NCBI GenBank assembly: GCA_964250725.1
Contig: CAXUHE010000002.1
Location: 7,532 to 63,613 of the forward strand
Reading direction: 5' to 3'
From: an uncultured Enterovirga sp.
GTDB taxonomy: Bacteria; Pseudomonadota; Alphaproteobacteria; Rhizobiales; Beijerinckiaceae
DNA length: 56,082 nucleotides
Shown: positions 1 to 56,082 of the stretch, piece after piece
Layout of the letters: each line of letters opens with the position of its first letter
Position numbering within the stretch: the first letter of the stretch is position 1
The notes under the pieces: model-generated
What the model saw: only the letters and a program-made list of their open reading frames with translations
The model's database searches: none
What the model was told of the DNA's origin: nothing
Made by a program: the position numbers and the translations under genes

Positions 1-1599
1 GTCTCGGACGTGGCCCTGCTGAACCGGTTCAGAGGCGCAGCCGACTGGATCGAGGCCGTGCACAGCTTCGACCGCGACCGGCTCCAGGCCGCCCTCGACG
101 CCGTGATCGAGAACCGGCGCGGACGGCTGACGCACGATTTCCGCCTGCGCGCCGCGGCCGGGGCCTATCACTGGTTCCGCCTCAAGGCGCGCCCGGTCAT
201 CGGGCAGGACGGCGAGGTGGTGCGGATCGTCGGGACCGTCGCGGACGTGACGGAGATGAAGACCGCCGAGGACCGCCTTCTGCACGACGCCGTGCACGAC
301 AACCTGACCGGGCTTCCCAACCGGCAGCTCTTCCTCGACCGGCTGGACGCGGCGCTGACCAACGCGGCGGCGTCCGGCGACCTGCGCCCGACCCTCTTCG
401 CCTTCGACCTCGACCGCTTCAAGCGCGTCAACGAGTCGGTCGGGCACGCGGCCGGCGACCAGATCCTCCTCACGCTGTCGCGCCGGATCAGCCGCCTGCT
501 CCGGCCGCAGGACACGCTGGCGCGGATCGCGGGCGACGAGTTCGCGGCGATCATCCTCTCGGAGCGCGTCGAGGAGCGGATCGACACGCTGGCCGACCTC
601 ATCCGCCAGACGATCTCGACACCGATCACCTACGCGGAGCGCGAGATCTTCCTGACGGGCTCGGTCGGCGTCTCGCGATACGATCCCGAGCTCGCCCCGA
701 AGGGGGACGATTTCCTGAAGAGCGCCCAGCTCGCGCTGACGCACGCGAAGCGTCTCGGCGGCGACCAGGTCGTGGCCTTCCGGCCCGGGATGCGCCAGCA
801 GCGCCGCAACGACCGCACCGGGCTGGACAGCGATCTCCGGCGCGCGGTCGATCGCGGCGAGATCCGGGTCGCCTACCAGCCGATCGTCCGGCTGGAGGAC
901 AGGACCATCGCGGGCTTCGAGGCGCTGCTGCGCTGGGACCATCCGCGCTTCGGCCAGGTGAGCCCGCAGGTCTTCATCCCGATCGCGGAGGAGACGGGGC
1001 TGATCGTCGATCTCGGGGTGTTCGCGCTGGAGCGCGCCGCCGCCGAGCTCGCCGCCTGGCAGGCGGCGCTCGACGTCGATCCGCCGATCTTCGCCTCGGT
1101 CAACGTCTCGAGCCGCCAGCTCCTGAAGCACGACCTCCTGCACGACCTGAAGACGGTGCTGGCGCGCACGGGCGTCGCGCCGGGCTCCCTCAAGCTCGAA
1201 CTGACCGAGAGCCTGGTGATGGAGAACCCCGAATACGCGGCCCAGATCCTGAACCGCATCCGCGACCTCGGGGCCGGCCTCTCGCTCGACGATTTCGGCA
1301 CCGGCTACTCGGCGCTGTCCTACCTGCAGCGCTTCCCGTTCGACACGATCAAGATCGACCAGAGCTTCGTGCGGGACCTCGCGCACGGCAAGCCCGTCAT
1401 CCTGCGCTCCATCGTCAAGCTCGCCCAGGAGCTCGGCATGGACGTCGTGGCGGAGGGCGCGGAGACGGAATCGGACGCGATCGAGCTCTACCAGCTCGGC
1501 TGCGACTACGCGCAGGGCTTCGTGTTCTCCGAGGCGATGACGCCAGCGGCTGCCCGCCGCCTCGTCGGAGCCGCGCCCGAGACCGCCGGAGCCCGCTAA
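1..1599 (+). CDS. PAS/PAC-GGDEF-EAL c-di-GMP signalling protein, 5'-truncated by the window edge
   Basis: Frame is open from base 1. PAC-like HDFRLR...YHWFRL...IVGTVADVTE; HDNLTGLPNR, DLDRFKRVN and AGDEF (variant GGDEF); FEALLRW, LELTES, DDFGTGYS, KIDQSF and VAEGAE (EAL domain). Confidence 0.93.
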   Translation, partial: VSDVALLNRFRGAADWIEAVHSFDRDRLQAALDAVIENRRGRLTHDFRLRAAAGAYHWFRLKARPVIGQDGEVVRIVGTVADVTEMKTAEDRLLHDAVHDNLTGLPNRQLFLDRLDAALTNAAASGDLRPTLFAFDLDRFKRVNESVGHAAGDQILLTLSRRISRLLRPQDTLARIAGDEFAAIILSERVEERIDTLADLIRQTISTPITYAEREIFLTGSVGVSRYDPELAPKGDDFLKSAQLALTHAKRLGGDQVVAFRPGMRQQRRNDRTGLDSDLRRAVDRGEIRVAYQPIVRLEDRTIAGFEALLRWDHPRFGQVSPQVFIPIAEETGLIVDLGVFALERAAAELAAWQAALDVDPPIFASVNVSSRQLLKHDLLHDLKTVLARTGVAPGSLKLELTESLVMENPEYAAQILNRIRDLGAGLSLDDFGTGYSALSYLQRFPFDTIKIDQSFVRDLAHGKPVILRSIVKLAQELGMDVVAEGAETESDAIELYQLGCDYAQGFVFSEAMTPAAARRLVGAAPETAGAR

Positions 1600-2693
1600 C
1601 CGGCGACGAGCCGGTTCGCCACGTCCTCGGCGATCGACATCGCGGATGTCAGGCCCGGGCTCTCGATGCCGAAGAGTTGCACGAGACCGCTGACACCGTG
1701 ATCCGCCGGACCGTCGATGACGAAATCGGCCGCGGCCTCGCCCGGTCCGGTGAGCTTCGGCCGAATGCCGGAATAGTCCGGCACGAGCGCGCCGTCCGGC
1801 AGGCCCGGCCAGTAGCGCCGGATGGACGCGTAGAAGCTACGGCCCCGCTCCGGATCGACCTCGTAATCCTCGCGCTCCACCCACTCGACGTCCGGACCGA
1901 ACCGCATGCGCCCGGCGAGGTCGAGCGTGAGGTGGGTGCCGAGCCCGCCATCGACCGGCGCCGGGTAGATCAGCCGCGAGAAGGCGGGTCTGCCCGTGCA
2001 TCCGAAATAGTTGCCCTTCGCGTAGACGAGTCGGGGTATGCGCGCCTGCGGGTAGCCCTCGACGGCCCTCGCGACCGCCTGAGCTCCGAGGCCAGCCGCG
2101 TTCACGACCGCGTCGACCGTCAGCGCACCCGGCTCCTCTCCGCCGTAGCGGACGTCCCAGCCGAGGCGGGTCGGCGCCATGCCTTCGACCGCCGAGTTCA
2201 GCGCCACGACGCCGCCCGCGTCCTCGAGATCGCCCTGGAGCGCCAGCATGAGGGCATGGCTGTCCACGATCCCGGTCGTCTCGGACAGGAGTGCGGCGCG
2301 GCAGGCGAGGTTCGGCTCCATCGCGCGCGCGACCGCGCCGTCGGTGAGTTTGAGGCCCGACACCCCGTTCGTCACGCCCTGCTGGTGGATGCCCTCGATC
2401 TTCTCGCGCTCGAGATCGTTCGTCGCCACCACGAGCTTGCCGCACGCGCGGTGCGGTACGCCGTGCTTCGTGCAGTAGGCGTAGAGCATGCGCCGGCCCT
2501 CGACGCAGTGTCGCGCGCGCAGCGACCCCGTCGGGTAGTACAGCCCCGCGTGGACGACCTCGCTGTTGCGCGAGGACACGCCCGTGCCGATCCCGCACTC
2601 CCGCTCCGCCACGATGACGGAGTGGCCGCGACGCGCGAGCGCGCGGGCAGAGGCCAGCCCGACGACGCCCGCCCCGACGACGAGGATCTCCAT
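1596..2693 (-). CDS. FAD-dependent oxidoreductase, L-2-hydroxyglutarate oxidase (LhgO)/DAO family
   Basis: N-terminal GAGVVG dinucleotide-binding motif, SSRNSEVVHAGLYY, KGNYF, FGPDVEW, YSGIRPK and GIESPGLT, typical of this family. Confidence 0.9.
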   Translation of the reverse strand: MEILVVGAGVVGLASARALARRGHSVIVAERECGIGTGVSSRNSEVVHAGLYYPTGSLRARHCVEGRRMLYAYCTKHGVPHRACGKLVVATNDLEREKIEGIHQQGVTNGVSGLKLTDGAVARAMEPNLACRAALLSETTGIVDSHALMLALQGDLEDAGGVVALNSAVEGMAPTRLGWDVRYGGEEPGALTVDAVVNAAGLGAQAVARAVEGYPQARIPRLVYAKGNYFGCTGRPAFSRLIYPAPVDGGLGTHLTLDLAGRMRFGPDVEWVEREDYEVDPERGRSFYASIRRYWPGLPDGALVPDYSGIRPKLTGPGEAAADFVIDGPADHGVSGLVQLFGIESPGLTSAMSIAEDVANRLVAG

Positions 2694-2697
2694 CAGG

Positions 2698-3117
2698 TCA
2701 CGACCACGGATCGATGAGCGGGATGCCGCAACCGGAGAAGTGCCGGGTGTTGCGGGTGGCGAGCGTCATGCCGTGGACGGACGCGGTCGCGGCGATGAAC
2801 GCGTCCATCGCGTCGAGAGCCCGCCCGCCTCGCTGCGTCTCGGCCATCAGAGTCCCCCAGCGGAGCGAGATCGGCAGATCGACCACGAGGCACCGCCCCG
2901 CGAACCGCTCGAGCAGCTGGTCCTCGAACCAGGACTGAAGCGAGGCCTGCCGCTTTCCGCCAGGCAGGAGACGGATGCCCCGGGCGATCTCCGCAGCGCT
3001 GACCGTGCTGATGAACACGCGCTCCTCGTCGAGGCCGTTGAGCCAATCGAGAACCGCGCGATCTGGCTTCGGGGCCGCCCATTCCGACAGGACGTTCGTG
3101 TCGAGCAGCAGGCTCAC
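2698..3117 (-). CDS. vapC: PIN-domain toxin (VapC family), 139 aa
   Basis: GTG start at 3117 overlaps the antitoxin TGA (GTGA). LLDTNVLSE, SAAEIARG, DAFIAATA and LATRNTRHF are PIN motifs. Confidence 0.9.
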   Translation of the reverse strand: MSLLLDTNVLSEWAAPKPDRAVLDWLNGLDEERVFISTVSAAEIARGIRLLPGGKRQASLQSWFEDQLLERFAGRCLVVDLPISLRWGTLMAETQRGGRALDAMDAFIAATASVHGMTLATRNTRHFSGCGIPLIDPWS

Positions 3118-3374
3118 AAATCGATCGTCCGGGGCGCCGCGAAGGGCCGGTCGAGATCGAGGCCCGATCCCCTCAGGGGCGAATTGGCGAGGAAATCGCC
3201 CAGCGGCACGCGGGGCTTCGTGCGCCGCTCCCACTCCTCGACCGACACGACGACCGCGGTCTCGCGGCCGTTGCGCGTGATCGTCTGCGGCCCCTGCGTC
3301 CGGGCCCGTTCCAGCATCTCGCTGAACCGCGCCTTCGCGGATGCCACGTTCCAGGCGGGCTGTATCGTGCTCAT
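3114..3374 (-). CDS. Phd/YefM-family antitoxin, 86 aa
   Basis: WNVASAKARFSEMLERA...GPQTITRNGRETAVVVSVEEW is the Phd/YefM signature. The gene lies directly upstream of the PIN toxin. Confidence 0.9.
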   Translation of the reverse strand: MSTIQPAWNVASAKARFSEMLERARTQGPQTITRNGRETAVVVSVEEWERRTKPRVPLGDFLANSPLRGSGLDLDRPFAAPRTIDL

Positions 3375-3380
3375 CGCAAA

Positions 3381-3409
3381 AATCTAGTCACTTTGACCTG
3401 TATAGTCAA
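3381..3409 (-). promoter_or_regulatory. Sigma70-type promoter of the TA operon (TTGACT-N17-TAGATT) with overlapping operator-like repeats
   Basis: Minus strand reads TTGACT (3409-3404), 17 nt, then TAGATT (3386-3381). It also contains the inverted repeat TTGAC-N7-GTCAA (3393-3409) and a direct repeat TGACTA at 3408-3403 and 3390-3385. Confidence 0.7.
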
Positions 3410-3441
3410 CATTGTGGATTGCAGTCCAGGACTGTGGTGTC

Positions 3442-4287
3442 TCACAGCATCTCCAGCGGTCGCGCCGCGTGTGGCGGCGGGAAGGCGCGGTCGAGCTCGG
3501 CGAGATCGGCGGGCGTCAGGACGATGTCGAGCGCGGCGCGGTTCTCACGCACGTGCTCCGCCCGTCCGGCCTTCGGGATCGCGATCAGGCCCGGACGGCG
3601 CAGGATCCAGGCGAGCGCGACCTGGGCCGGCGTCGCGCCGTGGCGTTCGCCGACGCGCGCGAGGACGGGGTGGCCCAGCATGCGGCCCTGCTCGACCGGC
3701 GAGTAGGCCATGACCGGGATGGCGCGCTCCCGGCACCAGGGTTCGAGATCGAACTCGATGCCGCGCCGCGTGAGGTTGTAGAGGACCTGGTCGGTCGCGA
3801 CGGCCGACCCTCCGGGCAGTCCCGCGAGCTCGGCCATGTCGTCGAGGTCGAGGTTGCTGACGCCCCAGTGGCGGATCTTGCCCGCCCGCACGAGGTCGTC
3901 GAAGCCCGCGACCGTCTCGGCCAAGGGGACGCCGCCGCGCCAGTGCAGCAGGTAGAGGTCGATCCGGTCGGTGCGCAGGCGCGCGAGGCTGCGCTCGCAG
4001 GCCGCGATCGTGCCGCGCCGGCCGGCGTTCGAGGGCAACACCTTCGAGACCAGGAAGGCGTCGTCCCGCCGTCCATCGAGCGCCTCGCCCACGAGCGTCT
4101 CGGACGCGCCGTCCGCGTACATCTCGGCCGTGTCCACGAGCGTGAGGCCGAGATCGAGACCGAGTCGCAGGGCGGCGATCTCGTCGCGCCGCCGCGCCGG
4201 GTTCTCGGCCATGGTCCAGGTGCCCTGCCCCAGCACGGGCACGGCCTCGCCGGAGGGGAGCTTGGTGGTCGGAACCGGACTCGTCAT
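3442..4287 (-). CDS. Aldo/keto reductase
   Basis: Start [13 protein letters not shown] at 4287. [41 protein letters not shown] and IPKA are AKR motifs. Confidence 0.93.
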
Positions 4288-4295
4288 CGGGGGGC

Positions 4296-4320
4296 GAACC
4301 GCGCCGGACGGGCGCGGTTC
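4296..4320. other. Perfect 10-bp intergenic hairpin between pckA and the AKR gene
   Basis: GAACCGCGCC-GGACG-GGCGCGGTTC. No U-tract, so it is not called a Rho-independent terminator. Confidence 0.55.
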
Positions 4321-4328
4321 CGGATCGC

Positions 4329-5939
4329 TCAGGCGGCGATCGACATCGCGGGCGCGGCCGCCCGGACGTCGGCGTCGACGTGGTCGGCGAAGCGCGTGAA
4401 GTTCGTCTCGAACATGCCGACGAGCCGTTTCGCGGTCTCCGCGAAGGCCGCCTTGTCCGCCCAGGTCTTCACCGGGTAGAGGATGTGCGGCTCGACGCCC
4501 GGCACCGAGGTCGGCACCGCGAAGCCGAAATACGGGTCGCGCCGGTAGTCGCTCCTCGCGAGCGAGCCGTCGAGCGCGGAGGTGAGGAGCCGTCGCGTGA
4601 CGCGGATCGGCATGCGCCGTCCGGTCCCGTACCCGCCGCCCGTCCAGCCCGTATTGACGAGCCAGCAATCGACGCTGTGCTTGGCGATGAAGTCGCGCAG
4701 CAGGTTCGCGTAGACGGATGGGTGCAGCGGCAGGAAGGGCGAGCCGAAGCAGGTCGAGAACTCGGGCTCGACGCCGACGAGCCCCCGCTCGGTGCCCGCG
4801 ACCTTCGCGGTGTAGCCGGACAGGAAGTGGTACATCGCCTCCGCGGGCGTGAGCTTCGCGATCGGCGGCAGCACGCCGAAGGCGTCCGCTGTCAGCATCA
4901 CGATGTTCTTCGGGATGCCGCCCCGGCCGGTGCGCGACGCGTTCGGGATGAAGTCGAGCGGGTAGGCGGAGCGGGTGTTCTCCGTCTTGGTCTCGTCGTC
5001 GAAATCGACCACGCGGGTGTCGGGGTCGAACACGACGTTCTCCAGCACCGTGCCGAAGCGCAGGCTCGCGTCGTAGATCTGCGGCTCGGCCTCGCGCGAG
5101 AGGCGGATGCACTTCGCGTAGCAGCCGCCCTCGAAGTTGAAGATGCCGCCCTTCGACCAGCCGTGCTCGTCGTCCCCGATCAGCGTGCGGTTCGGGTCGG
5201 CGGAGAGCGTCGTCTTGCCAGTGCCGGAGAGGCCGAAGAAGATCGCGCTGTCGCCCGCCGCATCCTCGTTCGCCGAGCAGTGCATCGGCACGACGCCCTT
5301 CTTCGGCAGCACGTAGTTCAGGTAGGTGAAGACCGACTTCTTCATCTCGCCCGCGTAGGACGAGCCGCCGATCAGCACGATGTTGTTGGTGAAGTCGCAG
5401 GCGACGACCGTCTCCGTGCGGCAGCCGTGGCGGGCGGGGTCCGCCCGGAAGGACGGCAGGTCGACGATCGTGAGCTGCGGCACGTAGCCGGCGAGATCGC
5501 CGCGGTCCGGCCGGATCAGCAGGTTGCGGATGAAGAGCGAGTGCCAGGCGTATTCCGTGAAGACCCGTGCCCGCACGCGATGCGCCGGATCGGCTCCCCC
5601 GTAGAGGTCCTGCGCAAACAGCGTCTTGCCCTCGGCATGGGCCAGGAAATCGGCACGGAGCGTCTCGAACTGGGCCCGCGTGATCGCGCCGTTATTGTCC
5701 CACCAGATCTCGCCCTCGGTCGCCTCGTCGCGCACGACGAACTTGTCCTTCGGGCTGCGGCCGGTATGGCTGCCCGTGTCCGCCGCGAGCGCGCCGCCGT
5801 CGATCAGGCTCGCCTCGCCGCGCACCACCGCCATCTCGGCGAGCTTCGCGGCTTCCATGTTCCAGAATACGGTCTGCAGGTTCCTGAACCCGAAACTCTC
5901 TGCGCCGGCCTCCGGATTGCGTGTACCGATATTGTCCAC
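4329..5939 (-). CDS. pckA: Phosphoenolpyruvate carboxykinase (ATP)
   Basis: GTG start at 5939 after [38 protein letters not shown] (P-loop), [18 protein letters not shown] and ENTR. Sits in the usual rhizobial position near chvIG. Confidence 0.97.
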
Positions 5940-6049
5940 CAGGTTTCCTCCGGTCGTTATTGAGAGGCCCGCGGTCATCGCACCGGCGGGATCGACTGGC
6001 GGCATACAAGATAGGAGCGGGCGGCCTCAAGCAATACGCGAAGGTTGTG

Positions 6050-6787
6050 TTAACCGTGGGCGCGCGCCTGTGCCGCGAGATCGACGAGCGTGCGGCGAAG
6101 CGCCCCGGCATCCGTGACACGTTCGGGGAAGACGAGGCGGGCCGTGAGGTCGCCCGCCGCGAGGTCCATGCCTTCGGGGTCGAGTCCTGTCGCGCGCCAC
6201 TCCCCGTCCGGGGCTCCGGCGAGGCGGGTCGCGTAGAGCCGGATCGCGTCGGCATGGTCGTCGTTCATGTGCGCGACCGCGCCTTCCTCGGCGAGGAGGA
6301 GCGGGTCGGCCCCGTCGAGGTCGGTCGCCATCTCGACACCCGTGAGGCGGGCCGCCTTCGCGAAGCCGCCGTTCAGATGGCCAGCCTCGATGACAAGACG
6401 GCGAAAGGTGAAATCCGGGAAGTCGACGTAGAGTTCGGCCTTTGGGTGGCGCGCGAGGAAACGCCGCCGCACCGCCTCGCCGTCCGCGACGTCCAGCCGT
6501 CCCGATACGGTCAGCCTCGGATGCGCCAGCGGATCGCCCTTGCCCGAGGTCGCGAGCAGGATGGAGGCGCGCGGGTCGGCCTCCATGTTCCGGGTGTGGG
6601 CCGAGAGCCGCGAGACCAGGATCAGCGGTGCGCCGCCGGAATCGGTCGCGACCGTGACGAGCGAGGCGAAGGGGGCGCCCGTCTCGGCGTCGAGCGTCGC
6701 GAGCGACCCTGCCCGAACGCTCCGCAACAGCCGTTTCGCGAGCGCCACGCCCTCGAACTCGCCAGCAATCTCCGCTGTCTCCGCCAT
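6050..6787 (-). CDS. HugZ-family pyridoxamine 5'-phosphate oxidase-like protein with C-terminal DUF2470-like domain
   Basis: GSLATL...[46 protein letters not shown] and GLDPEG. ATG at 6787 follows GGAGG. Confidence 0.85.
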
Positions 6788-6942
6788 GCCGTGTCCTGCC
6801 TCCTGCCCATCGGATTGGCAAATACCTGCGTCTTGCCTTAATTGATCGGGATATCGCGGATCGCCGGGCACCGATGTACCGGGCGCCGACGAGTGGCTAC
6901 GCCACGGAATGGTCGGATCTTCCGGCCGGTCGAGGAGACCTG

Positions 6943-7641
6943 ATGCCCACCATCGCCCTCGTGGATGACGATCGCAACATCCTGGCCTCGGTGTCGATCG
7001 CCCTCGAATCGGAAGGCTACCGCATCCACACCTATACGGATGGAGCCTCCGCGTTCGATGGGCTGCGCCAGTCGCCGGCCGATCTTGCAATCCTGGACAT
7101 CAAGATGCCCCGCATGGACGGCATGGAGCTCCTGCGGCGGCTGCGCCAGAAGTCCGACATGCCGGTCATCTTCCTGACCTCGAAAGACGAGGAGATCGAC
7201 GAATTGTTCGGCCTCAAGATGGGCGCGGACGATTTCATCCGGAAGCCGTTCTCGCAGCGCCTCCTCGTCGAGCGCGTTAAGGCCGTCCTGCGCCGCGGCG
7301 CCCCCAAGGACGGCGCGCCCACGAAGGAGAGCGACGCCAAGGCGCTGGAGCGGGGCGCACTCAAGATGGATCCCGAGCGCCACACCTGCACCTGGAAGGG
7401 CGAGCCGGTGACGCTGACCGTGACCGAGTTCCTGATCCTGCAGGCGCTGGCGACGCGCCCGGGCGTCGTGAAGAGCCGCAACGCGCTCATGGATGCGGCC
7501 TACGACGACCAGGTCTACGTCGATGACCGGACCATCGACAGCCACATCAAGCGGCTCCGCAAGAAGTTCAAGGTGGCGGACAACGCCTTCGACATGATCG
7601 AGACGCTGTACGGTGTCGGCTACCGTTTCAAGGAAGCCTGA
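6943..7641 (+). CDS. chvI: OmpR-family response regulator ChvI
   Basis: [10 protein letters not shown] after GAGGAG; [37 protein letters not shown] and [10 protein letters not shown]; conserved pckA-chvI-chvG synteny. Confidence 0.95.
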
Positions 7642-9442
7642 CACGACGCGCGCCGACGCCCGGCCGGGACCCTCGCCCGCGCCCGGCCTCATCGCGCGCC
7701 TGATCAGGCGCGTTCGGCGGATCGCGCGGCGCAGCCTCGGGCGGGCCTCGTCGAGCCTCACGCGCCGCATCGTCGTCCTCAACCTCGCGGGGCTGGTCGC
7801 GCTGCTGATCGGCTTTCTGACGCTGAACCAGTTCCGCCAGGGGCTGATCGAGGCGCGGGTCGGTAGCCTGCTCATCCAAGGCGAGATCATCGCAGGCGCG
7901 ATCACCGCGTCCGCGACCGTCGATACGGGCGCGATCGTGATGGATCCCGACCGCCTCCTCCAGATGCAGGCGGGCGAGCCCCAGAGCCCCTCGGAGGAGA
8001 CGCTCTCACCGCTCGAGTTCTCCATCAACCCGGAGCGCGTCGCGCCGCTCCTGCGCCGCCTCGTGACCCCGACGGGCACGCGCGCCCGGATCTACGACCA
8101 CGAAGGGACGCTGACGCTCGATACGCGCACGCTCTACTCGCGCGGCGACCTTCAACGCGGCGACCTGCAACGCGGCGACCTGCAACGCGTCGAGCCGGCG
8201 CCGCTGAAGAAGAGCGCGCCGAGCCTCGTCGAGCGGGCCTATTCGGGCATCGCCGGCCTGTTCGGGCGCGACCGGCCGGCGAGCGAGGAGACGGGTCCGA
8301 GCGACGCGCGCAGACTGGCGGAGGTGCAGCGCGCGCTGGCCGGCCAGGCTGCCTCGACTGTGAGGACGAACGAGCGTGGCGAGACCATCGTGTCCGTCGC
8401 CGTGCCGATCCAGCGCCAGCGCGCGGTGCGGGGCGCGCTCCTTCTCTCCACACAGGGCGGCGCGATCGACGCGATTCTCGCGTCCGAGCGCTTCGCCCTG
8501 CTCCAGGTCTTCCTGGTTGCGGCACTCGTCATGATCGTCCTGTCGGCGCTGCTCGCGGGCGCGATCGCGGGGCCTGTTCGCCGGCTCGCGGACGCCGCCG
8601 AGCGCGTGCGGCGGGGCATCAAGTCGCGCCAGGAGATCCCCGACTTCACATCGCGCTCGGACGAGATCGGGCATCTCTCCGGCGCGCTGCGGGACATGAC
8701 GCAGGCGCTCTACAACCGCATCGACGCGATCGAATCCTTCGCGGCCGACGTGGCGCACGAGCTGAAGAACCCGCTCACCTCGCTGAGGAGCGCGGTCGAG
8801 ACCCTGCCCGTCGCCAAGACCGAAAACTCGCGCGAGCGGCTGATGTCGATCATCCAGCACGACGTGCGCCGCCTCGACCGCCTCATCAGCGACATCTCGG
8901 ATGCGTCGCGCCTCGAGGCCGAGCTCGCGCGCTCGGAGACCGAGCCCGTCGACATGCGCCGCCTCCTGGAGACGCTCACCGCCGTCGCGAACGAGCGTCG
9001 CCGTCCGCACGAACCCCGCGTCGTGCTCAGCGTGGATCCGGCGCCGTCGGACGCCTACATGGTGCCCGGCCACGATTCGCGCCTCGGCCAGGTCTTCACC
9101 AACCTCCTCGACAACGCCCGCTCGTTCTCGCCACCCGAGACGGTTGTGGAGGTTCGCCTGCGCCTCGTGCGCGACGGGATCGAGGCCGTGGTCGAGGATC
9201 GCGGTCCCGGCATTCCGGACCACGCGCTGGAGCGGATCTTCGAGCGCTTCTACACCGATCGCCCTGACCACGGCTTCGGACAGAATTCGGGCCTCGGCCT
9301 CTCGATCTCACGCCAGATCGTGGAGGCGCATGGCGGGACCGTCGAGGCCTCGAACCGGGCGGCCGCCGGCACGTCGGCACAGGACACGGGCGCGCGCTTC
9401 ACCACGATCCTGCCGAGGGCGCGGGCGAGCCGCCGCCGGTGA
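7613..9442 (+). CDS. chvG: Sensor histidine kinase ChvG/ExoS (start uncertain)
   Basis: [13 protein letters not shown]1, [20 protein letters not shown]2 and HAMP, H-box [22 protein letters not shown] and [12 protein letters not shown]. The only canonical start before TM1 is the GTG at 7613. Confidence 0.92.
8141..8189 (+). repeat. 15-bp tandem repeat x3 (plus 4 nt) inside chvG, encoding RGDLQ x3
   Basis: CGCGGCGACCTTCAA CGCGGCGACCTGCAA CGCGGCGACCTGCAA CGCG. Confidence 0.9.
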
Positions 9443-9909
9443 GCCCCGGCGAGATCACGCTTCACGCGACTTGCGTCGTGCTGGGGGAGGACGGGATCCT
9501 AATCCGCGGCGCATCGGGCGTCGGCAAGTCATCGCTCGCGCTCGACCTGATCGACCGCGTGACTGCGGGCGGGCGCTTTGCCCGGCTGATCTCGGACGAC
9601 CGCGTCCGCGTGTCGGGGCGCTCGGGTCGGCTCGTGGCGCGAGCCGTCCCGTCGATCGCGGGCCGGGTGGAGATACGCGGGATCGGCATCGTGGCGATCC
9701 CGCACGAGCCGGCCTGCATCCTGCGTCTCGTGATTGATCTTGATGGAAAGCCGCCTCGCATGCCGGAGCTGCACGCCCGATACGCGGACGTCCTGGACAT
9801 CCGCCTGCCCCGCATCAAGGTCGACCCGAGGGCCGCGCCCGGCGTGCTCCGCCTCTGGAGCGAGATCGGGATCGGGAGAACCATCGCCTCCCTAACGGCC
9901 GAACTGTGA
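9439..9909 (+). CDS. hprK: Short alphaproteobacterial HPr kinase/phosphorylase
   Basis: LHATCV, GILIRGASGVGKS (Walker A), LISDDRV and GRVEIRGIGIV. GTGA overlap with the chvG stop. Confidence 0.9.
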   Translation: MSPGEITLHATCVVLGEDGILIRGASGVGKSSLALDLIDRVTAGGRFARLISDDRVRVSGRSGRLVARAVPSIAGRVEIRGIGIVAIPHEPACILRLVIDLDGKPPRMPELHARYADVLDIRLPRIKVDPRAAPGVLRLWSEIGIGRTIASLTAEL

Positions 9910-10025
9910 CAAGGATGACGCTCTCGTGACCGTTTCGTGAGCAAATGGTCGCATCGCTCTTGCGTTCTGCTTCGCACTGCACAAAAATGGACCCCTACCC
10001 TGCCGGGTCAGGACGACGTTCTCTC

Positions 10026-10427
10026 ATGATTGGTATGGTGCTCGTAACGCACGGGCAGCTCGCGACGGAATTCAGGTCCGCGCTCGAGCATGTCGTCGGC
10101 CCTCAGGACCAGATCGAGACGGTCACGATCGGGCCGGAGGACGACATGGACACGCGACGCCAGGACATCATGGCGGCGGTGCGGCGCGTCAATTCGGGTT
10201 CGGGCGTCGTGGTCCTGACGGACATGTTCGGCGGCACGCCGTCGAACCTCGCGCTGTCCTGCATGAACGGCGGCTCGGTCGAGGTGGTGGCGGGCATCAA
10301 TCTGCCGATGCTGATCAAGCTCGCCTCCGTGCGCGACGAGGAGATCCTGCGCGACGCCGTCCTGCACGCCCAGGAGGCCGGCCGGAAATACATCAACGTC
10401 GCGTCCCGCGTCCTCGCGGGCAAATGA
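10026..10427 (+). CDS. PTS EIIA component, mannose/fructose family (ManX-like)
   Basis: MIGMVLVTHG, VVVLTDMFGGTPSN and AGINLPML. Confidence 0.93.
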   Translation: MIGMVLVTHGQLATEFRSALEHVVGPQDQIETVTIGPEDDMDTRRQDIMAAVRRVNSGSGVVVLTDMFGGTPSNLALSCMNGGSVEVVAGINLPMLIKLASVRDEEILRDAVLHAQEAGRKYINVASRVLAGK

Positions 10428-10738
10428 GCGATCTCGACGCCGAGCCCGAGGCCGAGATCCCCGACGGCGTCGCGCATCGCCGCCTCCTCATCGTCAACCG
10501 AAAGGGCCTGCACGCCCGCGCCTCCGCGAAATTCGTCCAGACGGTCGAGCGCCACGACGCCGTCGTGACGGTCACACGCTCCGGCGAGACCGTCGGAGGC
10601 CGCTCGATCATGGGGCTCCTCACGCTCGGCGCTGCGAAAGGCACCACGATCCTGGTCACGGCCGAGGGGCCGGACGCCGAGGTGAGCCTCGACGCGATCG
10701 CGGCACTGATTGCCGATCGGTTCGGCGAAGAGGAGTAG
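10424..10738 (+). CDS. HPr-family phosphocarrier (NPr/PtsH)
   Basis: NRKGLHARASAKFV and GRSIMGLLTLGAAKG. ATGA overlap with the EIIA gene. Confidence 0.93.
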   Translation: MSDLDAEPEAEIPDGVAHRRLLIVNRKGLHARASAKFVQTVERHDAVVTVTRSGETVGGRSIMGLLTLGAAKGTTILVTAEGPDAEVSLDAIAALIADRFGEEE

Positions 10739-10749
10739 CCCGCCGGCTG

Positions 10750-11406
10750 CTACGCGGCGGACACGTCCTCTGCCTTGGCGACTTGCTCGGCCGCGAGCTT
10801 CGCGTCGATCGCGTTCACCTTGGCGAGCGCGGGACGCTCCCTGAAGCGTGCGAGATAGGCCATGATCTCGGGCCGCTCGGGCACGATCTTGAACATCGTG
10901 CTCCAGCTGAGCGCCATGCCCCACAGGACGTCGGCCGCGGTGAACCGCTCGCCCAAGAGCCACGGCCCGTCGCGGAGCTGGGCCACGACCGCGTCGAGTA
11001 CCGCGTCATAGGTGCCGTAGGGCGACATCGCGGTGGGGCCAGGCTCGCGCGACATAGCGCGATCGACGATCGCCGGCTCGAAGCTCGACCCGTAGAACAC
11101 GAGCCAGCGCAGGTACGGCCCACGTCGAGGATCATCGAGCGCGGGCGCGAGACCCGCCTCGGGGAACAGGTCGGCGAGATAGATCGTGATCGCGCCCTGC
11201 TCGGTCACGACCGCGTCGCCGTGCCGGATCGCCGGCACCTTGCCCAGCGGATTGAGCGCCAGGAAGGCGGGCTGTCTCTGCTCGCCGGCCTTCATGTCGA
11301 CGACGTGCAGATCGTACGCGGCGCCGAGTTCCTCCAGCAGCATGAGGATGCCGGACGAGCGCGTCCGGGGCGCGTGGAACAGCGTCAGGCGGCGATCCGG
11401 TGTCAT
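10750..11406 (-). CDS. Glutathione S-transferase family protein
   Basis: LFHAPRTRS, LNPLGKVPAI, TEQGAITIYLAD and GERFTAADV. Confidence 0.92.
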   Translation of the reverse strand: MTPDRRLTLFHAPRTRSSGILMLLEELGAAYDLHVVDMKAGEQRQPAFLALNPLGKVPAIRHGDAVVTEQGAITIYLADLFPEAGLAPALDDPRRGPYLRWLVFYGSSFEPAIVDRAMSREPGPTAMSPYGTYDAVLDAVVAQLRDGPWLLGERFTAADVLWGMALSWSTMFKIVPERPEIMAYLARFRERPALAKVNAIDAKLAAEQVAKAEDVSAA

Positions 11407-11526
11407 GGGCGTCTCCTCGCGATGGCGCGCTCCCTAGCATGAAGCCCCCGCAGAGGCGACGCGGAGGCCAGACCTCGCTATGACGCCCGTGAAATCCGCC
11501 GAGAGCGGGCTTGTGGGGAGATCGTG

Positions 11527-11991
11527 ATGTCGGGCGCCCGGATCGAGAGATCGCGTTTCCAGGAGATCGCGCCCGACGTCGTGTCGGCGCTCCGCAACCT
11601 GGGTCAGGCCGCGCTGAGCTCGGGGCTCGATGCCGGCCTCCTCGAACTCGTGAAGTTGCGGGCCTCGCAGATCAACGGCTGCGCGTTCTGCATCCAATAC
11701 CACTTGATCGAGGCGCGCCGGCTCGGTGTCGCGGGCCAGAAGCTCGATCTCGCGGTCGCCTGGGAAGAAGCGGACATCTTCACCGCTCGCGAGCGTGCGG
11801 CGCTCGCCTGGACGGAGGCGCTGACGGAGATCGCCGGGATCGGCATCTCGGACGACGATTTCGAGGAGGTCCGCGACTCCTTCTCGGAGGCGGAACTCGC
11901 ACATCTCACGGCCGCGATCGGGACGATCAACATGTGGAATCGGATCGCGGTCGCGTTTCGCTACGATCCGCCGGGCCCGACACCGGTGTAA
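11527..11991 (+). CDS. Carboxymuconolactone decarboxylase/AhpD-like protein
   Basis: LELVKLRASQINGCAFCIQYH (CxxC), FTARERAALAWTEALT and INMWNRI. Start is either GTG 11524 or ATG 11527. Confidence 0.9.
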   Translation: MSGARIERSRFQEIAPDVVSALRNLGQAALSSGLDAGLLELVKLRASQINGCAFCIQYHLIEARRLGVAGQKLDLAVAWEEADIFTARERAALAWTEALTEIAGIGISDDDFEEVRDSFSEAELAHLTAAIGTINMWNRIAVAFRYDPPGPTPV

Positions 11992-12111
11992 CGTGATGGG
12001 CGCATGGCTGCGGCACGCAGATCCACGTCGCCGTCCACCCTGCTAATGTCGGAGATGCAGATTGCGGGCTTGTGGCGGATCGCGCCCGCGATTATACGCG
12101 TGCGCAGGTCA

Positions 12112-12187
12112 GCTCCCATCGTCTAGTGGCCTAGGACGTCGCCCTCTCACGGCGAAAACAGGGGTTCGAGTCCCCTTGGGAGCGCCA
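12112..12187 (+). tRNA. tRNA-Glu, anticodon CTC
   Basis: 76 nt. Acceptor GCTCCCA/TGGGAGC plus G-CCA; anticodon arm TCGCC-CTCTCAC-GGCGA; T arm AGGGG-TTCGAGT-CCCCT. Confidence 0.96.
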
Positions 12188-12763
12188 ACAGCTCAACTCA
12201 CATTCTGCGTCTCATTTGCTTCTGCGCAATTCCCCTGATGGGATCGACGCGGTTGGGTAAGTCTGTTCCGGCTACGCCCTTCCTGCATGGCCATCGCATC
12301 ATGTGCGAGCCCCGCCTCTCGTGCCTACACGGGACGATCTCGTCGGCAATCCTGTAGCTCGGTCCGGACACGACCGTGCCGCACCCGCCGAGCAGACAAG
12401 TATGACAAGGTTGATGATCGACCCGCAGCAGTGAGCCGCTTGCGGTCATTCGGAGCAGGATCGACGGGCTATGCGTTGCGCCACTCTAGATCAAGTTTCG
12501 TTTGTTTTAAGGTATATTATAACATTGACTGATACTGGCGATATTATCTTATAGATATGTATTTATGTAACAATTCATTGTCCGTCTCTGTACCGATCTA
12601 GACGTACGAGTAGAATATTTAGTCTTTCAGTATTTTCGACCTGTGAGATTGTCGGTGTCGACTCTCATGATACTTGCATCTTGACAGAAACGCTCAATTC
12701 ATCATGTCGTTGAATGATGACGCGTTCCGTTTCAGCGTGCTTCCGCAGTGACGTCCTCGTCGA

Positions 12764-13549
12764 TTGCGCTTGTCCGTTGACGTGACGGACGTGTCGGTAC
12801 CGGTCGCCGCTCGTGTCGACCCCGCGATCGGCTCTATGGCCTGGCAGACGCTGTTCCAGGAAGCGGTCTCCGCGTCGCGCACCGCGAAGGCCTGCACGGC
12901 GGCCTTCGAGACCGTTCTGGCCCATTTCAACGTGGACTGCTTCGCGTGCGGAGAGGTGGATCTTATCGCGCGAGACCGGAGCGTCTTCTACGCGATCGGC
13001 TGGCCTGAGGCGTGGCGAAAATTCTACATGGAGACGCTCGTCATCGAGCGCGACCCGCTCGTCGATGCCCTCCACGTGCGCCGCGCCCCTTTTTCCTGGA
13101 GCGAGTTGCGCGAAGATCCGACGCTCGCCCTCGAGGGCCGTCGAATGTTTCAGATCGCCGCGAGCGCGGGATGGACCGAGGGCCTCGTGGTTCCGATCAG
13201 TCGCAGCCCAACGAGAGTCGGGCTCGTCAGCCTGGCGGCCCGGCGTCCGGCTTTCTCACCGGACGAGAAGGCACAGTTGAGTCTCGCATCGACCTTCTTT
13301 CATCATCACATCCGAACGCTGACGCAGATCGAGGATTTTCCTCAGCCACCGGTTGGCCTCACGGCGCGCGAGTTCACGTGCCTCACGATGGTGGCCGAAG
13401 GGCGGTCGGATCGCGACATCGCGGAACAGCTGGCGATCTCGGTCACGACGGCTCACGAGCATGTCGAGCGGGCAAAGCGCAAGCTACACGCGAAGACGAG
13501 GGCGTCGGCCGTCGCCATCGCGGTGACGCTCGGGATCGTCAAGCTCTAG
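12764..13549 (+). CDS. LuxR-family autoinducer-binding transcriptional regulator, no luxI in the window (start uncertain: TTG 12764, GTG 12782 or ATG 12836)
   Basis: WPEAWRKFY...RDP...PFSW...GWTEG autoinducer-binding domain; LTAREFTCL...EGRSDRDIAEQLAISVTTAHEH...KL HTH. Confidence 0.9.
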   Translation: MRLSVDVTDVSVPVAARVDPAIGSMAWQTLFQEAVSASRTAKACTAAFETVLAHFNVDCFACGEVDLIARDRSVFYAIGWPEAWRKFYMETLVIERDPLVDALHVRRAPFSWSELREDPTLALEGRRMFQIAASAGWTEGLVVPISRSPTRVGLVSLAARRPAFSPDEKAQLSLASTFFHHHIRTLTQIEDFPQPPVGLTAREFTCLTMVAEGRSDRDIAEQLAISVTTAHEHVERAKRKLHAKTRASAVAIAVTLGIVKL

Positions 13550-13783
13550 CGTGTGCCGCCCGTGGTCGGGCCATCTCCCCTCGGACCTGACGAAGATTCG
13601 GTCGCGCTCGCGCGATCCGATCCCGAACGTTCATTTAGCACGAACGGCTGAACCCGATCTGCCCCCCCTAAACGGAGGGACGACACACGCACCCAAGACA
13701 GGTTTAAGCACTGCTCGCAAGCAATGAAAAAGATGTAATGCTGCTGCGACCTATGAGATCCGGGCCGCTCGGGACCAGACAAG

Positions 13784-16700
13784 ATGACGTTCGAACATGG
13801 GTTCGGTGCAGGCAGGTTCGGACGGTCACGTTCGCGTCGTCGACCCTCCAGGACGTATGACGCCAAGCGTCCGCAAGTGTCCCTTCCGGGACGTCCTGAA
13901 TGGTTGAGCGAGGGAGGCTCCCTGCGGGGATCGCTCGTCGGCAGCGTGTCCCAGCGCGTCCTGTTCGAGACGCTGGAGCAGCGGCTGCTGCTCTCGGGAG
14001 ACCTCAATCCGATCAAGGGTTCGATCGACGTCCCGGGCGAGGTCGATCACTACGCGATCACGCTGACTGAACCGAAGCGGGTCTACTTCGATGCGCTGAA
14101 CGGCGGGGACGGCTCGACCACGAACGTCAACTGGTCTCTGTCGACCAGCACGGGCGAGACTGTCGTCAGCGACCGATCATTCGCGTCAGGCGACTACGTC
14201 TACTATAATGCGGCTCCCCCTACGGCTGAGCTCGCCTCGGGAGACTACACCCTCACGGTGCACGGCGTCGGCAACACCACGGGTGCCTATCAGTTCAGGC
14301 TTCTCGATCTCGCCGCCGCCCAGTCGGTGACGACCGGCTCCGACATCGTCGACAGTCTGGATCCGGGCAGCCGCGCCAACTCCTACAAGTTCGACGCGGC
14401 GGCCGGCGAGCACGTCTTCTTCGATCTGAAGACCGGGGACCGCTACGACGCCAGCGTGCGCCTGCTCGATCCGGATGGCGGCCTCGTCTTCGGCAGCAAC
14501 CTGTCCGACCACGACGTGCAGAACCTGTCGAAGAGCGGGACCTACACCCTGCTCGTCGAAGGCAACGTCAACTCGACGGATGTCGCCCCCTACACGTTCC
14601 GTGTGTCGAAGGTCGTCGACCCGGCTCCGGTCGCACTCGGGATCGGGGGCGCGGGCGCGCCGGAGAGCGTGGCTCAGAGTGGGGCGATCGGCGCACCCGG
14701 TGAGACCGAGCGCTACACCTTCACGACCACCGCCGCCAACCGTTACCTGTTCGACCCCCATGGGAGCGACGGCCGTATCCGATGGTCGATCCTCGACGCC
14801 AAGGGCCACGTTCTGGAGGATCGGCGGCAGTTCACCGACGACGACAACTCACTCTACGATCTCGCGCCTGGCACCTACACGATCGCCATCACGGCCGATG
14901 GAGACGTGACCGGGCCTTACGCGTTCCGTCTCTCGCAGGTGACGGCGGCGCCGGCGACCGCGCTGACCCTCGGCGGACAGCAGACCGGCACGCTCGACGC
15001 CGCCGACGAGTCCCACATCTACCGGCTGACTGCACAGGCCGGGGACGTATTGACCTTCAAGCGCGACGACCTCTCGAACGGCACCGCCACCTGGCGTCTC
15101 CTCGATCCGGACGGACGCGACGTCTTTCGCACCTATCTCTACGACCAGACCGTCACCATCAAGCAATCGGGCGACTACACGCTCCTGGTCGGTGGCTACC
15201 GATATGGCGCCGATCCGGCGACCTTCGCGTTCACGCTCACCGCCGGGACGCCCGTGGTTCCGCCGACCTACACGGGGAGCCTCGCCGCCTTCGACACGCC
15301 CTTCTCGGGAACGCTGGCCGCGCGCGGCGATACGGCGGACTACGTCTTCACGCTGGATCACGCCGCGCGCGTCTATGTCGACCCGATCCCGTCGGCTTAT
15401 ACGGGGCTCGGCTACCGGCTCGACGGACCTGACGGCACGGTCATCGACACCACCTCGATCTACTACGACGTCGGTCGCGCGGCCGATCTCGCACCGGGAA
15501 CGTACCGGCTTCGGGTTCAAGGATACTACGACGAGACCGGCGATTACCGGTTCGCTCTGCACGACGCGGCCTCGGCCCCAACTCTCCTGGTCGGGCAGGC
15601 CACGACCGGACAGCTCAATCCCGCGAACTCGACCGCCACGTTCACTTTCTCCGGCAAAGCCGGCGATCGGCTCAAGTTCGACGTTTCTCAAGACAACTAC
15701 TATGCCGGCTACCTGACGCTCCTCGACCCATGCGGGGGCAGCGTATTCAGCGTCAATTACAGTGATCGGACCGCGACGCTGCCGCTCGACGGGGTCTACA
15801 CACTGTATCTCGGCGGCTTCGCGACCAGCACCGGCGGCAGCTTCGATTACAGCTTCACGGCGAGCAAGGTCGTCGACACGTCGAGAACCGTCACCATCGG
15901 GCAGCGGATCGACGCTCCGGCCTCGCAGACGAGCCAAGTCGATCGCTATAGCCTCGATCTGTCCCATCAGACCGACGTCTATTTTGACACGTTGTCCGAG
16001 CAGGTCGGCTACTCGCACGTCCGGCAGATCTTCGATGCCGATGGTCGGCCCGTCACGGGGGAGGATTATCTCGGCAGCGACGTCGGGCAGACGCCCGTGT
16101 CTCTCGCGGCCGGTCATTATACGGTCGCGGTCACGAACCGGTCGGCGAGCGCGAGTGCCTACTCCTTCCGGCTTATCGACGCCCGCGCGGCCGAGACCTT
16201 CGCGCTCGATGTGCCCACGACGGTCCACCTCGATCCTGCGAACAGCACGAAGATCTACGCGTTCGCCGCCAAGGCTGGCGATCGCTTCTTCTTCGACGCC
16301 CAGTCACAAACACCCGACAACTCGGCCAACTGGAGGTTGATCGACCCGAGGGGTAACACGGTCTTCTACGAGAACGTCTCGACGGACGTCGACGACCGGA
16401 CCCTGACGGTGACCGGGCTGTACAGACTCCTCGTCGAGGGCTTCGGCTCCGGGACTGGCACAGCCGACTTCGCCTTGCAGGTGTCGCGCTCGGTGGACAC
16501 CGCCAAGCCTCTGACGCTCGACGCGCGCACGGACGGGGCCATCGCCAAGCCCGGCGCGCGGGACGTGTACAGCTTCACGCTCACCGACCCGACGAGCGTG
16601 ATGTTCGATAGTCTCGTCGGCAACGACTACAATCTCGTGTGGTCCCTCGTCGGGCCGAACGGGGCCGAGATCTCGGGCCGTTCCTTCTCGCAACAGGACT

Positions 16701-19700
16701 ACGAGGCCTATCCCGGGGGTGATTCAGGGAGCAGGCCGGTCTTGATGCTAGGTTCCGGGACCTACACCCTCACGATCGACGGGCGGGGCGACCACACGAC
16801 GCCCTACAGCTTCCGCTTGCTAAACATCGCCGGGGCCAAGCCGATCACGATCGGCTCCGTCGTGACCGATCAGGAGACTGACGAGGGGGCTTCGCGCGCG
16901 CGCATGGAGGTCGCAGGCGCTCCGGTGCCGGGCTATCCCGTCGCGTCCGACAACCGGGCCCTGCGCTTCGGCCAGACTTACGTGGACGTGCCGGATTCCG
17001 CGTCCCTGAAGCCGGCGACTGCGCTCAGCGTGGAGGCCTGGGTCTACCGCGACCCGTCGAACGGGGATTTCGGCACCGTCCTGATGAAGAGCTCGAATTC
17101 GTCCTGGCAAGACGGGTACGGGCTGGCCGAGCTGCGCGACAACAAGGTCGGCTTCTTCGTCAACAGCTGGGACGGCCACAACGTCACCGCCGACATCCCC
17201 GACAACCAGTGGGTCCACCTGGCCGGCACGTATGACGGCTCCACGCTGAAGATCTACGTCGACGGCGTCCTCAAGAACTCCGCCGATTACGTCGCCGCGG
17301 TCAACAACTCGAATGCCGACTTCCGCATCGGCTCCGGGGCGGGTGGCGGCTACCTGTGGCAGGGCGCGATCGACGATGTCCGCGTGTGGAACCGGGCTCT
17401 ATCGGCGCAGGAAGTTGCGGCCGACCGCAACCGTGGCCTGAGCGGTGCCGAGGCCGGGCTGGTGGCGCTGTATCACCTCGACGGCACGGGTGCGGCGGTG
17501 GCCGATGCGTCTCCCAGTCACAACGATGGCACCATCCTCCCCTACGCGCCCGCGATCGAGACCAAGCTCTACAGCTTCGTGGGCACGGCCGGGCAGAGTC
17601 TCTTCGTCGACATGCAGAGGAGCGATTTCGGTGGTCAGAAGCGGCTGATCGATCCGGACGGGCTGCTCATCTCACAGACTTACGTGTCCGACGATGTCGG
17701 CCCATTCAGGCTGCCCAAGACCGGCACCTACACCCTTGCGATCGACGGCTACAACAGCAACGGGCCGGGCGCGGGACTGACCTTCCGCCTCGTGTCGCCG
17801 ACCACCATCACGACGGCCATCACGCTCGACGCACCGGCTCAGGTCGGGCCCTTCTCCGTTCCCGGCCAGGTCGGCACGGCCATCGACCTGACGGGCAGCG
17901 AATATGCGGCGGTGCCCGCGGGCCCGGCCACCAATCTGACTGGCGACGTCACGCTCGACGTGTGGATCAAGCCCGGGAACTCGCAGGCCGAGTGGTCCCC
18001 GGTCGTGATCAAGAGCAACAATTCGGATGGCGGGCAGCGCTCCTACGCGCTGTGGTTCAACTCGGGTGGATTCGTCCAGTGGTCGACCGCCGACGCATCC
18101 GGCGAGGAATATCTGCGCTCGCCTGGCGGCTCGGTGCCGTTCGGACAATGGACTCACATCGCAGGCACCATCGACCGCACGACGGACAAGCTGCGCCTCT
18201 ATATCAACGGGGTCGAGACGGGATCGATCGACCTGCGCGACGCGCCCCCCGTCGACACATCGGCGAGCCCTCTCGAGATCGGGCGCACGCTCGGCGGGCC
18301 GGACGGATACTGGCGGCCCTTCGAGGGCTCGATCGACGACCTGCGCCTGTACTCGGTGGTGCGCAGCCCGGCCCAGATCCAGGACGACATGGCGGGCAGG
18401 AGCCCGATCGGCCAGCCGGGTCTGGCGCTCTACCTGCCGATGAACGACGCCACCTCGGCGACAACTCTCGGCGATCTGGGTCCACATCATGCCGACGCCA
18501 CGCTCACGAGCCGCGACAGGACGCTCACGGGCACGGTGACCGGGCGCCTCGACCAGCCGGGCGATACGCGCGAGTACACCTTCACGCTCGCGCAGAGCGG
18601 GCGCTACGTGTTCGACAGCCTGACCAACCGGGGCGACCTCCATTGGACGCTGACGCGGGCCGACGGTGACGTCGCGGCCAACCGACGGAGTTTCGACTCG
18701 CAGGACTGGTCCGACTATTCCGGCGACGGCGGCACGACGCCGATCCTCGATCTCGGCCCGGGCAGCTACACGCTGACGATCGGCGGGGACAGGGACGCGA
18801 CCGGTTACTTCGCGTTCCGGCTGTACGACCTGGCGTCGGCCGCGACCGTGCAACTCGGCGACCACGTCACGGGCCAGCTCCCGGCAGGCAACGGCAGCCT
18901 TGCCTACACGTTCACTGCGACCGCCGGGACGGTGGTCACGTTCGACGCGGGCGACCATTCCGGCGGCGATATCGTCTGGAGGCTCATCGATCGCACGCAG
19001 GGCCGGCCATTCCAGCAAGGCTTCGGCGACGTCGCCAACGTCAATCTCTACGCGGGTGGCACCTACACGCTGATCATCGACGGCGTATCAGCCAATCCGC
19101 TGCCTGTTGATTTCGACTTCACGATCACACCGCAACCACCCGTCGCGCCGGCGGGCTTCACCGGCACCGCCCTGGCCTTCGGCGAGACGATCGAGGGCTC
19201 GATCGACGGCGCCAACCAGCAAGACGACTTCGTCTTCTCGTTGAGCGATTTCACCCGGCTGCGGTTCGATAGCCTCACCAACGACGGCAACATCACCTGG
19301 TCGCTGGACGGTCCGCTCGGCACCGTGGTCGACCATCGTCCCCTCTCATACAACGACTGGGACGGCGCCTACTCGCCCCTGCTCGGCGGTTATGTCAGCC
19401 GGGCCGATCTCGTGCCCGGCCAGTACCGGTTGCGCGTCTCGGCCGACTCGCCTCAGGGCGCCTACCGGTTTCGCCTGCTCGACGTCGCGGCGTCGCCCGT
19501 GCTGACCTTCGGCACGACGATGTCGGACACGCTGGATCCCGGCAACGAGACCAAGCTCTACCAGTTCACGGCCGATGCCGGCACACGCGTCTTCTTCGAC
19601 GTCTCCTCGGCGAACCCCTACGACGGCAACTACCGCCTGTACGATTCGCGCTTCAACGAGGTCTTCGCGAATTACCTGACCGATCGGGACGTCGTCACGC

Positions 19701-22700
19701 TGCACGATGGCGGCACCTACACGATCGCCTTCGAGGGCGCGACGTCGGCGAGCCGCGTCAACCCGTACTCGTTGACCGTCTACAAGGTGGCCGACACCAC
19801 GACCGCGATCACGGCGGGCGAGCAGGTGGACGGGCAGGTGACCTCGCCCGGCCAGCGCAACCTCTATACCTTCGACGTCACCCAGCCGGCGCGCTACGTC
19901 TTCGACGGCCTCAGCAATCAGGGAAGCCTCAGCTGGTCGGTGACCGGGCCGGATGGTTCGGTCATCGATCCACGCAACATCACGGACGATGTCGGTGCGC
20001 CGGTCATCGACCTGAAACCCGGTCGCTACACGGTGGCCATCGACGGCTCGGGCGATTTCACCGGAAGCTACAGCTTCCGCCTGCTCGACCTCGCGGCCGC
20101 GACGCCGATCACGCTCGGCACGGCGATCTCCGACCAGCTCAGTCCCGCCGACCAGACGAAGCTGTACCGTTTCGACGCGCAGGTCGGCGACCGCGTCGCC
20201 TTCGACGCCGGTGCGGGGCAGTACGGCTTCAGCTGGCGGCTCATCAATCCGCTTGGCCAGCAGCTCTTCAATACGGGCTTCAGCGACGTCGACGCGCGCA
20301 CGATCACGGTGGCGGGCACCTATACGCTGGTTCTCGAAGGGTACAGCAACCGGGCCGACACGGCCCCGTTCACCTTCAACGCCGTCCCGACCGCTTCCGT
20401 CGCGCCCGTGCGGATCTCGAGCCTCGAGGCGCGTCCGACGCCCGACCTCGTGGTGGCGAACCTGACGGTCGCGGGCAGCCCGCTCATCGAATCGGGGGCG
20501 CTCATCACGGTGTCGTGGGACGATCGCAACCAGGGTGTTCGCCCGACGAACGGGTCGTTCACCGACCGCGTTGTCGTCCGCAACGCTGCAGGCGAGATCG
20601 TCTCGACCGCCACGCTCCCCTACGACGAGGCGGCGAGCGACAACGGACCCATTCCGCCGACCGGCTCGCGCGGCCGCTCGGTGCAGATCCGGCTGCCGAC
20701 CGGCTCGCGCGGCGCGGGCGCGCTGACCGTCTCGGTCTCGACCGACGTCTTCAACACGATCGCCGAGGAGAGCCTGGACAGCCAGGCCGAATCCAACAAC
20801 GGCGCGTCACTGACCGTCACGTCGACGCTCGCCACATATCCGGACCTCGTGGTGGACGAACTCCAGGTATCCCCTCCGAACGGGTGGACGCCGGGCTCGA
20901 CCGTCACGATCTCGTGGAGCCTCGCCAATCGGGGCGACAAGGCCGTCGAGACGCCGTTCGACGAGCAGATCGCGGTGCGCAACACCTCGACCGGGCAGAT
21001 CGTCAAGCTCGCCACCATCGCGTACGACACGTCCGCGACCGGCCTCGGGCCTCTGGCGGCCAGCGCGACGCGGCCGCGGCAATACCAGCTCACCTGGCCC
21101 TCGGACCTGTCGAGCGCCGGCTCCTTCGTGTTCGCGGTCACGACCGACGCGACCTCCAAGATCGCCGAGGGCAACGCGCAGGGCGACGCGGAGGCGAACA
21201 ACGGCGCGCAGGTCTCGATCGACTCGGCCCCGGACCTCGCCATCGAGAACCTGGCCGTGACTGGACCGCTCGAGTCGGGGCGCACGCTCACGATCGCTTG
21301 GCGAGACCGAAACGCCGGCCTCGCGTCGACGCCGGGCGGCTGGTCGGATTCGGTCACGGTCTACAACCGCACGACCGGCGAGACGGTGCTCTCGACCACC
21401 CTTCCCTACAATGCGGGCGACGCGGGGAACGGGGCCATCGCGGCAGGCGGATATCGCGACCGATCGCTCGCGTTCCGGGTCCCGGACGGCCTTCGCGGCA
21501 CGGGCGACCTCGTCGTCACCGTATCTGTCGACAGCTCGTCCAGCTTCGCCGAGATCACCGCCCACGGTTCGGCTTACGGCGCTCGCGACAACAACAGCGC
21601 CTCGACCACCGTGACGACGACGCTGCGCAACGCGGCCGACCTCGCGACCACGCTGACCTCCGTTCCCCCGACGGGCCGCGGCGGCGATCCGCTCACGGTG
21701 ACCTGGAGCGTACGCAACGTCGGCACGGCAGGAACCGACGTCGCCGGCTGGACCGACCGCGTGATCCTCTCGCGGGACGCCATCATCGGCAACGCGGACG
21801 ATATCGTGCTGGCGAGCGTCACGCATGCGGGCGCTCTCGCAGCCCGGGCCGGCTACACCGGCACGGCCGGTTTCACCCTGCCACTCAAGCTCGACGGTCC
21901 CTACTCGCTGTCCGTCGTGTCGGACGTCGGAGACCTCGTCAACGAACCGGATACGCGCGCCAACAATGCCGCGACGCCGGCCGCGATCCAGCTGACCAGC
22001 CCCGCGGCCGACCTCGCGGTCGAGGCGGTGGTCGCGCCCGAGAGCGCGCGCACCGACGACGTGATCTCGGTCGCGTGGCGTGTGCGCAATCGGGGCGACG
22101 CCACGACGGACGTGGCATCGTGGTCCGACCTCGTGGTCCTCTCCTCCGACACCACGATCGATGACAGCGACGTGGTCGTGGCCCGTATCGACCATGTCGG
22201 CGCGATCGCTGGACAGGACAGCTATACGGGCGGCGCTGAGTTCCGGGTGCCGAGTGAGCTTCTCGGGACGTACCACGTGCTGGTGCGCAGCGACGTCGAC
22301 GCGCGCGTCTACCAACGCGGCCAGACCGCCAACGACGTCGGGGTCTCGATCTCTCCTCTGACCATCGCACTCGCCCCGGCGGCCGATCTCACGGCGAGCG
22401 CCGTCTCGTCGATCGGCGACGGCGTTGCGGGCGAGTCCCGCACGGTCTCGTGGACGGTCGGCAATGTCGGCGATGCCACGGCGCGAGGCCCGTGGACCGA
22501 TCGCGTGTACCTGACCACGAACGGGACGCTGACGGGTGCAGTCCTGGTCGCCGCGGTCGACCGCGCGGGCGATCTCTCGGCGGGCGGCCGGTATACGGTG
22601 AGCGCCACCTTCGCGCTGCCCGACATCGCGGACGGTACCTACAAGGTGATCGTCGTCGCCGATGCCTACGCGGCGGTGGCCGAGCGAGGCCGCACGGCCA

Positions 22701-25700
22701 ACAATAGCGCCGTCTCGACCGGGACGAGCGCGCTGACCCATCCCAATCTCGTCATCGCGGCCGTCACGACGCCCGGCACGGCCACGTCCGGCAACGCGGC
22801 CCATATCGGTTGGACCGTGCGCAACGACGGCTCGGGCCCGGCGACGGGCCCCTGGACGGATTCCGTCTACCTGTCGCGCGACGGCACGATCAGCGGCGAC
22901 GACATCAAGGTCGGCGACTTCCTGCACGCGGGCGGGTTGGCGGCGAGCGCGAGATACACGGAATCCACCGATTTCGCGCTACCCGTCTCGGCGGAGGGCG
23001 ACTATCAGGTTCTCGTCCTGAGCGATGCGACCAATACGGTGCGCGAGGTGTCTGGCGAAGGCGCGGACAATTTCGGAGCGGCCGCGCTATCCGTCGTGCT
23101 GGCGCCCTACGCGGACCTGTCGGTCGGCGACGTGACGGCGCCGGAGCTTACCATCCGCGACCCGGCCCGCATCACGGTGGGCTGGACCGTCACCAATGTC
23201 GGCTCGGGCGCAGGCACGACGGACCGGTGGACGGACACGGTGATCCTGTCGGCGAACGGCGTCGACACGGTGCTCGGCCAGTTCGAACATGTCGGCGCGC
23301 TGGCGCCGACGGCTCATTACAGCGACACCCGCGACTTCACCCTGCCGCCGGGCTACACCGGGCACGCGACCGTGAAGGTCGTCACCGATCGCGAGGGCCG
23401 GGTCTTCGAGCACGGCGCGACCGCCAACAACACAGCCTCGCCCGGCCACCTCGTCGACATCATGCCGATCCCGTACGCGGACCTGATCGTGCCGACGCAG
23501 AGCGTCGACGCGACCGGTCAGAGCGGGCGCGCGATCAAGGTCGGCTGGACCATCCGAAACGACGGCATCGGCCAGACCAACACGTCTGCCTGGACGGACA
23601 CGGTGGTGCTGTCGCGTGACGCGGCCGGCGCGGACGTGGTCACGACCTATGATTTCCAGCATATCGGCGTGCTGGCGGCCGGCGGGTCCTACACGCGCGA
23701 CACCTCCATCACGATCCCGGACGGCCTGTCCGGCACCTTCTACGTGTCGGTGCGCACCGGCGGTCCGTTCGAGTTCATCCACACCGACAACAACCGCTCG
23801 GCGGCCAAACCCGTCACCATCACGGTTTCCCCGTCTCCGGACCTCCAGGTCACCGCGGCGTCGACCTTGGCCACGGCGCTGGAGGGCGACTTCATCGACG
23901 TCGCCTGGACGGTCGCCAACACGGGGCAGGCCGACGCGGTCGGGCGCTGGGTCGACACGGTGGCGCTCGTGCCGCTCGACACGACCAAGCCCGGCATCAT
24001 CGTCGGGAGCTTCGCGTCGGACCGGACGCTCGTGGCCGGCCAGAGCTATTCCCGCACCGAACGCTTCCAGCTGCCGGCGAAAATCGAGGGTGCCTATCGC
24101 CTCACGATCACCACGAACGCGTCGGCGAGCCTGTACGAATACGGGGCGGCCGCGGCCAACGGCACGTTCGCCGACCCCGACCCGCTCGTGGTCGGCCTGA
24201 AGCCCCGCCCGGACCTGCAGGTCCAGAACATCGTGGCGACGCCGCGCGTCACGGCCGGCGGGACGGTCTCGGTCGCGTACACGATCCTGAACCAGGGCAC
24301 GGTCGCGACCGACCAGCCGAACTGGACGGACAACGTCTACCTGTCGCTCGACAACAAGCTATCGGCCGACGACATCCTCATCGGCAGCTTCGACAACCTG
24401 TCGGCCCTCGGCGCGAGCGGCAGCGGGACCGACAGCTATCGCAACACGACCAACTCGGCGGTGGTGCCGATCCGCTTCGGCGGCGACGCCTACGTGATCG
24501 TCAGCGCCGACGCGACGTCCCGTCTCGACGAGTACCCGAACGAGAACAACAATATCGGCTCGCAGAAGATCACGATCGATCCGGTCGCCAAGCCCGATCT
24601 CGTCACCTCGGGGGTGGTCGCGCCCGCTCAGGCGGTGTACGGCTCGGAGATCGAGGTCCGCTTCACGGTTGCGAACAAGGGCGTCCACGACACCTACGAG
24701 TCGAGTTGGACCGACACGGTATGGCTGGCGCGCGACGCGCGGCGGCCCAACACCAGCCCCTATCACGCGCCCGACGAGGGGGTCGATTTCGCCGACAAGG
24801 GCAACAGTGCTGTCCTGCTCGGCACCGTCACGCATACCGGCGTGCTCAACCTCGGCGACAGCTACCAGGTCACCCTCAAGGTCCGCATCCCGGACGACGT
24901 CGCGAGCGGCGTATACTACGTCACGCCCTGGAGCGACGCCTACGACACGGTCCTCGAAGACACGCTGGCGATCAACATCAATCCGGACGATCCGAACGAG
25001 TTCGACAACGACAACTACAAGGGCCGCCGGATCGACATCCTGGGCGCCCCCCCGGTGCCCAAGCCCGATCTCACGGTGACGAACGTAGCTGCCACGCAGG
25101 TGGTGCGTGCGGGTCAGGACCAGCTCACCGTCGATTGGACGGTCGCCAACCGCGGTGCGGGCAACGCCGACGCGGGCGTGAGCTTCAATCAGCGCATCGT
25201 CCTGTCCGACAAGCCGACGCTCGACGCGGCGGGCGCAACCACGTGGCTGCTCGGTGTCGTCCAGCACGATGGCGGTCTGCCGCTCGGCGCCTCCGACAAC
25301 GCGAGCCGCACCTTCGACCTGCCTCCATCGGCGACGGGCAAATATGTCTTCGTGATCGCGGATGCGGACAACGTCGTGGCGGAATCGTCCGAGACGAACG
25401 ACACCGGTTCGGCCACGACCTCGGTGACGGCCAGCGCGGCCGATCTGCAGGTGACCAGCGTCAAGGCGAACGGCCCGGCCAGCTCTGGCGAGGCCACCAG
25501 CGTCACCTGGACGGTCGTCAACAAGGGCGACGATGTCTGGACCGGCACGCATTACTGGACCGACTCGGTCTGGATCTCGCCCGACCCGACATTCGATCCG
25601 AACCGCGCGGCGCGTCTCGCCCTGGTCACCCACTCCAATGCCGTCCCGCTGAAGGCCGGACAGAGCTACAGCACGACGGCGGACGTCGTGCTGCCGCCCG

Positions 25701-28700
25701 GCATCGGCGGCGACTACTACCTGTATGTCGTCACCGATACGGACGAGCTCTACGGCACCGCTCCGAAGCAGGAGACCACGAACGGCGACATCGGCGGCGC
25801 TCGCGGCATCTACGCGAGCTCGGTCTACGAGGGCGCGAACGGGCTCAACAACTACGGCAGCGGCACGGTCGCGGTCACCTATGCCGAACCCAACCTGACC
25901 GTCACCAACCTGACCGTGCCGGGCACGATGCCGGCCTCGGGCGACCTCGTCACCTTGACCTGGACGACGAAGAACACCGGCACGCGCGCAACGCGCACGG
26001 ATACCTGGTCGGACCAAGTATTCCTGTCTCGCGACGGCTCGCTCGACAGCCAGGACGTGCTCCTCGACACCTTCGCGCATAGCGGTGCTCTCGACGCCAA
26101 CGGGTTCTATACGGTCACCCGGCAGGTCCGGCTGCCGGATGGCATCTCGGGCGTCTTCCACCTTCTCGTCGCGACCGACAGCGACGTCGGCGCGAACGGC
26201 TACGTCAGCAGCGACATCGCACCCGAACTGCCCGGCATCGGCGGCGAGAGAACGATCGGACCACAGATCGCAGGCGTCCCGGTCTCGACCGGTGACGTCG
26301 CCGAATATCTCAACGAAGGCGACAATCTCGCATCCGCGGATCTGACGGTGAGCGCCGCAGCTTCCGCCGACCTGCGCGTGACCACGGTGGGCGTGCCTCA
26401 ACACCTGCTCAGCGGCCAGTTCTTCGACGTGACCTACACGGTCGCCAATGCCGGTTCGGGCGCGACGCCCGACCGGCAGGGCGCCTGGACCGATCTCGTC
26501 TACCTGTCGCGGGACCAGAACCTCGATACGGCGAGCGACATCTACCTCGGCAGCTTCGACCATACCGGCGGACTCGCCTCCGGGGCGCATTACGACGGGG
26601 GCGGAAGCTTCCGCATCGGCCAGAACCTGACGGGCTCCTATTACGTCATCGTGGCGAGCGACCTCGCGAGATCAGCGCGCGGCCGTGGCGCCGTCTACGA
26701 AGGGTCGAACGAGCAGAACAACACGACCGCCTCGCTCCAGCCGATCATCGTCGACCGGCCCCCGCCGGCCGACCTGACCGTCGGCGACGTGAGAGCGACG
26801 GGCGGGACCGAGACCGGCGCACCCGTCCATGTGACCTGGACCGTGACCGAGGCGGCCGATCAGCCGGCCGAAGGTCAATGGACGGACGCCGTCTATCTGT
26901 CGTCCGACAACACCTGGGATCTCTCCGATACGCTGATCGGCCGGGTCACGCATACGGGCGTTCTGGCCAAGGGTCAGAGCTACACGGGCACGCTGGACGC
27001 CGCCATGCCGCCCGTGGCGGAGGGGCAGTACCGCATCATCGTGCGTCCCGACATCCGCAACGAGGTCTACGAGGGCGCCAACGGGGAGGCGAACAACTTC
27101 GCGACCTCCCAGGGCACGCTCTATGTCAGCGTCCCCGACCTCCAGCTCGGGGTGCCGCTCGACACGACGCTGTCGAAGGGCGAGTCGAAGCTGTTCAAGG
27201 TCACGATCGAGGAGGGCGAGACGCTCAAGGTCGCGCTGACATCGGGCGTCGGCGGCGCGAACGAGCTCTACCTGCGCTACGACGCGACGCCGTCGGGATA
27301 CCAGTACGACGCGATCTACGCCGACCCGCTGCGCGCCAACCAGACGGCCGTCATCCCGTCGACCAAGCCCGGCATCTACTACATCCTGATCCACGGCCAG
27401 AACGAGCCGATGGCCGGCACGCCGGTGACCCTGACCGCGACGGTCGTGCCGTTCTCGATCACGGCGGTGAAGCCCGACCAGGGAGGCGATTCGCGCTACG
27501 TCACCGTCGAGATCGACGGCGCCCGGTTCGACCCGAGCGCGATCGTGAAGCTCAGCCGGCCGGGCTTCGCCGAATTCGAGCCCGTGAACTACCGGATCGT
27601 CGACTCGACCCGGATCGTGGCGATCTTCGATCTGACCGGCGCTCAGCACGGCCTCTACGACGTCGAGGTGATCAACCCGGACGGCGCCACCGTGGTGGCT
27701 CCCTACCGCTACCTCGTCGAGACGGCGCTTCCCACCGACGTCACGGTGGGGCTCGGCGGCCCTCGCGTCGTCCCGGCCGGCGATGCCGGCAATTACGGCT
27801 TGTCGCTGGTGAGCCTCACGAACATCGACACGCCCTACGTGTTCTTCGACTTCGGCATTCCCGAGCTTGGGACCAACGACAAGGTGCTCGACCTGCCGTT
27901 CGTCACGTTGACGTCGAACGTGCGGGGCACACCCGACGGCACCTCCGGCACGGACGTGCCGTGGGCCAGCCTCGATTCGGCGGTCAACACGGGCGGCGAG
28001 GTGCTGGCGCCGGGCTACGCGTTCGACGTGGCGGCGGGAAGCACCGTCCAGGCGAGCTTCAACGTCCAGACCTACGCGATCCTCAAGGCCCTGATCGACC
28101 GCAATTTCGATGTCGTGCGTGAGTACCTCTACGCGACGGATGCCGATCTCAAGGCCACGGGAGGCCTGGACGGGGGCTACGCATCCCTGAAGGACACGCG
28201 CTACGACGCGATCTACCAGATCTTCGCGCATCCCAACCTGCCGGTCGTCGATTCCGAGAACGGGCTGATCAACCCGCTCTTCATCCCGTTCCAGTTCAAC
28301 ATCGCGGCGGCCGCGACCGCCCTCACCCGCGCCGAGTTCGTGGCTCTTCAGACGTCCGAAGCGCTCAAGCTGCGCGACCGGGTCCTGGCCGACAAGGACG
28401 CGAGCGCGGCCCTCCAGGTGCTGGCCGCGGACAAGGATGCCTGGACTCGGGGCTATCTGGCGGCGCTCGAGGAGGCCGGCCTGCTGCGCGCCGACGGGAC
28501 CGCCCCACCGGTCCGGCTCGACCCGAAGGTGGTCAGCCTCGTCGGCACACTGAGCATGGGTCTGCTGCTCGGTCCGGCCGGCGCACAGGTCATCAGTTCG
28601 GGCGACCTCCTGGCCTTCTTCAGCCGGGTGAAGTCGTGGTACGGCGACACGCCCGGCGCCAAGGCGCCGCTCGCCCGCTACGACGTGCGCGTCGACCAGC

Positions 28701-31700
28701 GGACGGGCGAGATCTACGACGTCCCGGTCGCGGCGCTCCCGCTGGCGTCGAGTTTCGATCTCGGCCTCTCCCACACGACCTACTTCCAGACGTTCAACGT
28801 CTTCTCGCCCTGGATCGACGGTTCGAGCGGCACGGGCTCGCTGCCCGATTACGGATCGGACGCGACCAACGGCCTGTACCAGTCGCTGGACCTGTCGGCT
28901 TACCTCGCGGGAGGCGCAGCCTCCGGCACCGTCGCGACCATGACCGGCCCGCAAGGCTATGGCGGCGCGAACTTCGTCCCGGCCGGACAGGCGCTGCCCT
29001 ACCGCGTCAACTTCCAGAACCCGGCGGGCGCGGCCTCCTCGCCGGGCGAGATCCGCATCGTCACCCAGCTCGACCCGGCGCTCGATCCGCAGACCTTCCG
29101 CCTCGGCGGGCTGAAGATCGGAGACATCACGGTCAATATCCCCGACGGGCGGGCCGTGTTCCAGGGCGACTTCGACTTCACCCGGAGCAAGGGTTTCGTC
29201 CTGCGCGTCTCCGCCGGGATCGACGCCGCCACCGGCACGGCGACGTGGCTCCTTCAGGCGATCGACCCCGAGAGCGGCGAGGTCATCGACAACCCCGCGC
29301 TGGGATTGCTGCCACCCAACACGACGGCCGGCGCCGGCCAGGGTTATGTGAGCTACTCCGTCAAGCCGGCGCTGGACACCGCGACCGGCAACGTCATCAC
29401 CGCGAAGGCGCGGGTGCTGTTCAATACGCTCGCACCCGAAGACACGACGGCGGTCACCGCGATGCTCGATGCCGCGGCGCCGAGGACGACCGTCACGGTC
29501 ACGCCGCTCGCCGACAGCAAGACCGATTACCGCGTGGCGTGGACCGCGACCGACGATGCGGGCGGCTCGGGCGTCGCCAACGTCACGGTCTACGTGTCGG
29601 ACAATGGTGGCGACTACACGATCTGGTTGTCGAAGACGACGCAGGGCGCCTCCGTCTACACGGGGACGGCGGGGCACAACTACACGTTCCTGGCGCTCGC
29701 GACCGACCGCGCCGGCAACCACGAGCAGCCCCCCGTCGCGATCGCGGCCACCGCCAGCCCGGACATCAACCTCGGCGACCTGCCGGTGGTCGACACGACG
29801 CCCCAGGACGTCAAGGACGCGCCCGCCCCGACAGCCACCGGGGCGGCGAACCCACTCTTCGCAGAAGCGGTGAAAGGCATCCCGGCCGCGGCACCGCTCT
29901 CGCACGCGTCGGATTTCGCGGGCGTCCTCAGCCCGTTCACGCTGCAATCCTTCGCGACCGGCATCACGGTAAGCCAGGGCGGTCTCGGCGTGCTGGCCAT
30001 GGTGGTGAATCCGGACGGATCGATCATCGCGAGCGCCGGCCCGACGCGGGGATGGCTCTATCGCGTTCCGGCCGGGGGCGGCGTGCTCGACGAGCCCTTC
30101 GCCAGGCTCGATCAGCCGATCTACGATCTCGCCTACGACAAGCAGGGTCAGCTCTGGGGAGCGACGGGCGGCGGTGCGCTGGTCGATATCGACCCGTCCA
30201 CGGGGGCGGTGCTCGCGAGCTTCGGCGACAGCCTCACCCAGGCCATCGCGGTCGACCCGTCGAGCGGGCTGATCTACGTGTCGTCCGGCGACGGGATCGA
30301 GACGTTCGACCCGATCAGCCATACGTTCCGGCATTTCAGCAACGTGCGGGTCGACGACCTGGCCTTCTCGCCGTCAGGGAAGCTCTGGGCGACATCGTGG
30401 CCCGATCGAGGCTCGGTCCTGACCTTCGACGCGAAGGGCCGTGCGACACGTACCGTCTCCGTCGACGCCCCTGTCGACTCGCTCGCATTCGGTCGCGATG
30501 GGACCGCCTTCGCGGGGCTGCTCTTCCTGTCGGAGAACGCCGATCCGGCCACGGGTGGGCGGTCACAGTTGCTCGTCGTCGACCTCGCCACGATGGTGAC
30601 GCTGCCGGTCGCGGGCGGCGGCAGTTGGGGCGAAAACCTGACGCTATCCGCCGATGGCCGGTTGCTGATCTCTCAATCGGGCGAGATCGACGTCCTGAGC
30701 CCACTGGTCGCCCCGAAGGTGCTCGGCACGAACCCGGCCGACTCGGCGGTGCTGCCCGTGCCGCTCGGCGTCATCACGGTCACGTTCGACCACGACATGC
30801 TGGCGACGAACGAGACGGACGCCGGCTCGGTGCTCAACCCGGACAACTACGCCCTGTTCGGATCGAACGGCGCCCCCGTGGCGATCGAGAGCATCCAATA
30901 CGACGCCGCGAGCCGCACCGTCGATGTCCACTTCGCGTCGATCAGCGCCGACGTCTACAATCTGCGGGTGTCGTCCAACCTACAAAGCGACCAGGGTCTC
31001 AAGCTGACCGAGGGTGTCGACACGACCTTCACGGCTCTGTTCGACTTCTCCGCCATCGTGTCGATCGCCTTCCAGTCCACACGTTCGGACAGGGCCGACG
31101 GCACGATCTCCTACGACGTCACCGTGACGAATACCGGGACGGATGATCTGCGCGCGCCGCTGTCCCTCGTTCTCGATCCATCACAGTATTTCGACGGGAC
31201 GCCCATCGGGGCCGCGAGCGGACCCGGCGGCGTGTGGCTGATCGACCTCAGCGCCGCTCTCGGCGTCGACGGCGTGCTGAAAGCGGGCGAGTCCACGCTC
31301 GCGAGCACCGTCACGGTCAGCATACCGACGGGCGAGAAGGTAGCGCTCGGCCACGGCATCTACGCGCTGCCCTACCCGAACACGCCGCCCGTGATCGACA
31401 GCAGCGCCGTCGATGATGCGACGGCCGGGACCGCGTATACCTACCAGATCGCCGCACACGATCCCGACGGCACCGTGCTCGGCTACGTTCTGCTCGACGC
31501 GCCGACGGGCATGACGGTCGATCCCTCGACCGGGCTCATCACCTGGGCGCCGAGCGCCACGAGTCCGGTCTCGGCCAATGTCGTGGCGCGGGTCTACGAT
31601 CGGCGCGGCGGCTATGCTCAGCAGGCGTTCTCGATCGCGGTCGCGGGCGGCAACTCGGCCCCCGACGTGGCCGCCACTCAGGCAGCCTATACCCTGACCG

Positions 31701-34700
31701 AGGGCACGCCGTTCACACTCGCACTCAACGCAGCCGATGCCGACGGCCAGGCGCTGATCTACTTCGCGGACCACCTCCCGGCCGGAGCGGCCTTCAATCC
31801 CGCGACCAAGACCCTGACCTGGACGCCGGATTACGACCAGTCCGGAACATACGACGACGTTCGCCTCTCCGTGAGCGACGGTACCGAGACCGTGACCCGC
31901 AGCTTCACGTTGATCGTGCAGCAGGCGGCGGCGGCGCCCGTTCTCAAGCCGGTGGCCGACCGCACGCTGATCGAAGGTGTACCGGTCGCCTTCACGGTCC
32001 ATGCCGATAGTCCAGATGGGTCGAAGCTCAGCTACTTCAGCGACACGCTGCCGCCGGGAGCCATCCTCGACCCGGCGACCGGCCTCTTTACCTGGATCCC
32101 GGGATATACCCAGGCCGGCGTGTTCGTCGTGCCGTTCTCCGTGACGGACGGCACCTGGATCTCGAGCACCAGCGCGACTCTGACCGTGCTGAACGACAAC
32201 GGCGCCCCGGTCTTCTCCCAGATCGGATCATGGGAAGGTCTCGAGGGTCAGCGGCTGAGCTTCGACACGTTCGCGCTCGACCCGGACAACCCGCTCTACG
32301 AGCTGCCCTATCGGGCGGCCGACAGGAGCCTGGTCTCGCTCGACACCGTGGCGCCCGCAACCGTGACCTACAGCGTGTCCGGCCTTCCTGAGGGCGCAAC
32401 CTACGACCCGGACACGGCCTTGTTCTCGTGGATCCCGACCTACGCGCAGGCGGGCGATTACGTGGTCCGCTTCACGGCGAGCGATACGGGCGACGGGACA
32501 GGCCGGCCCGCGACGAGCGTGGTCGACGTCCCGATCCGGATCACCAACGTCAACCGGCTGCCCGAGTTGGCGCCTATCGCCAACCTCACCGTGCAGAGGG
32601 ACACCCAGAGCGTCGTTCCAGTCCGTGTCACCGACCCGGACGGCAACCCGGTCCGGCTCAGCGCGACACTCACGCGGGCGGCTGCCGCCGACCAGACGAA
32701 CATCGACGTCGCGCCGATCGCGCTCGGAGCGACCGGCGGCTTCGCGACCTTCGTGGATCGGGGCGACGGCACCGCAGCCCTGACCTTCGCACCGGACGGG
32801 CTCGATCGCGGCAACTATACCGTGACGATCTCCGCCGAGGACGACGGCGACGGTGGCCGCTCGCCCGTCGGCACGGCATCCACGAGCTTCGTCCTGACGG
32901 TCGCGGCGGCGAGCGTCGCGCCGCGCCTCGATGTCATCGGGGACAAGGTCGCGCTGGTCGGGCAACCGCTCTCCTTCACCGTGCAGGCGCGCGATCTCGA
33001 CCAGGATGCGCTGACATTGACCGCCGAGGATCTGCCGGCAGGCGCGACCTTCGTGGACGGCCCGGTCTACGGCACCAAGATCGTGACTTGGACGCCGGGC
33101 AGCGCCGATCGCGGCTCGCACGAGGTCACGTTCCGCGTCCACGACGACGGAAACGGCGGAGCCGGCACCGTCGGCTCCGACGCGAGCACGATGCGCATCG
33201 TGGTGAGGGACACGAATGCCGCGCCGATCCTGCTTCCGGTCGGCAACCGGAGCGTCGACGAGGGCAGCACGCTCACTCTCGTGCTGAAGGCCGTCGATCC
33301 CGATGGCGACCCCGTCACCTATTCGGTCTCCAACCTGCCTCAGGGCGCGACGTTCGAAGCGCGCACAGGGACGCTGAGCTTCACACCGAACGCCTTCCAG
33401 CAGGGCCGTTACGACGGCATCGTGCTGACGGCGAGCGACGGCCAGGCGACCAGCAGCGAAACCATCAGCATAACGGTCAACAACGTGAACCGGGCACCGG
33501 TCGTGGCCGCGATGTACCCCCAGCTCGGTCGCGAAGGCGAGTTGTTGAGCTTCACGATCCGGGCGGGCGACCCGGACGGAGACCCCGTCGTATACGCTGC
33601 CCAGAGCGCGCTTCCGTCGGGCGCACGGTTCAACAGCGCCACGGGCATATTCAGCTGGACGCCCGGTTACGCGCAGGCGGGCGACTACATCGTGCGGTTC
33701 GCCGCGATCGATCCGTCGAGTGCGGCCGGGACGACCGATGTCGTCCTGCGCATCGCCAATGTCGACCGCGCGCCCGTGCTCGACGTGAGCAATCAGGCCG
33801 CGGTGCCGGGCCAGGAGGTCGCCTTCAGGGTGACCGCCACCGATCCAGACACGTCCGACGTGCTGACATACGGCTTCAAGGGCTTGCCGGAGGGCGCGAC
33901 CTACGATGGGTCGACCGGACAGGTCAGGTGGGTCCCCGGGCCCGGCCAGATCGGCGACTACCTCGTCAAGGTGACGGTGTCCGACGGCACGATCAGCACG
34001 ACGGCGCCGTTCCTGATCCGGTCGACGCTCACGCCTGTGACGCCGAGCATCGTCATCGAACTCACGCCGAGCTTCCCCGTAGTGCCGGGCCAGCAGGTGC
34101 TGATCCACGTCGCGGCCGGCGGCTTCATCGACGTGGCGAGCCTGTCGCTCACGGTGGACGGCCAACCCGTGGCGCTCGACGCGTTCGGGCGCGCCCGCGT
34201 CACTCCGAACGCGCCCGGCACGATGACCCTCACGGCCGAGGCGATCGACGTGGATGGGCACGTCGGCCGCACGACCGCGCTCATCAAGGTTCGCGACCCG
34301 GCGGATACGACTGCGCCGGTCGTCGTCTTGGCGGGCGGCCTGAACGGGGCACGCCTGACGGACGCGACCGCGATCGTGGGGACCGTCGACGACGTCAATC
34401 TGGATGTGTGGACGCTGGAGATCGCCCGCCTCGGCACCGACACCTACGCCAGCGTGGCGAGCGGCCGCGCGACCCTGTCCGGCATACTCGCGACGATCGA
34501 TCCGCGCCTCTACGAGAACGGCTTCTACCAGCTGCGGCTGACCGCGACCGATCTGTCCGGGCAGCGCTCGCGCACCACCACGACCTTCGAGGTCGATACG
34601 GCTGCCAAGCTGGGCCAATACACCCGGCAGGATACCGATTTCACGGCCGTGCTCGATGGCCACGTCGTGGCACTGACGCGCGCTTACGACTCGCTGCGGG

Positions 34701-37700
34701 CCGACGTTCCCGGACAGTTCGGTGATGGGTGGACGGTCCCCTGGCGCGACATGCGCATCGAGACCGACGTCCTCCAAAAGGCGAGCCGAACCGACGGGTT
34801 CCGGGAAGGCACGCGCCTGTATCTCACGCTACCGACCGGTGAGCGTGTCGGGTTCACGTTCCACGGAGTCGAGCACAAGATCGCGGGCCTGACCGAGTAC
34901 GAGCCGACTTTCGTGGCCGACGGGACCAGCGGCTGGACGCTATCTCTCGATCGGACGGCGCTCGTGCGCGCCGCAGGGCGGTACTACGACCTGTCGACGG
35001 CGACGCCCTACGATCCGACGTTGCAGGCGGGTACGCCGTTCCGGCTCACCGGCCCTGACGGGACGACCTACCTTCTGGACGGACGCGGCGAGACGGGGCG
35101 GATCGCGTATACCGACGGCGTCGTCCTGTCCGTCAGCGACAGCGGCATCTACGCGGCCGACGGCGAGGCCATCACGTTCGTGGCCGGCCGCCACGGAGTC
35201 GAGCTCGCCTTCGCGCCGAACGGCGACGGGTACGCCTATCTCTACGATCCCGCCGGCCGCCTGCTGAGCGTGCGCGACCTCGTCACCGCGACGTCGCTCG
35301 GCTACGGATACGGGGCGGGCGGGCGCCTCGGCATCGTCTCGGACAGCCGGCTCGATGTGGCCGGCGCGATCGTCGGTTACGCGAGCACCCCCACGACGAC
35401 GACGCTGACGGCGGCTCTCGGCGCCGCGCAGGCCGCGTTCACCGTCCCCCATGACGGTGTGCTGGCGGCGGGCAGCATCGATACCTACTCCTTCGCGGTG
35501 CGCCCGTCCGAGCTCGCCGGCGAGGCCGGAGGCGCCCTCCTCGTCGCGCTCTCGGTTGAGGCGCGGGACGCGAGCGGCTTCGTGCCTGCGCTGCCCGGGA
35601 TCGACGGTCTCGTGCCCGTCTCGACCCGCCTCGTGGACGGGCGCGCCTTCGCGATCTACCGCATCACGATGCCGGGCCTCTACGTGGCGCGGGTCGTAGG
35701 CGCGCAAGCCGGAGCGTACCGGCTGGATATGTTCGCGCTCGGCGACACCGATCGGGACGGCAAGGTCGACGGCACCGATGCTGCGAACCTGTCGGCCGCG
35801 CTCGGCACACGGGCGGGCCAGCCCGGCTACGTGCGTGGGGCCGATGCGAACCTCGACGGCGTCATCGACGCATCCGACCGCCAGGAGCTGTTCCAGAACT
35901 ACGGGTTCGCGGTGAACCGGGCCCCCGTGGTCGGCACGCGCACGATGCTGACCCACGAGGACCTCGCGGTCACGGTACCCCTGGCGTCGCTCGTGGCCGA
36001 TCCGGAGGGGGACGACGTGTTCCTGCGGATCGCGAGCACGAGCCACGGCACGGCGCGTCTCGCCGGGGACGGCACGTCCGTCGTGTTCACGCCGGACGCG
36101 GGCTATACCGGGCAGGCCGGGTTCACGGTCGTGGCGGATGACGAGTACGCGTCGTCGGCACCCGTCTTCGAATCCGTCGACGTGTCGGCCGCACGACTGA
36201 TCGCGATCGCGTTCGGCAGCCGGCAGCCGAGGCTCGGCATCGGTGGCCGACAGATGGTATCGCTCGTCGGCGACTTCGAGGACCAGACCGGCGTCACGCT
36301 GCCGACCTCCTATGTGAGCCTCACCTCGACCAACCCGGGAAGCGCCGACGTCATCGACGGCGTGCTCGTCGCCAAGGCGAGCGGCTACGGCGCACTCGTG
36401 GCGACACGGGCCGGCGCGACGGCAGCGACCGCGTTCCTGGTCGGCACGCCGCCGGATTACGGCGATCAGGCCATCGCGATCTCCGGCACCAGCGTCTACC
36501 CGGGTGCGGTGTCGCTCTCGTCGGACGGCGGCACGCGCCAGATCGACCTGTTCACCGATCCGACCGACGTCGCCACCAACGTCGCGGCCGCGGCGGACGG
36601 CACGCGCTACTACGTCAGCGATTCCGCGATCGTCGAGGTGACGCCGGACGGGTTGATCGTCGCGAAGGCCCCCGGCGAGGCAGTGGTGACGGTCATCTAC
36701 AAGATGACCGAGGCGTTGGTGCCCGTGAAAGTCACGGTCCCGCAGATCGGCCCGACCGCGTTGACGCGCGACGGCGGCGTGGTGCGGAGTGCGGACGGAT
36801 ACCAGGTGGCGATGGCCCCGGGAGCGCTGACCCGGAACGCCACGGTGTCGATCACCTCGCTGACCGAGAGCCAACTCCCCATCCCGTCGCTGCCGGAGGA
36901 GAGCGGCTGGACGTTCGGAGCGGCCTTCGACCTCGACACGGGGGGCGTGCCGTTCACGCAACCGGCCCAGCTCGCGATCCCGACCGTGCTCGCGGCCGGA
37001 ACCGAGGTCCGGTTCTATCGCTACTCGGAGCTACCGCAGGAGGATGGCAGCATCATCCCGGTGTGGCTCGAGGTCGAGAGCGGCGTCGTCGACGCGAACG
37101 GCATCGCGCGCACCCAGTCGCCACCCTACCACGGCGCGGACGATGGCGGAAAATACCTCGTCACGGGCATCAACCGGGCGAAGCTCGGCACGGTCGCGGG
37201 CACCATCAATCTCGACGGCGCGGGCAGCAATCACGGCGTGATCGCGACGGTGTATCATCTCGCCGCGGAAGCCGGCGCCTTCGTGGCGTCGATCGTGGAC
37301 TCGTTTCTGCGCTTCACCATGCTGTCGCCTGCGCTGTCGCAGACGTTCAAGGTGTTCGAGGTCAGGCCCGACGGAGGTGTCAGCGCCACGACCGCCGGCC
37401 TCGACGTCAAGGCGGGGGTGGTGAACGACTTCCGGGCGACGCTGTTCACGAAGGGCGTCCAGGAGGCGGACAGCACGCGTCCGGTCGTCGCCAGCGCGGC
37501 CGTGCGTTTCCTCAACTCGAAGACGGGCGCGGAGAGCGTGCCCGACAAGAGCGACCCGGACGCCCCGGGCGACCCGGACATCGTGCCGACCATCGTGCTG
37601 AAAGGTAGTCATTTCGAGCCGAAGAAGGTCGGGAATATTCCGGACGAGGGCGAACTGGACGAGGATCACCTCTGGGTCGTGTTCGGGGAGGGCATCGGCA

Positions 37701-40700
37701 ACGACAACACGGCGACCGCGAAGGAACTCCTCGACGCCATCAAGGCGAAGGAGAAGGCGGCCAGCGACGCCCACACGAGCCCCCTGGCGGATGACGGCAT
37801 CATCCAGCTCACCAACGCGGTCGCGACGCGCGTCTTCAAGCGCGTCGTCGAAACGGACGGGACGGAGACCCTCTACGCCAAGATCCCGACCACCGTGGCG
37901 ATCGGAACCGTGTCGATCCGTGTCGCGCAGATCAATCACGTCTACGGCGACCTCGGAGACCAGGAGGAGGTGGCGGACGCATCCGTCTCGACCGGTAACG
38001 GGCCCGGCGGGGTGTTGCTCCTGAAGAGCCGCATGAGCGCGGCCGAGAAGATCGACGTCACCGGCGAGAGCACGTTCGTGGCAAGCTCTCCCGCGCCCTT
38101 CCGCCAGCCGGACGGAACGACGGTCTATTCAGACCAGGTCGCGGTCCTGACGATCGTCAACGACAACGTCCCGACCCTGACTGCCCGGATCCCGGTCGGT
38201 GAGCTTCGCGCCGACGGTTTCCCCAAGCCGGGATCGTCGACCTACCCGGACAAGGTCGCGGTCACGCCCGACAACGCTCGTGCCTACGTGACCCTTCGGA
38301 CCGCAGGTGCGGTCGCGCTGGTGGACACGATCGCGCTGCGCCAAGTCGACGTCGATCCCAAGAAGGCCGGCAGCAACGTCATCAAGCTGGCCCCGGGAGC
38401 AGCGCCCTCCGCGATCATCATCGACCCGTCGGGCAATTACGCGATCGTGGGAGACTACGCGCAGGGCACGCTCTACGTCATCGACATCAACCTCAATCAC
38501 ACGACGGGGACGAAGCCGACCTACAACACGGTCGTGCGCACCATCCAGCTCGAGGGCGGCCAGGGAATCCGCGACTTCGCCATCACGCCGGACGGCAAGC
38601 AACTCGTCGTGACCCGCAGCACGGGCGGTACGAGCCACAGCGCGAGCGGCTCGATCGAGATCTACGATCTGGTCGACTTCAGCAGGCCCCCGAAAGACGG
38701 CACGGCTCTTCATAAGGCCCTCGGCCTAGCGTCCGTCAACGGTCTGACCCTGAGGGAGCCCTACGGCGTGCAGGCTGTCGTCGGACCCGATGGCAAGTCC
38801 TACATCGTGTTCACGGACCGCAAGAGCGATGCGGTCGGCGTCGCGATGCTGGTCAAGTCCGGCAAGACGTGGGGGGTGTACCAGAACGTCCCCTACAAGC
38901 TGCCTGAGAACAGCATCAACGACATCAACGATGCCTTCGAGGTCAACGACGCAGCTGACATCGTCATCCCGAGCGACGGCAATTACGCCTACGTGCTGTC
39001 CTACAACCGCTACGAGTACGGCATCACGGATCGCGATCCGAACATGACGCCGCTCGACCCGGCCGGCGGCAATCTCGCGGTGATCCGCAACCTGTTCAAG
39101 CCGGTTGCAAACACCGATGGTGCACGCGTCGTGGCGGCGACGCGCATGATCCCGGAAAGCTGGGGCCAGGGATTCGAGCTGACGCCGGGCGACCAGACCA
39201 TCCTGGTCTCGTCGACCGGCAACAAGTTCGTGCTGGCCTACGACGTCAACGCGCTCAAGCTGGAGCTCAACCAGGATCTCAAGAACGACGGCACGCGCTC
39301 GCTTCTCGGCCGCATCCCGATCGACGACTTCCTGAACGGCCTGCAGCTGCAGACGTCGATGAACGCCAACCGCGTCGGCATCAACGCGGCGATCGACGTC
39401 CGGGCGGATTACGCCGGCTACATCAACCGAAATGTTCTGGAGTTCTCGCCGACGAATGAGAGCTCCCCGAACCGGCCGATCGCCCTCGGCGGACAGCCAC
39501 ACGGCATGGACACGCAGAACGTGTTCCTCCAGCTCGAGGCGCCCGGCACCGTGACGGACGACAAGACCCCGACCTTCACGTGGAAGTTCGGCGTCGAGGC
39601 CCAGGATGCCAAGCTGTTCATCAGCACCTTCCCGCCCGGCAGCGGTCTGTTCCCGACCGACCTGACAGATGGCGATCCGACGAGAGGCTATCGGGTCACC
39701 GACAAGAACCTGTCCGACGCCGAACTCGCCGAGCTGGACACGATCCTCTACGCCGACGCGAACCGGAACCGCATTCTCGCCAAGCAGATCCTGAAGCCCA
39801 CGGACGGAAGCCTGGAGGAGAGCTTCGAGCTCCCGCCGAATCTCGTGCTCACCCGCGGCCAGACCTACTGGTGGGGCGTGGAGGTGACGAAGAATGGGCG
39901 CACCTACCGCGAGTCACGATCCTTCACGGTTGCTCCCGCGACGGCGACGACGGGCTTCTCGGGCGTGACGGTCATCACGACGAGTGAACAATCTGTCCTG
40001 ACGTCCAACAACCCGAGATACCAGTCGGAGAACCGGCCTGACGTACTGATCGCGGAGGAGATCGCACAGAAGAGCGGCGGCGCAGCCTTCATCCTCGACC
40101 CGAACGCGACGCGTGTCGACGACATGTGGAAGCCGCTGCTCGACGATCAGCCGCAGACGGTCGCCTCAGCGCTCGCGGCGCACAGATCGCTCGTCCTGGT
40201 GACGAACTGGAAATACGACGCCACCATCACCGATTCCGGCTTCGACGAGGCGGCGGGCGACGCATTCTTCGCCGCCATGGTCGAGCTCGACCAGAAGCTC
40301 GGCGGCACGCGGTCGAGCGCCGGTGCGATCCTGTCCTCGCCGCTCCAGTTCATCGGGATCGGGCGGGGCGCGTCGGTCAACAGCGAGCTGAACGAGCGCC
40401 TTCAGAACTACCTGCCGAACCCCGAGCGCGACGTCCAGTTCACCACGCTCGATCCGCACGATTTCGCCCAGGAGACGCTCAACATTCCGCTGAGCAGCAT
40501 CCTTGAGGCCGGATCTCTCGCCATCGGCCTCATCCCGCCGCTCGCGCCTATCGCGGTCATCGCGGCCGCGATCACGGGTACGGTCGGACAGACCGTGCTG
40601 TCGCTGACGCTCTACGACAAGATCCAGTACGGCGACTTCGGCGACCCTCGCGTCCAGCTCTGGAAGGGCACGACCTTCGCGGACAACTACTACCAGGAGA

Positions 40701-43700
40701 CCGCGCAGGAGAAGGACAGCGTCCCAAAAAGCCTGGTTCCCGTCGTCGGATCACTGCTGAACTTCACCTTCACCCAGGACGGGCGATCCCTCAATGTCGG
40801 CACGCTCCAGGCCAGCGACGACCGGCATTACAAGTACAGCTCGGATGACGGCAAGGCGAACCTGGATCTCAGCCTGACCGGGCGCCCGGGCTTCATCGAG
40901 GACGATACGATTTTTCGTGCCGGCCTCACCGGCGGCATCAACACGCCGGGCGTGCGGTTGCAGCACTGGTATACCGGCACCGTGGACCTGACGGCCCGCG
41001 AGGTCCCGAGCCTCGACGCCTACAAGGCGTCCTACGATCCCCTCCAACTCGTGCCCGACCGGATCTGGCGGCTGATCTCGGACAAGGACTGGGATACGGC
41101 GCGCCCCGAATCCACTCTCTCGACCTTCGTGCGCCTCAGCCGCTACACGCCGCCCGGGATCGCGGCCAACGTGCCGTGGTACGTCGCCGGGGAGGTCTCG
41201 AATACCAATCCGACGGGCGGCAAGGAGGCGGTCAGTACCTTCAATCCACGCACGTTCGGGACGACCACGGAGGGGATCGGCGAGGGCTGGGCCTACACGA
41301 TCCTGGGGACGGACGGTGCCGCGCGGGCTAACCTTCCCCCGCTGGACCCGAGCGGCAGCAACCGCGTCGACATCCCGTCGGGCGACGTCCCGCTCCTGTT
41401 CAACGGCGACTTCCAGTCGACCACGCGGCCGGTGCTCGGACGCTTCGGCGGATCGATACCCCATCCGACTTTCGAGGTCGCCGGATGGTCGCTCCAGGGT
41501 GGAAGCGGCGGCTTTTCACAAGGCCTGCCGTTCTTCGGTTATGCGGGCTTCGACGTGACCGGAGAACGCATCTCGAACTGGTTGAACGAGGTCGGACTGC
41601 GAGGCTTCCTTGGTGGCAGCTTCAACGAGGTCGTCGATTTCCTCAAAGGCTTTCTCGGCAACGTCAAGGATGGCATCAAGAACGGCTTCGACCACAGCAA
41701 GGCCAACGGAGACGTGTCGGCAGGCGTCCTGCCGCTGGTGAAGGCGATCGGCAGCGCGTTCGTCAGCGCATTCAAGGTCGCCGAAGCCGACTTCCCGGCC
41801 GCGGCTCAGAAGTTCTACGATGCGATCGCTCAGGCAAAAGCCAACAAGCTGACGGTGTTCACGAAAGCGGTCGAAGGCGCGGCCCTGAAGAGCTTCGCCA
41901 AGTCCGCCGGCATCTCGATCCTGGCCGACTTCGCCGCGAGCTTCATCGCGACCATCCAGGAGAAGCTCGTCGACTGGAGTCAGGCCATCCCGGAAGGCGG
42001 AAGCCTCGTCCACAACCGGTCCTACCTGCCCAAGGACGTCGATCACATCAGCTTCGACATCCAGATGAACCAACCCTACGACGATGCGAAGCTTCAGGTC
42101 TTCTTCGATGGCGAGAACGGCTCGCCGCCGACGCAGCTCGGCAGCACGATCACGCTCAACGCCAATGTGACGAAGTACACGCGCTACTCCGTGGATATTC
42201 CCGAGGCCTTGCGCGGCACGGCCGGCAAGCTGTCGTTCAAGTTCCTGGGGAGCGACAAGGGACGCGCGGCCGACGAGGCTAGGGCCAACGCGAACTCGGA
42301 CGACGGAAGCGTGACCCTGGCCCGCTACGCCTATATCGACAATATCGGTGTGGACGTCATCAAGATCACGGACTCGAGCTACAAGGACAATGATCAGGTC
42401 GTCTTCCTGACGAGCGGCCTCCACCCCGGTCTGTTCGGCGTCGAAGGGGATGTCGGGTCGGGAACGTCAGCGCTGACGAACGGCGAGGTGAAGGACGGGT
42501 ACAACCAGGCGACGATCACGATCACCAACACGACGGGATCGGCCACGAAGATCGCGCTCTCCGTGGATGCCAACAGCTTCCTCGTCGTCGAGGTGAAGGG
42601 ACAGGTCTACGCGCTGAACGACGGCAAGACGACCAGCATCGCCAAGGAGTTCGATCTCGCGGCGGGCGAGGCTCTCAGCGTGACCGTGCGATCGTCGATC
42701 CCGAAGAGCTTCTTCGACTCGCTGACGACCGGCAGCGACATGCTGCTCTCGACGAACCTCAACGTCACGGAGATCGGCAAGAGCGCCACCCACAAGCAGA
42801 GTGTACAGGTCGTCTTCCTGGCCGATATCGCGGACGACAGCACGCTCGACGGCACCTTGCGGATCGCCGACACACAGGAAGGCACCACCCGCACGCTGCA
42901 GATCATCAACAATGCCGGGCTCGACATCACGGCGGACGGAACGAACGGCTACTCGCATCGCACGAGCAAGGTCGGCAACGATAGCGTCCTCGACATCGAC
43001 TTCAAGGCGCCGCTGATCAGCGACACGACCCTGCTCACGCTGAAGGCGAACACCAAGACGGTCGCGCAGAACATCTTCGGGACGAGGTTCGACGTCCAGC
43101 TGAACGGCAACAAGATCGGAAGCATCGATGTTGCGTCCCGATCCATCCGGACGCAGGGCATCAACACTGCGCTCGACAAGTTGCAGGGTTCGGTCGGCAC
43201 GCTCCTTGGGCAGATCGCGGGCGCGGGCGGCCAACGCGTCGATGGCACCTATCAATTGCAGCAGCTGTTCGCCGGGACCACGCCCAGCACGGCCGAATGG
43301 CGCGATGTGCTCAGCGGGATCCGACAGACGCTGACGAGCATCTATCCGGGCGCGTTGCCGGGCAATGGCACGACGACTCTGTCTCTCAAGCTCGGCGACG
43401 TCGTCGGGTCGACGGTCACCTACGACACGGCGACCAAGAGCTCCGCCGCGGCGGGAACCGCGGTGCTCGATTTCGACCCTCTCAACTTCGCGAAGCTGCT
43501 GCTGACGGGCGCGGATGCGGGTGTCGGCGCCGGCGCTCAGCTCAGGACCGACCTGACGCCTGCCCAGAAGCTGTTCCGCCTCGATCAGGTGATGAACGGC
43601 ACGGCCGATCCCCAATACTCCGAGATCACGATCTACCTGCAGCGCCTGATCCAGGACCTCGCGGTCGCCTCACCCCATTTCACGCGGACCGAGCTCGGGA

Positions 43701-46700
43701 GCGCGATCGGGTGGGTCATCGCGCACGAATACGCGCACAATCTCGGACTGCTCGACGAGAGCCAGGACGGCATGCTCTACGGCTTGTCGCATTCCTTCCT
43801 GAGCGACGAGCTCAACACCGCCACCTACGCGCTCCAATTGCAGTTGATCGGGCTCGCCTTGAACGACCCGAAGGCTGCCGAGCCCACAACCGCCGAAGGC
43901 GTGAACGCGCTGCTCGACCTCGTGCTGCGACTGGTCAAGGCCGACGCCGTCAATTCCAATCAACTGCTCCGGGACGCACCCGAGGGTGGCGTCTCGACGC
44001 TGCCGGAAGAGGCGGACGGAGTGATCGGGACGACGGAGGACGCACCAGCGGACAGCTCGACCGCCCGCTTCATGGCACGCGCAGCCCTCGTCCCGTCGGC
44101 TCCCGCCCTCGGCAACGGCGATTTCTCGATCGCCGACCCTGCGTCCATCGATTTCGGCTGGCAATTCGTCGGGAACGCGGGGATCGTCGGTGGCGAGCTT
44201 GCCCTGGGTGAGGGCGCGCAAACGGTCAACCGCGCCGTGCAGACCTTCGCGGTGCCGACGACCGCGGGAGCCCTCCGGTTTACCGTCAGGGGTCTTCACC
44301 TCGGCAGCGACGGCACAGCGCCGCCCGACGCATTCGAAGTGGCGCTGATCGGCTCCGATGGCGCTTCGCTCGCCGGGGCGATCGGCCTCGGCAACACGGA
44401 CGCGGCGCTGAATATCCAGTCCGGCGGCTCGGTCACCCGGGCCGCCAACGTCTCGGTCGTCGTCGCGGGGACCGGCTTCACGACCTACGAGATCGCGCTG
44501 CCGACCGGCGTTCTCGGCCGGAGCGCGAGCCTCTATTTCGACCTTCTCGGCTTCGGACGAGCCGACAGCTCCGTCGACATCGACGACGTGGCCTTCGTGG
44601 CCGCGGGGTCGGTCGATCACGCCCCGGTCTCGACGGCCGATACGGCGACGACCCGGTCCGGCGAGGCGGTCGTCATCCGGGTCCTCGACAATGACGTCGA
44701 TCCCGACGCGGACGCGTTGCTGCCCGTCGTGACGGCCGCTCCCGCGCATGGCGATGCGAGCGTCAATGCTGACGGTTCGATCACCTACTTGCCCCGCAGC
44801 GGATTCGTCGGGACGGACGCGTTCAGCTATAGAGCGAGCGATGGCCGACTGCTCGGCGAGCCCGTGAGCGTGACGGTCGTCGTCGGCGAGCCTGCGCAGT
44901 CCTCCCAGGCGGCGCCCACCGTCGTCTCGTTCATTCCGACAGCGTCCGGCTTTGTGGTGCGCTTCAGCGCCCCGGTCGACCCCGAGACGGTGAACGTGGT
45001 GAACGATCGCAGCGGCGCGCTTGGTCCGTCCGACGTCGCCTTGGTCGGCGAACACGCGGGAGTCATCGCGGGATCGATCGTGCTCGATCGCGACGGTCTC
45101 GGCTTCAGCTTCGTGCGGACCGACGGGATGCTCGCGGACGACACCTACGATGTCAGGCTGGCTTCGGGGCCGGCAGCGTTCCATGGTTTGACCGGCATCG
45201 CGCTCGACGGTGACGGCGACGGTGCGGCAGGGGGCGACTTCCTCCGCAGCTTCTCCTTCCAGGCGGCCGGCCCGGCAGTGTCGGTCGGCGACCTTGTCGC
45301 GCCTCCCGGCGGCGCAATCACCGATCGGCAGGGCCGGACCTCGCTGCCTGTCAGCTTGACCAGCGTCGGCGGTGTTCGGACGGTCGTGTTCACGCTGGCC
45401 TACGACCCGGCCCTGCTGACGGTGACAGGCGTCGCGGCTGGGACGAGCCTCGGGGCGGGCTCCGAAGTGGAGTTCGCCACGACGATCGCGAACGGGCAAG
45501 CCACGACGCGCGTCGCGGTCACCTCCGCCACGGCGCTTCCGGCCGGTATGCTCGACCTCGTCAGACTCACGTCACGCGTCCCCGAGACGGCGGCTTACGG
45601 CGCGAGCCAAGTCGTGACACTCGCCGTCGTGTCCATCAACGGACTCGCTGTCGATGGCCCGGTCGGTCGGGCGATCGAAGTCGTTGCACAACGCGGCGAC
45701 GCTAACGGCGACGGTTTCGTCACGGAGGTCGATCGCGCGCTGACGACCAGCATCGCCGGATCTTCGGGCATCGGTTATCAGGCATGGCGTCTGCTCGACC
45801 CGGCGGTCCTGAGCGCGCCCAACCCCGGATCTGCGGGTGAAACACCGGTCGGCGACGGCCCGGGCGCGGGGTCGATCGGCGGATCCGGAAGTCCAGGCTC
45901 GCCCTCTTCGCCTGGCGATCCGGGATCGACACGTACGCAATCGGGATCCGACACGGGCGCTCCGACTTCCGGGACGCAGGCCAGCGGGACCGGCTCGGAC
46001 GGGGAGTCCGAGGGCACAGGGTCCGGGGGCACCACGTCATCGTCGTCGACCGCAACAGTCGCCGTGAGCGCGGACGACAATTCTCCACGCGTCGCTGATG
46101 CCGGGTTGACCGAGCCGCCGTCCGACCTGGGCTCGCGCAACGGGGATCTGACCGTCGACGCGAGCGGGCAACCGATCACCGGGCCGGCGAGGGCGGCCGC
46201 GACGGTGGCCTTCGGCCTTCAGATCGGGGCTCCGCTGCAGGCCTCGACGGCAGATACGGGCATCGGTACCACGCCGTTCACTCTCCCACAGTTCAGCCCC
46301 GCGACGATCGTCTCGGGCGCAGACATCGTCGTCACGACATCGAGTGTGGCCAATTATTCGCCGCTGCGTGGTGTCGTCATATCGGGCAGCGGCCATCGTG
46401 TGCGCACCGGAGCCGTCAATCCCGAGGCCGCGACCCCGACCGGGCGGGATGACGACCCTTCGGCGGCTCCTCCGGATGCGGCGCCGGATGCGATGCAGCC
46501 GCCTGCCGATCTGCCGCCCAAGACGGACGATCCGGCGATCCAGATCGACCTGAAGACTCCTGCGCAGCCCGATCGGAGACCAACCGGGCCGACTGTCGCA
46601 GGTCCCCCGAACGCACCCCTGGCTCCATCAGCGCCCAGCACGCCCGAGCGACGGACCGATCTGATGCGGAACCCGACGGTCGATCCGCCGAAGACTGATC

Positions 46701-46900
46701 GCTCCTTGCTCGGGCTCATGCTGCTGCCCGGTGTCGCGATGTCGATACGCCCGGGTCGATCGACCAAGAGCCCACGCACCGGGTCCTGGCAGCGGAACTT
46801 CGTCCTGCCGCAAGAGCCGCAAGAGGACGAACCGCACCCCAACGAGGGTATTGAGCTCAGACACTCGCAGGCGACCGGGAGCGGCGATGGACCGTCATAA
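13784..46900 (+). CDS. Giant (11,038 aa) LEPR-XLL-leader multidomain secreted/surface protein (adhesin or toxin-like)
   Basis: Single uninterrupted 33.1 kb ORF. FETLEQRLLLSGD at aa 61-73, followed by PPC-like, LamG, CARDB, He_PIG/cadherin-like, YD, dockerin-like, Ig-like, beta-propeller, HEXXH and cohesin-like segments. Confidence 0.93.
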   Translation: MTFEHGFGAGRFGRSRSRRRPSRTYDAKRPQVSLPGRPEWLSEGGSLRGSLVGSVSQRVLFETLEQRLLLSGDLNPIKGSIDVPGEVDHYAITLTEPKRVYFDALNGGDGSTTNVNWSLSTSTGETVVSDRSFASGDYVYYNAAPPTAELASGDYTLTVHGVGNTTGAYQFRLLDLAAAQSVTTGSDIVDSLDPGSRANSYKFDAAAGEHVFFDLKTGDRYDASVRLLDPDGGLVFGSNLSDHDVQNLSKSGTYTLLVEGNVNSTDVAPYTFRVSKVVDPAPVALGIGGAGAPESVAQSGAIGAPGETERYTFTTTAANRYLFDPHGSDGRIRWSILDAKGHVLEDRRQFTDDDNSLYDLAPGTYTIAITADGDVTGPYAFRLSQVTAAPATALTLGGQQTGTLDAADESHIYRLTAQAGDVLTFKRDDLSNGTATWRLLDPDGRDVFRTYLYDQTVTIKQSGDYTLLVGGYRYGADPATFAFTLTAGTPVVPPTYTGSLAAFDTPFSGTLAARGDTADYVFTLDHAARVYVDPIPSAYTGLGYRLDGPDGTVIDTTSIYYDVGRAADLAPGTYRLRVQGYYDETGDYRFALHDAASAPTLLVGQATTGQLNPANSTATFTFSGKAGDRLKFDVSQDNYYAGYLTLLDPCGGSVFSVNYSDRTATLPLDGVYTLYLGGFATSTGGSFDYSFTASKVVDTSRTVTIGQRIDAPASQTSQVDRYSLDLSHQTDVYFDTLSEQVGYSHVRQIFDADGRPVTGEDYLGSDVGQTPVSLAAGHYTVAVTNRSASASAYSFRLIDARAAETFALDVPTTVHLDPANSTKIYAFAAKAGDRFFFDAQSQTPDNSANWRLIDPRGNTVFYENVSTDVDDRTLTVTGLYRLLVEGFGSGTGTADFALQVSRSVDTAKPLTLDARTDGAIAKPGARDVYSFTLTDPTSVMFDSLVGNDYNLVWSLVGPNGAEISGRSFSQQDYEAYPGGDSGSRPVLMLGSGTYTLTIDGRGDHTTPYSFRLLNIAGAKPITIGSVVTDQETDEGASRARMEVAGAPVPGYPVASDNRALRFGQTYVDVPDSASLKPATALSVEAWVYRDPSNGDFGTVLMKSSNSSWQDGYGLAELRDNKVGFFVNSWDGHNVTADIPDNQWVHLAGTYDGSTLKIYVDGVLKNSADYVAAVNNSNADFRIGSGAGGGYLWQGAIDDVRVWNRALSAQEVAADRNRGLSGAEAGLVALYHLDGTGAAVADASPSHNDGTILPYAPAIETKLYSFVGTAGQSLFVDMQRSDFGGQKRLIDPDGLLISQTYVSDDVGPFRLPKTGTYTLAIDGYNSNGPGAGLTFRLVSPTTITTAITLDAPAQVGPFSVPGQVGTAIDLTGSEYAAVPAGPATNLTGDVTLDVWIKPGNSQAEWSPVVIKSNNSDGGQRSYALWFNSGGFVQWSTADASGEEYLRSPGGSVPFGQWTHIAGTIDRTTDKLRLYINGVETGSIDLRDAPPVDTSASPLEIGRTLGGPDGYWRPFEGSIDDLRLYSVVRSPAQIQDDMAGRSPIGQPGLALYLPMNDATSATTLGDLGPHHADATLTSRDRTLTGTVTGRLDQPGDTREYTFTLAQSGRYVFDSLTNRGDLHWTLTRADGDVAANRRSFDSQDWSDYSGDGGTTPILDLGPGSYTLTIGGDRDATGYFAFRLYDLASAATVQLGDHVTGQLPAGNGSLAYTFTATAGTVVTFDAGDHSGGDIVWRLIDRTQGRPFQQGFGDVANVNLYAGGTYTLIIDGVSANPLPVDFDFTITPQPPVAPAGFTGTALAFGETIEGSIDGANQQDDFVFSLSDFTRLRFDSLTNDGNITWSLDGPLGTVVDHRPLSYNDWDGAYSPLLGGYVSRADLVPGQYRLRVSADSPQGAYRFRLLDVAASPVLTFGTTMSDTLDPGNETKLYQFTADAGTRVFFDVSSANPYDGNYRLYDSRFNEVFANYLTDRDVVTLHDGGTYTIAFEGATSASRVNPYSLTVYKVADTTTAITAGEQVDGQVTSPGQRNLYTFDVTQPARYVFDGLSNQGSLSWSVTGPDGSVIDPRNITDDVGAPVIDLKPGRYTVAIDGSGDFTGSYSFRLLDLAAATPITLGTAISDQLSPADQTKLYRFDAQVGDRVAFDAGAGQYGFSWRLINPLGQQLFNTGFSDVDARTITVAGTYTLVLEGYSNRADTAPFTFNAVPTASVAPVRISSLEARPTPDLVVANLTVAGSPLIESGALITVSWDDRNQGVRPTNGSFTDRVVVRNAAGEIVSTATLPYDEAASDNGPIPPTGSRGRSVQIRLPTGSRGAGALTVSVSTDVFNTIAEESLDSQAESNNGASLTVTSTLATYPDLVVDELQVSPPNGWTPGSTVTISWSLANRGDKAVETPFDEQIAVRNTSTGQIVKLATIAYDTSATGLGPLAASATRPRQYQLTWPSDLSSAGSFVFAVTTDATSKIAEGNAQGDAEANNGAQVSIDSAPDLAIENLAVTGPLESGRTLTIAWRDRNAGLASTPGGWSDSVTVYNRTTGETVLSTTLPYNAGDAGNGAIAAGGYRDRSLAFRVPDGLRGTGDLVVTVSVDSSSSFAEITAHGSAYGARDNNSASTTVTTTLRNAADLATTLTSVPPTGRGGDPLTVTWSVRNVGTAGTDVAGWTDRVILSRDAIIGNADDIVLASVTHAGALAARAGYTGTAGFTLPLKLDGPYSLSVVSDVGDLVNEPDTRANNAATPAAIQLTSPAADLAVEAVVAPESARTDDVISVAWRVRNRGDATTDVASWSDLVVLSSDTTIDDSDVVVARIDHVGAIAGQDSYTGGAEFRVPSELLGTYHVLVRSDVDARVYQRGQTANDVGVSISPLTIALAPAADLTASAVSSIGDGVAGESRTVSWTVGNVGDATARGPWTDRVYLTTNGTLTGAVLVAAVDRAGDLSAGGRYTVSATFALPDIADGTYKVIVVADAYAAVAERGRTANNSAVSTGTSALTHPNLVIAAVTTPGTATSGNAAHIGWTVRNDGSGPATGPWTDSVYLSRDGTISGDDIKVGDFLHAGGLAASARYTESTDFALPVSAEGDYQVLVLSDATNTVREVSGEGADNFGAAALSVVLAPYADLSVGDVTAPELTIRDPARITVGWTVTNVGSGAGTTDRWTDTVILSANGVDTVLGQFEHVGALAPTAHYSDTRDFTLPPGYTGHATVKVVTDREGRVFEHGATANNTASPGHLVDIMPIPYADLIVPTQSVDATGQSGRAIKVGWTIRNDGIGQTNTSAWTDTVVLSRDAAGADVVTTYDFQHIGVLAAGGSYTRDTSITIPDGLSGTFYVSVRTGGPFEFIHTDNNRSAAKPVTITVSPSPDLQVTAASTLATALEGDFIDVAWTVANTGQADAVGRWVDTVALVPLDTTKPGIIVGSFASDRTLVAGQSYSRTERFQLPAKIEGAYRLTITTNASASLYEYGAAAANGTFADPDPLVVGLKPRPDLQVQNIVATPRVTAGGTVSVAYTILNQGTVATDQPNWTDNVYLSLDNKLSADDILIGSFDNLSALGASGSGTDSYRNTTNSAVVPIRFGGDAYVIVSADATSRLDEYPNENNNIGSQKITIDPVAKPDLVTSGVVAPAQAVYGSEIEVRFTVANKGVHDTYESSWTDTVWLARDARRPNTSPYHAPDEGVDFADKGNSAVLLGTVTHTGVLNLGDSYQVTLKVRIPDDVASGVYYVTPWSDAYDTVLEDTLAININPDDPNEFDNDNYKGRRIDILGAPPVPKPDLTVTNVAATQVVRAGQDQLTVDWTVANRGAGNADAGVSFNQRIVLSDKPTLDAAGATTWLLGVVQHDGGLPLGASDNASRTFDLPPSATGKYVFVIADADNVVAESSETNDTGSATTSVTASAADLQVTSVKANGPASSGEATSVTWTVVNKGDDVWTGTHYWTDSVWISPDPTFDPNRAARLALVTHSNAVPLKAGQSYSTTADVVLPPGIGGDYYLYVVTDTDELYGTAPKQETTNGDIGGARGIYASSVYEGANGLNNYGSGTVAVTYAEPNLTVTNLTVPGTMPASGDLVTLTWTTKNTGTRATRTDTWSDQVFLSRDGSLDSQDVLLDTFAHSGALDANGFYTVTRQVRLPDGISGVFHLLVATDSDVGANGYVSSDIAPELPGIGGERTIGPQIAGVPVSTGDVAEYLNEGDNLASADLTVSAAASADLRVTTVGVPQHLLSGQFFDVTYTVANAGSGATPDRQGAWTDLVYLSRDQNLDTASDIYLGSFDHTGGLASGAHYDGGGSFRIGQNLTGSYYVIVASDLARSARGRGAVYEGSNEQNNTTASLQPIIVDRPPPADLTVGDVRATGGTETGAPVHVTWTVTEAADQPAEGQWTDAVYLSSDNTWDLSDTLIGRVTHTGVLAKGQSYTGTLDAAMPPVAEGQYRIIVRPDIRNEVYEGANGEANNFATSQGTLYVSVPDLQLGVPLDTTLSKGESKLFKVTIEEGETLKVALTSGVGGANELYLRYDATPSGYQYDAIYADPLRANQTAVIPSTKPGIYYILIHGQNEPMAGTPVTLTATVVPFSITAVKPDQGGDSRYVTVEIDGARFDPSAIVKLSRPGFAEFEPVNYRIVDSTRIVAIFDLTGAQHGLYDVEVINPDGATVVAPYRYLVETALPTDVTVGLGGPRVVPAGDAGNYGLSLVSLTNIDTPYVFFDFGIPELGTNDKVLDLPFVTLTSNVRGTPDGTSGTDVPWASLDSAVNTGGEVLAPGYAFDVAAGSTVQASFNVQTYAILKALIDRNFDVVREYLYATDADLKATGGLDGGYASLKDTRYDAIYQIFAHPNLPVVDSENGLINPLFIPFQFNIAAAATALTRAEFVALQTSEALKLRDRVLADKDASAALQVLAADKDAWTRGYLAALEEAGLLRADGTAPPVRLDPKVVSLVGTLSMGLLLGPAGAQVISSGDLLAFFSRVKSWYGDTPGAKAPLARYDVRVDQRTGEIYDVPVAALPLASSFDLGLSHTTYFQTFNVFSPWIDGSSGTGSLPDYGSDATNGLYQSLDLSAYLAGGAASGTVATMTGPQGYGGANFVPAGQALPYRVNFQNPAGAASSPGEIRIVTQLDPALDPQTFRLGGLKIGDITVNIPDGRAVFQGDFDFTRSKGFVLRVSAGIDAATGTATWLLQAIDPESGEVIDNPALGLLPPNTTAGAGQGYVSYSVKPALDTATGNVITAKARVLFNTLAPEDTTAVTAMLDAAAPRTTVTVTPLADSKTDYRVAWTATDDAGGSGVANVTVYVSDNGGDYTIWLSKTTQGASVYTGTAGHNYTFLALATDRAGNHEQPPVAIAATASPDINLGDLPVVDTTPQDVKDAPAPTATGAANPLFAEAVKGIPAAAPLSHASDFAGVLSPFTLQSFATGITVSQGGLGVLAMVVNPDGSIIASAGPTRGWLYRVPAGGGVLDEPFARLDQPIYDLAYDKQGQLWGATGGGALVDIDPSTGAVLASFGDSLTQAIAVDPSSGLIYVSSGDGIETFDPISHTFRHFSNVRVDDLAFSPSGKLWATSWPDRGSVLTFDAKGRATRTVSVDAPVDSLAFGRDGTAFAGLLFLSENADPATGGRSQLLVVDLATMVTLPVAGGGSWGENLTLSADGRLLISQSGEIDVLSPLVAPKVLGTNPADSAVLPVPLGVITVTFDHDMLATNETDAGSVLNPDNYALFGSNGAPVAIESIQYDAASRTVDVHFASISADVYNLRVSSNLQSDQGLKLTEGVDTTFTALFDFSAIVSIAFQSTRSDRADGTISYDVTVTNTGTDDLRAPLSLVLDPSQYFDGTPIGAASGPGGVWLIDLSAALGVDGVLKAGESTLASTVTVSIPTGEKVALGHGIYALPYPNTPPVIDSSAVDDATAGTAYTYQIAAHDPDGTVLGYVLLDAPTGMTVDPSTGLITWAPSATSPVSANVVARVYDRRGGYAQQAFSIAVAGGNSAPDVAATQAAYTLTEGTPFTLALNAADADGQALIYFADHLPAGAAFNPATKTLTWTPDYDQSGTYDDVRLSVSDGTETVTRSFTLIVQQAAAAPVLKPVADRTLIEGVPVAFTVHADSPDGSKLSYFSDTLPPGAILDPATGLFTWIPGYTQAGVFVVPFSVTDGTWISSTSATLTVLNDNGAPVFSQIGSWEGLEGQRLSFDTFALDPDNPLYELPYRAADRSLVSLDTVAPATVTYSVSGLPEGATYDPDTALFSWIPTYAQAGDYVVRFTASDTGDGTGRPATSVVDVPIRITNVNRLPELAPIANLTVQRDTQSVVPVRVTDPDGNPVRLSATLTRAAAADQTNIDVAPIALGATGGFATFVDRGDGTAALTFAPDGLDRGNYTVTISAEDDGDGGRSPVGTASTSFVLTVAAASVAPRLDVIGDKVALVGQPLSFTVQARDLDQDALTLTAEDLPAGATFVDGPVYGTKIVTWTPGSADRGSHEVTFRVHDDGNGGAGTVGSDASTMRIVVRDTNAAPILLPVGNRSVDEGSTLTLVLKAVDPDGDPVTYSVSNLPQGATFEARTGTLSFTPNAFQQGRYDGIVLTASDGQATSSETISITVNNVNRAPVVAAMYPQLGREGELLSFTIRAGDPDGDPVVYAAQSALPSGARFNSATGIFSWTPGYAQAGDYIVRFAAIDPSSAAGTTDVVLRIANVDRAPVLDVSNQAAVPGQEVAFRVTATDPDTSDVLTYGFKGLPEGATYDGSTGQVRWVPGPGQIGDYLVKVTVSDGTISTTAPFLIRSTLTPVTPSIVIELTPSFPVVPGQQVLIHVAAGGFIDVASLSLTVDGQPVALDAFGRARVTPNAPGTMTLTAEAIDVDGHVGRTTALIKVRDPADTTAPVVVLAGGLNGARLTDATAIVGTVDDVNLDVWTLEIARLGTDTYASVASGRATLSGILATIDPRLYENGFYQLRLTATDLSGQRSRTTTTFEVDTAAKLGQYTRQDTDFTAVLDGHVVALTRAYDSLRADVPGQFGDGWTVPWRDMRIETDVLQKASRTDGFREGTRLYLTLPTGERVGFTFHGVEHKIAGLTEYEPTFVADGTSGWTLSLDRTALVRAAGRYYDLSTATPYDPTLQAGTPFRLTGPDGTTYLLDGRGETGRIAYTDGVVLSVSDSGIYAADGEAITFVAGRHGVELAFAPNGDGYAYLYDPAGRLLSVRDLVTATSLGYGYGAGGRLGIVSDSRLDVAGAIVGYASTPTTTTLTAALGAAQAAFTVPHDGVLAAGSIDTYSFAVRPSELAGEAGGALLVALSVEARDASGFVPALPGIDGLVPVSTRLVDGRAFAIYRITMPGLYVARVVGAQAGAYRLDMFALGDTDRDGKVDGTDAANLSAALGTRAGQPGYVRGADANLDGVIDASDRQELFQNYGFAVNRAPVVGTRTMLTHEDLAVTVPLASLVADPEGDDVFLRIASTSHGTARLAGDGTSVVFTPDAGYTGQAGFTVVADDEYASSAPVFESVDVSAARLIAIAFGSRQPRLGIGGRQMVSLVGDFEDQTGVTLPTSYVSLTSTNPGSADVIDGVLVAKASGYGALVATRAGATAATAFLVGTPPDYGDQAIAISGTSVYPGAVSLSSDGGTRQIDLFTDPTDVATNVAAAADGTRYYVSDSAIVEVTPDGLIVAKAPGEAVVTVIYKMTEALVPVKVTVPQIGPTALTRDGGVVRSADGYQVAMAPGALTRNATVSITSLTESQLPIPSLPEESGWTFGAAFDLDTGGVPFTQPAQLAIPTVLAAGTEVRFYRYSELPQEDGSIIPVWLEVESGVVDANGIARTQSPPYHGADDGGKYLVTGINRAKLGTVAGTINLDGAGSNHGVIATVYHLAAEAGAFVASIVDSFLRFTMLSPALSQTFKVFEVRPDGGVSATTAGLDVKAGVVNDFRATLFTKGVQEADSTRPVVASAAVRFLNSKTGAESVPDKSDPDAPGDPDIVPTIVLKGSHFEPKKVGNIPDEGELDEDHLWVVFGEGIGNDNTATAKELLDAIKAKEKAASDAHTSPLADDGIIQLTNAVATRVFKRVVETDGTETLYAKIPTTVAIGTVSIRVAQINHVYGDLGDQEEVADASVSTGNGPGGVLLLKSRMSAAEKIDVTGESTFVASSPAPFRQPDGTTVYSDQVAVLTIVNDNVPTLTARIPVGELRADGFPKPGSSTYPDKVAVTPDNARAYVTLRTAGAVALVDTIALRQVDVDPKKAGSNVIKLAPGAAPSAIIIDPSGNYAIVGDYAQGTLYVIDINLNHTTGTKPTYNTVVRTIQLEGGQGIRDFAITPDGKQLVVTRSTGGTSHSASGSIEIYDLVDFSRPPKDGTALHKALGLASVNGLTLREPYGVQAVVGPDGKSYIVFTDRKSDAVGVAMLVKSGKTWGVYQNVPYKLPENSINDINDAFEVNDAADIVIPSDGNYAYVLSYNRYEYGITDRDPNMTPLDPAGGNLAVIRNLFKPVANTDGARVVAATRMIPESWGQGFELTPGDQTILVSSTGNKFVLAYDVNALKLELNQDLKNDGTRSLLGRIPIDDFLNGLQLQTSMNANRVGINAAIDVRADYAGYINRNVLEFSPTNESSPNRPIALGGQPHGMDTQNVFLQLEAPGTVTDDKTPTFTWKFGVEAQDAKLFISTFPPGSGLFPTDLTDGDPTRGYRVTDKNLSDAELAELDTILYADANRNRILAKQILKPTDGSLEESFELPPNLVLTRGQTYWWGVEVTKNGRTYRESRSFTVAPATATTGFSGVTVITTSEQSVLTSNNPRYQSENRPDVLIAEEIAQKSGGAAFILDPNATRVDDMWKPLLDDQPQTVASALAAHRSLVLVTNWKYDATITDSGFDEAAGDAFFAAMVELDQKLGGTRSSAGAILSSPLQFIGIGRGASVNSELNERLQNYLPNPERDVQFTTLDPHDFAQETLNIPLSSILEAGSLAIGLIPPLAPIAVIAAAITGTVGQTVLSLTLYDKIQYGDFGDPRVQLWKGTTFADNYYQETAQEKDSVPKSLVPVVGSLLNFTFTQDGRSLNVGTLQASDDRHYKYSSDDGKANLDLSLTGRPGFIEDDTIFRAGLTGGINTPGVRLQHWYTGTVDLTAREVPSLDAYKASYDPLQLVPDRIWRLISDKDWDTARPESTLSTFVRLSRYTPPGIAANVPWYVAGEVSNTNPTGGKEAVSTFNPRTFGTTTEGIGEGWAYTILGTDGAARANLPPLDPSGSNRVDIPSGDVPLLFNGDFQSTTRPVLGRFGGSIPHPTFEVAGWSLQGGSGGFSQGLPFFGYAGFDVTGERISNWLNEVGLRGFLGGSFNEVVDFLKGFLGNVKDGIKNGFDHSKANGDVSAGVLPLVKAIGSAFVSAFKVAEADFPAAAQKFYDAIAQAKANKLTVFTKAVEGAALKSFAKSAGISILADFAASFIATIQEKLVDWSQAIPEGGSLVHNRSYLPKDVDHISFDIQMNQPYDDAKLQVFFDGENGSPPTQLGSTITLNANVTKYTRYSVDIPEALRGTAGKLSFKFLGSDKGRAADEARANANSDDGSVTLARYAYIDNIGVDVIKITDSSYKDNDQVVFLTSGLHPGLFGVEGDVGSGTSALTNGEVKDGYNQATITITNTTGSATKIALSVDANSFLVVEVKGQVYALNDGKTTSIAKEFDLAAGEALSVTVRSSIPKSFFDSLTTGSDMLLSTNLNVTEIGKSATHKQSVQVVFLADIADDSTLDGTLRIADTQEGTTRTLQIINNAGLDITADGTNGYSHRTSKVGNDSVLDIDFKAPLISDTTLLTLKANTKTVAQNIFGTRFDVQLNGNKIGSIDVASRSIRTQGINTALDKLQGSVGTLLGQIAGAGGQRVDGTYQLQQLFAGTTPSTAEWRDVLSGIRQTLTSIYPGALPGNGTTTLSLKLGDVVGSTVTYDTATKSSAAAGTAVLDFDPLNFAKLLLTGADAGVGAGAQLRTDLTPAQKLFRLDQVMNGTADPQYSEITIYLQRLIQDLAVASPHFTRTELGSAIGWVIAHEYAHNLGLLDESQDGMLYGLSHSFLSDELNTATYALQLQLIGLALNDPKAAEPTTAEGVNALLDLVLRLVKADAVNSNQLLRDAPEGGVSTLPEEADGVIGTTEDAPADSSTARFMARAALVPSAPALGNGDFSIADPASIDFGWQFVGNAGIVGGELALGEGAQTVNRAVQTFAVPTTAGALRFTVRGLHLGSDGTAPPDAFEVALIGSDGASLAGAIGLGNTDAALNIQSGGSVTRAANVSVVVAGTGFTTYEIALPTGVLGRSASLYFDLLGFGRADSSVDIDDVAFVAAGSVDHAPVSTADTATTRSGEAVVIRVLDNDVDPDADALLPVVTAAPAHGDASVNADGSITYLPRSGFVGTDAFSYRASDGRLLGEPVSVTVVVGEPAQSSQAAPTVVSFIPTASGFVVRFSAPVDPETVNVVNDRSGALGPSDVALVGEHAGVIAGSIVLDRDGLGFSFVRTDGMLADDTYDVRLASGPAAFHGLTGIALDGDGDGAAGGDFLRSFSFQAAGPAVSVGDLVAPPGGAITDRQGRTSLPVSLTSVGGVRTVVFTLAYDPALLTVTGVAAGTSLGAGSEVEFATTIANGQATTRVAVTSATALPAGMLDLVRLTSRVPETAAYGASQVVTLAVVSINGLAVDGPVGRAIEVVAQRGDANGDGFVTEVDRALTTSIAGSSGIGYQAWRLLDPAVLSAPNPGSAGETPVGDGPGAGSIGGSGSPGSPSSPGDPGSTRTQSGSDTGAPTSGTQASGTGSDGESEGTGSGGTTSSSSTATVAVSADDNSPRVADAGLTEPPSDLGSRNGDLTVDASGQPITGPARAAATVAFGLQIGAPLQASTADTGIGTTPFTLPQFSPATIVSGADIVVTTSSVANYSPLRGVVISGSGHRVRTGAVNPEAATPTGRDDDPSAAPPDAAPDAMQPPADLPPKTDDPAIQIDLKTPAQPDRRPTGPTVAGPPNAPLAPSAPSTPERRTDLMRNPTVDPPKTDRSLLGLMLLPGVAMSIRPGRSTKSPRTGSWQRNFVLPQEPQEDEPHPNEGIELRHSQATGSGDGPS
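13964..14002 (+). other. LEPR-XLL (Planctomycete-extracellular-type) N-terminal motif
   Basis: FETLEQRLLLSGD after an Arg-rich N-terminus (GRSRSRRRPSR). No hydrophobic Sec signal h-region is present. Confidence 0.85.
14003..20400 (+). repeat. 16 PPC-like beta-sandwich repeats (8 alternating A/B pairs) with two LamG domains inserted
   Basis: Type A: GxIxxPGxxDxYxFxL...FD...W...GxYxL. Type B: LDPxxxxKxYxFxAxAG...FFD...RLxDPxG...GxYTL. LamG-like segments at about 16950-17535 (SVEAWV...WVHLAGTYDG...GAIDDVRVWN) and about 17860-18510 (TLDVWIKP...WTHIAGT...GSIDDLRLY). Confidence 0.75.
20441..27130 (+). repeat. 17 tandem CARDB-like repeats
   Basis: Each unit is [PA][DN]LxV...VxWxVxNxG...WxDxVxLS...GxY...D...E...NN. 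Starts at about 20441, 20840, 21230, 21635, 22007, 22382, 22742, 23111, 23477, 23837, 24209, 24593, 25064, 25439, 25889, 26366 and 26768. Confidence 0.85.
31376..34030 (+). repeat. 9 tandem He_PIG/cadherin-like putative Ig repeats
   Basis: NxxP...AxDxDGD...LPxGAxFD...WxP...QxGxY...VxD units, repeated nine times. Confidence 0.8.
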
Positions 46901-47005
46901 CGCCGGTAAGCAGATCTGCGTCATAACGATGATAAGGTGTTCCGATCGACATCACGTCGTCCGACGATCGATGCATCGGATCGAAGACGAGGCTCGGAGA
47001 GAACG

Positions 47006-47287
47006 ATGACTACACCAGCAGCGACGGTGAATCAGCCTGAAGTGAAGCTCGATGCGTCCAACTTGAAGAGCTCTTATTGCAATGTCTGCAATGCGACGAG
47101 TACTCGCGAGGAGGTCGTACTGAATTTCGGAGTCAATCAAAATTGGGATCTAGCGCAGGGTGCAGGAGGGATGGACGTCAGTCTCCAACACCGCATCATT
47201 CTCAGCCCGTTCGCCGCCAAACGACTGCTGGACATATTGTCGAAGCTGATGGGCGAGTATGAATCCCGCTTCGGGGAACTGCGTTGA
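47006..47287 (+). CDS. DUF3467-like small protein, 93 aa
   Basis: ATG at 47006 after GGAGAG. SSYCNVCNATSTREEVVLNFG...RIILSPFAAKRL...EYESRFG matches the DUF3467 pattern as I recall it (YxN...E..L.F...RI..SP..AKRL...YE..FG). Confidence 0.8.
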   Translation: MTTPAATVNQPEVKLDASNLKSSYCNVCNATSTREEVVLNFGVNQNWDLAQGAGGMDVSLQHRIILSPFAAKRLLDILSKLMGEYESRFGELR

Positions 47288-47385
47288 CGGCAAGCTGTCG
47301 GCCAGGAGGGCTCGCGATCCACTGACATGATCTGCAAGGCGGACAGGTCCCGTGCGCCCGCGCTCGGAAACTCACGGTAGTGACG

Positions 47386-49260
47386 ATGCACACGAGCCCG
47401 GACGTCGTTCCGGACGGCGACGCATCGATGGCCGCGAATGCCGAAGCGGTAGCGTGGTCGGCATTCACCGATCCCACCAGTTCCGCGGAGTTCCGGGCGG
47501 CGTGGTTGGCGCTCCAATGCGGGTTCGTGCCGGGCGTCCGCACCGGGCTGCTGCTCGTCGCACAGGAGGGTGTCTTTCGCCCCGCCGCGATCTGGCCGAA
47601 CGCCCTCACAGACGTCACGCATCTCGGCGAGATCGCCGAGCGCGCCCTGCGGGAACGTCGTGGGGCCGTCCACGTGGCCGCCCCGACACCGAACGATCCG
47701 ACGGGTCGCGTCATGGTCGCCTACCCGCTCCAGAACGACGACGTGACGCACGGGGTCGTGGTGCTGGACGTTGCTAATCTGCCCGGCTCCGACATCCGGG
47801 ACGTTTCGCGCGCCTTGCACTGGGGGGCGAGCGCCCTCAACACATCGTTCCGACGTGACTCGGCCGAAGATTCGGAAGGCCGTCTGGGTCGCGCGATGGC
47901 GGTTCTCGATCTGCTCGCGGTGGCCGAGGACCAGCCCTCGCTTCAGGGCAGTTCGTTCGCCCTGGTGAACGAGGTCGCCAAGCATCTCGCCTGCCGACGC
48001 GTCGCGTTGGGGCTACGCCGGGGAAGCCGCGTACGGCTGCGAGCGGTCTCGCATGCCGCGTGGTTCGACCGTCGGTCCGACCTCGCGCGGGCGCTGGAAG
48101 CCGCGATGCAAGAGGCGCTGGACCAGAACGCCTCGGTGGCGTGGCCCCCGGTCGGCGATGCGGCGCGTCGTGTTGCGGCTGCACATCGAGCGCTGATCGA
48201 GGCGTCGGTCGCGGGAGCTGGAGCCAGCCTCTCGGGCGCCTCGGTCATCCTGCGCCACGCCGGACGTGCGATCGGGGTGCTGACGATGGAGCGTGACGCG
48301 CCGTTCGCCGAGGCCGAACTCGCCCTCGCGGACCTGATCGGACGAACCACGGGGCCGCTGATCGCATTGACGGCCCGTGCCGAACGGCCGCTGGCCGGGT
48401 CGATGGCGGACGCGACCGGCCGTGGCTTGCGGGCGGTTTTCGGTCCGCGGCAGCCGGCGCTGAAGCTCGGTCTCGTGATGGGCGCAGCACTCGTGTCCAC
48501 GCTCCTCCTCGTCGAAGGACCGTTCCGGATCAGCGCGAAATCGGTGCTGGAGGGAGCGGTCCAGCGTGCCGCGGTCGCGCCATTTCAGGGCTATATCGCG
48601 CAAGCCCCCGTGAGGGCCGGCGACACCGTATCGGCCGGCCAGATCCTGGCTCTCCTCGATGATGCGGATCTCCGCCTGGAGCGCGTCAAGGCGGAGAGCG
48701 AACTCGCCAAGCTCGATCAGCGCCGACGCGAGGCCCAAGCCAAGCACGATCGTGCCACGCTCGGCATCGTGGCCGCTCAGATCGCGCAAGCCGAGGCCGA
48801 GCACAACCTCGCCTCCGAGAAGCTCGCCCGCACCCGCATCCTCGCGCCGATCGACGGGCTGGTGGTCTCCGGAGACCTCAGCCAGATGCTCGGATCGCCG
48901 ATCGAGCAGGGCAAGGTGCTGTTCGAGATCGCGCCGCTCCACAATTACCGGCTCGTCCTTCAGATCGACGAGGGCGACATCCGTTACGTCGAACTCGGGC
49001 AGAACGGTGCTTTGACGCTGACCGGCAATGCGGAGACCCGCATCCCGTTCACGATCGGGAAGATCACCGCCGTCTCGAGCCCTGGCGAAGGCCGCAATAC
49101 GTTTCGGGTCGAAGCCTCCCTCGACGAGACGCGCCTTCCGCTCCGGCCCGGCATGGAGGGAGTCGCGAAGGTCATCATAGGCGAGCGCCCGCTGCTCTGG
49201 GTGTGGACGCGCTCGCTCGTGGCGCGGCTGCGACTGTTCGCCTGGATGTGGATGCCGTGA
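47386..49260 (+). CDS. GAF-like domain(s) plus HlyD/RND membrane-fusion (periplasmic adaptor) protein (start 47380 or 47386)
   Basis: GAF-like N-terminal half (AYPLQ...GVVVL; AMQEALDQ...GRAIGVLTMER), one TM (LGLVMGAALVSTLLLV), lipoyl-like halves APFQGYI...VRAGDTVSAGQ and ILAPIDGLVV, coiled hairpin and LRPGMEG. Confidence 0.85.
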   Translation: MHTSPDVVPDGDASMAANAEAVAWSAFTDPTSSAEFRAAWLALQCGFVPGVRTGLLLVAQEGVFRPAAIWPNALTDVTHLGEIAERALRERRGAVHVAAPTPNDPTGRVMVAYPLQNDDVTHGVVVLDVANLPGSDIRDVSRALHWGASALNTSFRRDSAEDSEGRLGRAMAVLDLLAVAEDQPSLQGSSFALVNEVAKHLACRRVALGLRRGSRVRLRAVSHAAWFDRRSDLARALEAAMQEALDQNASVAWPPVGDAARRVAAAHRALIEASVAGAGASLSGASVILRHAGRAIGVLTMERDAPFAEAELALADLIGRTTGPLIALTARAERPLAGSMADATGRGLRAVFGPRQPALKLGLVMGAALVSTLLLVEGPFRISAKSVLEGAVQRAAVAPFQGYIAQAPVRAGDTVSAGQILALLDDADLRLERVKAESELAKLDQRRREAQAKHDRATLGIVAAQIAQAEAEHNLASEKLARTRILAPIDGLVVSGDLSQMLGSPIEQGKVLFEIAPLHNYRLVLQIDEGDIRYVELGQNGALTLTGNAETRIPFTIGKITAVSSPGEGRNTFRVEASLDETRLPLRPGMEGVAKVIIGERPLLWVWTRSLVARLRLFAWMWMP

Positions 49261-49270
49261 GCTCTGCCCC

Positions 49271-51415
49271 ATGAGCGAGCCGTTCCTGAGTTCCACCTGG
49301 TACCGCGCCGCGGGTCTGAGGCCTCGTCTCCGCCCGCATGTCGAGGTCGTGAGCCACGCCTATGGCGGGCGAAGCTGGTACATCCTGCACGACCGGGCGG
49401 GCGCGCGCACCCACCGGGTCACGCCGGCGAGCTATCTGCTGCTCGGGCGCATGGACGGTGCCACCACGCTGGACGCGATCTGGACGGACGTCGCGGTCCA
49501 GCTCGAGGACGACGCGCCGACCCAGGACGACGTACTGCGCCTCATGGCGCAACTCCACGCCAACGACCTCCTCCAGCTCGACACGCCGCCGCAAGTGTCC
49601 GAACTGCTGGAGCGATACGTCAAGCGACAGCGTCTGCCCTACCTCGCCTTTGTCAAGAACCCGATGTCGGGCAAGATCCCGCTGGTCGATCCCGATCGGA
49701 TGTTGGCAGCCTTGGTGCGGGCCGGCCGGCCGCTGCATGGCTGGCCGCTCACCCTCGCCTGGTTGGCCTGTGTTCTGCCCGCGGCCGCGCTCGTGCCGCT
49801 GCATTGGGCCGAACTCACCGCCAACGTCGCCGATCGGGTGCTCCTGACCCAGAACCTCGTCGCGCTGGCGCTCGTCTATCCGTTCATCAAGTTGATGCAC
49901 GAGATCGGACACGGCTACGCGGTCAAATCATTCGGGGGAGAGGCTCACGAGGCAGGCCTCATGCTGCTCGTCTTCTACCCGACGCCCTATATCGATGCGT
50001 CCGCATCGTTGGCGCTACCGAACAGGTTTGCGCGCGCGCTCGTGGGCGTCGCCGGGGTCGCGGTCGAGATGGTGCTCGCCGCCCTCTCATTCTATCTCTG
50101 GTCGCTCGCCGAGACCGGGTGGGTCCGCGCCATCGCTTTCGACGTCATGCTGATCGCCGGCGTGTCGACACTCGTCGTCAACGGCAACCCACTTCTCAGG
50201 TTCGATGCCTACTACATTCTGACTGATCTCCTCGAGATACCCAATCTCGGAGCCCGGTCGGGCAAATACTGGACGGCGCTCGTCGATCGCTACGCGTTCG
50301 GCGCGCGCGATCGCACGACGGACGCGACCAGCCGCGAGGCCGGGTGGTTCCTGGTCTACGCACCCGCGGCCTTCGCATACCGATTGCTCATCACCTTCAC
50401 GATCGCGCTGTTCGTCGCCAGCGAGTTCCTGGCAGCCGGTGTGGCCCTCGCCGCCTGGTCACTGTTCTTCGGTATCGTCATGCCGGTCGTGCGTGGGTTC
50501 CGGCACGTCGTCACGGGGGCTGAACTGCATCGCAATCGCCGGCGCGCATTGACGGTGACGATGGCCGGGCTTGCCGGTCTGGGTCTCGCGATCTTCGCTC
50601 TGCCTCTCCCGATGCACACGAATGCCGAGGGCGTGATCTGGCTCCCCGACGAGGCGCAGGTGCGTGCCGAAACCACCGGTTTCATCTCACGTCTGCTGGC
50701 CGAGCCGGGCAGCCCAGTCGTGAAGGGTCAGGCGCTGGTCGAGAGCGTCGAACCCCTCCTCGCGGCCGGGATCACGTCGGAGCGCGCCAAGGTCGAGGAG
50801 TTGCAACTTCGCTACGTCGCCGAAAGCGTGACCGATCGGGTCAAGGCCACGATTACCGGCAACGAGCTTGGCGAGACCAGGGCGAAACTGGACCGGCTTG
50901 TCGAGCGCGGCGGCAAGCTGCTCGTGAGGAGCGCATCGGAGGGCACTCTGACAGTGCCGGGCGCCGCCGATCTGCCGGGCCGCTTCTTTCGCGAAGGGCA
51001 GGTCATCGCCTATATCACGCCCCAAGCTGGGCGCACGGTCAGGGTGGTCGTGACGCAAGACGACATCGATCTCGTGCGGCACCACCTCCTCGGCATCGAG
51101 GCGAAGCTGGCGGGCCGACTGGACGAGACCTTTGCGGGCAACATCGCACGCGAGGTGCCGGCCGCACGCAACGAGGTGCCCAGCCGAGCCCTCGCGAGTT
51201 CCGGCGGCGGGGTTCTGGCGACCGACCCCGGCGATCGCGATGGTCTGCAGGCGCTCCAGAGGCTGTTCCAGTTCGACGTGGCCCTCACGCCCGACCCGGC
51301 GGAGAGCCGGTACGGCGGCCGCGTCTACCTGCGTTTCGTGCACGATCACGAGCCGCTCGGTTTTCAGCTGTATCGCCGTCTCCGGCAGCTCTTCCTGTCG
51401 CGCTTCGGCGCGTGA
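49271..51415 (+). CDS. PqqD/RRE-like N-terminus, M50 (site-2-protease-like) membrane domain and HlyD-like adaptor, fused in one protein
   Basis: N-terminal YILHD...YLLLGRMDGATTLDAIW...VLRLMAQLHANDLL; HEIGH (49898-49912) and NGNPLLRFDA (50180-50209) among several TMs; C-terminal VRAETTGFI...GSPVVKGQAL, coiled coil and VRSASEG. Confidence 0.85.
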   Translation: MSEPFLSSTWYRAAGLRPRLRPHVEVVSHAYGGRSWYILHDRAGARTHRVTPASYLLLGRMDGATTLDAIWTDVAVQLEDDAPTQDDVLRLMAQLHANDLLQLDTPPQVSELLERYVKRQRLPYLAFVKNPMSGKIPLVDPDRMLAALVRAGRPLHGWPLTLAWLACVLPAAALVPLHWAELTANVADRVLLTQNLVALALVYPFIKLMHEIGHGYAVKSFGGEAHEAGLMLLVFYPTPYIDASASLALPNRFARALVGVAGVAVEMVLAALSFYLWSLAETGWVRAIAFDVMLIAGVSTLVVNGNPLLRFDAYYILTDLLEIPNLGARSGKYWTALVDRYAFGARDRTTDATSREAGWFLVYAPAAFAYRLLITFTIALFVASEFLAAGVALAAWSLFFGIVMPVVRGFRHVVTGAELHRNRRRALTVTMAGLAGLGLAIFALPLPMHTNAEGVIWLPDEAQVRAETTGFISRLLAEPGSPVVKGQALVESVEPLLAAGITSERAKVEELQLRYVAESVTDRVKATITGNELGETRAKLDRLVERGGKLLVRSASEGTLTVPGAADLPGRFFREGQVIAYITPQAGRTVRVVVTQDDIDLVRHHLLGIEAKLAGRLDETFAGNIAREVPAARNEVPSRALASSGGGVLATDPGDRDGLQALQRLFQFDVALTPDPAESRYGGRVYLRFVHDHEPLGFQLYRRLRQLFLSRFGA

Positions 51416-51461
51416 GGCCATCGAGGTGGTGCCCACCCGATCGGACATCCTGCGGCCGTGG

Positions 51462-53432
51462 ATGAGCGACGCTTTGCTGGTGTCGCCCTATCCCGAGCGC
51501 CAGCCTCCGGTGGCCGGTCCGCTGGACGAGTTCGTGTCCGATCTCGGGCGTATCGTGGCGTCGCCGTTCAGGGCCGGGCTCGCGTCGCCGCGACCCATCG
51601 TGCGGGCTGCCGAGTTGGCGCGCCACCGATTGCGCGACCTCTCGGACGAGGCGCTCACGGCGAGCGTCACCGCCGTTCGCGCGCGCCTCATCCGTGACGG
51701 GCTCACGCGATCTCTCGTCGGCGAGACCTTCGCGCATGTGCGGGAGGCGACGCGGCGTCATCTCGGCTTCGAGCATCATCCCGTGCAGCTCATGGGCGGC
51801 TACGTGATGCTGCGGGGGCGTATGGCGGAGATGCGGACCGGAGAGGGGAAGACCGTGACAGCGCTTCTCTGCGCCGCTACCGCGGCTTTGGCCGGCATGC
51901 CGGTTCACGTGGTCACGGTGAACGAATATCTGGCAGCCCGCGACGCGGACGAACTCGGACCAATCTACCGCGCTCTCGGTCTTTCGGTCGGGCTCGCGCA
52001 GCATGGACAGGACCCGCCGGTACGCCGTGCCGCCTACGCGGCCGACGTCACGTACTGCACCAACAAGGAGCTCGTCTTCGATTATCTCCGCGACCGGATC
52101 GCTGCTCGCGTCCGGCCGTCACGATCTCGCCAGCTCGTCGGCGACGTCCTCGGGACGACCCGGACCACGGAGCCTCTGCTGCTGCGCGGGTTGCATTGCG
52201 CTTTCGTGGACGAAGCCGATAGCATTCTGGTGGACGAGGCGAGGACCCCCCTCATCATCTCGGCCCCGACCGACCCGGGACACGGCGACGCGCGCGTGAT
52301 CGAGGCGCTCTCGATCGCCGGCCGCCTCGTGCCCGGGCATGACTTCGTCATCCAGCCGGCCGACAAGCTCGTGTTCCTCACCTCGATCGGCCGCAAGGCC
52401 GCCGAGGCCCTCTCGGCTCGAGCAGAGGGTCTCTGGCGGTCGCGTCGGGCGCGCGAGGAGTTGCTGACGCAGGCGCTGTCGGCCCTGCACGTTTTTCGGC
52501 GCGATCACCAGTACATCGTCAACGAGGGCGCGGTTCAGATCGTGGACGAGTACACGGGCCGCGTGATGGCGGACCGCAAATGGCAGCGCGGCCTCCAGCA
52601 GCTCATCGAAGCCAAGGAGGGCTGTGCGCCGAGCGAAGGTCGCGAGACGATCGCGCAGGTGACCTACCAGCGCTTCTTCCGCCGATACCTATGGCTCGGC
52701 GGGATGACAGGGACGGCGCGCGAAGTCTCGGCCGAACTCGGTCGCATCTACGGTCTGGAGGTGGTTCCCATCCCGACCCACGAGCCGAACCGGAGGCGAG
52801 AGGGACGAACCCGTTTCTACCGGTCATCGCAGGCGCGATGGGACGCCGTCGTCGCCTCGACCCGTGAGAAGGTCGAGTCCGGCCGCCCCGTGCTGATCGG
52901 CACCCGCTCGGTCGCGGCATCCGAGCACATCGCAGATCGGCTCCGGTCGGAGGGACTCGCGGCGGTCGTGCTGAATGCCCGGCAGGATCGGGACGAGGCC
53001 GAGACGGTCGCGGCAGCCGGCCTGCCCAGTCGGATCACGGTCGCGACCAACATGGCCGGCCGAGGAACCGACATCCGCCCGGCCGGCGACGTTCTCGCGC
53101 AGGGCGGCCTTCACGTGATCCTGACCGAGTTCCACGAATCGGCCCGGATCGATCGCCAGCTGTTCGGCCGGACGGGACGTCAGGGCAATCCTGGTACGGC
53201 GGAAGCTCTCGTGTCGCTGGACGACGAGTTGTTTCGACACTACTCGGCCCGTCCCGCCGCGTGGCTCATGCGCTTCTATCCGGGAGGCCGCATACCGCCT
53301 GCGCTCGGTTCGCTTCTGAGAGGGATTGCGCAATGGCGTGCGGAGCACATGCACGCCCGCATGCGTCGGGATACGTTTCGACGCAGCCAACAGCAGGAGA
53401 AGGCTTATGGTTTCATGAGTTGGAGCGAGTGA
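51462..53432 (+). CDS. Accessory SecA-like (SecA_DEAD) ATPase lacking the C-terminal wing/scaffold region, about 656 aa (alternative GTG starts 51426/51429)
   Basis: AEMRTGEGKT, VHVVTVNEYLAARD, FDYLRD, VDEADSILVDEARTPLIIS, IVDEYTGR...GLQQLIEAKEG, GMTGTA, ATNMAGRGTDI and HESARIDRQLFGRTGRQG. The protein ends about 70 aa after VSLDDEL. Confidence 0.9.
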   Translation: MSDALLVSPYPERQPPVAGPLDEFVSDLGRIVASPFRAGLASPRPIVRAAELARHRLRDLSDEALTASVTAVRARLIRDGLTRSLVGETFAHVREATRRHLGFEHHPVQLMGGYVMLRGRMAEMRTGEGKTVTALLCAATAALAGMPVHVVTVNEYLAARDADELGPIYRALGLSVGLAQHGQDPPVRRAAYAADVTYCTNKELVFDYLRDRIAARVRPSRSRQLVGDVLGTTRTTEPLLLRGLHCAFVDEADSILVDEARTPLIISAPTDPGHGDARVIEALSIAGRLVPGHDFVIQPADKLVFLTSIGRKAAEALSARAEGLWRSRRAREELLTQALSALHVFRRDHQYIVNEGAVQIVDEYTGRVMADRKWQRGLQQLIEAKEGCAPSEGRETIAQVTYQRFFRRYLWLGGMTGTAREVSAELGRIYGLEVVPIPTHEPNRRREGRTRFYRSSQARWDAVVASTREKVESGRPVLIGTRSVAASEHIADRLRSEGLAAVVLNARQDRDEAETVAAAGLPSRITVATNMAGRGTDIRPAGDVLAQGGLHVILTEFHESARIDRQLFGRTGRQGNPGTAEALVSLDDELFRHYSARPAAWLMRFYPGGRIPPALGSLLRGIAQWRAEHMHARMRRDTFRRSQQQEKAYGFMSWSE

Positions 53433-53474
53433 GGCGAGGCCACGTCGATACGCCGGACGCGCCGAGCGGAGCAT

Positions 53475-54404
53475 TCACTCGTTCGATGAGACTTCGGCGG
53501 CCGGCACGCCGGGGCGAAGCGGCGCGAACAGGATCTTGCACCGCAGGCCCGCGGGAAGAACGTTGCCGGGATTGGGCAGGACAAGCCTCACCCCGAAGGT
53601 GCCACTCGCCGCATCGAGCACGTGATCGACGACCTTGACCGTCGCGGTGTAAGTTCCGCCTACCGGATCCTCCGGCATGACCTGCGCGGTCAATCCGGGC
53701 ACCGTCTGACCGAAATAACCGATCGGAACGAACACCTCGACATTCAGGGGATCGATCTTGGCGACGGTCAAAATCTGTGACTGCTCGCTCCGATATTCTC
53801 CGGCCGACATGGTGCGTTCGACCACCACTCCATCGATCGGGCTCGCGATGCGACGCTGGAGTAGCTGCGACTCGGCCCGTTTGAGCTCCTGACGAGCGAG
53901 TTCCTGATTGTAATGGGCATCGACGGCATTCATCTCGGCCACGCGCGCGTCCGTCTCGCTCTCATCGAGCGACGCCGCGGCCACGATATTGCCGGCCCGC
54001 AACTTCTCCTGGCGGGCGACCTTGCGGCGCAGGAACTCTGTTCTGCTCTGGTTGGATCGTATCAGTGCGTCGTTGTCGGCGCGTATCCGGGCCAGCGCGA
54101 CGTTCGCGACCTCCACGTCCGACTCGAGCTCGGCGACCACCTGACCGACCTTGACGGGGTCTCCCCGGTCCACATTGACACGGCTGATCACGCCGGCGAC
54201 CGGCGCACTCAGCTTGGTCGTAACCTGGGCCTCCATGAGGCAATCGAGCTTATCGCTCGATAATCTCGGTGCCGCCACAGCTTGTCCGACAGGATACGAA
54301 ACCATAACGGCAATCGTCAGATAGAAGATGTAGTGATACACTCGGATCGCTTCAAGTCGATACACATCATGTCTCCACGAGGAATTCTCAAGACCATGGA
54401 CCAT
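53475..54404 (-). CDS. Efflux RND/HlyD-type periplasmic adaptor (MFP) with N-terminal signal/anchor (start uncertain)
   Basis: Hydrophobic YIFYLTIAVMVSYPVGQAVAA, LSAPVAGVI...VDRGDPVKVGQ, coiled coil, IASPIDGVV, LDAASGTFGVR and LPAGL. Confidence 0.87.
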   Translation of the reverse strand: MVHGLENSSWRHDVYRLEAIRVYHYIFYLTIAVMVSYPVGQAVAAPRLSSDKLDCLMEAQVTTKLSAPVAGVISRVNVDRGDPVKVGQVVAELESDVEVANVALARIRADNDALIRSNQSRTEFLRRKVARQEKLRAGNIVAAASLDESETDARVAEMNAVDAHYNQELARQELKRAESQLLQRRIASPIDGVVVERTMSAGEYRSEQSQILTVAKIDPLNVEVFVPIGYFGQTVPGLTAQVMPEDPVGGTYTATVKVVDHVLDAASGTFGVRLVLPNPGNVLPAGLRCKILFAPLRPGVPAAEVSSNE

Positions 54405-55193
54405 GCTGAGCCTCCAATCATTCTGAAGCTAACATACCGAACATAATCGACTTCTTGGTCTCGCATTGTATGATCTTAGGATATCGCGATGCCCGTGTCG
54501 CCAAGCTCTGTTCTGACATCAACGTGACACTTGCCTGGTTCGTCAGAAGATCTCGTGGATGAGGTGACACTCAAGTGCGAACGCTCCGCAATCACGTCAC
54601 GCAGAATGTTGACGCTCCAAGGGGAAGGCACGGACGCGAGATCGAGCCATCGTTGTGAAACGTGATGTCACCGCGTCGACGGCACGCTATGTACCCTGCT
54701 GTGCATTGGCAACCCATCATGCTCGCCAAGCGAGGCTTCGAGCCCGTCCGACTGCCCGCCAGCTTGCAAACCCACTATAGCCGACGGTATACAGCGGCAG
54801 CCTATGGATACCCTCCAAGTGTCCGCGCAAGAAGCCCGACATGACCTACGTCGCCGGGCCGCACGCGTTCGGGCACACCTTCCTGGATGGAGCCGAAGCG
54901 ACCCATCATCTCGGCGGCCAGTGGGTCGTGCTCGCTCGGAAAGGTCTTCACCCGTGAAGGGTCAAGTCCTAGCTGACGGCGGCACGGGGGCATCTGCGCA
55001 GGCGTGCCCGAATGCGCAGGCCATGGACCCGGCGTTGCCCTTCGGAGGTTACGACATGGAGCGGCTATGACCGCGTATCCGGCATACGGCACGTCGAGGA
55101 TTACCTCAGCGTGACGGCGATCTAGATCAGAACTGCCTGAGCGGCGCGCCTGAATGGGCACGGGTCTCGGGCGACAGACGGAAGGAATCATCG

Positions 55194-56082
55194 ATGGCAC
55201 ATGAGCTTCAGTTCTACATCGACGGCGCGTGGGTCGATCCAGCCTCTCCCAACCCGCTCGACGTGATCGACCCCTCGACAGAGGAGGCCTTCGCTCAGAT
55301 CTCGCTCGGCCAGAAGGCCGATGTCGACAAGGCGGTCGCGGCCGCGAAACGCGCCTTCCGGAGCTATTCGCGGACGAGCCCGGCCGAGCGGGCCGACCTC
55401 CTTCGCCGCATCATCGCGGTCTACAAGAAGCGCAGCGACGACCTCGCGCTCGCGGTCTCCCGCGAGATGGGCGCGCCGCGTTCCTTCGCGCGCGGAGCCC
55501 AGGTGGGGATCGGTCTCGCGCATCTCCAGAAGATCGCCGAAGTGCTGGAGACGTTCCCGTTCGAGCACCGCAAGGGCACGTCGCTCGTGGTGAAGGAGCC
55601 GGTGGGCGTCGTCGGTCTGATCACGCCGTGGAACTGGCCGCTGAACCAGATCACCTGCAAGGTCGGGCCAGCCCTCGCGGCCGGCTGCACGATGGTGCTG
55701 AAGCCCTCCGAGATCGCGCCTCTCGACGCGATCATCTTCGCGGAGATCCTGGACGAGGCCGGCGTTCCGGCAGGCGTGTTCAACCTCGTGAACGGCGACG
55801 GGCCGACCGTCGGGCAGGCCCTCGCCACCCACCCCGACATCGACATGATGTCGTTCACGGGCTCGACCCGGGCGGGCATCCTGGTCGCGAAGGCCGCGGC
55901 CGACACGGTGAAGCGCGTGCACCAGGAGCTCGGCGGCAAGTCCGCCAACATCCTGATGCCCGACGTCGATATCCGCGACGCGGTCGCGAAGGGTGTGGCC
56001 GGCTGCTTCGGCAATTCGGGTCAGTCCTGCAACGCGCCGACCCGGATGTTCGTGCCGCGCGACCGACAGGGCGAGGCGGTCG
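55194..56082 (+). CDS. Aldehyde dehydrogenase family protein, 3'-truncated by the window edge (absent from the ORF track)
   Basis: My translation from ATG 55194 (after AAGGA) gives MAHELQFYIDGAWV...EPVGVVGLITPWNWP...LKPSE...SFTGST...QELGGKSA...GQSCNAPTR. Confidence 0.93.
   Translation, partial: MAHELQFYIDGAWVDPASPNPLDVIDPSTEEAFAQISLGQKADVDKAVAAAKRAFRSYSRTSPAERADLLRRIIAVYKKRSDDLALAVSREMGAPRSFARGAQVGIGLAHLQKIAEVLETFPFEHRKGTSLVVKEPVGVVGLITPWNWPLNQITCKVGPALAAGCTMVLKPSEIAPLDAIIFAEILDEAGVPAGVFNLVNGDGPTVGQALATHPDIDMMSFTGSTRAGILVAKAAADTVKRVHQELGGKSANILMPDVDIRDAVAKGVAGCFGNSGQSCNAPTRMFVPRDRQGEAV

What the first reader, a model, noticed from the sequence alone, without database searches (positions are those of the whole stretch)
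13784..54404. Candidate non-canonical giant-protein secretion system: SecA-like ATPase, M50-MFP fusion, GAF-MFP, MFP and DUF3467 next to an 11,038-aa LEPR-XLL substrate
Seen: the giant gene is followed co-directionally by DUF3467-like, GAF-MFP, PqqD-like/M50/MFP and short SecA-like genes, then a convergent third MFP. There are three type I-like adaptors but no ABC ATPase/permease, RND pump or TolC in the window. The substrate has no Sec h-region and I saw no RTX GGxGxD repeats. Established: type I secretion uses ABC + MFP + TolC, and SecA is a polypeptide-pushing ATPase. I recall comparative-genomic reports of secondary SecA_DEAD genes beside T1SS-like genes and LEPRxLL proteins in Planctomycetes, Chlorobi and some Proteobacteria; this should be verified, and I know of no mechanistic characterisation. 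Inference: a SecA-powered type I-like exporter in which the M50 multi-pass domain replaces the ABC membrane component and mixed MFPs bridge to an outer-membrane channel encoded elsewhere.
Basis: partly seen in the sequence, partly recalled or inferred. Interest (0 to 1): 0.92.

Follow-up and report, generated by a model that had tools for sequence, protein, structure and literature searches.

The report
Leader-reading exporter for giant proteins
An 11,038-residue protein with a short N-terminal tag lies beside a widespread gene set (a membrane protease with a tag-binding fold fused to a tunnel adaptor, two more adaptors and a shortened SecA) that likely reads and clips the tag and exports the giant without the usual ABC pump; the gene set is already in print, but its cargo and mechanism are untested.

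Summary
In detail: all six genes are at the stated places. The cassette is in print (Kamneva 2015, PMC4452313), with the same SecA-as-ATPase, M50-as-pore guess, but that paper names no cargo. This scan has noted the system before on other DNA (14 findings).

Tested here:
- In 400 sampled Pseudomonadota, all 38 LEPR-XLL-positive genomes carry the M50-adaptor gene; 0 of 316 genomes without it have the tag.
- The M50 protein has a PqqD/RRE leader-binding domain and an invariant HExxH…D site.
- A predicted complex places the tag on the RRE and reaches the active site (score 0.61, best control 0.00). The tag's spacing matches the daptide leader.

A sister clade with similar tags and TolC has no second SecA, so the protease-adaptor, not SecA, is the constant core. 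No cognate TolC is assembled here, and an ABC exporter acting from elsewhere is not excluded.

Best reading (0.6): a dedicated, ABC-less, type-I-like exporter that reads and cleaves an N-terminal leader, with SecA-like as a clade-specific helper.

The parts
13784..46900 (+). Giant adhesin-like protein, 11,038 aa; predicted cargo. LamG, CARDB, He_PIG/Big_9/cadherin-like, dockerin, cohesin and weak RHS and beta-propeller hits; one HExxH at aa 9981; low-complexity tail with a short hydrophobic patch near aa 10974
13961..14011 (+). LEPR-XLL tag (aa 60-76; NF012209 over cut-off; weak Planc_extracel hit); predicted RRE-bound leader, inferred cut after Arg67
47006..47287 (+). DUF3467 protein (93 aa from ATG 47006; ORF opens at GTG 46937); small three-strand-plus-helix fold; accessory (27 of 80 related loci); role not determined
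47380..49260 (+). GAF-like region, one TM helix (aa 360-378), periplasmic adaptor (MFP)
49271..51415 (+). Three-part fusion: RRE (PqqD fold, aa ~10-105), M50 intramembrane zinc protease (7 predicted TM helices; H210-E211-x-x-H214, D312), MFP (aa ~445-700); the constant core of the system
51426..53432 (+). Truncated SecA-like ATPase (NBD1, preprotein-binding domain, NBD2, start of the scaffold helix); ATPase motifs intact; start GTG 51426 or ATG 51462
53475..54404 (-). Third, stand-alone periplasmic adaptor (RND_mfp); convergent here, usually co-directional

Best explanation
This locus likely encodes a dedicated type-I-like export machine without its own ABC pump, in which the RRE domain of the M50 fusion is predicted to bind the giant protein's N-terminal LEPR-XLL tag, the M50 site would clip it, and the three adaptors would pass the chain to a TolC encoded elsewhere, with the shortened SecA a likely clade-specific ATP-driven helper. 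SHOWN: gene content and order; RRE fold; invariant catalytic residues; MFP fold; tight co-occurrence of tag and M50-MFP gene; intact ATPase motifs and a conserved truncation in the SecA-like protein; its absence from a sister clade. PREDICTED by a model: tag bound as a strand to RRE beta-3, Phe61 against helix 3, chain reaching the HExxH/D site. INFERRED: cleavage after Arg67 (by analogy with the daptide leader); N-terminus-first export of an unfolded chain; a membrane passage built from the TM helices of the M50-MFP and GAF-MFP proteins; use of a housekeeping TolC; SecA-like acting as a clamp or ratchet that holds and feeds the chain rather than as a two-helix-finger pusher; the exported giant acting as a surface adhesin.
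For: (1) Co-occurrence. Relatives: the 5 of 61 genomes with a full-length M50-MFP are exactly the 5 of 61 with the tag (both counts include the window's genome). Pseudomonadota sample (400 genomes, own genome excluded): 38 tag-positive, all among the 84 with an M50-MFP match at E<=1e-25; 0 of the other 316. 45 of 50 module genomes from several phyla carry the tag (50 of the 80 loci were submitted). (2) RRE: the N-domain profile hits PqqD 3g2b at E=1e-4; the model matches lasso-peptide RREs 6jx3_B (Z 9.6, rmsd 2.7, 84 aligned) and 5v1u_A (Z 9.5, rmsd 2.9, 83 aligned). The best NCBIfam hit is the daptide RRE-protease NF041824 (E=1.9e-38, aa 18-415, below cut-off). (3) H210, E211, H214, N304, N306, P307 and D312 are invariant in 66 of 66 aligned homologues; both motifs were found in 94 of 98 locus copies and the other 4 keep HExxH. 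(4) Predicted complex: score 0.61, best of 3 controls 0.00. That mark was reached by 116 of 157 solved complexes and 2 of 215 mismatched pairs; the counts hold only roughly with my own alignments. Runs agree in at least 75% of contacts; partner pLDDT 48. The interface is giant aa 56-72 against residues 45-54, 87-98, 207-214, 304 and 311-312; invariant Arg49 pairs with Glu62. (5) The tag consensus FExLEPR has the spacing of the daptide leader ELExMEAP, whose L(-7) and M(-4) were needed for modification, sit in RRE pockets of MpaB in a predicted model, and are removed with the leader by the RRE-fused site-2 protease MpaP (passages of 10.1101/2023.03.08.531785). (6) An ABC-signature ORF occurs in 5 of 80 loci and never inside the module; TolC-like genes lie in 12 of 80 loci and in most sister-clade loci inspected. 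(7) SecA-like: Walker A G/K/T, DExD and the GRxGRQG region are invariant or nearly so in 68 sequences; median C-terminus at position 656. In the 80 M50-positive genomes tested (80 of 84), 29 of 31 with a SecA-like gene and 9 of 49 without carry NF012209.
Against: No experiment shows export, cleavage or binding. RRE-leader complexes are solved (6jx3, 5v1u), so the pass may reflect likeness to them, and the partner's fold is uncertain. No energy source is evident for the SecA-less clade: 14 loci form a separate branch (SH-like 100) with the adaptors, often TolC, and LE[PTA]RxxFD[GA]A-type giants but only the canonical SecA. An RRE in that clade is only weakly seen with my profile (4 of 14 at E<0.01). 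That an M50 domain or the adaptors' helices can form a protein pore is unproven. No TolC over the TIGR01844 cut-off is assembled in this 85%-complete genome, and it holds a PrtD-type ABC over cut-off (C134) that could act from elsewhere. In a second phylum sample (150 genomes around G066), 3 of 5 tag-positive genomes have the M50 gene; G640 has a SecA-like fragment at a contig edge, but G618 has neither gene. Related genomes are not independent, so the Fisher values printed overstate the case.
Confidence: 0.6

Rival explanations
1. One reading: SecA-like is the obligatory motor and the M50 domain is simply the membrane pore that replaces the ABC transporter.
For: ATPase motifs are intact; SecA-like sits next to the M50 gene in 72 of 80 loci and goes with the LLS[AG]D tag type (29 of 31). 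Proposed in PMC4452313 section 17.
Against: No wing or two-helix finger. Absent from the 14-locus sister clade and, within this clade, from complete G359 and from G503, G098 and G504 (completeness not given); degenerate in G123. An invariant catalytic site and an RRE argue for more than a pore.
Confidence: 0.12
2. Two-step route: after leader binding or cleavage, the short SecA hands the giant to the housekeeping SecYEG (as mycobacterial SecA2 does; recalled), and the adaptors only shepherd it across the periplasm and outer membrane.
For: SecA-like keeps the preprotein-binding domain; Kamneva places its clade next to actinobacterial SecA2. Wing-less SecA domains inside other giant proteins are proposed to aid their export (passages of 10.1101/2023.11.21.568195).
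Against: No h-region in the giant. The SecY-entering two-helix finger is missing (its role recalled). Membrane-anchored MFPs and a co-encoded TolC fit a sealed one-step duct better (established for T1SS).
Confidence: 0.12
3. The cassette is a processing, retention or release device; the giant is actually exported by a canonical ABC type I system encoded elsewhere.
For: The genome has a PrtD-type ABC over cut-off and an RTX-like large protein on C39. In Chlorobium chlorochromatii, two LEPRxLL giants flank a TolC gene and are modelled as T1SS cargo (passages of 10.64898/2026.03.19.712371). The SecA-less clade needs energy from somewhere.
Against: No RTX repeats and no shared C-terminal signal among 40 upstream long ORFs. 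Three dedicated MFPs would be redundant, since T1SS ABCs come with their own (established). G023 has the module and a 14,309-codon giant ORF but no PrtD-type ABC over cut-off, though it has weaker ABC hits.
Confidence: 0.11
4. Signalling module: GAF sensing plus site-2 proteolysis regulate expression or shedding of the adhesin, with no transport role.
For: GAF-like domain and site-2 protease; Kamneva suggests a regulatory role for the GAF protein; a LuxR-family gene lies directly upstream of the giant.
Against: Three MFP folds and a frequently co-encoded TolC have no place in pure signalling. No sigma or anti-sigma gene was noticed among conserved neighbours (not searched systematically).
Confidence: 0.05

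Closest known systems
Secondary SecA_DEAD / T1SS-like conserved locus (Kamneva, Poudel & Ward 2015, PMC4452313)
   Same: Wing-less SecA_DEAD, M50+HlyD, GAF+HlyD and HlyD genes; no ABC; OEP only sometimes; same proposal for the ATPase and pore.
   Different: That paper names no cargo, leader, RRE, DUF3467 or proteolytic role and does not describe the SecA-less sister clade in the sections read; it states the biological role is unknown. This locus adds an adjacent 11,038-aa tagged giant.
Daptide leader peptidase MpaP (RRE-fused intramembrane site-2 protease; NCBIfam NF041824)
   Same: RRE followed by an HExxH intramembrane protease; similar spacing of leader residues (LExMEAP versus FExLEPR).
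   Different: Score 132.6 is below the 300 cut-off. Here it is fused to a periplasmic adaptor and the presumed substrate is a 1.1-MDa protein, not a short peptide.
Type I secretion systems (HlyBD-TolC, Lap, Sii) and peptidase-containing ABC transporters (family properties recalled)
   Same: MFP adaptors, presumed TolC, giant repetitive cargo; in PCATs, leader cleavage is coupled to export.
   Different: No ABC in the module, three different MFPs, no RTX repeats, an N-terminal tag, and a zinc M50 protease with RRE instead of a C39 peptidase.
Accessory SecA2 systems (SecA2/SecY2; mycobacterial SecA2) and wing-less SecA domains in Omnitrophota giants (10.1101/2023.11.21.568195)
   Same: A second SecA linked to very large surface proteins.
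   Different: No SecY2 seen in this module; the protein is about 110-190 aa shorter than the SecA2 and SecA structures listed; it is a separate gene tied to MFPs; all SecA2 models score far below cut-off.
Planctomycete extracellular motif PF07595 / LEPR-XLL NF012209
   Same: [quoted passage not shown]
   Different: No export machine was assigned to it in the passages read. This report proposes the RRE-M50-MFP as its reader; Planctomycete genomes were not tested.

Membership tests
Kamneva secondary SecA_DEAD locus | Second SecA_DEAD protein lacking most of the wing/scaffold, besides a canonical SecA | tested here: met
   a separate, more canonical SecA fragment at the end of contig C109
Kamneva secondary SecA_DEAD locus | Neighbouring M50+HlyD, GAF+HlyD and HlyD genes | tested here: met
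   the GAF and M50 Pfam hits are weak (E 0.002 and 0.006), as the paper also notes for M50
Kamneva secondary SecA_DEAD locus | Placement in that paper's SecA clade | not tested
   the paper's sequences were not fetched
Canonical type I secretion system | Cognate ABC transporter in the locus | tested here: not met
   none among module genes; none inside the module in 80 loci; one acting from elsewhere is not excluded
Canonical type I secretion system | Membrane fusion protein | tested here: met
   three MFP domains
Canonical type I secretion system | TolC-type outer-membrane channel | tested here: inconclusive
   one OEP gene beside an RND operon, below TIGR01844 cut-off, in an 85%-complete assembly; all 4 relatives checked have one over cut-off
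Canonical type I secretion system | RTX GGxGxD repeats in the cargo | tested here: not met
   0 matches
Peptidase-containing ABC transporter (PCAT) | C39 peptidase fused to an ABC domain | tested here: not met
   the protease is M50 with RRE and MFP, with no C39 or ABC hit
Accessory Sec / SecA2 | SecA2 family score and full-length motor with two-helix finger | tested here: not met
   TIGR03714, TIGR04221, TIGR04397 and NF012136 all far below cut-off; alignment ends at B. subtilis SecA 571
Accessory Sec / SecA2 | Dependence on SecY or SecY2 | not testable with these tools
   needs depletion experiments
RRE-fused site-2 leader peptidase (MpaP-like) | N-terminal RRE fold | tested here: met
RRE-fused site-2 leader peptidase (MpaP-like) | HExxH and distal Asp zinc ligands | tested here: met
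   invariant in 66 of 66
RRE-fused site-2 leader peptidase (MpaP-like) | NF041824 curated cut-off | tested here: not met
   132.6 of 300 bits: works like MpaP, is not a member
RRE-fused site-2 leader peptidase (MpaP-like) | Actual cleavage of the leader | not testable with these tools
   only a predicted complex
LEPR-XLL domain protein (NF012209) | Motif near the N-terminus above cut-off | tested here: met
   aa 60-76; 25-31 bits against a cut-off of 17

The most novel reading that the evidence does not exclude
A separate class of one-step secretion system in Gram-negative bacteria: it borrows RiPP logic (RRE-read, M50-cleaved leader), threads proteins of up to about 19,000 residues N-terminus first through a mixed ring of three adaptors into TolC, uses no ABC transporter, and takes either a truncated SecA or no dedicated ATPase at all. 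The LEPR-XLL, Planc_extracel and LEPRxxFD motifs would be its signal peptides.
Probability: 0.45. Interest if true: 0.9.

Novelty: new variant of a known kind. Interest (0 to 1): 0.68.

Why it matters
How bacteria export proteins of 5,000-20,000 residues that have neither a Sec signal nor RTX repeats is open, and the LEPR/Planctomycete motif has been called a putative export signal since 2004 (as cited in PMC8567305) without a machine named in the passages read. The evidence here links signal, reader, protease and adaptors. It gives sharp tests (tag-reporter fusion, predicted cut after Arg67, catalytic and Walker A mutants) in culturable hosts. About 21% (84 of 400) of sampled Pseudomonadota carry an M50-adaptor gene, so the route, if real, is common. 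A short transferable tag for exporting very large proteins would also be useful. The score is held down because the cassette and the SecA/M50 guess were published in 2015 and nothing is yet shown experimentally.

Tried and rejected
- One search was swamped by unrelated words and gave nothing.
- Searches for a paper joining the parts found none: LEPRxLL (1 paper); LEPR-XLL (2 papers, listing only); giant proteins+SecA+M50+HlyD (1 paper); DUF4347+HlyD+TolC (generic T1SS papers in the 15 listed of 249); RRE+site-2 protease+membrane fusion protein+leader (0 papers); DUF3467/Planc_extracel/PF07595/NF012209/DUF4347 (8 papers, 3 read as passages). The library lacks most subscription journals. bioRxiv supplements (e.g. 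the Chlorobium secretion-operon tables) and 3 image-only Kamneva supplements were not seen and could bear on novelty.
- DUF3467: model pLDDT 87.6, but no Foldseek match at E<=0.001 and best VIA Z 5.7 (COMM, PUR, PC4-like). This is too weak to assign a function; a SecB-like chaperone guess found no support.
- A universal C-terminal signal was rejected: the tails of 40 upstream long ORFs vary.
- My early note that G035 shows action in trans was corrected: its module is split by a rearrangement. Only its second tagged gene on C3 lies apart.
- ESM Atlas on giant aa 8701-9200 gave only hits under 0.9, leaning to alpha/beta-hydrolase clusters; lead only.
- The promoter/terminator scan was at chance level.
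- DUF4347 was not found in this genome, and the control did not ring either.
- The default tree run timed out. The FastTree result is used (99 rows; partial M50 copies such as L051 were dropped by a coverage filter).
- Planctomycete genomes could not be sampled.
Full report
1. Observation. The window holds one uninterrupted 11,038-codon ORF (13784-46900, +). It is followed on the same strand by DUF3467, a GAF-MFP, a PqqD/M50/MFP fusion and a SecA-like gene, with gaps of 105, 92, 10 and 46 bp, and then by a convergent MFP. Pfam and NCBIfam confirm each domain call. The giant carries NF012209 at aa 60-76 (here LEQR), no GGxGxD and no hydrophobic h-region. Its body is LamG, CARDB, He_PIG/Big/cadherin, dockerin and cohesin modules, with long stretches that match nothing. 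Its GC (67.4%) is close to the genome's (69.3%). The upstream genes (pckA-, chvIG-, hprK- and PTS-like; names from my reading) and the nearest M50 homologues point to an alphaproteobacterium, probably Hyphomicrobiales (inference). The assembly is 85% complete. A second, diverged copy of the cassette lies on contig C43 (12796-20141, -; 34-47% identity), again behind an adhesin-like gene cut by the contig end.

2. What is in print. Kamneva, Poudel and Ward 2015 (PMC4452313; abstract, part of the methods, sections 15-18, term searches of the main text and of 16 of 19 supplements) describe this cassette: a secondary SecA_DEAD protein that lost its wing/scaffold, M50+HlyD, GAF+HlyD and HlyD, sometimes with OEP and without an ABC. 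They suggest SecA as the ATPase and M50 as the pore. The paper has no occurrence of LEPR, giant, adhesin or DUF3467 and calls the role unknown. A 2026 preprint on Chlorobium chlorochromatii (abstract and passages) reports two LEPRxLL giants flanking a TolC gene and transferred to a partner cell; it does not mention M50. PMC8567305 (passages) says the related Planctomycete motif is thought to be a novel export signal. My searches for a paper linking tag, RRE-protease and adaptors found none, within a library that lacks most subscription journals. This scan's own notes hold 14 findings with the same words in other genomes. They are unchecked AI notes, were read after I had formed the RRE-peptidase reading (note), and are not counted as evidence.

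3. Conservation of the cassette. Many loci are cut by contig ends: 4 of the 8 without SecA-like and all 9 without GAF-MFP are truncated. TolC-like genes were in 12 of 80 with a profile built from ten locus TolCs. ABC-signature ORFs were in 5 of 80, none inside the module. The named hosts span Alpha-, Beta- and Gammaproteobacteria, Nitrospirota, Myxococcota, Thermodesulfobacteriota and Campylobacterota.

4. Link to the cargo. Among 61 relatives (own genome included), 5 have a full-length M50-MFP and the same 5 have the tag. Of 50 module genomes (50 of the 80 loci), 45 have the tag, mostly on ORFs of thousands of codons. In an even sample of 400 Pseudomonadota, 38 are tag-positive; all 38 are among the 84 with an M50-MFP match and none among the 316 without. 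By score, 30 of 34 genomes with a strong match (260 bits or more) and 8 of 50 with a weak one are tag-positive. In a second phylum (150 genomes around G066), 3 of 5 tag-positive genomes have the gene; one of the other two has a SecA-like fragment at a contig edge and one (G618) has neither. Kin are not independent, but the pattern recurs across families and within genera that mix presence and absence.

5. The M50 fusion as a leader reader. The AlphaFold model (pLDDT 87.9) shows an N-terminal three-strand/three-helix domain, a helical membrane region (7 hydrophobic segments) and a MexA/MacA-like adaptor. The N-domain is an RRE: profile hit to PqqD, structural matches to lasso-peptide RREs solved with their leaders (Z 9.5-9.6). 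The zinc ligands are invariant. The best family hit is the daptide peptidase model, below cut-off. In daptides an RRE-fused site-2 protease removes a leader ending ELExMEAP, and L(-7) and M(-4) are the key residues (passages). The tag consensus FExLEPRxLLSAD (30 sequences) has the same spacing, which puts Phe61 at -7, Leu64 at -4 and an inferred cut after Arg67. The complex prediction scored 0.61 against a best control of 0.00 (mark reached by 116 of 157 solved and 2 of 215 mismatched pairs, roughly applicable; runs agree in at least 75% of contacts; partner pLDDT 48). Only the conserved part of the 50-residue partner (giant aa 56-72) is in the interface: aa 59-64 run along RRE residues 47-54, Phe61 touches helix residues 90-95, invariant Arg49 pairs with Glu62, and the catalytic 210/211/214/312 are in contact. 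Solved RRE-leader complexes exist, so this shows likeness and plausibility, not binding; the model does not give the cut site.

6. The SecA-like protein. It aligns to B. subtilis SecA 27-571 and ends about 45 residues later. In 67 full-length relatives the end falls at 625-668, median 656, and the ATPase motifs are invariant or nearly so. It thus keeps both nucleotide-binding domains and the preprotein clamp but lacks the wing and the two-helix finger that canonical SecA pushes into SecY (boundaries and role recalled). It is probably an active ATPase, but not a canonical pusher. It is also not universal. Of 80 M50-positive genomes tested, 31 have it, in the main next to the M50 gene; 30 of these are among the 34 strong-match genomes. 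A FastTree of 99 M50 fusions (midpoint root) splits 14 SecA-less loci from the rest (SH-like 100). Those loci hold MFP, GAF-MFP and M50-MFP (HExxH in 14 of 14), often TolC, and DUF4347/cadherin giants starting LE[PTA]RxxFD[GA]A-like. A strict LEPRxxFD coding match was in 29 of 54 M50-positive genomes (50 weak-class plus 4) and 0 of 54 M50-negative controls; the loose pattern gave 33 versus 10 (strict counts by my reading). The controls were all from the window's order, so taxon is confounded. Within the main clade, SecA-like is missing from complete G359 and from three other genomes and is degenerate in G123; in G064 it lies on another contig beside a tagged gene. The constant core is therefore tag + M50-MFP + GAF-MFP + MFP.

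7. Outer membrane and alternatives. The assembly has one OEP gene, beside an RND operon and below the TolC cut-off, whereas all four relatives checked have a TolC over cut-off. It also has a PrtD-type ABC, so a housekeeping TolC is probably unassembled, and a canonical ABC acting from elsewhere cannot be excluded by sequence alone. Rivals and odds are given in their sections.

8. Verdict. The feature is real and non-random. The locus belongs by gene content to a cassette described in 2015 and, in the papers I could search, not tested since. It works like a type I system or PCAT but fails membership of both, and of SecA2. What these tests add is the cargo link, the RRE-protease reading with a predicted cut site, and the finding that SecA is an add-on. 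Novelty: new variant of a known kind. Interest 0.68; the boldest reading (a separate ABC-less, leader-guided secretion class) has probability 0.45 and would deserve 0.9.

Noticed in passing
window:12764-13549 (+): LuxR-family regulator (autoinducer-binding E=8e-19 plus GerE HTH), 234 bp upstream of the giant gene on the same strand; a possible controller of the operon. No homologue was tagged in ten fetched regions of relatives.
   Followed up: partly
G000:C43:12796-22738 (-): Second, diverged copy of the whole cassette (DUF3467, GAF-MFP, M50-MFP, SecA-like, MFP; 34-47% identity) behind an adhesin-like gene cut by the contig end; its M50 falls in a different branch from the window's.
   Followed up: partly
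L112-L126 (e.g. G231:C1:3145000-3165000): SecA-less sister system: MFP + GAF-MFP + M50-MFP, often with TolC, next to DUF4347/cadherin giants with an LE[PTA]RxxFD[GA]A tag; no dedicated ATPase seen; a sulfotransferase gene in L122.
   Followed up: partly
window giant, last ~70 aa (about 46690-46900): Short hydrophobic patch, basic run, then a W-x-x-[DN]-F...PN-x-x-I/L pattern also clear in 4 of 40 upstream giants (L003, L008, L021, L035) and in L133; possible retention or stop signal in a subset.
   Followed up: partly
window giant aa 8701-9200 and aa 9981: A possible alpha/beta-hydrolase-like region (Atlas leads under 0.9) and a lone HExxH (weak Peptidase_M13 hit): the giant may carry enzyme modules. 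It also holds both dockerin and cohesin domains.
   Followed up: partly
L128:10742-12691 (G123): Degenerate SecA-like gene (26% identity, SecA_DEAD E=0.005) in its usual place, with TolC and MFP downstream: a possible decaying intermediate.
   Followed up: partly
L127:3180-5554 (G119): SapC and TolC genes precede the cassette, echoing the sapC-giant-tolC arrangement reported for Chlorobium chlorochromatii.
   Followed up: no
window:1-11406: Ordinary alphaproteobacterial neighbourhood by my reading of the translations: GGDEF/EAL protein, FAD oxidase, PIN-domain gene (2698-3234, -), aldo-keto reductase, pckA, chvI/chvG-like pair, HPr kinase, PTS EIIA, HPr, glutathione S-transferase. An aldehyde dehydrogenase starts at 55194.
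   Followed up: no
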